From: Azolla caroliniana | Taxonomy: Eukaryota; Plantae; Polypodiophyta | Direction: 5' to 3' | Length of the DNA: 64,000 nt | NCBI GenBank assembly: GCA_043228905.1 | Contig: JBHGNT010000017.1 | Coordinates: 5,022,001 to 5,086,000 of the forward strand | Part shown: positions 1 through 64,000 of the stretch, piece after piece | Layout of the letters: each line of letters begins with the position of its first letter | Position numbering within the stretch: position 1 is the stretch's first letter | The notes under the pieces: model-generated | The model's database searches: none | Seen by the model: only the letters and a program-made list of their open reading frames with translations | What the model was told of the DNA's origin: nothing | Position numbers and translations under genes: made by a program

Positions 1-2365
1 TATGCCGACTGAAGAAGTCCCTTTACGGACTGAAGCAAGCCCCGCGTGCCTGGAACGCGAAGATCACGCAACAACTGCGTCGGATGGGCTTTGTCACGTC
101 AAAATCGGACTCTTCCCTGTTCATCCGGAAAGGTCGACTCGAACCGGTTAGTATTTTACTATATGTTGAGGACTTGGTCATCACCGGCGCCGACCTAGGA
201 GAAATCGACCGCGTGAAGCTCCAGCTTGCGGCATCGTTCGACATGAAGGATTTGGGGGACCTTCATTATTTCCTCAGGATCAAAGTGATCCGTACCCCCG
301 AAGGCATATTGATCAGCCAATGTCATTACGTTGTCGCGTTCCTACGCGCGTGCGTGGAGAAGGGCGGGACCACGGGGGTCTTGGACTAAGGAGTAGAGGA
401 GAAGGAATCGGACATGGAATGGAAGCTTTGCTCAAGAAGAAGAAGAATGAACAAGAGATTAGATCGAACAAGAGGAAGATGGAGACAAGATGATCAACAA
501 GATATATTAAAACGAAATGAACGATTACAAAATGGTGGCCGCATAGGCCGCACCACACGACTCCTCGAAACCCTAACCGACGAAGATGAAGATAAAGATA
601 AAGAAACCCTAACCCTAACCCTAACACCACACGACTCCTCGAAACCCTAACCGACGAAGATGAAGATAAATATAAAGAAACCCTAACCCTAACCCTAACG
701 CTCGACCTATGTGGTATACCTCGCACACTCAAAATAGGCAACCCCCACAATGGTGCCTTCTCTCTCCTTTTATAGCACAAGGAGGGAAGACCGTTTTCAA
801 AAGTGAGACTAAAATATCCCCTTTCATTCAAAGGGGATATTTGCCTTGATTTGGGGAAGGGTGAGATTGATGGCCCCTTAACTCCCACCTCCTCACAAAC
901 AACTAGGTACCTATGTACCGCATAGTACCTCTCTCTCTCTCGCACGTGGATGTGCGCACAAGACCACATCACCTTTATACCTTAGGGATCTTATGGGGGC
1001 ATTCCTAGCACCATGCACTTTACCCTTATTACTATTACAAATACATTATGTACGTGTGCAACGTTGCACATCGCTCTTTGGCTCTCGTTGCTCGGGTTTC
1101 CGCTTGTGGACGAAAATGTTCATGACAACGTGCTGAGTATGCTCTTCAAATTCGGGATGACCGATTGTAAGTCCGTCTCGACTCCTCTAGACAAAACTGT
1201 CAAGCTTCGTCCGGATACGGGAAATGTATGCAACCCGACAAGGTTCCGACAAATTGTCGGAAGCCTCATATACTTGACCATCACCCGACCCGACCTCAGT
1301 TATCCAGTCGGAGTGATCAGTCAGTTCATGGCGCGACCTACCGAGGAGCACCTCCAGTGTGCGCAACACATACTTTGGTATGTGAACGGCACTAAGGACC
1401 GGGGACTGCTATATCAGACCGGTGTAGCCGCGCAGTTAGTCGACTACACCGATGCTGATTGGGCTGGCAACGCCGCCGATCGCCGATCCACGTCCGGATA
1501 CGTGTTCTCCCTCGGGAGTGCCGCGATCGCGTGGAGCAGTAAGAAGCAGACGACAGTTGCATTGTCGAGCACCGAAGCTGAGTACCGAGGAGCGGCTGTC
1601 GCGACATGCGATGCCATATGGTTGAAGCGGCTACTTAAGGACCTGCAAGAGGAGATGTCAGATCCGACGACGATCTACTGCGACAACCTCAGCAACATCC
1701 AGCTCGCAAAAAACCCCGTTTTCCACGCACGGACCAAGCACATTGAGGTGAACTACCATTTCGTTCGTGAGCGTGTTCTTTCCGGTGAAGTCGAACTTCA
1801 GTACGTTCCGACGGATCGGCAGACTGCCGACATCTTCACCAAGCCTCTTGGTCTGGACAAGTTGCAGCAATTCTCAGGTGCGCTCGGATTGCGTCACCTC
1901 AACGTGTCGAACTTGAGGGGGAGAAACAGTCCCGAACGACCAAGCGAGGCAACATCGACTGAAGAAGCCGAGGGCGGACCCGCGGAAAGGAGAGAGCCGA
2001 AGCCAAGCACGCATGGGGAAGATGACGCCATTGAGGGCGAGAAGACCGAAGACAAGTTGGAGACAGTCAACTCGGACGAGAGCGAAAACCGATCGGAGGT
2101 AGCTGAGTTGGTTCAGATGTTTGATTCAGATACGCTGAATCAACTGAGGCCCAAGCGGAAGAAAAGGCAGCAGGAGAAGCGTCAACACCGCAACACCAGA
2201 AGAGCTGATAAGGGCCACATAAGCAGACAAGCTGATCGGAAGGGTCGAAGCGTGCGGAGTCGAACAGGTCGAGGAGCGCGGGCGAGCCGTGAAGCCAGGA
2301 GGAACCAGAGCTGTGAGCCCAAAGATCCCGAAGAACCTCAAGTTGAGCTTGAGGGGGAGTGTTGA
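1..2365 (+). pseudogene. pol: Copia-1 pol 3' part (RT, RNase H, charged C-terminal tail), split by a solo LTR
   Basis: RT motifs LKKSLYGLKQAPRAW and LLYVEDLVITG before 331. The frame resumes at 1132 (HYV|LSMLFKFG). RNase H motifs DADWAG, SSTEAEY, YCDN, HARTKHIEV, ADIFTK. The ORF ends EGEC* inside the LTR. Confidence 0.93.
332..1127 (-). mobile_element. Solo LTR, Gypsy family A (TGTCGCG...CATGACA), 4-bp TSD ACGT
   Basis: Near-identical to LTRs 6391-7111 and 9469-10192. ACGT at 328-331 and 1128-1131. Removing it restores the Copia RT frame. Internal duplication of about 73 bp (555-699). Confidence 0.93.
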
Positions 2366-2814
2366 GAGACAAGCTCAACATTGGCCGGATCGGCTGAAGA
2401 AGCGGAGGACCGGATCGGTTGGGACCGATCGGTTAGGCCAAATGCGTAAGCCGGTATGCAGACCAGTGCATAGGTAGAGCCGGATTGGTGCGTAAACCGG
2501 GAGGCAGTTAGGAAAGATATTCCGTGAGGAATATATTTGGGAGTTAGTGTAGGAGCTCTTAATGAGCATTGAAGTACTGTCAGTACTTCTGTTAGTCCTT
2601 CTAGGACTTGTATAAAAGTGTTCATTAAACACACATATGTATAGAGTGTGGTGAATAGAGATTTAGTACTGTTGTTGAATATAGTTCTTGTTTTTCCTCT
2701 CTCACTCTCTCTGTCTCTCCCGCGTATACTGCGTAAGCTCAAGCTCTCCATTAAACCTGAGTTTTCTTCCTTCTGTTCCGTCTTCATACTTGCTTCCGCA
2801 CATTACTTTTTACA
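2360..2814 (+). repeat. Copia-1 3' LTR
   Basis: Follows PPT GAGGGGGAG (2351-2359). TGTTGAG...TTACA ends. Same start as the Copia-5 LTRs. Confidence 0.85.
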
Positions 2815-4328
2815 ACGTCCAACAATAACTAGGTTACAAGAGGTTGGTTTAAATACCAACTGATCTAGGGTCAATGTCCAAGTTTCTACTAATTACAAAA
2901 CTATCGTTGTATGATGTCCACTAACTAGTGTGAACACTCTCTCTATGGGAAGTTGAGGTCGATCCTGAACACGCCCCTTCGAACTCAACTTCCGTATGTC
3001 GAAAAGTCATTTCGGTTTGGTCTTCAGAATACTTTGATTCGGATGAACCGGCTTTCAGCTTTCGAAATCTTCGAACTTGGTTGTTTGGCTTTTCGGCTTC
3101 ATGCTCGTTGTTCGTTGTACTTCAACTCCTCTGGTCAATTACTTCAGATTCTCGGTTGCTTCCATGTTTATCTCACCTGTTCCTGTCACCTGCTATACTC
3201 CCCCTCAAGCTTGGCAATGTAGAGATTGTGAGACCAAGGTCCAATGCGAATTGCGCGAGTTGTCGACTCCTAAGGCCTTCATAAAGATGTCATCAATTTG
3301 AAGGTTGGTATTGATGTGTTGGAGATCGATTACGCCACCCTAAAAGTGCTCGCGAATGAAGTGGTAATGCACTTCGATGTGTTTAGTTCAGCGCGTGGAA
3401 TACCCGGTTCCGAGCGAGGTACATGTTGCTCATGTTGGTGCAGAAGAGGCGAATTGGATCTGTGATGGGAACACCTAGGTCCTTCAGGATGCGTTTGAGC
3501 CAGACAGCTTCACCTCTGTATTCAGCCTCCATGCTCGATAGTGCGACTGTGGGTTGCTTCTTGCTCCTCCAGGAGATCGTTCCGGTGTCGTGAAGGAAAC
3601 CGACCTTAGTCGGAATCGGTCAAAAGGGTGTATGAACCGGCCCTTACGCGCGGGCTCAAGTATTGATAAGGAGTACATCATTAAGAATAGGCTGGCGTGA
3701 TGTGCATATCCTAGGAAGGGTGTAATAATAGGCTAGTAAATCAAAGTGGATCTCTCTCCGAAGGGACAGAGAATAAAGGTGATGCGACAGGATGTAACGG
3801 TCCCTCCCCAATGGCCTATAAAAGGGGAGGGGTGAAGACATAAAAGGGATCGTGTTTTGGCAAGGACGAGGTGTTGTTGGACTAGGAACCGAGCTCCCTC
3901 CTCCTCTATCGTTGTTTTCTGCAGGCTTTCTGAGTTGGCTACCTCTACTTCGAGGAAAGTCGTGTGCTTTCGGCAAAGGCTCTACTATGTGTGCGTGGGT
4001 GTGTGATTGTCTGGGTTGGGTCTGTCACCGGCTATCCGATTGTAATCTTGCAAACGGTGTAACCTTTATTGTTGTAGGAATCGAATCTCTTGTTCTCTCT
4101 CTCTGTGTGTGTTTCTGTCAGTCTTTCTTTTACGCGAGTGTGCGTCTTGTTCAGTTACTCGTTAGTGGTTCATTCGGCTAGCACGCACTGTCAGTGGCAA
4201 ATGGGCCTAACCGGTCTACGCTTGCGCTCTTCTCCCATGCCGCCTTCTTCTCTCTCTTGCTCCTCGGTTCAGGGGCCCCGCAGTCCCGCCTTATTTCCTA
4301 TGCGAAAGTGGAACAACACGACATTATT

Positions 4329-4346
4329 TGGTGAACCCGACATGAA
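4329..4346 (+). promoter_or_regulatory. PBS complementary to the tRNA-Trp 3' end
   Basis: TGGTGAACCCGACATGAA, 5 nt after the LTR. It matches the plant tRNA-Trp 3' end as recalled (TTCACGTCGGGTTCACCA) with one mismatch. Confidence 0.85.
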
Positions 4347-6390
4347 ACAAGGAGGCAGAGGAGTCGAAGATGAGAGGATTAGAGCTCGCTAAAGCCATGG
4401 AGGCAGGAGTTGACCAGATAGTAAGTGCTCGCGAGGGCATGGGCGCCCTAGACAGGGCCATTGAAGCAATTGTTAGCACAATAGGTCGGTTCGGTGGGAA
4501 GGACACCACGAGCTATTTGGTGGCCTACCGAGACGAGATGGTGATGAGGGACATTCCGGAAGACAGGCGGTTGGTCGGATTCCCTCAGGTGGCAATACCG
4601 GGCATTCACGCGGAGGTGCTCGAGGTGCAGGCCGGATGCCGAGCCGAACCTAGGAAGAGTTCGAGGGGCGGCTCGTCGAAAGGTACGGGCTTGATGACGG
4701 GCTTCGGCTATCGAAGCGAGATTTCATGGATTGGGTGGAGACCCCCGGAAAAGGGAGTAATTCGTCGGCGTTCTCCGGGAGTTTGAAGAACGCTTCGCAC
4801 GGCTCTCGGCACTGGACAGAGTTGTGCTGGACAGGAGCTGTGTCTTCTTGTTTGCCAAAGCCGTGGACGTGCGGGATCGAGATAAGGTGGGTCTCCTACT
4901 GGAGACGGATGACGGGCTGACAGACGACTAGGCCGTGGTGAAGATAGTCTGCGGCCATTTTGACAAATGGCGTGAGTGGGGCGATGAGGGATCGTTGGCG
5001 GCGAGATCCGTCCCGGCAAGGAAGTTCAATGACCCTTCGCCGGCACGAAAGGATGAAACCCGAGATTGGCTCGAGACGGGCTCGACCTCGATCGGCATGG
5101 TCAAGGGTCCATCCGGAGGACCGACTCTTGAGGAGCTGACACAAATGGTGCGCGACCTGCAGATCGCGCAGGCCAGTAGAGACAATGGAGGGCAGCTACA
5201 CGACCAGAGGCCACAGGTTGGACAACGGTGTATGTGGTGCGACGCGGTCGGACACAGCCGGCGAGACTGCGTGGAGTTTGTCGAGGCCCTGAGTGGTAAT
5301 GTGGTGTACTTATGGAATGGATGAGTGCACGCTGGTGATACCCGGGGAGCCGTGGAGACAAATTTCGGGCGCGGCAAGATGAAGTGGTTAATGGAAGAAG
5401 TGGAGGTGCGCCATGTAGAGGCCGTCCATTATTCGACATTGGCCGGAATCCGGGTAGCAGGTAACGAAGACCGGAAAACAAAAGACTCTGGCTTCTGGCC
5501 CTTGGTGCTAGAAGGCCTCTCCGGTGCAAGACTGAAGAGGGAAGAAGTAGACTGCGCAGAGCAACGGGTCCTAGAGGTCACCGGGTGGGACGAACCGGTA
5601 GAAGAGAAGATCGACTTTGTGGAAGCCGAGTGCCAGAACTACGAAGTTCTGGTGGATGATAAGAGGGCAGGGAAGGCTGGTGGGACCACGGCCCCGAATC
5701 GGTACGAAACCCGGTTCGAGCCGAAGAGGGATGAAGCCAACAATTCTGGCATGGCAGACAAAGCAAGGTTGACTCGTTACCGGCTGGGCACCGAAATCGA
5801 AAGGACGAAGGACCTGTGGAAGGTCCTCGAGGAGCAGATTCTCGACAACAAGGTGGAACTGTCGCTGAGGGAGGTGCTTGGGATCGCCAAGAAGGAGTTC
5901 CACTATTCCATCGTGGACTTGGTGAAGCGTAAACGGCTCTCGACGGAGCCGGAGAAGCCGATGGAGGTGCGAACGACATGCCTGGAAGACGCGGCCCAGG
6001 AAGACGAGTTGGTGGAGAGCCACTATTCGATGTTGCACTATGCGAGGGCTACTTCGGAAACCCCCGTTCGGGTCGGGGACGTCTAGGAGCCGGTAGTGGC
6101 GTTGATCGACCACGGGTCGGAGATCAACCTGATGTCTTTGGACTTCTATAAGAAAGGGAAGTGGCTGATTTACACCAAGCACGGGTGGAAGATACAGGCG
6201 GCGACACGCGCCACAGAGGAGCTGCACGGGGCCTACCCAAATGTATGTGTGAAAATCGGCGATGTCGAGATTGATTAGCACTTCTTCGTGCAAGAGACAT
6301 CCTCGTAGCCGGTGATACTTGGCGAACCGTACATTACGGCGCACGCATGGAGACAAAGGTGTTGGATAACGGTTCAGCATACGCACGCGT

Positions 6391-9300
6391 TGTCGCGTTG
6401 TTATGTGCGTGCGTGGAGAAGGGCGGGACCACGGGGGTCTTGGACTAAGGAGTAGAGGAGAGGGAATTGGACATGGAATGGAAGCTTTGCTCAAGAAGAA
6501 GAAGAATGAACAAGAGATTAGATCGAACAAGAGGAAGATGGAGACAAGATGATCAACAAGATATATTTAAACGAAATGAACGATTACAAAATGGTGGCTG
6601 CATAGGCCGCACCAAACGACTACTCGAAACCCTAACTGACGAAGATGAAGATAAAGATAAACAAACCCTAACCCTAACCCTAACGCTCGACCTATGTGGT
6701 ATACCTCGCACACTCAAAATAGGCAACCCCTACAATGGTGCCTTCCCTCTCCTTTTATAGCACAAGGAGGGAATACCGTTTACAAAAGTGAGACTAAAAT
6801 ATCCCCTTTCATTCAAAGGGGATATTTGCCTTGATTTGGGGAGGGTGAGATTGATGGCTCCTTAACTCCCACCTCCACACAAACAACTAGGTACCTATGT
6901 AGCGCATAGTACCTCTCTCTCTCTCTCTCGCGTGGTTGTGCGCACAAGACCACATCACCTTTATACCTTAGGGATCCTATGGGGCATTTCTAGCACCATA
7001 CACTTTACCCTTATTACTATTACAAATACATTATGTACGTGTGCAACGTTGCACATCGCTCTTTGGCTCTCGTTGCTCGGGTTCCGCTTGTGGATGGAAA
7101 TCTTCACGACATCCGCCCCCACCTAACTGCACATCCACCGGTATGTGCCAAAACATAGGGGAGAGAACACGAGATTTTCGGCCACGACGACCGACCGAGT
7201 CCTTAGCGTCCTCGTGGGCCTGCCCGGTTTTGTCTTCCACTTCGAGCAAGACCACCCCGTCCACATGAACCACCGCCGCCTTCCGGTCCACCATCCTCGC
7301 CGAATGGTCTCGAACCGTCGGTGCCATCCGATCCGTCACACTCGATGATGTTCGCCAAGTCGTTGCCTCCACCTGATCCGCCACGTCCCGATTGGCCTCG
7401 CATGTCCTTTGGGACACCGCGTTTTCTCTTCCCGGTGCGTAGCCCTCCGTTCTCAACGCACCTCCTCCGTTTTACTAGATACGACTCTCCGCTCATGCCG
7501 ATTGCGCTCGGCCCATGTCGTCGATCTTGGTGTTTCGCCGCACCGTCCTTTGTCCCGCGCTTGCCTCTCGAAGGCTTGACCCGACCGTCATCGTCGGTCA
7601 ATCGTTGTCGCCCATCCGCCGTATGCATGCTTGTGTCTTGGCCCTCCACCGGCCGTATTGCATGCGTCTCATGTCGCGCTTCCGCCGTAGACCCGACCTC
7701 CGCATCGGTCTCCAACTCCTCGCCGCCACCCACCGTTTCTTCGTTCTCCTTTCGATCCGCGACCGCCGATGCCTCACGGGTAGGTGTGGAGGGTTGCTCC
7801 CACTCTCGGTCCACCACCGAGTTCTCGCCTCTCAAAGGCTCAATCGGTCCACCATTTCCGGTCACTCGTTGACGCTCCCCCGAGTGCATGCTTGTTCCTT
7901 GACCCTCCATCGGCCGTAGTGCATGCTTCACTTCACGCTCATCTGCCGTAGACCCGACCTCCGCGTTGGTCTCTTCGTCCTTCCCACACCGGGCATCCGT
8001 TCCGGTACCCGATTCCACATTGTCTTCCAACTCCTCGCCGCCACCCGCCATCTCTTCGGTCTTCCGTTGATCCACAACTGCCGAAGTCTCAAGCATAGGT
8101 GTGGAGGGCTCCTCTTGCTCTCGGCCTCTCACCGACCTGTACTCGTCGTGCCCGGCTACGAATCGATCAAGCAATCTTGGTCTTGCAGGCTTCCTTCAGT
8201 TCGGGCCCGGTTGACCGGCCCCCGCTTCACTCTTCTTCCGCTCCGCCTCCCGGTCGGGTCGGATTACCGACCGGCTCATTTTTCGGTCGGGTCGTTTCCC
8301 GATCCGCTCCTCGATGCCGCTCTGGACCTCTCCTTCGTCTTTTCGCACGTGCCCACTTCGGGCCTCTCATCCTCACGGCCAACGCCCATCTCTGCGGTCT
8401 TATGTCCGCGCTCGGGAGCAACCGCCGAAGTCTCCGGCCCCGGTGTCGAGGGATCTCGCCCTCATCCGCTACAAACCTCCTCTTCGTCATTTCGGTTGCC
8501 CGCCTTGCCGCCGCCACCATTCGTTACCCTAGGTCTCACGCGGGCACTCGGGCCGGCCGCCGGGGTCTCTTGAACAGGTGCGTGCATGGTAGCTCTAGGT
8601 CTCACGCCGGCAATCGGGCCGACTGCCGGTGCCTCTAGGGCCGGTGTGTGTAAGGACGCGGCACCGCCACTTGTCTCCTCCTCACTCGACGTTTTGGGCC
8701 TCCATGCCTGAACTCCCTCATGTCTGCTCGAACCAGCGATTGCCGCCTCACCATCCCCGACCTCGTCCTCGGTCGATCTTTCTCCGTATGTCGAGAGGGT
8801 GGCTCGCTCCGCACCCTCTCCCATGGTACCGATGTACCATTCTCTTTCGGCCTCCTCATCCTCCGATCCGCTCGGGCTCGACTCTGTAATAAGCCCTTCT
8901 TCAGCTTCGATTTGTGCCTCTACGATCTCGTACGCTTCCCGCAACAAGGCTTCGATGTCGAGCTCCTCCGAACCGATTTGCGTTGAGCTCTCTTCCGGTG
9001 GTAGTGCATAGTCGGTCGCCGCTCTCTCTTCTCCGCCGCTCGTGGGCCGCGTTGTGGCCGACCGCCTCTCATCGCATTGTATGCATGCCCATTCCACCTC
9101 GTTCCAATCTTCGGTGAGGCCGTACGCCCCTTCATCTTCTTCGAGGTAGGGAAAAATGGTCATTCTCCCCCTTTCGTTGATCGACTTCAAGAATAGTGGA
9201 ACCTTGTCCGCCCCCACCGATTCTTGATCCCGGACCGAAAGTTGGGAAAACCGGAGATCGAACTCCCGGAATGCCTTCATCGCGCTTCGAGGAGCCTTTG

Positions 9301-10192
9301 CCGACGACACCCATAGATCAAACTTGCGTCGATCGTACTTGTACGCCTCTTCCCGTCTTTCTCTCCTTCTTGCGTAATCCTTTGCCATTCTCGTAATTAC
9401 TTCTGCGATGTCTCCGTCTTCCATCTCCTTCCTCCCTTGCCGCCTCTTCACGTCGGGTTCACCAAATATGTCGCGTTGTTACGTGCGTGCGTGGAGAAGG
9501 GCGGGACCACGGGGGTCTTGGACTAAGGAGTAGAGGAGAGGGAATCGGACATGGAATGGAAGCTTTGCTCAAGAAGAAGAAGAATGAACAAGAGATTAGA
9601 TCGAACAAGAGGAAGATGGAGACAAGATGATCAACAAGATATATTAAAACAAAATGAACGATTACAAAATGGTGGCCGCATAGGCCGCACCAAACGACTA
9701 CTCGAAACCCTAACCGACGAAGATGAAGATAAAAATAAACAAACCCTAACCCTAACCCTAACGCTCGACCTATGTGGTATACCTCGCACACTCAAAATAG
9801 GCAACCCCTACAATGGTGCCTTCCCTCTCCTTTAATAGCAAAAGGAGGGAATACCGTTTACAAACGTGAGACTAAAATATCCCCTTTCATTCAAAGGGGA
9901 TATTTGCCTTGATTTGGGGAGGGTGAGATTGATGGCCCCTTAACTCCCACCTCCACACAAACAACTAGGTACCTATGTAGCGCATAGTACCTCTCTCTCT
10001 CTCTCTCTCGCGTGGATGTGCGCACAAGACCACATCACCTTTATACCTTAGGGATCCTATTGGGCATTTCTAGCACCATACACTTTACCCTTATTACTAT
10101 TACAAGTACATTATGTACGTGTGCAACGTTGCACATCGCTCTTTGGCTCTCGTTGCTCGGGTTTCCGCTTGTGGAAGAAAATCTTCACGACA
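6391..10192 (-). mobile_element. Non-autonomous (gag-only) LTR element, family A
   Basis: LTRs 6391-7111 and 9469-10192. Trp PBS 9447-9464. PPT 7112-7123. TSD GCGT/GTGT. Internal ORFs are gag-like (8462-9451) and acidic low-complexity (7203-8174), with no protease, RT or integrase motifs. Confidence 0.9.
9447..9464 (-). promoter_or_regulatory. 18-nt tRNA-Trp PBS
   Basis: The plus strand reads TTCACGTCGGGTTCACCA, identical to the recalled 3' end of plant tRNA-Trp(CCA). It lies 4 nt from the LTR. Confidence 0.88.
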
Positions 10193-12968
10193 GTGTGAAA
10201 AGCCAAGATGGGCGGCACTCCGACCAATTTCGGACAGTGCGACCGAACCATGAGCGTAACCGCGAGACCCTCGGCGGCGACATCTGAGGGGATTTTAAGA
10301 GAGGGATATCAAGGCGTAGGGCCGCGATAGTCCAGACACTCTGGCAAAACCCCACAAGTGTACTATAGGTAGGAAGTTTTGGGTCTCGGACAACGGAGGT
10401 TGTACGATAGCCGGTGTCGGTGGCCAGGAGAAGAAGAGGGCCGAGGAACGTTTCAGAGAGTGGGGAGTCCTCTACCCCAACGAAGAAATTAGCAGGGCCA
10501 TGGAGGTGATCTCTTTCGATGACACCCTGGGAGAGTTAGGGCGGGTGGTCAAAGAATGCCTCAATGAAGATCGGGTCGTCTCGGTTATTTCTGTAGAGAT
10601 GTTCGAAGTCATTGCCGACTTCGGGGAGAGGGTCAGGTCGGATCGGACGGCCTACGTAGATGCAAAGTACAAGACTGTGGACCGGAAGGTGAGGCCAATT
10701 GCGGCTCTCCTCCCAGAGGGCAACGAGGAGTGGAAAAAGGGGGTCGCGTCGAACCCAAGTTTACGGAATCCGGCCGGCATAGGACACCGGTTCACCAACA
10801 TAACACTAGGGGAGCTCAAGGTCGGTGGTGGTGGCTTTCTACTCCCGGCGGAGGAGGACCGGTTTTGGTCAATTCTCAGAAGGCACGGGAGGGCCTTCGC
10901 ATTCATGCCGGGGGAGATCGGGTGTGTAGACCCGACGATCGTGGAACCAATGGTGATCTTCATGGTATCGTATGTGCCGTGGAATCTCAAGCCGATTCCG
11001 GTACCCAGAGTTCACATCGCGAAGTTGATGGAGCTGCTGAAGTAGAAGGTGGAGATGGGCATCCTCGAGCCATCGAGTGCCCCATATTCGAATCAATGGT
11101 TTACCATGCCTAAGAAGAATGGCACATTGTGCTTCATTCAGGACCTACAGCCGGTCAACAAGGTGACCATTCGGAACACAGGTGTCGAACCGACCATTGA
11201 CGAGTTCGCGGAGGCCTTCGCCAGAAGGTCGATCTATTCGGTTGGGGATCTGTACTCAGGGTACGATTAGTTCGAACTAACCGTGGAGAGCAGGGACATT
11301 AGGACGATGCGAACTCTCGGCTTCGTGCGGATGTGTACCCTGCCGCAAGGAGGGACCAACTTGGTGGCACACATGGTGAATGCAATAAATAAGGTGTTGA
11401 GGGATTGCATCCCGGACATCACCATGCCATTCATGGACGACATCCCGATAAAAGGGTGCACGGTGGAAGAGAATGATGAGTTGGTCGGGCCGGATGGTTG
11501 CCGAAGATTAGTAATGGACCACATCGGCGACTGCGAGAAGGTGCTTCAAAGACTTGAGGATGTGCGGCTCACCTTCTCCAGTGAGAAATAAGCTTTCAGG
11601 CAGTCGGAGATCCTAGTGGTCGGGCACTTGTGCGGGACTTATGACCAGAAGCTGTCTCCGACAAAGGTAGAAGCCATCTCTGTAATGAAGGAAGAATGCA
11701 AGTCGGTCACGAAGGTGCGGAGGTTCCTAGGCACGTGCGGGTTCTACCATATTTGGATTCCGCACTACGCACACGTCGCGGAGCCGCTCTACCGGTTGCT
11801 GAAGAAGGGGCGTAAATTCGAGTGGGTGAGGAGCATGCAGAGTTGGTTCATAGACTAAAGGAGGTGCTAACCGCGGCACCGGCACTCTGGAAAGCGGTTT
11901 ACGGCAAGGACATCCCAGTTTACATTACGGTAGGCACGAGCTTGACCGGGATAGGATGGGTGGTCAACCAGGAGGATGAAACCGGCACAAGGTTCCCCAT
12001 CTGGTTCGTAGCAAAGGTGCTGAGTGAGAGACAACGAGGATACGCCCAAGTTAAACGCAAACTCTGGGGTATCGTTTTGGTAGTCAAGGCCGATAAAGAC
12101 TACTTGATCGGGACGGAGGTGATAATCGAGACAGACTGCCTATCGATCCTTGGTATGGTTTCCAAATGCACAACGCTGTACCTGGCAATGCACAGGTGGA
12201 TCGCATACATCATGTCCCTGAATCCGGAAATACGGCACATTTTCAGGAAAGACAACACCATGGCCGACATGCTTTCTACATCATAGTGTGACGATGAGGA
12301 CGGCATGGTTCGGAGAGCATGAAGTTTCGGAGAGCGACGGGTGAGTGCAAGCTAGTTTTCTCCAGCATTTGTCCCTCTATGGCGCATACCGGTAGATGCA
12401 CGGTTTGGTGGGGTTGGATGTCGTGAAGGATACCGGCCTTAGGCGGAATCGGTGAAAAGGGTGTATGAACTGGCCCTTACACGCGAGCACAATTATTGAT
12501 AAGGAGTACATCATTAAGAATAGGCTGGCGTGATGTGCATATCCTAGGAAGGGTGTAATAATAGGCTGTAAATCAAAGTGGATCTCTGTCCGAAGGGACA
12601 GAGAATAAAGGTGATGCGACAGGATGTAACGGTCCCTCCCCAGCAGCCTATAAAAGGGGAGGGGTGAAGACATAAAAAGGATCGTGTTTTGGCAAGGACG
12701 AGGTGTTGTTGGACTAGGAACCAAGCTCTCTCCTCCTCTATCGTTGTTTTCTACAGGCTTTCTGAGTTGGTTGCCTCTGCTTCGAGGAAAGTCGTGTGCT
12801 TTCGGCAAAGGTTCTACTGTGTGTGCATGGGTGTGTGATTTTTTGGGTTGGGTCTATCGCCGTCTCTCCGGTTGTAATCTTGCAAATGGTGTAACCTTTA
12901 CTGTTGTAGGAATCGAATCCAATGTTTTCTCTCTGTGTGTGTTTCTATGAGTCTTTCTTTTACGCGAG

Positions 12969-15900
12969 TGTCAGGAATAGTACTAAAGCAGAGATGGAAT
13001 TAGTACTAAGAAGAGTAGTACTATTAGTACTAAGAGGACGGGACGGGACTGCGTAAGATTCCCGAGAGAGAGGAAGTGAGAAGAGGAGAGAGAGAGAGAA
13101 ATAGGATGATGACAGCAGCTCTTATATTATATGAAAGATAAGTACAAATCGGCTAAGAGGCTTAAGACTGGTGTTGAACCAATTTGGTTCAAAACAATGC
13201 CTTGTGCCTCCTTTTATAGTGTTTTTAGGAATAATCCTGAATCTTCTAGAATGTTCCAGAGAGATCTGGAATATACATCAATTTTCTATGATAAAGCATA
13301 AATGAAAATAATATCTTACAAAATACAATTCATAGTCTAATGGTAAGAGCTCGACCCATGTTACATAAGGTCATGGGTTCGAGTCTTGCCATATCATGAC
13401 ACTATCTCCCCCTTAAAGACGACGAGTGGCACGAGTCGGCGCTAATTGCGGACCGGGTTTGTCCGGATACTTTCAGTGGAAATCAGCAAGAAGATCTTGT
13501 GCATTGGCAACATGCTCGACGGGTTCCCAAGTACGTTCGCTCGGACTATAACCGAGCCAATCGACCAAGTAATAAAGTTTGTTGCGAACAAGTTTGGAAT
13601 CGAGGATGGCAGCAACTTCATACTCCGGGCCGGGATGGCTTTATAAGGCTCAAGAAGAGAACAATGGAAAACTGAATGTATCTGAAGCTGCGGAGGGAGA
13701 TCAAGGCGGAAGGTGACATCATTAATCTTCCCCATAATACGGAAAGGATCGAGTCGTCGATAATCTAACTTGTCGCACGGTCGAGTAGTCTTGATGTGAC
13801 GACGTAAGAGCCATACTCGATCTCCGATGGCAAAACAGGAGGGAATCTGATGACGATCTGCATAAGTCTTCTGTGTGTGTTGAGCATGACGAAGGTGAGT
13901 AGAGAGATCCATCTGGATCTTGTGTAGCCTCTCCAAATGATCTTCGGCACGAGGGTTGGTAGGTAGCTCCGGAGTGTCGATCACCGACCAGGGAGGATGG
14001 AAACCGGTATAAGCGAAAAATGGGGAGACCCGAGTCGAGGAGTGAATAGCATTATTATACGCAAACTCCGCAACGTGGAGAATCTCGGCCCAATCGTCCT
14101 GTTGATAACTCAGGAAACACCGGAGATATTGCTCCAGCGTTTGGTTTGTTCATTCCGCCTGTCCGTCAGTCTGAGGATGGTAGCCGGAGGAGAGTTTGCA
14201 GGAGACCTTGAGCATCTTGAAGAGATGCTGCCAAAATTTGGAGACAAATTGCGGGCCTCGGTCACTGATAACACTGTCTGGGAGGCCATGATGCCGAAAT
14301 ACCTCACGCATAACAAGAGCGGCGGTTTCCTCGCTAGTGATGGCTTTAGTACATGACACAAAATGTGCCATCTTCGTATATCGATCGACGACGGTTAGGA
14401 TAGCATCGAACCCCTTCGAGACCGGCAGATCTGTGATAAAATCAAGACAAATAGACTGCCATGGCTTACTTGGAATCGGTAAAGGTTCCAACAAGCCATA
14501 TGGATGGTGTCGTGGCATCTTTGCTCGGCAGCAAGCATCATAGGTCCGAATGTAGTCGTCGACAAAACGGCGCATTTGGGGCCACCAAAAAGATCGTTGC
14601 ACTAGCTCCAACGTCTTAGTACTACCGAAATGTCCCGCCGTATGGGTGTCGTGACAATGTTGGACGATTTGAAGGCGACAGGAGCAATCAGGGACATATA
14701 CGCGCTTTTTAAAGAATAACAAACCATCATGATATTCGAATTGTCGGTAGTCAATACCTGGTTGTTGAGACTGAGAACAGGATGCCCGAGAAGTATCAAT
14801 GTGCGCCAGAATGTCTTGAGCAAAACTATCTGTCTTCAAGGTTGCACGTATGTCATCGGTAATCCGTGAATCCATCGGGGTGTGAAAAATCCGCGTCGTG
14901 TGCAATCGTGTTGGTCCCAAGATTACTTGCTTTTGATTATCAAATATTGCGTCACCAGGACGAGGTGCAAGATATGAACGTCGTGATAGTGCATATGCTT
15001 TTCCTTGCTGCTTCCCCGGTCGATATGTGATTTGGAAGTCGAAACGCGTGAGGAATTGCACCCACCGAGCTTGCCGTCGATTTAGTACGCGAGCGTTCTG
15101 AAAATAAGCAAGATTTTTATGATCGCGAAAGACAATGACCTGATGTGGAGAGCCCTCTAAGAAATGCCGCCATTGTACAAAGGAATCCACGATGGCTAAT
15201 AACTCCTTGTCATGTATTTCGTAGTTGATTTCTGCGACATCGAATTTGCGCGAATGGAAAGCCACCGGATGCAACTCTTCTTTATCGCCTTGTTGAGAAA
15301 GGATGCTACCGAGGGCGAAATCTGATGCGTCGGCCTCCATGATGAATGGTTTGCTTGTATCCACATGAGCTAGAATCGGTGCTGATGTAAAGGCTTTCTT
15401 AAGATGCCGAAAAGCCATATCTGCTTCTATGGACCAAAGAAATTTTTGGCCCTTCTTCGTAAGTTGTGTGAGAGGTAAAATAATCTTCGAGTAATCCTGT
15501 ATAAACTTACGGTAGAAGTTAGCAAAACCTAGAAAACATTGTACATCTCGTACCGACCGTGGAATTTGCCACTCTAGTACAGTTTGGATTTTAGTTGGAT
15601 CCATGGCGATGCCCTTTGAGGAGATGACGTAGCTTAGAAATTCCACTTGCTTGCAGTCAAAGCTACATTTTTCTAGCTTGGCATAAAGACCATTCTTGCG
15701 GAGTCGCTTTAGTACTAATAGTACATGAGAATCGTGCTCTTCCTGGGTCTTTGAATAAATCAACAGATCACCCAGATAAATGATCAAACAAATATCCAAG
15801 AGGTCTCTGAATATATCATTTGCCATGTGTTGGAAGACTGTGGGTGCATTGGTTAGGCCAAACGGCATAACAGTATACTCGAAATGCCCATACCGCGTGC

Positions 15901-18589
15901 GAAAGGCGGTCTTCCACTCATCTCCCGGTCGGATCCGCACGAGATTATACGCTCCTCATAGGTCGATTTTAGTAAAAAACTTGGCACCATTAACTCGCTC
16001 TAACAGACTTGATATAAGAGGAAGTGCATACCTATTCCGGATGGTGACTTTATTCAATCCGTGGTAATCAACGACAAGACGAAGTGAGCCATCTTTCTTC
16101 TTCACAAAGAAGATGGGTGCACCGGCCAGAGATTTCAAATGGCGGATGAACCCGCTTGCCAAGTTCTCCTCGATGTAGGCTCGAAGGACTTCTAACTCAG
16201 TGGGTGACAAGTTGTAAATTGGTCCCCATGGTGGCTCGGTTCCTGGTTGTAAATCGATGGAACAGTCATAGGGACGATGATGAGGAAGGGTACCAGCTTT
16301 TACCTTGTCAAATACATCGGCATAAGGATGATATTTTGCTGGAAGTTGTACTGAGGAGTCCTTAATAGCGCTGGAAGGATGTACTGATATTGCAAATAGG
16401 AACATTGTCTCCTTGGGTCCTTCTTCGCGTAGTTGATGGAGTGAAATGGTCGAAACTTGGTGAGTTGATTCTTGGGGTGGTCGATATCGGACTTCTCTTG
16501 TTCTCCAATCTATGGCTGGATTATGTAATTCAAACCAAGGTAATCCTAGGACAATGGGATGCTCTGGACTACTAATTATATTAAATGATATTACACACAC
16601 AAAACTACCTAGGACAACTTGAATGGGTTCTGATTCTTCTTTAATATTCCCGGAAGCAATAAGACGACCATCAATGACTACTACAGATGCGGGACAAGGA
16701 AGTTTTCTTAAGGATATCTGAGAAGCTTGGGCAAAATTTCGATCCATGAAACAGGAATTAGCTCCGGAATCTAAAAGTGCTAGGACGGGTACTGGGGGAG
16801 TACTTTTAGTACTAACAATGACTTGGGCTAGGAACACATTGCTAACTTGTTTGGAAGGAATGGAACCACTAATGGGTTGTATAGATCTAGGGTTGTTGTC
16901 CAACCAAACGGCTCCTATTTTGGCTAGACTCAATCGTTTAACTCTTCATCTAATTGACTAAGGATTTCAAATTTATTTGAGATGCTTGGGCTATTAGTAC
17001 TATGAATACTATCAAACACTCTATTAGTACTATTAATACTATCAGACACTCCTAAGGGAAGAATTGACTCGGGTTTAGTACAAGCTACAATTTGATTTAC
17101 CTGTCTTCTTGGCCTATGGGGACAATTGATTGCGATATGCCCTGGTCCACCGCAATAAAGACATAATCGATTTGCACGTCGTCGTTGCTTTTCTTCTTCC
17201 AATAACGGGCCGCGTCGATACATGGTATCGATCTCCATCGGTGTCGAAGTATTTGCTTGAGGAATGTCTCGTGCAAATGGTCTAGCCGCAACTACGGCGT
17301 AAGTGGGCTCCGGCCTAGCGCGTGGTATCTGTAATTGACGTTCCGAACGCCGTTCGAAGAGGCGGTTGTCACATCGGACCACTCGACTGATTGCCTCCGT
17401 AAGAGACTTTGGTTCTTCGGGGAAGGTTAGAAGTAGATCTTTGACATCATTTCACAGGCCATAGCGAAACTGTTCCATTAGTGCTTGATCATCCCAGGGT
17501 ATGTCGGAAGCGAGTAGGCGGAAATCCGCCGCATAGGCAGAGGCTGGACGATCGCCTTGACGCAATCGCCAGATCTTGTTGATCGCCGTCTTGATGCTAT
17601 CGGTATCTCCAAAGCAGGCTTTGAACTCACTAATAAAATCTTCAAAGTTATTAAGCAAGGGCGATTGTTTTTCTAGAACCGGAGCGAACCATGCTAAGGT
17701 TGAGCCGCTAAGCAACGTGCCTATTAAGCCGACTCGGGATGCATCAGTGGGGTATCGGGAAGGATGCATTTGGAGGACTAATCGTACTTGATTAAGGAAT
17801 CCCCTGAATTGCGATCGCGTTCCATCAAATTTCACAGGAAGTCCAATCTTCGGTTCTTTATGAAATCCTTGGGGACTTGATCCTTGTTGTTGCAATGCCG
17901 CTTCAAGTTGTTGCACCCGTAACGCTAACTCCCCATGTTTTTGCTGCGTTTGTTGCTTTTCTAGAGCGATTTGTTGCAGATCCCCTATCAGCCGTTGGTT
18001 TTCTTGTTCCAGGGCAACAAACTTTTCTTTTAGGCACTGTAACTCGGAGAAAACGGATTGATATTCTTGGGCGCTAACAGTAGCCATAGTAGGGGGAAAA
18101 GGATAGGAGGATGAGGGAGAACGACAAGTAGGCTGGAGGAAAGAGGAAGAAATTGGTTCAAACTGTCAGGAATAGTACTAAAGCAGAGATGGAATTAGTA
18201 CTAAGAAGAGTAGTACTATTAGTACTAAGAGGACGGGACTGCGTAAGATTCCCGAGAGAGAGGAAGTGAGAAGAGGAGAGAGAGAGAAATAGGATGATGA
18301 CAGCAGCTCTTATATTATATGAAAGATAAGTACAAATCGGCTAAGAGGCTTAAGACTGGTGTTGAACCAATTTGGTTCAAAACAATGCCTTGTGCCTCCT
18401 TTTATAGTGTTTTTAGGAATAATCCTGAAGCTTCTAGAATGTTCCAGAGAGATCTGGAATATACATCAATTTTCTATGATAAAGTATAAATGAAAATAAT
18501 ATCCTACAAAATACAATTCATAGTCTAATGGTAAGAGCTCGACCCATGTAGCATAAGGTCATGGGTTCGAGTCTTGCCATATCATGACA
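12969..18589 (-). mobile_element. Tcn1-like chromovirus Gypsy, near full length
   Basis: LTRs 12969-13401 and 18164-18589 differ by only a few substitutions and two small indels. 5-bp TSD GCGAG/ACGAG. PPT at about 13404-13414. No tRNA PBS. Confidence 0.93.
13420..18087 (-). pseudogene. Tcn1-like gag-pol with group I chromodomain
   Basis: gag EPKIGLPVKFDG, CLYCGGPGHIAINC, protease LLDSGA, RT IYLGDLLIYS (YLDD motif mutated), RNase H DASDF/DHKNL, integrase HHCC and SDRGPQF, chromodomain YEVAAILDS..YLVDWLGY..TWEP. A few stops and frameshifts. Confidence 0.92.
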
Positions 18590-21500
18590 ACGAGTGTGCG
18601 TCTTGTTCAGTTACGCGTTAGTGGTTCATTCGACCGGCAATCACGGTTAGTGGCAAATGGGCCTAACCGGCCTATGCTTGCGCTCTTCTCCCGCACCGCC
18701 TTCTGCCTTCTTCTCTCTCTTGCTCCTCGGTTCCGGGCCCCCGCGGTCCCGCCTTATTTCCTACGCGAAAGCGGAACAACACGACACCGTTGCCGAGAGA
18801 GAAGACAAATCCGGAAGTGGATCATCTATCGGCCTTATAACCGGCCCAGTCTGCGTCCCTGTACCCTTCGAGTCGAATAAACGTATTTGACTTATACATG
18901 ATGCCGTAATCCATCGTTGTACTAACATACCGAAGTATCCTCTTAGCGCAATCAAGATGATCATTTTGTGGGTTCTGCATGAATTGACTAAGTAGACCGA
19001 CTGAATAGTTGAGGTCGGGTCGTGTGTTGGTTAGATAAATCAGGTTGCCGATCAGTTGTTGATACTGAGTTGGATCGCACTCGATTGTGCCCGAATTGAC
19101 ATCGAGCTTGAGATTTTGGTCGAGAGGTATAGACATGGTTTTGCACTCGGTCATTCCGAACTTGTAGAGTAAGGTGAGAACGTAGTGCCATTGAGAGATC
19201 AATGTCTTGACTGGTGTTCAAATTATTTCGATGCCAAGGAAGCAATGGAGCTCATGCAAGTCTTTCATTTCGAATCTACCGGATAGGAGTGATTTGACCT
19301 TGATGATCTCGGTGAGATCCTTTCCTCCGATTACTAGATCATCCATATATATGATAATGACAATCGGGTTGTGCGGCTTGTTTCGGAGGTACAGGGAGTT
19401 GTCCGATTTCGACATTCAAAAGCCGATTTGGTAAAGACACTGAGTGATCTTCGAATGCCAAGCACGTGGTGCTTCCTTGAGGCCATAGATCGGCTTCTTG
19501 AGTCGGCTTTCAGATGAGTACGCGATTCGAAGCCGGGTGGTTGTACCATATACACCTCCTCTTCCAACTCGCCTTGAAGAAATGCGTTCTTGACATCCAT
19601 TTGTTGGAGATGCCACCCTTTCGTGGTTGCGAGTGCAATTACGGTCGGCACAGTTGTCATCTTTGCCCACCAGGGCAAAGGTCTCCTCAGAATCGACTCC
19701 GTGTGATTACGCGTATCCTTTTGCAACGAGTCGTGCTTTGAAGCAATTTACGAAGCCATCGACATTGTATTTGACCTTATAGATCCATCTGCAACCAATT
19801 GCTTTCTTGTGAGGTGAATGCGGAACAAGATCCTAGGTCTCGTTTTTGCACAAGGCCTACATTTCTTCATTTATTGCATCGACCCATCACGGTTCCTTCA
19901 CGGCTTCGGAAAGTAATTTTAGTTCTCGGACAATCGCTATCTTCATCATAAAGGCGTAATGATATGCCATGTACTCATCGTAGCCGAATCGGCTTACGGG
20001 GTTCTTTTCACGGGTGGACCGACGTAGCTTTTTGTTCCCGGAGACTAATGCTTTCATCGCACCATTAGTCTGGGTCATCGCAATGTCCATCCTTCGAACT
20101 CACTGTCAAGAGAGTGAGTTAACTCGTTGTCGATTGGATCTTTGTAGTCGGACATCTTGGCCTTCCCTTTGTCGAGTTTCGGACTTGGCCGACATGTACT
20201 TTGGCCACTCGGGGGCTCCCGTGGTCCACTAAGCCTTGTCATAATCGGACTTTCTTCAAACATGTGTCCGGGTTGAAATTCTTCTTCTATCTCTCATGCA
20301 GCCGATTCCGGGTCGATTGGAGTAGAGATCGGAGTCGTCTCTGGATCTACCAGTATCCCGACTCGTCGAAAACGATGTCTCGAGCTTTCAGGTAGATGGG
20401 TGGTAGCATTTGTACCCTTTCTATTCGAGCGAATACCGTACAAGGATACATTTCTCTGACTTCGGGTTGAGCTTTTGTTGCGTCTCGTCTGGAATATGCA
20501 CGTCAGCGATTAAGCCGAAAATCTAGACATGTGATAAATCTAGTTTCTTTCCAAAAAACGTCTCATGAGGGGTTACGTCGTGTACCCCAGAGGTTGTACA
20601 CCTGTTCATGAGATATACGGTTGTGTTCGCCTGTTCTGCCCAATACGATTTCGGCAGATTCTTCTCATTCATCATTGCCCGTGCAACCTCTACTATGTGC
20701 TGATTCTCCCGTTCGGCTACACCATTTTGCTGAGGTGTATGTTGACACGAGAATTCTCGTCGTATTCCTTACTTTCGGAGATATGCCGTAAACTCATCTG
20801 AGAAATATTCTTTGCCTCCATCCGATCGAAGATAGCGTACGTGCCGACCCGTGGCTTTTTCGTCTTCGTTTTTGAACCTTTGGAAGTTGCCGGACACTTC
20901 TCTCTTCTGTTTCATTGGGTAGAGCCAGGTATGCCTGGAGAAGTCGTCAATGAACGTGACATAATATCGGCAACCACTGAATGTTGCCATCGGGGCTGGT
21001 CCCCACACATCTGAATGTACTACATCCATGGTCCCTTTGCTCAAATTCCTCTCTTTCGGGAATGGATGTTGGCATTATTTTCCGAACTGGCATGCCTCGC
21101 ATACGCCTGTAATCTCCTTCTCAGTAAATGTCGGGAGTCCGATTATGACTCCTTTTGACTGCATGTTCATGCTGAATTGGGTAAGTCGTATCATCTCCAA
21201 TTTCGACATAGCCGGGTTAGTCGGTCTTTCGTAATTCTTGGAACCAATCTTCATGGGACGTCATGTGATTGGATGGTCCCGAGTCGACAAACCATATGCT
21301 ATTTGAGGAAGAGGTGTTAATCGGGGCTTGTGCCGACATCGAGTGTGCTTCATGCCTCATTATGAACATCCTGCCACGATCATCGTAGTCGTAATTCGAA
21401 GTGTAGTTTGTGAGTTGTCGACTAGTCGAAGTCGAGTCTCGTATCTTTTTTTGGCACTCGTCTTCATAATGGCCTTGTTTTCCACAGTACCCGCATTCAA

Positions 21501-22508
21501 TTGAGTTGTTATGATTGCTCGGTCTAGCAAGGTGGCTCCCCCTTTTACCGAACTCTCTGGGACTGTTTTTGTCCTCTTGCCATTGGTGGAAGTTACGCTC
21601 TTGGGTTGGCCAACTGTGTCGGCCTCGTCCGAACCGACCTCTATGTCCACGGCCGTATCCTTTTCTGTCATATGACTATGAGTACAACATCTGACCATCA
21701 GGCACATTGTTATTTTGTCGAAGGTGATTTTCTTCAACCAATAGAATCGATTGAAGGTCGAAGAAGGAGGGAGGGTTCTCCCTCGCAGGAATGGCCGATC
21801 TGATCGTGCTGAATCGAGATGCCAAGTTGTCGAGGCATATTTGCACCATTTCGTCATCATCGATGACAACATTAATCGAATCGAGGGCATCTCACAACTC
21901 CTTGATCTTCAAGGTGTAGCTAGTGATTGACATGTCCCTCTATTGCACGTTGTTTAGCTCCTGTCGAAGTTGGAGCTTTCGTGCAACCGTATTGGCCGCA
22001 AAGACCTGCTTGAGGTTCCCCCAAGCTTCTTTCGGTGTTTTAGAATCTCAAATATAGCCGAGCATGTGATCATGAACGCATGACGCAATGCAGTACAACA
22101 CACGGCTCACAGCATGCTCCTACGCTAGGTAGTTCACGTGTGTCGGTTTGGGTTGCATTTCGTGAGCTCCCTCGATGTAGCTCCAATAACCTTGTTCGAC
22201 AAGGTACTGATGCATCTTATACTCCCAAGATGCGAAGTTTGTTCTATCGAGCTTCTCGGTGGGAAGAGCACTTCCCATCTAGGCGTTCATTGTCGAACTT
22301 CTTCTACTCTTGATGTGAGCTGTGCAGGAATCGTTGCTACAACAATCAGTCGGTTCTCTGCGAGCTTGAGCACAACACACGTGAAGGCGATGGGCTTGGA
22401 TCAAGCGACCACGCGCTCTGCTACCATGTAAAGAAACAAGAGTGATTATGTGCAAAGGAAGGACTGTTTATGTGTGTGTGTGTGTGAATGTGAGACAAGA
22501 GGGAGAGT

Positions 22509-22539
<31 letters not shown>

Positions 22540-22727
22540 GGAGCACTTTTAAAACAAGAAAATGTATATAACATCCAAAAGTAACTAGGTTACAAGAGGT
22601 TGGTTTAAATACCAACTAATCTAGGCCAAGTGCCCAAGTTTCTACTTATTACAAAACTATCATCATACAATGTCCACTGACAAGTGTGAACACTCTCTCT
22701 ATGGGAAGTTGAGTTCGATTCTCAACA

Positions 22728-24308
22728 AATGAGAAGCAGGCCACGGAGGACAGCACGAAACTCAGCGTTGAACGAATCCGGCTGATAGTCACAGCGTGGA
22801 AAAACTGGGCGAAGACCAATATTGACAAGTGTTCAGCAGAGGTATGGAATCAATGGTCGCAACAAGCGATAAAACTACACAATCCTCTGAGCCATTGTGG
22901 AAAACCGGAAGAGGGACAATACCGGAAGAGGGACAATGACAATTTCTACAAGATGGACGAAGAAAGTATTGTAACCATCTAGGAGGAATTATCGGATGAC
23001 TTTTTTTCCTTGGCCAACACTCACCTCGAAGTTGTCCGGAGGCTGATTGAAAGGCTCGATGATGATCAACTCGGTGATACGATCGGGAGTGTCGATGGTT
23101 AGAAGTAGAGAAAAGAACAGCAACCATAAATATCAGTGATGAGGAACGGCCGAAAGAGCAACCGAACCAGCAGTCGAAGGAAGTAAGAGCGGAGTAGCCA
23201 GATAGAAGCGGTACGGATCAAACGGAAGAAGCCAGGATGGAACAAGCAGAGCAAGCGGAAAATGAAGAGAAGCCGGAGCCAAAGTAGGACAAGAACAATG
23301 GCAAGCGGAAGGAGCCGGAGAACAATAGGAGCAGCAACAATAGAGTGGAATTCCACTCAAACCCTTGGATCAAAGCATTTTGGACATACTGGATGAGGAG
23401 TAACGGAGCTAACCCGTGGGTTCGATGTGCAAGGTGTTAAGAAAACGTGAAGAAGGCACTCAGCTCTTCTTATGTGCGCGGCGGATCGTGGTGTGCTAGA
23501 TCATTTGGTGCTCAAACACAGAAGGAAAGGGGGAAGGAGACTTACCTCTGTAGCAGCCAAAACTTCTTCTATTTCATTACACGCAGAGCTCTACTTGCTC
23601 TCGTCTGTTTCTCTCTTCTACTCTCACTCTCTGAGTTCTTCTTCTCTATCCTCGCTCTCTCTCTCTCATAGTTCTACTTCCTGTATGTTTCTTACTTACC
23701 TACTCTCTTACTTTTTACCTAAGTAATAAGTTACTTATATATGCAGCTAATTAGCTGCATGTAGCTAAATAGCTGTCAGTCGCTAAATAGCTGTCAGTAG
23801 CTAATTAGCGGTTTCTCCGTTATGGTCACAAGTAGCTAAATAACTACTATAGCTTATTTCCCAATAAGCATCACATACCATGTTGAGCTTGCTTCTCAAC
23901 ACAAGGCACTGTCCCACGGGCGTGCCATGTGTTGGCTAGAGTATGGTCCGGAGGACAAATGTGGAAAGGGACAAGCTAGAGTCGGATATTATATTAATAA
24001 TTACTTAGAAATACTATAGGGACGGACGAATCCGGAATAGTTGCACTGATCCGGATTCGGACCGATTCATAACTGGTTGCCGGTATGGCACCTTTTTGTA
24101 CTTCGAACCATAGGCCTATAAAAGCACCCAAAAATCAATGTAATAGACACGGAAGTAATATAAGTTTGTTTCAGGAATTCAGTATTGTGTATCTTGTCTA
24201 TTGACCGTCTTTTCTTAATTCTATATCTTACGCATGTTAATCAATCAATGATATATTGCCATTTTGGAATCGATCTGGGAAAAATTGGATTAGAATCATA
24301 TATGTGCT
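22728..24308 (-). mobile_element. Remnant of an older LTR element with an Arg-type PBS (Tat/Ogre-like), probable host of Copia-2
   Basis: The minus strand reads ...CCAACA-CA-TGGCACGCCCGTGGGAC at 23911-23935, a typical LTR/PBS junction. Internal sequence is degenerate and the outer boundary is unresolved. Confidence 0.5.
23435..23901 (-). mobile_element. Copia-type solo LTR with 5-bp TSD CAAGG
   Basis: TGTTAAG...CTCAACA ends. CAAGG at 23430-23434 and 23902-23906. Shares the GTTGAGCTTG..CTCAACA terminus with other Copia LTRs in the window. Confidence 0.88.
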
Positions 24309-24361
24309 AGTTAGAATCCTACCCGTAACCACCCTTTGGTGAAGTGATCCGGAAGGACACC

Positions 24362-24455
<94 letters not shown>

Positions 24456-24870
24456 AGGAGAGGATAGAAGAGGATAGAAGAGAAGAGAGACACAAGATAG
24501 ATAAGAGAAAAAATGAAGTACTTAAGAAGAGGAATGTGTATACTAACAAGGAGAATATTTAATACAAAAATGTAGCATTACAAGGAGCAACAACCGACAC
24601 TATATGAAGTAGGAGGATGGTGCTTTATATAAGGTCACTCTCTCTCTTCATTAACTCACTATAATACCCACTCGCTCTCTAGAACCTTGGGGAATATGGA
24701 GACTCATCAGTCATGGGAATACGGAACTCATTAGTTATGTGTCATAGAATATGATTCTATGACACATAGTTGATGTGTAGAGAGTAGTGGTGACTTTTGA
24801 CCTTTGAATGCTCCTAGATTCTCAAAGGGTGTGTTCCAACACTAGACTAGGTTGAGTTTGATTCTCAACA
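24309..24870 (-). mobile_element. Copia-type LTR remnant containing a (TG)n(AG)n microsatellite
   Basis: Ends GTTGAGTTTGATTCTCAACA and is homologous to the LTRs starting at 30584 and 62876. Microsatellite 24364-24452. No TSD found, left edge approximate. Confidence 0.7.
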
Positions 24871-26769
24871 TTGAGACATAGTTCAGACTCTATTGTTGTG
24901 GCTAAGCTCTCTTATTTGGATCCGATATTCAACAACCACAATATAATGTAAGGTAATATTGGTGGTATGGATCAACAATGGTATTTTATGTTTTTCTAAT
25001 TTCCTTCACTTAGGGGTGGTCAATATGGTTAAGCACTCTTAATCTATTGTTCTCTTTGATCTCTTCTTCTTTTTCTCATAATTTAATGTAGTTTGATTTG
25101 TAATATGAGTAGTATTCTGAAAATCACAAATTGAGATGTATCATTGAATATCTATTTAGATGGACTTGGTACAAGGCACACTTGGTTTACAAATCGTCAC
25201 AACTAAAATCAAGTACCTTCAAAATTTTGAGGTAGGTTGATCTTTGGTTCCATGTGGGGGTTTTAAGAACTTGAATCTTGTTAATGCTACGGTAACAAAG
25301 TTGTTTCAATTTGGCAAACACTTTTTGATAACTCGTCATGTTATTGTCTCTTCTCAACACTCAACACTTTCTCTAGTTTTTTTTCTCGAATGCCATGAGT
25401 TTGGTTGATAGAAAATTGACTTTATATAGAATATGCATGTATTCTTGCTTGCTAACGAACTCCATTGTAGCGATAAATCTTTAAAAAGAAAACCCAAAGA
25501 AAGAAAAGGTATTTTTGGTTCTCATGGTCACAACTAAAGCCCAAAAACAATGATCAATCATGGTTTTTTATTTCCACAATACAAGTATCACAAGAGGGCA
25601 CCATATTAGCATTGAACTAGAATGTCTCATCAATGACTAGAGCACATGTTTTTATAGCATGGTTGGATACATTGCATACTCACAATATTGATACCATGCA
25701 CAATCACCATTTGGGGTTCATGCAAGCATGTGACTTGGTGATTGGTGAGGTGATGAAATCGCGTATATGTATGACCTAGACTATATAAGAAAAGTTACAA
25801 CAAATATTATATATGATATGATAGCCTTTTACTTTAGAGTCCCCTTTGAAACCTATTACCTTTTATGATGTTATATGATATTTACTTCCGATATCTCATA
25901 TTATTCCTTCATGTTTTGACTTGCATCAACTTTTGTTGGGGATGGTTAACGACCATAGGGCTCACATAAGCCCAATGACTAGGATGTTCAATTGTTTGAA
26001 TGCAGGCTTTTAAATCTATAGAGTTGTATGTACCCCATCAAGCCTCTCTAATACTTTCTCATAGTTGGATAGGTAATCCAATACGAACTTTTGACCCAGA
26101 ATTCAATATTTGTTCTCGTCCTTATCCAACTCCTCTCTTCCTTATTTAGCTCCTCTCAACCTTTCATAGGAATGCCATCTAAGAGTGACATTCTTATGAT
26201 CAAACGACAAATTCATAAAACCTTGTCCTCAAATTGAGCTATCAAGTTTATAGTTCATGCCCAACCGGAGTCTAAATGTTGTATTGTTGTCGTTGTATGC
26301 AGGTAACTAAAACTAATCGTAGTTGGGGTATTAATGACTAATTGAATAGATAGGTTGACCCATGAAAGTTTTTGTTAGCTTGTTGAAAATAGGCCCAATC
26401 TTAGAGTTATGAGTCGTTTATCTTATTGGCTAGTTGCAAATTTGGGATAAAGCATGATTACACTATGAATAATTTACATATGGCTTGTTGTACTTAAGAG
26501 AGTTTAAATTCATGAAACTTGTGTTAAGATATGGCCCTTCTATAATCTATGGTGAACTTCAACAAAACAAAACATGTATGTTTATGTATGTTGGGAGTGA
26601 CATCTTCTTGGGACGCTTCATCCTTATGTTTGAGGGAGAGAGAGAGAGGGGGAGGGAGGAAGAGAGAGAGAGAGCCTTTCTCGATATGTGAGTGTCAAAT
26701 CTTCTCTGTATCATTCCAATTTTATCCGATGTCCCCGAATGGATATGATATAATTGTGTGCTTTTACCA

Positions 26770-26772
<3 letters not shown>

Positions 26773-26841
<69 letters not shown>
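26773..26841. repeat. (AG)n microsatellite
   Basis: Uninterrupted AG run. Confidence 0.97.
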
Positions 26842-26843
<2 letters not shown>

Positions 26844-27516
26844 TCAAGATGGGATCTAGTTTACGTCACCCAAAACACGAGTAACAACATAAACCTTTAA
26901 CTCTTAGCATATTTTTGTCAAATTTGATCTTGGGAGTGAATATTTGTTTGCTTCACCCGAAGGAGAAACACAATCTTAGAGCATTCAATTATATATTTAC
27001 TATTCTTTTTTATCCATTTCTTATTTACAATGTTCTCTTAATCTACTAATGTTAACGACCTATATAGTGTACGTCTCCCACTTTTGATTTTGGTTATCCC
27101 ATGAGCACCTTTTCAATGTTGTTAATGGGATAACAAAGGGATGTAATTTAATCAAATTTAATGAATATATCATTATATATCATCACATCATTGATAATAA
27201 AACAAAAAAACCCTTGTTTTGGAACAAAAACTTGTAAATATATCACAAATTGCATACAAGAAAAGTGCTAAGATAGATTGGTCATAAAATGGTTGATTCT
27301 TATTTGGAAACATATGTTTATACTTAAAAAGATGTTTCTTATTGAGTAGAAGAGCATACAATTTTGTGGCCCACAAACAATTGTAAGATTACTTGAAAAT
27401 GCATTGATTTTCATAATAACCATCAACAACATTTGTCAAATGGATGGAATTGGGTCCACTTGTATTTTTGTTTCTAGTGTATAACCTACATATAGCACAT
27501 TAAGTAATTAACCATT

Positions 27517-28702
27517 TCATTCATCATCAGGTATGCTAGTTAAAAATCTATTTGATGAGTGTTCAGAATTAGTGAAAGGGATGCTAAACTCAACATTTGT
27601 AGTGTAACCTTCTACGTAATCACCAACAAGTGTCATGAGGTTGCTAGCTGTAAATAAGTCATCATTTGTATTATTAGTGTCCCTTACACTCCTTTCACTA
27701 TAAGGGTAGACATTTGTAAATACTTCATCAGTAATGGTGTCATTGAAGTATAATTGTGTCGTATCCTCATAGGTCGTATTGCCATCTAAATCATAAGTTC
27801 GAACCCGCATATGAATATGAACTGTTCTACTGGTGTACCAACCTGTGAGAAAAATGAATAATATACATGAGGTGTACAAGCAATAAAAGGGGTAAGAAAA
27901 AGAAAAAGAATTAGATGAAGTGAGCCCATGAATATAAAGTACCAAAGAAAATCAATCATAAAAAATATGTAAGTGTAGAATCTATAAGCATACTATATAA
28001 ATAGTAGGGAATGTTAAGTTTTGAAATATCCACAATGTAGGGGGAATGGTTAAGCTCATCAAAAGCTTCTTGTGAATAGAACATCATTGCAAAATACCAA
28101 TAAAAATGGCTAAATAATTTGAGTGAATAGAAAGTATTAAATCCAAAAGATTAAAAGACTTCTTGTGTGAACAAATCATGAGCAACCAAGAGGGAGAGAG
28201 GTATACCTGGATAGATGGTATAGAATGTGGCATGGCCTGTGGAGTTAGTAAGTTCTGCGCCTCGTAACCATGTTTCGTTAAGGGTATGCTCTTGTTGCAC
28301 ATCACTATAGACTCCATCATAGCGAGCATGCCAAATGTCAATCCGTGCACCCTCAACTGGGACACAATAGTCAAGGCCAATGGACAGAGTAGCATTCACC
28401 ACCTTGAAAGTTATATTGAGAGGGAGGCCATATGAGAGGTTTTGTGTCATGTATGCATTTACAATGCTCTCTTCGACCCAGTACGGTCCTTCTGTTTCTG
28501 ATTCAAGCTCGGTGCAATTGGTGGTCGAAGAAGAAGAAGAAGAATATGACAATAATGATGAAGGACTTGAGCTTGGGATCAAAGGAGACAATTCTTGGAC
28601 TTGGGTCGTCGTTTGGCTTGGAACCAAACGAGGAGATCTCGATGCCTCGTTCAATGTTGCCATTACCAAGAATAGGAAAAAGAACTCCACCACCACCCCC
28701 AT
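27517..28702 (-). CDS. Secreted intradiol ring-cleavage dioxygenase-like protein (273 aa; exons 28702-28207 and 27842-27517)
   Basis: ATG at 28702. A GT-AG phase-1 intron (28206-27843) joins TIYPG|WYTSRTVHIH in frame. Family motifs TEGPYW, DIWH..GVYS, WLRG..TN..G.A.F.TIYPGWY..R..HIH and TQLYF. Hydrophobic N-terminal signal and Ser-rich linker. No stops or frameshifts. Confidence 0.9.
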
Positions 28703-30627
28703 TTTTTAACTTCTAGTGTTTCTTCTTTCTCTTCTTGTACTGCTGCTTTTTACTTGAACTTCTTTCTTGATTTTTTGTCAGCTTCCCTTTTCCCCTCTTT
28801 CCTTTTTAAAGATCCATCTTTTTTTTTGCCATTATCATCATCATCACTCAATATTGTTGTCAAATTATCACTATCAATATCATACACGAGTCTCCAAGAA
28901 GTAATTTCTCGTGTCCAAAAACAAGTTCCTTGTCATCTAACAATAACCACCTATTAATGTTCATTCTCTTGTGTCTTGGGACATGGTTTTTTCCATCTAA
29001 AAGAGTAACCCCCTTTTCGCTCGTTTTTGGGTGTAGTTACTCCCATTTTTCTCCTATCTTTAACTTAAGGTAACCCACATAATTAAATTCATTTTTTCTG
29101 AATCATTAACCCTTCTTCAATCCAAACACATTGTTTCTCCATCTAGTAAGGCAACCACTTTTCATAGCTCACTCAATCATAATCCAAATCAAAAATCTCT
29201 TCTGAAAAGTCTAACCATTTCTTTGACATGTAGTGCATTGGTGTCAAAATCCACGTCCCGCCACATTTTCAAACTCCTTAATAATCATGACAATCCAAGT
29301 TATTGAATTTTTCGTCACTTAAGAGAGACACTAAAATTTATTAGAACATTGACAAATGTGAGAGACAACATTTTTAGATTGCAATGTTTCATTACATGGC
29401 TCTAGAATACAATGTTCAAAATGATAACACACGAGGAAAACATGGTTATGCATTTTGATGGACAACTAGGAAAATGTGGTTAAGTATTTTGATGGAAAAA
29501 CTAGTTTGAGAAAAATAAAGTAATGCAACTTTGCCATCTAATAAGACTTAACATAAGTAAGAGTAATTAAAATGTTTTGGAGGAAAAAGTTGTTAAGCTT
29601 TCTTTAGACAACTTGGCCGCATTTGAATTTTCATTTTCTCACACAGAGATCTCCATCAAAACGCCTACACTTTACAACAATGTCGAACTATGGGGTAATA
29701 ATTAAATGAATGTCCAATTCTCTCGCATAATTTTCTGTTTTAATAAATTTATCCTTGAAAGTTTACTAAAATTCTAGTAATGTGGCCTTTTCACAAGTAT
29801 TACAGAGTTTAAGACCATTAACCAATCAAATTTCTTAGTTTTTAGGCAATGCATGATTTTGGGCTTTCAAGAAGAAAAGCACATAGCATGCATAATTGCA
29901 TTTTAAGTATAACTAATTAAATTACCAATTCATTCCCTTCTTTCTACAACGTGATGTTGACAAAACAAATCAAGATTGGTAAGTGTTAAAAGGGTTTCCT
30001 TATCTAATCAAGAAACTAATTGAGTCAATTTACTTTTCTCCTCACTTGTGGCACTTTAAGAATTAGAAATAACTTCGTAGTTTTGTTAAAAGAGTCACAT
30101 ATGCCATTGGCTTATTTAATTTTTACTGTGTTAAACACGACTTTTCAAAAACAATTCTGTAGGACGTATGCGGAGGAACTATGTGAAAGACTTTTAGAAA
30201 ACAATTCTGTAGGAGGTTAAACCATTTGTATATGAGGAGGAACTATGTGAAAGGCTTCCATTGTATCCTCCTTTTCATATAACAACAATTGTCCCTCTAG
30301 AATGCCCCACCTAATTGCACCCCAAGTGATCACACACTTAACATGTTATCAATATTAGCAGCCTTAATACTCTCTTCCATACTTGCATAATTTTAGGACA
30401 AAACCACAATGCAACTTAATTGATTCCATCATACATCCACAACCAAATCCACAGAACTTACTATTTAGTTGCTGTAACCAGCTCAAAACCAGTAGTGCAT
30501 AATATATCAATAACCAACAAAAAAGTACAATCTTCTTGGGAATCTGCATACTCCATAACCACTTCTAATATTTAGATGCATCCTATTGAAAATCAAACTC
30601 AACCCAGTCTAATGTGTGAACACACGC

Positions 30628-33600
30628 TATCGTGAAAATCAGTCACTAAGTGCGGATTGTGAGGCGGAACCGCTGGGGTTTTAGACTGGAAGGATTTGAA
30701 GTTTGCACTAGCTTTAGCGAGACAATAATTAAGATAGATTGAAACAGAGAGAGAGATTGAGATAAAATAGAACGCTTGACTTTAGATTGAGAGAGATTGA
30801 AATGGAGATAGAGATTAAGATTGAACCCTTCACTTTAGATTTTAGAAACAAGATTAATATATCACCAATTGGATAACGATTTTTCTTTTTCTCTTTTTTT
30901 CTTTTTCTTCTTCATCCACTCTTTTATAGATGCCCCCATGCATATGATGCATGTGAGGTGCAAGACATGCATGTAATGCATAAAATGCATGAGATGCATG
31001 ATTGCCATTTAGCGCTCATGCATTACATGTGTTGCATGATAACCATCTCACTCAATCAAGCTCTCATGTATGAGAATTTACATGTGAAAGTATAATGATA
31101 AAAATATAACTTAAAGAAATGACTCGGTTTTTTCGTTTCACACCGAAATTTTCAAGACATTGTGCTTAACGATCAACCTATCCGACCGACCCGTCTATCC
31201 GGTCCATCCGGTCCGCATCCGACTCGGTCCATCCTATCCACATCTAACCCGGTGATCCAATCCATCCGGTCCGGTGATCCGATCCAATCCAGTTCCGATG
31301 TCGTCCGGCCTGTCCGGTTCCATCGTCATCTAGTCCCGGTCCCGATTTTGGTTCCGTCGTCGTTCGTTCATTTCGGTTCCAGTTCTGTCATCGTTCAGTT
31401 CCAGTTTCGTCACCATCCGTCCGGTCCGGGCCTCCAAAACCATTACGAGTCGTTAAGCCACAGTTTAGCCCAAGAACATTCTGTGCTCCACATATAGACA
31501 AAAAGTAATAAGTTCTGGCTCTGCTTATATACTGTGGGATCCTGATTTGTCCTATTTATGTGTTTTGTTTTTCTCTTCTTCTTTTCAAACTTCACATTCA
31601 CATAACTTGACATTTAGTTTTCCGTTTCAAATGTAGTAACGTACATTCGGAAGCTCTTGACGACATCTATCTTTTCGTACCAAGATATTAAACGAATCTA
31701 AAATAGTATCTTTACTATTATTGTTTCATATTGTGTGTGAAGAACCACACTTGATTGTGTATGTTCCTTGCAATTTTCACACCATTACCGAAAATTTTCA
31801 CGACATCCACCCCCACCAAACCGCACATCCTCTGGTACATGCCAAGAAGAGAGAATGTGAGATTTCGGCTATGGTGATCAGTACGATTCCTCCATTTTGA
31901 GCATGTCCATTTCTTTCACTGAAAGCATTGTCACCAACCAATCCACCATATCATTAACTTTTTCTTTGCTTTAACATGACTAGTTCTCATGGCCCCTTGT
32001 TCTCCTTCAGAACATGACTCTTTAGGCTTTATGCATGTTCCACCTTTTTCCCGATCGTCTCCTTGCTCAAGGCACTATGTTTTTCTCCCCAAGCCTTTAT
32101 CTGAATAATGACATTCACTACCCCATGTAGTACCTTCAAGTGCATGCCCACTTTGAGATCCTTACGCGACCATCCTCTATATTTCTCACTTTGTCTAGTT
32201 TCATTATACAATCTCATGTTAGAGTTGAAAATCTTCACGCTAGCGTCTTTGCTAGATGTTTTGATCACATTCTTCCAATCCTGATGGCTCGCTTGGCCAT
32301 CGTCATCCCTTGTCGTACTTTGCCATCGTCATCCTGATGGCTCGATTTTGTCTCTATGCTTTGCTTGACCTCTTCCTCCCACACATTAGCTTCAACCCTT
32401 GCTTCTTCGTCATCGATCAATGCCCAAGTCTCCAGAACGAGTGTGGAGAGATCCATATGTATTTGTCGGCCACTTCCCAACATCATTATTTGTAGCAGCG
32501 TGGACATTCGCTTCCCTGCCATCATCTTCTGTCTCTTGGGTCTCACGTTGGCTTTGAACCACAACTGCCCAAGTCCCTAGAACATGTGCGAAGGAATCCA
32601 TTTGTCTTTGGTCAATTGCCTTCGACACCTTTGTCTTGATGTCATCTTTCACATCAGATTTGAACTCCCCCTTGTTGCCACCTTCCGTCTCTTGGGTCTT
32701 CTATTGGTTCTCGGACACAACTGCCCAAGTCTCTAGAACCAATGTGGGGAAAGTCTTGTTATTGCCATCATTCACTATCGACTCGTCCATATCTACCGTC
32801 TCCTCGATGTTGTGCACACCATCTTGGTCCTTCCCCTTACTACCACCTTCCATCTCTTGGGTCTCACGTTGGCTCTCTGCAACTACCCAAGTCTCCGAAA
32901 CTTGTGTGAAGGAATCCTCAATGCGGCCATCTGCCATTAATTCTTCCATAGACACCTCTGACACGATGTCATTTTTCGTGGCTATCTCTTCAATCTCATG
33001 GGCCTCGTACCCATTGACCCTCTTGATCGAGCAAGCCTCGATTATGATTCCTCTTCGTCACATGTTTTCGTTTCGACCTTCGGCTCCTCGCCAACACCTT
33101 CCGTCTCTTGGGTCTCACGTTGGTTCTTAGACGCAACTGCCCAGGTCTCTGGAACAAGTGCAAAGAAAATCTGACCATGGTCGTTGCCGATGCTTGTTGT
33201 CTTATTCATAGTCACCTCCTTGATGTCGTATTTAGCGGCTAGATCCTCAATTATGCTAGCCTCGCACTCTTTATCTCCATTGACGCAAGCTTTGATTAGG
33301 CTTGCTCCTTCATCATCCGATGTTTCGAACACGACGCGCGTCCCGAAACATTTGTCCTCCTTTGGAGTGGCCTTCGCCGTCCTCGAGTCATCGTCAATCT
33401 TCTTTTCTTGTAGGATGCGTTGTTTAGGTGGCTCGACTTCTTTAGGTGGTCTTGTTTTTTCTACTCTTGCCCTTGCTAAGTCAATATCATCAAGCCATTG
33501 ACGATGCGTATCAATCTTGTTGCATGCTCGCTTCACCGCAACCCAGTTTGCCACAAGCCCGTTTGCTTGGGTATCATCTTCAAGAAGAGTCCCCAATTCT

Positions 33601-36389
33601 CATCTATCCTTCATATCCACAACTTTCAAGAAGTACAAAGTCTTGTCCTCCTCAAGCAGCACTTGGTCCGTGTTTGGGAGACAACTAAACATCTGGTCAA
33701 ATTCGTCATACACCCTCGAGGCGCTCAACTTCTTATTTTTCTTTTCTATCCACTTCATTAAGGCATGTCGAGTCATCCTCAACAAATCTTCTGTCGTGAA
33801 CTCTACTAATATTGCTTTCTCGAACTCGGACCATGTTGTCTTGCCTTCTTGAAGTTCGATGATGCGTCTTTGGATGTTGTTGGCGACCACTCTCTTGAAA
33901 CTTGTAATTTGACGCACTTTCGACACGTCCCTCTGATTCATCTCCCTTCTATATGCATCAAGGAACTTCGTAATGTTCCTTCCGTCAAATTGACCCTCAA
34001 GCTCTACGACACGGTCGACAGCCTTCTCCACGCTCGCATCGTTGTCCCGAGATCTCATCACTTTTTCAACGATTAGAATCATCCTTTTCAACTCTCCCAA
34101 TTGATTGCTTGAGGATGCCATCTCCAAGTATCGGTCGATCCTTGACTTGATCCTTCCTACTGCCTATTTCGCGTCGGCTTCATCACTCAATTATGTCGTG
34201 AAAATCCATCACTACGTGCGGATCATGAGGCGGAACCGCCGGGGTTCTGGACCGGAAGGATTCGAAGTTTGCACTAGCTTTAGCGAGAAAGTAATTAAGA
34301 TAGATTGCAAGAGAGAGAGATTGAGATAAGATAGAACGCTTGACTTTACATTGAGAGAGATTGAAATGGAGAGAGAGATTAAGATTGAACCCTTCACTTT
34401 AGATTTTAGAAACAAGATTAATACATCACCAATTGGATAACGATTTTTCTGTTTCTTTTCTTTTTCTTTTCTTTTTTTTAATTTCTTGATTAATACATAG
34501 CCCGTTTTTCTTCTTCATCCACTCTTTTATAGATGCCCCCATGCATATGATACATGTGAGGTGCAAGACATTCATGTGATGCATAAAATGCATGAGATGC
34601 ATGATTGCCATTTAGTGCTCATGCATTACATGTGTTGCATGATAACTAACCATGTTACTAAATCAAGCTCTCATGTATGAGAATTTACATGTGAAAGTAT
34701 AATGATAAAAATATAACTTAAAGAAATGACTCGGTTTTTTCGTTTCACACCGAAATTTTCAAGACACCGTGCTTAACGATCAACCTATCTAACTGACCCG
34801 TCTATTCGGTCCATCCGGTTCGGTGATCTGATCCAGTCCAGTTCTGGTGCTATCCGGCCCGTCCGGTTCCGTCGTCGTCCGGTCCCCGTCCCGATTTCGG
34901 TTCCGTCGCCGTCCGTCCATTCCGGGTCCAGTTTCAGTTCCGTCGCCATTCGGTTCCCGTTTCATCGCCATCCGTCCAGTCCGGTCCTCCAAAACCATTA
35001 TGAGTCTTTAAGCCATAGTTTAGCCCAAGAACATTTTGTGCTCCACATATCGACAAAAAGTAATAAGTTCTGGCTCTGCTTATATACTGTGGGATCCTGA
35101 TTTTTCCTATCTATGTGGTGTTACGGGCATGACCATATAATATCCCGTGGTGAGAATTTACCACAGTATTCTTTACACTCTCGTTTAACCTTCACACTTA
35201 TCCACGTGTATAGAATACTACGGTAAATTCTCACCACGGGATATTATATGGTCGTGTACCTCACAATTCTAAGACATTGCCTATGGGTAAGTGCGTTGAA
35301 TTAGCCCCATGGTTTTGTGGACCATTTACAGTCCTCAAACGCATTGGGTCATCAACCTATCGTCTCACTCTTCCCGATGGCGTTGAAATTCATCCAGTTT
35401 TTCATGTGAGTCGTCTAAAAGAACTTCTAGGTTCTAATGACAATACAGTTACAACTGAAACTCTGGTTACTTCTGAAGAATTATCTTCTAAACCACATGT
35501 ACCAGAAAGAATTCTCGATGTTAAAACAAAAAAATTACATACTAAAGAAATCCAAGAATTTAAAATAAAATGGATGGATAAATCAATAAAAGATGCCACA
35601 TGGGAACGCGAAAATACTCTCAAAACTAACTTCCCTAACTTTCCGTTGCAAGAGTGCAATGTTTTAAAGAGGGGGAGTATGTTACGGGCATGACCATATA
35701 ATATCCTGTGGTGAGAATTTACCGTAGTATTCTATACACGTGGATAAGTGTGAGGGTTAAACGAGAGTGTAAAGAAGGGGAGGATTACTTTTAATCCTGA
35801 GACAACCCATTAGGCCAAGTGTGAACTTGCCTGGGGGGCTTGGGTATCACTATAAATAAGAGGCCTAGCTACCCTCATTTGAGGATCTTGTTGACTACGT
35901 CGAGACTCTATCTTGTGGTGGGTCAACTCTTGTAGCGAGCGCGCCAGCACCATGTACGACTCGACGCCACGACGATGGTATGGGACGCTGATCGAGGCTT
36001 GAGTCCGTCTCGATCCCTTCGCTCGGGGGTGGTCAAGTGGATCAGCACCCTTCTTTCTCTCTCTCCTTTCTATCTATTTATCTATTTTCTATCCTTATCT
36101 CATGCTTACATTAGTCTATGTCTCTAATATGTGGGATATCTCATAGTTTTGTTTTTCTCTTCTTCTTCTCAAACTTCACATTCACATAACTTGACATTTA
36201 GTTGTCCGTTTCAAATGTAGTAAAGTACATTCAGAAGCCCTTGAAGGCATCCATATTTTCGTACCAAGATATTAAACTAATCTAAAATAGTATCTTTACT
36301 ATTATTGTCCCATATCATGTGTGAAGAACCACACTCGATTTTGTATGTTGCTCGCAATTTTCACACCATTGCCGAAAATCTTCACGACA
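30628..36389 (-). mobile_element. Non-autonomous (gag-only) LTR element E of the Trp-primed lineage
   Basis: LTRs 30628-31805 and 34194-36389 (the latter split by a chromovirus fragment). TSD ACGC at 30624-30627 and 36390-36393. Degenerate Trp PBS 34168-34185. PPT 31806-31817. The gag ORF 33600-34127 (GQFDGRNITKFLDAYRREM) resembles Gypsy B gag. No pol motifs. Confidence 0.9.
35119..36143 (+). mobile_element. Internally deleted chromovirus: LTR start with fold-back, integrase C-terminus/chromodomain, PPT and 3' LTR
   Basis: GPFTVLKRIG, HPVFHVSRLK and PERILD..IKW..DATWE motifs. PPT AAGAGGGGGAG. LTR 35680-36143, whose start is repeated at 35119. TSD unresolved. Confidence 0.85.
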
Positions 36390-39018
36390 ACGCTTTGAGA
36401 ATGTATGAGCATTCAAAGGTCACCACTAACTCTCCAACATTAACTATGTGTCATAGAATCATATTCTATGACACACAACTAATGAGGTTCCACATTTCCT
36501 ATGACACATGAGCTTCTATAGTTACTAGAGAGAGAATGGGTGTTTTAATGTAGAGAGAGGGTGACTTTGTATAAAGCACCCTCTTTTTGTATCCGATGGT
36601 TGGTTTCTATTGTATTTCTTACTCCTTGTTAATATACATTTGAGTTCTTTATTTCCTATCTATTTTGTGTCTCTTCTCTCCTCTTTCACACATACATCTC
36701 TAATCTATTCCGCATAACACAATTACTCTAGCTAATTATTTACACATCCATTAAAGAGGCCCCATTTGCCAACTACACTTTCATAACAGACGGGGGATGC
36801 AATTTCTTACTTAAGGGCAACTTTCGTCCCAACTTCACAGAATATTAAATAAATTGAATAAATTTAGTTTGAGACTAAGGATTTGTATATTTCCAAAGAT
36901 AATCTAATGGATCCCAATGTAGGTCCAACAACATTTTTTTTTAAAATACCCATAGTTGGCAAAATAACATACTATCAGAAGGAGAAGGATCTAAAATCCA
37001 TACCAATCACTCTCACTGGATGTTGCAATATCGTTTGCCAAAATGACGATTCCACATCAGTTTGCCATAATCTTCCTTGCTCAGATACATCAAAATAATA
37101 ACAGTCTCCTTGAGACGTTCCTTTTAATCCTATCATATCACCAATTGGAGGAAAGTATCCAAACCAAACATGCACAAAAGAAGGTGACCAATTAGAGAGA
37201 AAATCCCCTAAAGATAATTGAATTGCATCAAACATAGCTCTAAAACCCCTACACCTGGTAGCACCAAGCTGAGAATTATTAAGATGACAAACAAAATTTC
37301 CCCAAGAGGCTATCGTGGTAGCTATACCATTATCCAACTCAGCCCATTGTAACCGTTGTCTACTTCCAAGCAATACACCCCTCTCATTAGAAAAAATAAA
37401 ATTCCAAAGCAAAGGTTGCCTCAACAGTTCTTCATTCAAAGATGGGCATCTACGAATAAATAAAAAACTTGACATCATCCCATGCTTTACAAATGCCAAC
37501 CATAAAACCATCTTTCAAACCATGTATTCATCTCATGTTAAAAATTGACAAAAAAGCCCATCTTAGAGATGATTTCCTAAAAACACCAATAGACGGTTTA
37601 ATATCAACCAATCGGTTTCAAAGCAACTTAGGCATATACCTTGAGTAGGCAACATAGCCCTAACAACAAATTTTGCCAGAAGAGCCTTACATTGACTATC
37701 TTGGTCTACCAACCCTAAAGCACCACCAGATAATTGTGTTGTAAGTGTCGACAAAGCTACCTTCACAAGAGCATCATTATTACTTCTTCCTATCCAAATA
37801 AAGTTTCGAACTAGTCGTTGAATCTGCAACAAACAAGATCTAGAGAAAAAACATGTAGATGCAATATACCACATAGATGAAAGGAGAACCTGATTAGCTA
37901 TCATTACTCTTCCTGCTACAGACAACTCCGTAGTGTCCTAGATAAACATTGTTTTCCAAAGAGATAACATTAGCGGAGCTAACAATTGCACCTTATGTAT
38001 ATTTTTACCAACTTGATAGCCTAAGTAACAAACTGAAACTTCTTCTTTAATCCAATGAAAGGACTCAGATTGTCTCCATGATTGCAACGGCCATGTAGAA
38101 GCCCAAAAACCCACTGATTTACACCAATTAAAATTTGCACCAAAGGCAACACAAAAAAATTTCACTGCAGCCTGTGCTTTACACAAATTACCTTCTTTAG
38201 TATGCATGTATAATGCAGTATCTTATGCAAACTCCACATCTAAAATCATCTTATTATAGATTGGCGTGACCAACCCTTGGATCCTAGCACCTGTTGAAGT
38301 CAAATATGTTAAGAATACTTTTGAGTAATAGTGAGAAATAAGAAAGGGGCTAACGGGCACCCTTGGCAAATTGATCATGACATTTGAAATCTTCGTCCTC
38401 TACATCCTACTACTAAGATAGAACTATAAGCTAATCTATACAAAGTTTCCACTGCAATAATCGAAGCTTTTAGAAACCTTAATCTTCTCATCGCCTCTTC
38501 CAAAAAGTCCCAACTCACTCTATCATAGGCATTTTCAAAATCTAGCAATAAAATTACAAGGTCCTCCATCTTGGCCATAGCTGAAGCAAACAACTCCCAA
38601 AACAAAAAAACATTATCAAATATACTCCTATCTTGCATGAAACCTGTCTCAGAAGTATGAGTAATATCAGACAATAAAGGTTGCAAACGCAATGCCAATA
38701 CCTTAACATATATTTTATAAATTGTATTGAGTAATGTGATTGGCCACCATGCCCTAGTGTCCTTCGAAACTCAGTTGGAAATCAAGCTCATACTTGAAGG
38801 ACTTGAACACATTACATATGTGTTCATAGTTATTTGGCATAATCATCAACCCATTATCAATTTATTATATTACATTATTCAATAGTCAATATTAGTTAAT
38901 GATGAAGGTAATTGCATGTAGTATATGCATGCAAAAGTGGTGTGCATGCAAAACGCATGTGTTACAAGTGGTGTTCATCTAAAATTCCTTCACAAGTATA
39001 AAAAAGGTTAGAGGGTCT

Positions 39019-39860
39019 TGTTAGTATGTAGTTTTGAGTGGAGCCTAGTCATATGTGCAAGAACTCTTCCTCCCTATATTGTATATACATATTCTTTCAT
39101 TCTTATATTATAATATCTTGATTCTTACCTCTATGTCTACATCATTTGTTTATGTCTATGTTCCTATCTCTATATATGTATGTTATTTGTTTATCTTGTG
39201 GGCCTATTACGTCTTTCGTCATGTATATAGAGTTGTCAAAACTCTAACAAGTGGTATCAGAGCTACCATTAAAGCCTAAACATGATGGAGATCCCATCGC
39301 AACTGGAGAAACTTGACAAAGACAACTACCAACCGTGGAAGTTCCGTATGAGGAGTTGCCCGATTAGCAAAGATACAGAGCAACCTAGAGTTCCTTATCA
39401 AAGTTCGACGAAAGCTGAAATCGATGCTTATAATCAATGGAATACAAAGGATAAGACAGTGACTTTTATTTTGTCACATGACATCTTGAATTCTATGATA
39501 GGACATATACAAGATTTAGAAACTTCAAGGGAAGTATGGAATAGTCTAGAAAGATTATACACATCAACAACAAAAGCACAAAAGATTCAACTTAAAAATG
39601 AGTTGCACAATTTAAAAAATCACAGTCAATGGTGGTGAATGATTATGTTTTGAAGATTAAAAATGTTTCAAATGAACTAGCCTTGATAAGTAGTATCATT
39701 GATAATGATGATCTGGACGCATTTTGTCTAAATGGTTTAAGGGATGATGACAAGTGGAAGTCTTTCATCACATCAATATATGTAATAGACACTTTGCCTA
39801 ATTTGGATCAACTTGTTTCTCTTATGATAACGGAGGAGTTGAATCTACAATGTCTCATAA
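39019..39860 (+). mobile_element. Truncated Copia: 5' LTR, Met PBS and gag fragment
   Basis: Putative LTR TGTTAG...CTAACA 39019-39249. TGGTATCAGAGC at 39252-39263. gag EKLDKDNYQPWKFRM and KIQLKNELHNL. Confidence 0.8.
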
Positions 39861-39960
39861 AGACATACATTAACCAAGAATCAAACCCATAACTTCTTGG
39901 TCTATGTGTTGAACCCTTAACCATTGTAATAACATATATGAACATCGTCGATTGCCTGAC

Positions 39961-42900
39961 TGTGAATGTTAATGTGCGCAAACGTCAGACAGAACCGGCT
40001 CGGCCGGATAGCAACAAAAAATAAGATGAAGGTTTAATGGAAAAGCATAAAACACAGAGGAGACAGAGAGAGCAGAACATTCAACTATATTCAAAAATTA
40101 ACTCTAAAACTTTGTACATACAACGTGCTAAACAACACTATTTATACATGTCCATAAAGGATTGACAGGAGTACTGACAGGTACAATGCTCACACGTACG
40201 ACTGGCACTAACTACAAGACAATGATTACCTAGTAGTCTAGGCTACTACTAGGCTTCCGATTCCAGCTCGAATCCGGCTCATCCTTCCGGATGCCGATCC
40301 GGATCCGGTTGAGCTTGCTCACTCAACACTCCCCCTCAAGCTCAACTTGAGGTCGGATCGTGGTGTTAGTGTCCCCGGCAACCGGTTCTTCTACCTAGCT
40401 CCTTCTGGCATTGCTCCACCTCGCTCGCGTTCCTCGTCTAGTCCGCTCTTATTTACCACGACCCTTCTGGCTCTGCACACCTCGACCTCCTCGGTCAGCT
40501 TGTCTGCTCAACATGCCCATTTCAGCTCCCTCGCTGTTGCGACTCCGGCGCTTGTCGACCCGTCGGTTCCTTCGTGTTGGCGTCGACTTCCGCTACGTTC
40601 GTATCCGATTGGCCTTTAGTTGATCCGGCTTCTCCGAATCTTGAACTGAATTGGTTTCCTTCGATTTGTTCCAACTCTTGTCTGAGTCGGTGTTCTCCAA
40701 CTCGTCTTCCGGTTTAAGGCCCTTCACCACATCGGACCACGCCCGGGTCTTGGCCGTTTTCTTCTTGTCGGCTCTATCCTTCTTGACTCTGCCACAGTTG
40801 CTGCTTGTTCCGACCTTTTCGGATGTGCCGACTCCTTCAGTCGGCTCGGCTTCCTTTTTCCTCTTGTCTCCCCCTTTGTTGGTTCTTTCTTCCTCTCCGG
40901 CTCCTTGTCCAGTACCATCCGTTCCCTTTCCTTTTCTCCCCTTCAAGTGCGGCACGTCGAGATGCTGAACACCAAGCATTTCGATGAAGTGCTGCAACTT
41001 GTCCGATCCGAGCGGTTTGGTGAAGATATCGGCAATTTGCCGATTTGTCTGAACATACCGAAGTTCTACTTCACCGCTCAAAACCTGCTCATGCACAAAG
41101 TGATAGTGGACTTCTATGTGCTTCGTCTGAGCTTGGAAAACAGGGTTCTTGGCGAGCTGAATGCTGCTCATGTTGTCACAATAGAGCAGGATCAAGGTCG
41201 GAACCTCAAACGGCAGGTCTTGCAGCAGTCGCCAAAGCCAGATGGCTTCATAGGTGGCATTGGTAGTGCCCCGGTATTCAGCCGTAGTGCTTGACAGAGC
41301 CACTATTGGCTGCTTTTTGCTGCTCCACGCAACAACCACACTACCTAGAGAAAACAGGTAACCGGAGGTGGATCGGCGATCTGATGCATCACCGGCCCAG
41401 TCCGCATCGGTATATCCAACTAGTGCTTCGGTTATACCATGCCGGTATAATAGTCCCCGGTCCTTCGTGCCGCTCACATACCGAAGTATCCGGTGTGCGC
41501 ATTGAAGGTGCTCAACAATCGGCTTCTACATGAACTGGTTGATTACTTTGACCGGGTAACTGAGGTCTGGTCGAGTGATTGTCAAGTATATCAGGCTTCC
41601 GACGATTTGTCGGAACCGTTTCTCATCGCAAGCCGGTCCGGAGTTGGGACAGAGCTTCTCGTTCCGGTCTAGGGGTGTGGAGACAGGTCGGCAATCCGTC
41701 ATACCGATTTTGTACAGCATATTCAACACATAGTGTTGTTGTGAGAGCAATATGCCGTCGGGAGTTCGGATCACCTCGATCCCAAGAAAATAATGAAGGT
41801 CCCCCAAGTCCTTCATTTCAAATGCGTCCGACAGTTGGGACTTTACTCGGCCGATTTCATTGAGTCCAGGTCCGGTGATGACTAAATCATCAACATAAAG
41901 TAGGATGCAAACCGGACCGTTTGGACCTTGCCAGATGAACGAGGAGTCGGATTTAGAGGTCACAAACCCCATCTTACGCAACCGGTGTGTGATCTTCGCA
42001 TTCCAAGCTCGGGGGGCTTGTTTCAGACCGTAAAGCGACTTCTTGAGCCGACACACCGCCGACTTGTTCATCTCCGACTAAAAACCGGGAGGTTGGATCA
42101 TATAGACCCGTTCTTCAAGGTCACCTTGAGGAAACACATTCTTCACATCCATCTAGTGAAGATGCCACCCCCTTGCCGCCAATACCACACGAACCGTCAT
42201 CATCTTCACTGTTGGGGCGAAGGTCTTGTCGTAATCGACTCCCTGGGTCTATGTGTATCCCTTCGCCACTAATCGGGCCTTGTACCGGTGAACCGAACCA
42301 TCGGCATTGTACTTTACCTTGTACAACCATTTGCAACCGATCGGTTTACAATGTTGGGGAGGGTCAACAAGGTCCCATGTGTCGTTGGCATCTAGTGCCC
42401 GCATTTCTTCCTCCATAGCGGCACGCCAATTTGCATCCTTTGCCGCTTCTGCGTAGCTCTCCAGCTCACGCACTTCCGCCACCTTAGTCATGAACACATA
42501 ATGATGCGTCATGTACTCATTGTACCCATACCGCGTAACGGGGTTCTTCAGGCGGGAAGACCGGCGTAACTTGGTATTACCCGGTTTGGGGCCCTTCTTG
42601 GCTAGATCGGACTTCGTTCCTGAAGATCCGCCTTCATCCTTTCTGGAGTCGTATTCACTCCGATCCAACTCAACGTTGTCGGTTTTATATTCCAGCATCT
42701 CCTTCTGCCCCTTCTCTTTGCATGCGAACCATCTCCTTGGTTCCTTGCGCGGGGAGAGCATGAAAGAGTCTCCACTACTCGTCGGTTCCTCATCCAACTG
42801 GTCATCCCGACTCAGCCGCTCATTCGGTCCACTTAGCCGGAATGAGATCGGACTCTCTTCTAGAGTGCCGAGGTCTTCATCTTCTACCTGGACCTCCTCG

Positions 42901-44198
42901 GGCTCACTAGCCTCATCTTCCGGAATCGGGTCTTCGTCGGGAGTTGGAGTCGGTAAGGAGTACCATGATGCCGTCTCATCAAATTTGACATCTCGGCTTA
43001 CTCAAACCTACTTAGTCCGGGGGTTATAGCACTTATACCACTTTTGCTTGTGCGAGTAACTGACTAGAATGCAATTCTCCGATTTTGGATCAAGCTTCCT
43101 CTGCTTCTCATCCGGTACATGCACATATGTTGTGCTACCGAATATCCGAAGGTGTCTCAAATTCGGCTTTCGCCTGAAATACAGCTTATGTGCTGCAACC
43201 TTGTCACCGATTCGATTTTGGATGTAGACGGTCGTCCGGACCGCCTCGGCCTAGTATAAATGGGGCATGCTCTTCTCCTCCAGTATTGCCCTTGCCGCGT
43301 CGACAATCGACCAGTTCTTCCTTTCAGCCACACCATTTTGCTCCGGTGTGTACCTGCAACTGAATTCTCTCTGAATTCCGTTCTGTTGCAGATAACTATT
43401 GAATTGGCCGGAAAAGTATTCTTTCCCGCCATCCAACCACAAGCACTTGATCTTCCTCTTTGTTTCCTGTTTAACCAAGCTTTGAAGGTTCCAGAAACAC
43501 TCGAGGACTTCGCTCTTCCTCTCGATGAGGTAGATCCACATATGCTGGCTGTAGTCATCGATGAAGGAGACGAAATACTGACTCCTACCAAGATTAACGT
43601 TTTGTGTCGGTCCCCATACATCCGAATGGATTAAATTGAGCTTGTTATGGCTCCAGTTTCGATCGGTGGGGAATGGAAGTCGGTGTTGCTTCCCGAGTTG
43701 GCAAGCTTCACAAATTTCGGCCTTCCGGCCACTAAATTTCGGCAAACCAAAAACAACTTGTTTCGACTGCAGGTCTTGAAGCCTCCGATAATTGGCGTGG
43801 CCGATCCACTTGTGCCACAGGTCGATGTCCGATTCGACCTTCGGCCCTTCTGCCGACATCATTAGTGTTGAGGATGAACATCCTCCCGTCTCTGCACCCT
43901 TGCGCAATTATCCGGCCCTCTTCCTCGATGAAGCACCGTACATGCGTAAACCGCACCTGCATCCCCTGGTCGACGATTTTCCCAACTGACACCAGGTTCT
44001 TTATGATAGTCAAAATGTGTAGTATGTTCATCAGCTTCCCCTTTTCTCCGACATGGCTTAAAGGGACTTCTCCGACATGCACAATTGGGTGAGGGGTGTC
44101 GTCTCTGGTTTCGACAATCATCGGTTGTTCCGGTTTCTCCAAAAAAGAGAACCACTTTTCATGGTTTGTCATGTGGTTGGATGCTCCGGAATCAACGT
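39961..44198 (-). mobile_element. Copia-3 (3' LTR, RNase H, RT, integrase, protease; 5' part lost)
   Basis: LTR about 39961-40328 with adjacent PPT. Motifs YVDD, DADWAG, HSDVWGP. Protease VDSGASNHMT abuts the Gypsy C LTR at 44199. Confidence 0.88.
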
Positions 44199-47100
44199 TG
44201 TCGTGCCTTTCGGAGCCGGATCGTTTGCGTGAGTCGGGTGGGAACCGCTGGGGTTTTGGACTAGGAGAAAGAAGAATATGAGATAATGTTAGTTAGGATG
44301 AGATTGTAAGAAGAAGATATGAAACTCGTGAATCCCGCGAGTATAATGTATTAATGGGTAATTAGATTGTAAGAGAGAACTAGATGGTAAAATCGTGAAT
44401 CCCACGAATATTTTGTATTAAACAATCATTCTAAAATAAAATCAACAACCCTATACATCTTCCTCTCTTCCTTATATACTATTGGAATAGTCTAAGTTTA
44501 TCACATGCAAGCATCATGCTTTTCCTAACTTTAGTTTTCATGCACACTACATGTGCATAATTAGCTTTCTATCCCATCTTTTCTTTTAACTCGAGTGTGT
44601 ATGCATGAATAACTTTTTGTACCATGCATATCTAGAATATTTACATGGGACATAGTTTAGTATACTTTTTAAAATTCATAGTATGCTAGTATAGTGGTAA
44701 GGCTGAGGTTTGTCTACATGGAGGTACATGGTTCGAATCCTGCCCTATGCACGTAATAAATATTTTTAGTACTATTATTATTTTTTTATTATACGTACTT
44801 TAAATCGGATATAGTGTTTTACATATTTCACGTAGTGTGCAATTCACACTATGACACTTGCCCCCTCCGAACCCGCACATTCTCCGGTATGTGCCGAAGT
44901 CCCCGATGCTTGTTATTCACCTTCATCCGAAACTTCCTCCGATTCTCCCCTTAAGTCGACTATGAGTTGTAATCCACTTTCTTCGCTTTCTGCATCAGCA
45001 CGATCTTCGTCCGATTGCTCCTTCTTGTCGGTCTTATCTAGGATCACATAGGGTTCTTCATAAGTCCGCTTTTTGAAAATCTTCACCCGTTTCCCGGCTA
45101 TAGGCACTCGTAGTATCGTTCCATCCAACTCGCATAGTCGGTAAGTTCCGTTGTCGAAAACTTTCCGAACCTCGTATGGCCCGAACTACCTTTTCGCGAA
45201 CTTCCGCATCGTTGTATGTTGATGATCCAAACTACTATCGTAGACAATCACCCAATCTCCTTCTTCAATCTGCCGCGGTCGTAGTCTGTGCTTTGCGTTG
45301 AACTGGCTTTTATTCCGGAAGCGCGCTTCTTGTTGTCAGCGTATTACTTCCGCTATGTCTTCCGGTCTTCCCTCTAGTTGTCATATCTGGACCGCTAGTA
45401 GTTCTTCCCGGCTCATCTCTTCCTTCCACGGTAGCACTGTCCATGTCGCGATCGCGGTTTCTGTTGGCATTACCGGTGCTTGTCCGGTCATGAGTTCTGT
45501 CGGCATGTAACCGGTTACGGAGCTATGCGTCGTCCGATCCACACATAGTGCATACAGGAGCATCTGCGGCCAATCCTTCACCCTTCCGTCGCATGCTTTG
45601 GCAAGTGCTTTGACGATCAGACTATGTCCTCGTTCGATTTTCCCGTTGGCCTCCGGATTGTATGTCGTTGTTAGTGTTAACTGAACTCCATGTTTGGTGA
45701 AGAATTCCTTAGCTTTATCAGAGTCAAGTTCTCCCCGATCCGCAATCACTTGTCCTACGCACCCGTACTTGCAAAACACCTCCTCCAAAAGAAATTGGCA
45801 TACCGCAGAACACATTTTCCTTTGTAGCGCCCAACCTTCTACTTGGTTTGTGAGATCTTCCCGAGCTAACACCAAGTACTTCTTTTGTCCGATCCCGGTT
45901 GGCATGGCTACAATATCGACAATCCACTTGAAGTTGATTGTCGGTGAGAATGTCAGATGTAACTCATCTCGGTGTCGAACTCCGGAGTAGATTTGACACT
46001 TCTCGCAGCTTTCCGTGAACTCCACTATATCTTTGTACATGTTCTTCCACCAATATTTTTGTTTGATCTTCACAAAAGTTTCCCATGTTCCTCGATGTGC
46101 AGCCCAATCGGATTCGTGAAATTCGGACATTATCCGGTTTCATTGCTCTTTCGTCCCGACTACCCGAAGTGGTATGCCATTTGGTCTTTTCGGCTCCCTC
46201 TATATTAATCCATTTTTCAAGAAGAACTTTCAAACTTCCCGCTTCTTACTTCAGATCTTGGCTCTCTTCTCTTTATTTTCCGATGATTCCTTGATTTCTT
46301 GTAGCACTTTCCCGATCAGCAAGCTTTCTCCCTCGTATTCTTCTTCCCGGAATTCTCGAATTACGTTCACCCGGCATATGTGCTCCGAAACAAAGTAGTC
46401 TTCGGAAACTTCTTCATTATCGGATTCAGTTATGTCATAACCGAACCGCGCCCTTGATAGCATATCCGCTACCACGTTGTCTTTTCTGGAGATGTGTCGT
46501 ACCTCCGGATTAAGTGACTTAACATATGCAATCCACCTTAGCATAGCCACATCTGGTATCGTGCAACACCGCATCATCCCGAGTATCGAAAAACATTCTG
46601 TTTCGATCACTACTTCGGCTCCGATCAAATAATCTCGATCCGATTTTATTGCCGACACGACTCCCTATAATTCTCTTTTGACTTGTGCATATCCGCATTT
46701 CCTTTCATTGAGAACCTTTGCTCCGAATTGGATCGGATATCGCGAACCATCCGAGTCGGCTTGATTGATGACCCATCCGATTCTGGTTGGACTTGTGTAA
46801 ACCGTTACTATGATCGGTCGGTCATAGTTCGGCTTCTTCACGGCTTCTTCACGGCTTCGGTATGCTCCGGTTTCCATTCGAACTTCTTACCCTTCCGCAA
46901 CAAGTGATAGAGTGGGTCCGCAATATGTGCATAGTGCGGAATCCATATGTGATAGAATGCACGTGCTCCAAAAAACCTTCGGACTTCGGATTGTGACTCG
47001 CATAGTTCTTTCATAGCTTGAATCACATCGATCTTGGTTGGTGACGGTCTTCGGCCGTAGGGGCCACATAGATGTCCGACTACCAATATTTCTTCTTGCC

Positions 47101-49235
47101 TGAATGCCGATTTCTCACCGGAAAGTGTTAGGTGCACATCTTCTAACTTTCGAAGCACTTTCTCGCAATCACGAATATGGTCAACTACGAATTTTCGGCA
47201 TCCCCGATCATCCTTAGTTTCATCTTTTTCTTCTACCGCGTATCCTTTCATCGGAATGGCATCTAGGAATGGCATCGTTATCTCTAGAATGCAATCTCGA
47301 AGCACCTTGTTCATTGCATTCATCATATGTGCCACCGAGTTCGCCACGCCTTGTGGTAGCGTACACATCCGGACTAATCCTATCGGTGTCTGCATGGTAG
47401 TGATGTCTCGGCTCTCCACGGCTAGTTGGAATTGGTCATACCCCAAGTATAGGTCTCCGATGGAGTATATCGTACGACCAGGAAATGCTTCCACAAATTC
47501 GTCCACTATCGGACCAAGTCCGGAGTTCCGGATCATGACCTTATTCACCGGTTGCAAGTCTTGGATAAATTGGAGTGACCCATTCTTCTTCGGAACCGTA
47601 AACCATCGATTTGAGTACGGAGCGTTTGATGGCTCTAGAATCCCCATCACCACCTTCTCCTTGAGCAAGTCGATGATTTTGGGAATATGCGCCCGCGGCA
47701 CCGGAATCAGCTTCAGGTTCCACGACACATGGTCAATCGTGAAGATCACCATTGGCTCCACTATCTTCGGATCAACGCATCCTATCTCCTTCGATGTGAA
47801 TGCAAATGCTTTCCCATGTTGTTCCAACATCCCACAAAATCGTTCTTCTTCATTTTGTAAAAGGAAACCACCTCCACCGATCCGAAGTTTCTTCCGAGTC
47901 TCATCCGTGAAGGCATATCCGATATCCACGAACTTCCGAAATGTCGGATCTCCTGAGACTTCTTTCCTCTTTTGTTCACTATCGGCGGATAGTGGTCCCG
48001 CGGTCGGTTTCACCTTCTTCCCCACGGTCTTGTATTTCGTACTTACCATTGCTTCTTCTTTGCGGAGTGCATCCAGCCCCATTTTCGCAATGATCTCGTA
48101 CATCTCGACCAATTCCACCGGGACTACCCGGTCTCCTTGGCTTGTATCCTCCACAAGCTCTTCAAGCCGTTGTAGTGTGCTCCCATATAACACTACTTCG
48201 ATTACCCCCACGATTTCTTCGTCTTCTTTTATTATTGATGCCGACCGCAACTTATCCTCTACTTTTCAGTATTCTTTCTTCTTTCCTCCAGTTATGGCCG
48301 TGTACGTAGATGCCCCATATGGACCGATTCATACTTGTTTTGCTTCGAGAGTTTTCTTCCTGTGTGGGGTATCAGGGCTTCTCGGACTATCACTTCCCCA
48401 CTCCACAACAGTCCGCTCTAAAAATCCATCCTTGTTTGGGACAAGAGCTCTCTCTTGTTCCTTTCATGATTTGCCGGCATATTTAGGAATTGGACAGATT
48501 TCCCTCCACTTTGGCTCCGAATTCGTGCGAAAACCGCACAGCTATCGAGGATCACGGAATGGTTGCCCAAGGATCACGGAATGTGAGACCTCGTCTTGTA
48601 CGAAGAAATTTTGGTCGATCTCGACATCCCCGATCTTCACCGTCACATCGAAAGGTCCGGATGTTCAGGTATGTATCTTGTTATATGCAGATGATCTAGT
48701 CATAACCGGACCTAGACTTGCTGATAGATCTTCCATTGCTTTAGTGGTTGCCCGAATCTTCCATCCATGGTTAGTGTTTATAGGCCACTTCCCCTTCCGG
48801 TAGAACTCCTTGGACATCAAATTGATCTCTGATCCATGATCAATCAATGCTAGCACAGGCTCTTTGATGTTGCCGATTCGGACCGGAGTCTCCGTAGTTG
48901 CACGTGCCCAGTGTGGCCTTGTGTAGTGGGAGTTCAGTATTTCGTCCTCAACTTCGGTGTCATTCATTAAGACGATATTTGCATTCACCCTTGGAGCATT
49001 TTCCTCCGTACTTCGTCTTTTCCTCTTCACGAGATCCACAAGAAGATCGTGGAACTCCTTCACTATTCCGAGTAATTCCCGAAGCGAAAATTCTACCCGA
49101 CTATCGAGGATTCTATCTTCGAACACCTTTTTTAAGTCTGTTTGTTGTTCGATGTCCGAGGCGAGCTTGAATGGCTTAATCGTCTTTGCTTTTCCCTTCC
49201 CTCCGGAGTTCCAACTTTCCAGTGTCTTTGATGGT
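44199..49235 (-). mobile_element. Gypsy C (same lineage as B): 3' LTR, integrase, RNase H, RT, protease; 5' truncated
   Basis: LTR TGTCGTG...ATGACA 44199-44856, left flank ACGT. PPT 44857-44868. Integrase (IADRGEL, YNPEANGKIERGH), RT (FIQDLQPVN, LPQGVANS), protease LIDHGSEIN. Confidence 0.9.
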
Positions 49236-51092
49236 CTGAACAGAGAAGAGTCCAACTTCGAGGCTGCAAACCTCATCCTACGCAAATGGTGCATGATCTT
49301 CGAATTCCAAGAACGGGGTCTTGCTTCAGGCCGTAAAGAGAATTTTTTAGTCGATAGACTGGCGACTTGTTCATCTCTGACTAGAAACCGGGAGGTTGGA
49401 TCATGTAGACCTATTCTTCAAGATCACCTTGAAGAAATTCATTCTTCACATCCATTTGGTGAAGATGTCACCCCTTTGCTGCAACAACTGTTAGCACCAC
49501 ACAAATCGTTGTCATCTTCACTACCGGAGTGAAAGTCTCGTCGTAGTCAATTCCATGGGTTTGCTCATATCCTTTCGCCACGACCCGTCCAGTTCTACGC
49601 TCCTCGACGTTCTCAATCGGCTTGCCTCCTCGTAAGGCCCAGTTGATTCGACTCCTCCGAATTGAACTCCTCTTTCGAATCGGCTGCCTCCGATTCATTC
49701 CAACTCTTGTCCAAATTGGTTGTCTCCATTTCGTCCTTCATCTTCAGGCCCCTCCATTTGGTGAAGATGTCACCTCTGTGCCGCAACAACTGTTAGCACC
49801 ACATGAATCGTCATCATCTTCACTACCAGAGCGAAAGTCACGTCATAGTCGATTCCATGGGTATGCGCATATCCTTTCACCACTAACTGGGGCTTGTACC
49901 TGTTGACCAAACCATCAACATTGTATTTCACCTTGAACATGCATTTGGAGCCAATTGGTTTGTAGTGTCGGGGAGGGTCCACCAGGTCCCATTTTTCATT
50001 GGCATCGAGTGCCTGCATCTCTTTGTCCATTGCGGCATGCCAATTCACATCTTTAACCACCTCTGCGTAGCTCTCCGGCTCACGCACTTCCGCCACCTTC
50101 GTCATGTACGCATAATGATACGCCATGTACTCATTATACCCATACCTCTCGTTTGCCGATTTCAAGGTCCTCTTGGCCGGCTGGGACTTCATTTGCGAAG
50201 GTCCGTCTTCGTTCCTTCTAGAGTTGGACTTCGTTCCTTTCGATCTGACTCTTCCCTACTGATGTCATATTCCGCCATCTTCTTCTTCCCGTTTCCTTTG
50301 GGTGTGAACTGTGTCCTCAGTTCCTTATGCAGGGAAAGCACGGTCGATTCTTCACTACTCGCCAGCTCTTCATCTGACTGGTCGACCCAACTCAATCACT
50401 CATTTGGCCCACCTAGCTAGAGTGAAATCAGACTCTCGTCCAGAGTCCCAAACTCTTCTTCTTCGTCTGCACGGATCGTTTCGAGCTCACTGGTCTCATC
50501 CTCCGGAATCGGGTCGGAGTCGGGAGAGAGTACCATGATGCCGACTCATCAAATTCAACATCTTGGCTCACTCGAACTTGTTTTGTTCAAGGGTTATAGC
50601 ACTTATAACCCTTTTGCTCATGTGAGTAGTCAACTTCCTCTGCTTCTCATCCAGTACATGCACATAGGAAATGCTACCAAATATCTTAAGGAGGCTTAAA
50701 TTTGGCTTCTGCCCTAAATATATCGCATGTGCTAATGCCTTATCCCCGATCCGGTGTTGGATGTAGACGGCCATCCGGACCACTTCGGCCCAGTAGAACT
50801 TGGGCATGCTCTTATCTTCTAGCATTAACCCGTTGTCGCGAAGTTTCACGCTCGCGTGCAGGAAGAGGCGGGATCACGAGGGTCTTGGACCAAGGAGAGA
50901 GTGAGAGAGAGAGAGAGTCCCAGACACACAGAAAGAAAATAAGAGCAAGAAACAGGAATCTGATTACTATAATCAGTAGCTTACAACTCAAACAGTTACA
51001 ACCGGCAAACCGGTAATGGACCTGACACGGGGTCCTACTCACGCACACAGACGGCAGCCACTCGACTCGAAGAAACAAAAAGGGACGGGGGG

Positions 51093-51125
<33 letters not shown>

Positions 51126-52408
51126 TTTGCTGGAAGCACACAGGCTGTCCATGAAGCGGAGGCAGCGAACTCTCGACACCCACAGAGAACAACGATCGGA
51201 GGAGAGAGAGCTCGGCACTCAGTTCGGCAGCAGCACTTCTTCCTCGCCAACGCGTGATACCCTTTCTTCCTTCTCTCCTTCCTTAAATAGTTTGCCGAGG
51301 GGAGACCCTTCTCCCCTAGTCAAATCGCTTTATTCCCTGTCCCTTTCGACAGAGATACTCACAAATCCCCAAATAAATGTGTACTACCTAATATTTACAT
51401 CAGCCGACCTAATTATGAATTATGTACAAAATATCAATTCTCGCATCCACCCATGTATGAGCCGGTTCATGCGCCTTTTCCTCCGAGTCCACCTGTGGCC
51501 GGTTTTCTTCACGACATCGTGCCGCCTCAACAATCGACCGATTCTTCCTTTTGGCCACACCGTTTTGTTCCGGTGTGTATCTACAACTGAATTCTCGTTG
51601 AATTCCCTTCTATTGCAAATAACTGTTGAATTGACCAGAAAAGTATTCTTTTCGGCCATCCGACCGTATGTACTTGATCTTTCTCTTCGATTCCCGTTTG
51701 ACAAGGCTTTGTAGGTTCTGGAAATAGTCGACGACTTCGCTTTTCTTTTCAATGAGATAGATCCACGTGTGTTGGCTATAGTTGTCGATGAAGGAGACGA
51801 AATATCGACTCCCGCCAAGACTAATGTTATGTGCTGGTCCCCACACATCCGAATGTATCAACTCAAACTTGTTACTGCTCTGGTTTCTTTCGTGGGGAAC
51901 GGAAGCCCATGTTGCTTCCCGAGTTGGCAAGCTTCACTGATTTGGGCCTTCCGGCCACCCTTTGCAAATAAAGTGGTGCCGACATCATTGGTTTTTAGGA
52001 TGAACATCATCCCGTCCCCTTGCACGATGACTTGGCCCTCTTCCTCGATGACGCACCTGAGGTGCATAAACCGCATCTACATCCCATGGTCAATGATATG
52101 CCTGACCGACACCAAGTTCTCTGTGATTGTCGGAATGTGGAGCACGTTCATAAGCTTCCCTTTTTGTCCAACATGAATCAATGGATCTTCTCCGACATGC
52201 ACAATCGGGTGAGGAGTGCCATCTTCGGTTTCAACAACTCTTGGTTGCTCCGGCTTTTCTAGAAACGAGAACCCCTCTTCGTGGCTCGTCATCTGGTTAG
52301 ACGTTCCAGAGTCAACATACCACACTTCCTCCAGCACTCGTTTTCTCGGTGGCCCTTTTCGTCACAATATCTTCTGATCCGGATCCAATTGAGCTTGCCC
52401 ACTCAACA
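49236..52408 (-). mobile_element. Copia-4, heavily deleted and scrambled, with an LTR tip at 52376-52408
   Basis: Protease WYVDSGTSNQMT, integrase HSDVWGP. The RT N-terminal block occurs twice (about 49460-49580 and 49755-49880). Many short deletions. Confidence 0.8.
50834..51516 (-). mobile_element. Solo LTR, family D of the 4-bp-TSD Gypsy lineage
   Basis: TGTCGCG...CACGACA ends. TSD CCGT (50830-50833) / TCGT (51517-51520). Shares the GCGGGA.CACG.GGGTCTTGGAC motif with family A. Confidence 0.88.
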
Positions 52409-55400
52409 AGCTAATTAACTACCACTCTTGATATTGCCTAGCTAATTAGCTACTAGACTATGGATTGGCAGTAGCTAATTAGCTACATCTTAGCTAATTA
52501 GCTATTCTACTTAAGTATGATAGTAGCTAATTAGCTACCACTTAGCTAATTAACTACATTGTACCCAATTAGCTCCTACACTAATTAGCTATTCTTCTTA
52601 ACTATGCAAGTAGCTAATTAGCTACCACTCTTGATATTGCTTAGTTAATTAGTTGCTAGACTATAGATTTACAGTAGCTAATTAGCTACATCTTAGCTAA
52701 TTAGTTATTCTTCTTAAGTATGGTATTAGCGAATTAGCTACCACTTAGCTAATTAGCTACATTGTAGCTAATTAGCTGCTAGACTATAGGTTGGTAGTAG
52801 CTAATTAGCTACATCTTAGTTGAAAAGAATTGCGTGCGGAAGCAATATAGAAAACTTAACAACAGAAAACGCAGGTTTAATGGAAATCTTAGGTTTGCAC
52901 AGTACGCTCAGGAGGGACAGAGAGAGAGTAAACACAAGAACTTAATTCAAAAACTAATACTCAATCTGTACATAGGATGTGCTCACTGAGCACTTTTATA
53001 CAAGCCCTGACAATTGGGCTGACACAAGTACTGACAATACTTGACTACTCATAAATGAGCCTCGACTCTTACTCCCAAAACTATTCCTTATGACGAATAT
53101 CTTTCTAACGGCCTTTCGGTTTACGCACCGATACGGCCTTCCTACGCAACGGTTTTCGTACTGGTCCAGCCTAACCGATCGGTCCCAACCAATCTGGTCC
53201 TCGACTTGCTCAGCCGATCCGGCCGATGTTGAGCTTGTCTCTCAACACTCCCCCTCAAGCTCAACATGAGGCTCTTCAGGATCTTCCGGGTCACTGCTCC
53301 GGTTCCTCCTGGCTCCACGCCTCGCTCGCGCTCCTCGGCCTGTTCGACTCCGTGTGCTTCGACCCTTCCGGTCAATACGGCCATTCACAACTCCCTTGTT
53401 GTCGCGGTGTTGGTGCTTCTCCTACTGCCTTCTTTTCTGCTTGGCTCGCCCTCGATTGATTCAGTGTATCTGAATCAAACACTCGAACCGACTCGGCTAC
53501 CTCCGATCGGTTTTCGCTCTCGTCCGAGTTGGCTGTCTCCAACTCGTCTTCCGTTTTCTCGCCTTTGACGGCATCATCTCCCCCATGCTTGGTTGGCTTT
53601 GGCTCTTTCTTCCTGCTGCTCTCCTTATGTCTGCTTTCAGACTCTTCCGTGGATCCGCCCTCGGCTTCTTTAGCCGATCTGAAATCGAATTCGTCATCCG
53701 ACTCGGCGTTGCGGTCTTCTCCGCTCCTTTCCTGCTTCCTTCCACAGTCATTCGGGATGTCTCTCCCCCTCAAGGTTGGCACGTCGAGGTGACGCAAACC
53801 AAGCACACCCGAGAATTGCCGCAACTTGTCCAGACCAAGGGGCTTGGTGAAGATGTCGGTAGTTTGCCGATTCGTCGGAACATACTGATGTTCGACTTCA
53901 CCAAAAAGGACACGCTCATGGACAAAATGGTAGTGCACCTCAATGTGTTTGGTTCGTGCGTGGAAAACGGGGTTCTTAGCGAGCTGGATGCTGTTGAGGT
54001 TGTCGCAGTAGATCGTCGTTGGATGGGACACCTCCTCTTGCAGGTCCTTAAGTAGCCGCTTCAACCATATGGCTTCGCATGCTACGACAACTGCTCCTCT
54101 ATACTCAGCTTCGGTGCTCGACAGTGCAATTGTCGGCTGCTTCTTACTGCTCCACGCTATCACGGCACTCCCAAGAGAGAACACGTATCCGGACATGGAT
54201 CGGCGATCGGCGGGGTTGCCAGCCCAATCAACATCAGTGTAGCTGACCGACTGTGAGGCCGTACCGGTCCGGTATAGCAATCCCCGGTCCCTAGTGCCGC
54301 TTATGTACCGCAGTACGCGTTGCACACACTGGAGGTGCTCCTTGGTAGGTCGCACCATAAACTGACTGATCACCCCGATTGGATAACTGAGATCGGGTCG
54401 GGTGATTGTCAAGTAAATAAGGCTTCCGAAAAATTGTCAGAACCTCGTTGGGTCACATACCTTTCCTAAATTGGGGCGAAGCTTGACAGTTCTATCAAGA
54501 GGAGTCGAGACGGACTTACAGTCTGCCATCCTGAATTTGAAGAGCATATACAACGCATAATAGCCTTGTCTGATCAATATGCCTTCGAGGTTATGGATCA
54601 CTTCGATCCCGAGGAAGTAATGAAGATCCCCCAGATCCTTCATGTCAAACAATGCCACAAGCTGGAGCTTCACGCGGTTGATTTCACCTAGGTCGGCGTC
54701 GGTGATGACCAAGTCATCAACGTAGAGTAAAATACCTACCGGCCCGAGTCGACCTTTCCGAACAAACAGTGAGGAATCCGATTTTGACGTCGCAAAGCCC
54801 ATCCAACACAGTCGATGCGTGATCTTCGCGTTCCAGGCACGCAAGGCTTGCTTCAGTCCGGAAAGAGACTTCTTCAATCGGCACACTATCGACGTGTTCG
54901 TTCCAGAGTGAAATTCGGGGGGTTGTACCATGTACACTTGTTCCTCAAGCTCACCTTGCAGGAACGCATTCTTTACATCCATCTGATGTAAGTGCCACCT
55001 CTTGGCTGCGGGTACCACGAGCAAAACACGAACGGTTGTCATCTTCGCAACTGGTGCAAACGTCTCATCGTAGTCGATGTCGTGTTTCTGCGCGTGGCCT
55101 TTTGCTACTAACCGGGCCTTGTATAGGTTGACCGAGCCGTCGGTGTTGTACTTGACCTTGTACACCCACCTACATCCGATTGGCTTCACACCCTTTGGTA
55201 TGTCAACCAGGTCCCAGTTCTTGTTTTCCGCCAATGCGTGCATCTCTTCCTCCATCGCGGCGCGCCAATTCGCGTCCTTAGCCGCTTCTGCGTAGCTCTC
55301 CGGCTCACGCACTTCTGCTACACAGGTCATGTACGCATAATGAAGCGCCATGTACTCGTTGTATCCGAACCGCACAACTGGGTTCTTCTGGCGGGTAGAT

Positions 55401-58400
55401 CGGCGTAATCATTCATTAGCCAATGTCGAGGTCTTCTCGGCCGACGCAGACTTCGCTCTTGAAGACCCGTCACCGCTTCCCTCGAAGTCGGACTCGCGTC
55501 GGTCTAACTCGTTCCTATCTGTCCCAAAATCCGACACCTTCTTCTTCCCTTTCTCTTTGCGTGTAAGCCTTCTCCTCGGCTTCCTGCGCGGGGAATGTAC
55601 GTCCGAGTCTCCACTACTCGCCGGCTCTTCATCAAACTGGTTGTACCGACTCAGTCGTTCATTCGGTCCACTTAACCGAAATGAAATCGGACTCCATTCA
55701 GGGGTCCCAATTTCCGGCTCAGCCAGAGGCACCTCGGCCTCACTGTCCTCATCGTCAGAACTCAGATTGGAGCTGAGGTCCGGAGTCGGCGGGAAGCACA
55801 AGGACGCGGACTCATTAAACACAACATCACGGCTCACGCGCGCTTGTTTGGTACGCAGGTTATAGCACTTATAACCCTTCTGCTCGTCCGAATAGCCGAC
55901 CAAGATACACTTCTCAGCTTTCGCGTCCAACTTCCTCCTTTTCTCCTTCGGCACATGCACATACGCAATGCTACTGAAAACCCGTAAGCGTCGCAACTTG
56001 GGCCTCGTTCCGAAATAGAGCTCGTGCACCGACACTTGATCTCCGATCCGATTCTGGATGTATACCGCGGTCCATACCGCCTCGGCCCAGTAGAACTTGG
56101 GCAAGCTCTTCTCTTCCAACATTGCCTGTGCCGCTTCCACAACCGACTGATTTTTCCTCTTGGCCACATCGTTTTGCTCCGGCGTGTATCTACAACTAAA
56201 TTCGTGCCGAATTCCCATCTGTTGTAGATAAGCGTTGAATTGACTGGAAAAGTATTCTTTTCCGCCATCCGACCGCAGGCACTTGATCTTTCTTCCTGTT
56301 TCCGTTTCCACGAACTCTTTGAGGTCCCAGAAACAGTCAAAGACTTCGCTCTTCCTCTCGATGAGGTAGATCCATGTGTGCCGCGTGTAGTCGTCGATGA
56401 AGGAGACGAAATATCGGCTCCCGCCAAGACTAACGTTTTGTGCCGGCCCCCACACATCGGAGTGTATCAAGTCGAGCTTGTTCCGGCTCCAGTTACACTT
56501 GTTGGGGAAGGGAAGTCGGTGTTGCTTCCCAAGCTGGCAAGCTTCACAAATTTGTGCCTTCCGGCCACTAATTTGGGCAATCCAAACACCACTTGTTTCA
56601 ATTGCAGGTCTTGAAGCCGCTGGTAGTTGACGTGGCCTATCCGCTTGTGCCCTAAGTCGATGTCCGACTCGACTTTTTGTCCCTTCGCGAACATTGCGGT
56701 GCCACCGTCAGTAGAGTCGAGGATGAACATCCTCCCATCTCTGCGCCCTTGCGCAATAATACGGCCTTCTTCCTCAATGAAGCACCCAAGGTGTGTAAAC
56801 CGAACCTGCATCCCCTGGTCGACGATATGACCGACCGACACCAGATTCTTCATGATGGTCGGGCCATGTAACACGTTCATAAGTTTCCCTTTCTGCCCGA
56901 CATGGCTCAAGGGAACTTCACCGACATTCGCGATCGGATGCGGAGTGTCGTCTCCAGTTGCAACTACTCCTGGTTGCGTCGGTTTCTCAAGATATGAGAA
57001 CCACTCCTCATGGCATGTCATGTGGTTTGACACACCGTAGTCGATGTACCACACCTCGTCCGATTTCGGGGTGGACTGCTTCATTGAGTTTGCTTCGTGT
57101 CTCGTCACGAAGACTGGCCGTTTTCCGGCTTCCTCGGATCTTTCGGCGTAGTACGATCGTTGCCGGTTTCCTTTGTCGATATGTCCGGAACCAGATTTGG
57201 AACCGGTCCTCTCCGGCTCGGCGTGCTTTTTCCAGCACTCGCTCTCCCTGTGGCCTTTCTTGCCACAGTACCAGCATTCCGCGGCGGGTTTCCCTTGCCG
57301 GTTCTCATCGCCTCGACTCCGCCTGTTTCCAGAGGATTCGGAGTTGCTGTCGGCATCACTTCGGTGCCTTCTTCCTTGATCTCGTCAGCCGCCTCCATTG
57401 CGCACCTACTTGCCTCATCCGCCACGACCACGGGGCCTATCTCCCTCTGTGTACAACATCTTGTTGTCGGCATGCGTGCTTGTGAACGCACCCGCGTGGT
57501 TCTCCTCTATAAGGAGCATCGACTGTAAGTTGAAAAAGGATGGCATATTCTCTCGGGTACACACAGCAATTCGGAACGCCCCGAACTTCGACGCCAAACC
57601 CCCGAGACAGACCTGAACCATCTTGCTTTCCTCGATGTTCACATCGATGGAAGCTAAGGAGTCGCATATGTCCTTAATCCTCGAGGTATAGTCAGCCACT
57701 GACAAATCGCGTTGCCGTAGGTTGCTCAACTCCTGTCGGAGCTGAAGCTTCCTGGCTGTGGTGCTCACGGCGAAAATCTTCTTCAGATTTTCCCACACAC
57801 ACTTCGGCGTTTTTGCATCCCGAACATAGCTTAACAGTTGTTCCCCCACACAAGACACGAAACAGTATAGCACTCTACTCGCCGATTGTTCCCACGCCAG
57901 GAAGTCTTTGTGTGTCGAATCGGGTGCTGTGTCATTTGCTCCATCGACATAGCTCTAGTAACCGTGTCCGAGCAGGTACTGGTGCATCTTGTAAGACCAA
58001 GACGCATAGTTGTTTCTGTCGAGCTTCTCCGTCGAAAGCGAGCTAGCCATTCCTCTGTCCATCGGTTTTCTTGTTCTTCTTAGTTGGTTTTCGCTTCAAG
58101 CAAAGTCGACTGCAGAGGTTCTCAACCCTCGCGCTCTGATACCATGAAAACAATTGCTTGCGGAGGCAATATAGAAAACTTAACAACAAAAAACGTAGGT
58201 TTAATCGAAAGCTTAGGTTTGCACAGTACGCACAGGAGAGACAAAGAGAGAGTAAACACAATAACTTAATTCAAAAAATAATACTCAATCTGTACATAGG
58301 ATGTGCTCAGTGAGCACTTTTATACAAGCCTTGACAATTGGGCTGACACAAGGACTGACAGTACTTGACTACTCATAAATGAGCCTCGACTCTCGACTCT

Positions 58401-59040
58401 TACTCCCAAAACTATTCCTTATGAGGAATATCTTTCTAACGGCCTTTCGGTTTACGCACCGATACGGCCTTCCTACGCAACGGTTTGTGTACCGGTTTAC
58501 GCATCCGTTTTACGCACCGGTCCAGCCTAACCGATCGGTCCCAACCAATCCGGTCCTCGGCTTGCTCAACTAATCCGGCCGATGTTGAGCTTGTCTCTCA
58601 ACATTAGTTAATTAGCTATTCTTCTTAACTATGTTAGTAGCTAATTAGCTACCACTCTTGATATTGCTTAGCTAATTAGCTACTAGACTATAGATTGGCA
58701 TTAGCTAATTAGACACATCTTGGCTAATTAGCTATTCTACTTAAGTACGATAGTAACTAATTTTCTACATCTTGGCTAATTAGTTATTGTACTTAAGTAT
58801 GGCAATAACTAATTAACTACCACTCTTGATACTGCTTATCTAAGCAGTATAAAATTACATTGTAGCTAACTAGCTACTACAATAGCTAATTAGCTACTAC
58901 ACTTTATACGACTTTGCTAATTACCTATGTTGTAGCTAATTAGCTACTACACTACTGAACCATAACAACTAAATAGCTACCACACTTTATACAACTTAGC
59001 TAATTAGCTAAGATATAACTAATTAGCTACTAAACTATAG
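52409..59040. repeat. Degenerate tandem array of the palindrome TAGCTAATTAGCTA (52409-52820 and 58609-59040), split by Copia-5
   Basis: Dozens of copies with short variable spacers on both sides of Copia-5. Confidence 0.92.
52821..58603 (-). mobile_element. Copia-5, full-length degenerate element
   Basis: LTRs 52821-53247 and 58145-58603. TSD TTAGT (52816-52820, 58604-58608). Met PBS 58133-58144. PPT 53248-53255. gag ATG at 58050, Zn knuckle CWYCGKKGH, protease, integrase, RT YVDD, RNase H, with frameshifts. Confidence 0.95.
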
Positions 59041-61541
59041 AGAAAGCAACAATTTTACTTGTCAATTTTCTCCACTCATCTGGGAGAGTTGTATTGCAAT
59101 CCCCCAAACAGACTGCAGCAATGCGAAAGGCATATTGAAAACAAACGATATGGTATGTGTGTTGGCATGGTCGTAGGTGTACCAACAGAGTAGTAGTTTT
59201 TTCCTTTACACCTAAGCCACACTATATCATTGCCTGGTTCTCCTTCATTTGGTAAGGGAGCAAGAATGTTGACATCCAATTCTTGTATTCTCCTTACCAT
59301 CCCCTCCACAAAATGTAGTTGCTTCTTAAGGCAGCTAACTACCTGTTCTTGACGGGAGTATTGTTCCTAGAACACAACCGAGAAATTTACCGATTTATCA
59401 TTCCTTAATGAGGAAGATAGAACAACAAGAAACAAGAATCATTAACTTACTTGGAGGTTCTCCGAATTGTAATCATCGACAGTATTTACACCTAGAATGT
59501 TCAGGTTCATTGAAAGAACCTGGATTTGTGTCTGCAGTTGTATTTTCTACTGGGGATCCAACGGCCCCTCAATTTCGAGCTCATGTTGAGAAACCTGTTC
59601 CAGATAATGCCTCACTAAGCACATTTTCTTGTAGAAGTTATTTATAACATGTTACATACTAGCAAAACAATAGCTACATGAATCTTATTTTTTATTGTTG
59701 TCACTGCCAAAGTGACTTTGCTCTCCATCACAACAACCAATGTCGCTTTCTCTAAATCAGGCTTTGTTGCCTCCAATGTCTCCTAGGCTTCATGGACATT
59801 TTTCCCCATATAGCTAATCAATGTCTCACCTGTATCATTGACATTGGCTTTCATTGTGTTTTGGTGTGGTGTAAACTTGCGGGTTTGTTGGGAGTCGGTA
59901 GTTGCATCATCAACTGCCATGCTCCAGAATCTTGCCATTTTTTGTTGCAAACTCCCCATCTTCCGGCATCGTTCTACCTATGCCTCACGATAAATTGCCC
60001 AAGCTACCCTGTACATTTCAGGGTCCGTTGCTTCCTTCGTTGTTTTGCAATACTCATATGCAAAAGTTGTGGCGAATGCAACGAACATGTCATTGTTGAC
60101 CGAGATCTCTTGATGTACTTTCTAGTGGAGCCTCATGCAGTTGTCATACAACTCCGGTCGTACATGCTTGACCTTCACCTTGCCTTTCACTCTGGGCACT
60201 TTATACACTAACAACCAATCTACATCACTAATCAATTTATCTGTTACAACAGTAGGGTCAATACCCTCTAGCGATAGACCATATATGTTGTTAAAGTCCT
60301 CTGTTGTCTTGTAAAACTTTGCAAAGTTCAGCACTCTAGGATATGGAGGATCGAGCCACCTAAAATAAAAAATCAATACATGTTACCTCTGCTCTACTGG
60401 GACATGTGTATTTAGAACCATAATTGGTAGGGAAGAATCAAAAATAAAAAATCAACCACATTCACTCAAATCCTAAATCAAGTTTGGGGGAAGTTTGCAG
60501 GCACAACCATTGAAATCAGAAATGTGAATTGGTGCAAAATCCAACACTAAATCTGAAATTTTCAACAAGAATTAGAAATCAACCACTTAAAAATAAAAAA
60601 CCTTAATCAAAAACCCTAATCATAAATCAACTGCTTCAGGGAATCAGAAACCCTAATCTGAAATATATGTATGAAATCGACCCTAATCATAATTGGTAGG
60701 GAAGAATCAAACATAAAAAATCAGCCACATTCACCCAAATCCTAAATCAAGTTTGGGAGAAGTTACAGACACACAACCATTGAAATCAGAAATGTGAATT
60801 GATGCAAAATTCCAACACTAAATCTGAAATTTTCAACAGTTATTAGAAATCAACCGCTTAAAAAATCAAAAACCCTAATAAAAAACCTTAATAAGAAACC
60901 CTAATAAAAAATCCACCACTTAAAGCAATCAGAAACCCTAATTTGAAATATGTATGAAATCAACCCTAAGCAGAATTTTTGTCAATCAGAAACACACCTA
61001 CTGATACACCCCGATCTTCAAGACATCCTTGTTTGGGACTCCAATGACTTCACCCTAATCATTTTTTATAAAAGATGAACATGCAACAAAGTTACAGTTA
61101 TTAGAAAGGAAAAAAAAAGATTTTTTAATGTGTAACTAATACATACCTAGACGAGGGTCGAACTGGTGGTGTGTTGTAGCTCTAAAGGTGCAATGTCAAT
61201 ACGAGAATTTTTGTGCTGCTTCGGGAGCTTTGTCTACGTTCATGCTCAAAGTACTCCATCTATTTGGATTTCGAACTCAAACTCACCCTAAACAGGAATT
61301 TGGTGGCATTCAAGTAAAGTTTAGATGAGGGCATTATTCCCCAAGTTCCACTACATCAGAAACCAAAGTTCAAAATTTTTAGTATTCTCATAAATTAAAT
61401 GATATGTATTTAAATTAGATGTATTTAACTAATAAAGCATAAAATTTCGTAAATGATCCTTATGATTTGCCCACAAAAAACTAGCTAAACAAATAGTTAA
61501 ATAGTTATGGCCATTTTAGTAGCTAATTAGCAATAATAGTG
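59041..61541 (-). mobile_element. Probable CACTA DNA transposon end carrying a degenerate spliced ORF
   Basis: The minus strand from 61541 reads CACTATTATTGCTAATTAGCTAC, i.e. a CACTA terminus next to the array motif. Exon-like ORF pieces at 59076-60376 and about 60995-61243 with GT/AG borders and stops. Confidence 0.55.
60420..60975. repeat. Tandem duplication of about 270 bp, rich in AAACCCTAA motifs
   Basis: The unit ATAATTGGTAGGGAAGAATCAAA... starts at about 60420 and again at about 60689. Confidence 0.88.
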
Positions 61542-61999
61542 TTTCCACTCGCATGCTTTTACCCTTGTATATTCTAGCATATATACATTCCAAAATATTC
61601 TAGAGCCTTTAGTGTATTCTAGAAATATTCTATGGTGTATTCTAGATGGGTATAATCTAGATATATTTGTCAAGTATATTGTAGAGATACTCAATCTCAA
61701 AACTTGTATAAATACATGTAACCTCCTTGGTCCCTTTTAGGGGATTCAACACCAGTCATTGACAAATCAATCTAGTAATCTCGACTCGCCCCATCTTGTC
61801 TCCTTGATCTTTATCTCTATCTTCATTCTCTTGTGTCGTTTCTGGCGTCTTAAGTTTATCGTCTCGTCGCTCGCAACTTCCCAAGTTTCTAGCCTCGTTG
61901 CTTCTAGTTCCAAGTTCATAGCCTTATAAGTCGTCGTCTGTTGCTCATAGCCCCATCATCCATGCTCCATCTGAGTCCGCATTTGGTATGTCTGTGACA
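61542..61999 (+). mobile_element. Partial Gypsy-type LTR ending TGTGACA, abutting a Copia RT fragment
   Basis: TATA-like TATAAATA, CT-rich 3' part, ends GTGACA directly before Copia TPLD.NLKL. Confidence 0.5.
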
Positions 62000-62956
62000 A
62001 CCCCTCTCGATTGAAACCTCAAACTGGATGTCGACTCTGGCATGGAAAAGTGTGAGCCAACTCAGTATCGACAATTGATTGGGAGCCTCATCTATCTCAC
62101 AATCACTCAACCTGACCTCAGCTACCCGGTCGGTCTCCTTAGCCAATTCATGCAAAAGCCACGTGACATTCACTTGGATTTCACTAAGCAAGTGTTACGA
62201 TATGTGAGTGGCACAATGGATTGTGGCATTCTCTACAAATCAGCCACACGAATTCGACTCGAGGGGTACATAGGCGCCGACTGGGCTAGATACAGAGCCA
62301 ACCAACGATCGACCTCAGGATTCGTCTTCTCGCTCAGCAACAAAGCAATATCCTAGAGTAGCAAGAAGCAGCTGACTGTTGCACTTTCGAGCACAGAGGC
62401 CAAATACAAGGGCGCGGTTATGGCTGCATGTGAAGTCGTATGGCTCAAGAGGATTTTGAAGGATCTAGGCATTCCCATCAAGGATCTGACTTCCCTTTAC
62501 TACGACAACATGAGTAGTATTTATCTGGCTCGGAACCCAGTGTTCCACGCATGCACGAAGCATATGGAAGTGCACTATCACTTCATCCAAAAGCTCGTTT
62601 AGGCTGGAGATGTCGACCTTCAACACATCAACACGAATCTTCACACAGTCGACATCTTCATCAAAGTCCGAGGAGCCGACAAGCTTCAGCAATTCATGTC
62701 AGACCTTGGATTGATGGTCCTTGACTTGCCAAGCTTGAGGAGGAGTACAAGAGAGAACCCGATATCGTCCGAACCGGGTACCACCCGAAGCGGAAATCAA
62801 ACAAGAGAGAACGAGATACCAGCTGACGCGGACATCAACCGAAAGGAACCAACCCGAGTTGATCTTCAGGAGGCGTGTTGAGAATCAATCTCAACCTAGT
62901 CTAGTGTGTGAACACACCCTTTGAGAATCTATGAGCACTCAAAGGTCAAAGGTCAC
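62000..62956 (+). mobile_element. Copia-6 fragment: RT/RNase H, tail, PPT, start of 3' LTR (62876)
   Basis: YRQLIGSLIYLT, ADWA and NPVFHACTKHMEVHYHF motifs. LTR starts TGTTGAGAATCAATCTCAAC. Confidence 0.88.
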
Positions 62957-64000
62957 TGTCATGAATAGTATTGAGACAGAGAAGAAATTAGTACTAAGAG
63001 AGGAATATTAGTACTAAGAGGAATAGAGGGTGTAGAACACCCGAGAGAAGGAGAGAGAAAGATTCAGAGAGTCAGAGATCGAGGGAGACAAAATGATGAT
63101 AGCAACGATATATTATGTGAGAAGAATATACAAGGAAGGCTAGGAGGCTTAAGACTGGCATTGAACCGATTTGGTTCGAAATAATGCCTTGTGCCTCTTT
63201 TTATAGTGTTCTCAGGAGTAGTCCTAAAGCTTCTAGAATGTTCCAGAGAAATCAGGAATATACATTAATTTTTTATAGTGAAATAATGTATAGTTTAATG
63301 GCAATGGCTCGACCCATGTAACATAAGGTCATGGGTTCGAATCTTGCCATATCATGACACTATCCCCCTCTTTAAAACGACGAGTATTACGAGTCATTTT
63401 GGATTGGGGACTCGGTTTGTCTGGATATTGACGATGAAAGTCTTCAAGAAGAGTATGAGTATTGGTCACATTCTCTATGGGTTCCCAACCACGTTCGCTG
63501 GGATTATATCCTAACCAATCGACCAAATAGTAGAGCTTGTTGCAAACAATCTTGGAATCGAGGATGGCAGCAACCTCGTACTCAGGTCCATCTTCAATTT
63601 CGATCGGGGGTAGAGGTGGTTTGATACAACTTGGGATAGTGTTCTCCTAATAGGGTTCTAGAAGAGAATTATGAAATACCCGATGTATTAGTAGTTGCGG
63701 CGGTAGATCGAGATGAAAAGCGACATCATTAATTTTTCTGATAATACGGAAAGGACCTAATCGCCGATAATCCAATTTATTGCATGGCTGAGTAGTCTTG
63801 ATGTGTCGTTGTAATAGCCATACCCGATCTTCAATATTAAAACTGGATGGAAGTTGATGATGATCCGCATAATCCTTGTGTGTTTGTTGAGCTTGTTGTA
63901 AATGAGTAGATAAATCCACCTGTATCTTGCGTAGCTGCTTTAAACGATCCTCTACACAAGGATTTGTGGGTAACTCCGGAGTTTCGAATACACACCACCG
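62957..64000 (-). mobile_element. Second Tcn1-like chromovirus: 3' LTR, chromodomain and integrase C-terminus, runs off the window
   Basis: LTR 62957-63359 homologous to 12969-13401. PPT follows. GPEYEVAAILDS..VDWLGY..WEP and LGPFRI motifs. Confidence 0.9.

What the first reader, a model, noticed from the sequence alone, without database searches (positions are those of the whole stretch)
328..51520. Gypsy lineage with 4-bp TSDs inserts only at CpG-centred targets (6 of 6)
Seen: six separate insertions from five LTR families with TGTCG...GACA ends have targets ACGT/ACGT (332-1127), CCGG/CCGT (3586-18786), GCGT/GTGT (6391-10192), ACGC/ACGC (30628-36389), ACGT (left flank only, 44199) and CCGT/TCGT (50834-51516). 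All are NCGN. At 30624 the host LTR reads GAACACACGCTTTGAG whereas sister copies (about 62910 and 24825) read GAACACACCCTTTGAG, so the insertion hit a copy-specific CpG. Of the four complete 5-bp TSDs in the window (GCGAG, CAAGG, CATCC, TTAGT) only one contains CG. If CpG frequency were about 1/16, six of six would be roughly 1e-7 by chance. Established: most plant LTR elements make 5-bp TSDs with weak sequence preference. Inference: the integrase reads CpG, possibly methylated, and so steers these chromodomain-less elements into other TEs. I do not know whether this has been described.
Basis: partly seen in the sequence, partly recalled or inferred. Interest (0 to 1): 0.82.

Follow-up and report, generated by a model that had tools for sequence, protein, structure and literature searches.

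The report
Phygy-type retrotransposons insert at CpG
Six retrotransposon insertions here all sit on a CG pair with a 4-base duplication; this is real, but the same preference is already published for moss Phygy elements, and these are likely their relatives in a non-seed plant, probably a fern.

Summary
All six insertion targets are 4 bp with a central CG in at least one copy. Reads of empty sister sites confirm the 4-bp duplication at 328. In related elements from other assemblies, 15 of 21 homology-checked LTR junctions have the central CG and 4 more have TG or CA, its usual decay products; background is about 4.5%.

It is not new. Neumann et al. 2019 (PMC6317226) report moss Phygy elements with a 4-bp NCGN TSD in 186 elements, a tRNA-Trp PBS and no extra domain. 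The window elements match on TSD, domain content and rough size, and their PBS looks like tRNA-Trp (identity recalled). Their RT groups with liverwort and fern proteins. No true Phygy sequence was available for the tree.

Integrase readout of CG is the likely cause. Methyl-CpG reading is untested. Nesting in other TEs needs no extra targeting: P is about 0.44 from CpG distribution alone. A small new lead is an acidic residue at the PFV Ala188-equivalent position in 112 of 112 relatives.

The parts
332..1127 (-). Family A solo LTR (796 bp) inside a copia RT region; TSD ACGT/ACGT
   Evidence: empty-site reads
3586..18786 (+). Element C: LTRs 3586-4323 and 12419-12968 + 18595-18786 (92.4% alike); gag with DUF4100, protease region, RT, RNase H; integrase missing; TSD CCGG/CCGT
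4329..4346 (+). PBS of element C, same motif as in 40 of 80 related loci; tRNA-Trp identity recalled, not confirmed by a call
6391..10192 (-). Family A non-autonomous element nested in C; LTRs 6391-7111 and 9469-10192 (97.8% alike); PBS 9447-9464; only a gag remnant inside; TSD GCGT/GTGT
30628..36389 (-). Element D, non-autonomous (gag remnant); LTRs 30628-31805 and 34194-35117 + 36146-36389 (92.1% alike); inside a solo LTR at 30584-36744; TSD ACGC/ACGC, the only CG between 30300 and the insertion
44199..49238 (-). Element E, 5' end lost: 3' LTR 44199-44856, PPT, integrase, RNase H, RT, DUF4100 part of gag; one flank ACGT
45384..46139 (-). Integrase zinc-finger and core of E; DRGELD loop with an acidic residue at the PFV Ala188-equivalent position; no chromodomain found downstream
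46841..48265 (-). RT of E; 55-65% identity to Riccia and Adiantum proteins, up to 88% to unnamed assembly proteins
50834..51516 (-). Family F solo LTR (683 bp) inside a copia copy, about 68% like the LTR of C; TSD CCGT/TCGT
12969..18589 (-). Comparison element: unrelated Gypsy nested in the 3' LTR of C, 5-bp TSD GCGAG/ACGAG, RT only 24% like that of E

Best explanation
These are five families of a non-chromovirus Ty3/Gypsy lineage, likely Phygy or its sister, whose insertions duplicate 4 bp centred on CG, likely because the integrase itself selects that dinucleotide. Shown: 4-bp TSD, central CG, shared PBS and PPT, TGTCG...CGACA ends, no chromodomain or extra RNase H. Inferred: the integrase cuts with a 4-bp stagger and bends the target at the central step, as PFV integrase does at flexible pyrimidine-purine steps, with added base contacts narrowing the choice from TA/CA/TG/CG to CG. 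Non-autonomous A and D would use integrase from intact relatives. Nesting in other TEs follows because host TEs hold most of the CpGs. TG and CA centres are likely later decay of methylated CpG.
For: 6 of 6 window sites. 15 of 21 outside junctions CG, 4 TG/CA, 2 CT; 16 of 25 with no rows dropped; CG at the other 25 flank offsets averages 0.025. The site at 30624 is an isolated CG in AT-rich DNA and rare among sister copies, which points to local base reading, not regional targeting. Phygy features in PMC6317226: 186 elements, 4 bp (100%) NCGN, tRNA-Trp 81%, no extra domain, 7.7-10.0 kb. Internal length of 16 of 17 measurable relatives is 5.6-6.0 kb, about 7-8.3 kb with LTRs. No chromodomain or separate extra RNase H in 12 proteins scanned. 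Central YR preference of 4-bp integrases: PMC4422553. CGCG targets of the ZAM subgroup in Drosophila: PMC5408687; that flies lack appreciable CpG methylation is recalled.
Against: No Physcomitrium Phygy sequence was among the 240 listed homologs, so clade membership was not tested by tree. The tRNA-Trp identity of the PBS is recalled; three attempts to confirm it found nothing useful. Outside junctions are mostly single flanks from collapsed short-read assemblies, and the one locus with both flanks (L011) has unlike ones (CCGC, ACGT). These assemblies may come from the same genus, so they are not phylogenetically independent. PFV Ala188 contacts bases outside the TSD, so the acidic residue does not by itself explain the central CG. 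No biochemical test was run.
Confidence: 0.75

Rival explanations
1. The integrase needs or strongly prefers methylated CpG, and so aims at silenced TEs without a chromodomain.
For: LTR pairs show more C/T and G/A changes at CG (47 of 301 sites) and CHG (25 of 171) than at CHH (41 of 894), so host TEs are likely methylated. All six window sites are in TEs. Cytosine methylation created strong sites for alpharetroviral integrase in vitro (PMC11054761, passage). Phygy nested in Tcn1 is reported in moss (PMC6911290).
Against: 6 of 6 in TEs has P about 0.44 under plain CpG reading. Outside flanks are 41% GC and CpG-poor. Decay after insertion says nothing on the state at insertion. ZAM-type CGCG targeting exists in Drosophila.
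Confidence: 0.15
2. The elements are not Phygy but a separate fern/liverwort non-chromovirus clade (or TatI-like) with the same target habit.
For: Phygy was defined as a Physcomitrella-specific clade. TatI also has 4-bp TSDs and tRNA-Trp priming. No moss protein was named among the homologs.
Against: TatI is defined by an extra RNase H between protease and RT, which was not found. Selgy uses tRNA-Ala and is about 5 kb. NCGN is singled out for Phygy alone. Phygy has been annotated in a liverwort (PMC12885004).
Confidence: 0.08
3. The pattern is an artefact of misplaced LTR ends or of a CG-rich neighbourhood.
For: Three of five complete TSDs have a mismatch; one site leaves an extra base against sisters.
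Against: LTR ends are fixed independently by PBS and PPT; empty-site reads give 796 + 4; CG appears at one flank offset only; local CG frequency is 0.004-0.082.
Confidence: 0.02

Closest known systems
Phygy, non-chromovirus Ty3/gypsy clade of Physcomitrium patens (Neumann et al. 2019, PMC6317226; REXdb)
   Same: 4-bp TSD with NCGN, no extra domain, compact internal region, similar size, PBS that looks like tRNA-Trp.
   Different: Host here is likely a fern, not the moss; several families with short non-autonomous derivatives; membership not tested against Phygy sequences.
TatI and Selgy clades of clubmoss (same paper)
   Same: Non-chromovirus, 4-bp TSD; TatI also tRNA-Trp.
   Different: TatI carries an extra RNase H, absent here; Selgy uses tRNA-Ala and is about 5 kb; no NCGN motif is given for either.
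ZAM subgroup errantiviruses of Drosophila (PMC5408687)
   Same: Gypsy elements with a CG-centred 4-base target (CGCG).
   Different: Insect lineage with AGT/AnT ends and often env; here TG/CA ends and free outer bases.
Prototype foamy virus intasome (PMC4422553; best solved relative, E 2e-17)
   Same: 4-bp TSD and a central pyrimidine-purine step.
   Different: PFV accepts any YR step weakly; here one YR step dominates, and the Ala188-equivalent loop is acidic and one residue shorter.

Membership tests
Phygy | RT/RH/INT group with P. patens Phygy elements | not testable with these tools
   No Phygy reference among homologs; the paper's sequence files were too large to read. The tree puts C and E together (97/89) inside a 24-row group with liverwort and fern proteins (90/100).
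Phygy | 4-bp TSD with NCGN | tested here: met
Phygy | PBS complementary to tRNA-Trp | tested here: inconclusive
   Conserved TGG-starting PBS in A, C and 40 of 80 loci, degenerate in D; match to plant tRNA-Trp is recalled; searches gave no confirmation.
Phygy | No chromodomain, no extra RNase H | tested here: met
   Pfam scans; weak RVT_3 hits overlap the element's own RNase H.
Phygy | Length 7.7-10.0 kb, polyprotein filling the internal part | tested here: inconclusive
   No complete copy in the window; relatives have 5.6-6.0 kb internal (16 of 17), about 7-8.3 kb with LTRs, at the low end of the range.
TatI | Extra RNase H between protease and RT | tested here: not met
   definition
Selgy | tRNA-Ala PBS, about 5 kb | tested here: not met
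   Internal region alone is 5.6-6.0 kb against a 4.4-6.7 kb whole element; PBS identity recalled.
Chromovirus | Chromodomain after integrase | tested here: not met

The most novel reading that the evidence does not exclude
The integrase of this lineage reads methylated CpG directly, giving mosses, liverworts and ferns a chromodomain-free way to aim retrotransposons at silenced DNA; the invariant acidic loop next to the catalytic aspartate marks an altered target-binding surface.
Probability: 0.15. Interest if true: 0.75.

Novelty: new member of a known kind. Interest (0 to 1): 0.27.

Why it matters
It suggests the published moss NCGN preference is shared by many families in a likely fern host, so it would be an old trait of this lineage. 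A CpG-reading integrase would put insertions where CpGs are, here mostly other TEs, and would lose targets as CpGs decay. Only a shown dependence on methylation would be a real surprise.

Tried and rejected
No whole genome is held, so no genome-wide logo. Viral contigs gave no relatives. tRNA-Trp look-ups found nothing: paper search gave unrelated mouse papers, patterns gave 0 hits. A fungal host or Ylt1 link was considered because of DUF4100 and the dioxygenase; the passages read gave no Ylt1 target motif and the best hits are plant proteins. The ESM Atlas added nothing. Loose-end tables of reads give only a majority line, so no target logo. A looser junction scan added CG-centred sites but also false hits inside RT, so only the homology-checked set is counted. 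Four of its 25 rows were dropped as LTR-internal repeats: L005 TCGA, L039 TGTG, L046 and L047 TAGG. Earlier scan findings: none.

Full report
Observation. Each has a 4-bp target with CG at positions 2-3 in at least one copy. LTR ends are fixed without using the TSD: a PBS follows the 5' LTR and a PPT precedes the 3' LTR in A, C and D, and a PPT precedes the LTR of E. Removing element plus four bases restores colinearity with sister copies at 332, 3586 and 30628; at 50834 one extra base remains. Reads of empty sister copies skip 800 bases at the first site, 796 of LTR plus 4. Window CG frequency is 0.047, so six of six is 1.1e-8, or 1.5e-6 allowing any dinucleotide. The other LTR elements in the window have 5-bp TSDs: GCGAG/ACGAG, CAAGG, CATCC, TTAGT.

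Anatomy. Family A has a solo LTR and a non-autonomous copy nested in C. C keeps gag, RT and RNase H but has lost integrase. D keeps a gag remnant. E keeps RT, RNase H, integrase and its 3' LTR but has lost its 5' end. F is a solo LTR. LTR pairs are 97.8% (A), 92.4% (C) and 92.1% (D) alike. Pfam finds DUF4100 in C and E and no chromodomain or separate extra RNase H in these or in seven homologs.

Host and relatives. The RT of E hits Riccia, Calypogeia and Adiantum proteins and unnamed assembly proteins up to 88%. A dioxygenase exon at 28151-28702 has its best of 4 hits in the fern Ceratopteris richardii at 69% (only longer proteins searched). A non-seed plant, probably a fern, is inferred. In a 29-row RT tree, C and E share a clade with six unnamed relatives (97/89) inside a 24-row group with liverwort and fern proteins (90/100); the 5-bp Gypsy of the window is far outside, on a very long branch.

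Independent test. The metagenome scan kept the best 80 of 256 related stretches; 40 of 80 carry the same PBS. A homology check found 25 LTR junctions with intact termini that are not next to a PBS or PPT. Four were dropped as LTR-internal repeats. Of 21, 15 have central CG, 2 TG, 2 CA and 2 CT; with none dropped it is 16 of 25. Against 0.045 background, P is 3e-16; CG at the other flank offsets averages 0.025. These are mostly single flanks from collapsed assemblies, perhaps of close relatives of the host.

Copy-specific CpG. At 30624 the claim holds in three contig runs, where G at the matching position is under 1%; the site is also the only CG between 30300 and the insertion. At 328 most sister copies already carry ACGT, so there it does not hold.

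What is known. PMC6317226 (passages, section 9 and supplementary table 5 read) states that Phygy elements have an insertion preference for NCGN, and lists 186 elements, 4 bp (100%), tRNA-Trp 81%, no extra domain, 7.7-10.0 kb. Its Additional files 1 and 3, which likely hold the element table and sequences, were too large to read and bear on membership. PMC6911290 (passages) reports GC-rich centres in 4-bp TSDs, mostly 4-bp TSDs in Phygy, and Phygy nested in Tcn1. PMC12885004 (passages) annotates Phygy in a liverwort. PMC5408687 (passages) gives CGCG for the ZAM subgroup, while PMC3276498 (passages) gives AT-rich 4-bp motifs for other fly Gypsy clades. Ten searches turned up no test of methylation dependence for Phygy and no report in ferns; the library lacks most subscription papers.

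Mechanism. Integrases with 4-bp TSDs bend the target at a central pyrimidine-purine step (PMC4422553, passages). CG is one such step; preferring it over TA, CA and TG needs added base contacts, which is inferred. The integrase of E aligns to PFV integrase at E 2e-17. Its loop after the second catalytic aspartate is one residue shorter and has Glu where PFV has Ala188; all 112 homologs aligned there have Glu (91) or Asp (21). Retroviruses have small neutral residues there, and the residue contacts bases outside the TSD, so this is a lead, not an explanation.

Methylation and nesting. Host TEs are likely methylated, from the excess of transitions at CG and CHG, and methylation created integration sites for an alpharetroviral integrase in vitro (PMC11054761, passage). 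But CG frequency is 0.05-0.08 in TEs and 0.011-0.023 outside. By a rough partition, 13% of host CpGs lie outside TEs, so six nested insertions have P about 0.44 from CpG reading alone. Nothing here separates CpG from methyl-CpG.

Verdict. A real and strong target preference, already described for Phygy, seen here in several families of a likely fern. New member of a known kind; interest 0.27.

Noticed in passing
window 27530-28702 (-): Intron-containing intradiol ring-cleavage dioxygenase gene; best hit Ceratopteris richardii 69%. This family is recalled as mainly fungal and bacterial.
   Followed up: partly
window 45384-46139 (-): Integrase loop DxG-[E/D] is acidic in 112 of 112 homologs at the PFV Ala188-equivalent position and one residue short.
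   Followed up: partly
window 35118-36145: About 1 kb insertion in the 5' LTR of D with internal inverted repeats (35119-35265, 35680-35776); no clear TSD seen.
   Followed up: no
window 12969-18589 (-): Young Gypsy (LTRs 98.8% alike) with 5-bp TSD and no obvious tRNA PBS, possibly Tcn1-like, nested in the LTR of C; a related LTR starts at 62957.
   Followed up: partly
window 52821-58603 (-): Near-complete copia element with TSD TTAGT; related broken copies at 1-2800, 40935-44198 and 49239-52332 host three of the six insertions.
   Followed up: partly
L046:7143 and L047:7049: A second LTR-start-like sequence about 128 bp inside the LTR in both loci, possibly an old internal duplication or a fixed nested insertion.
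   Followed up: no
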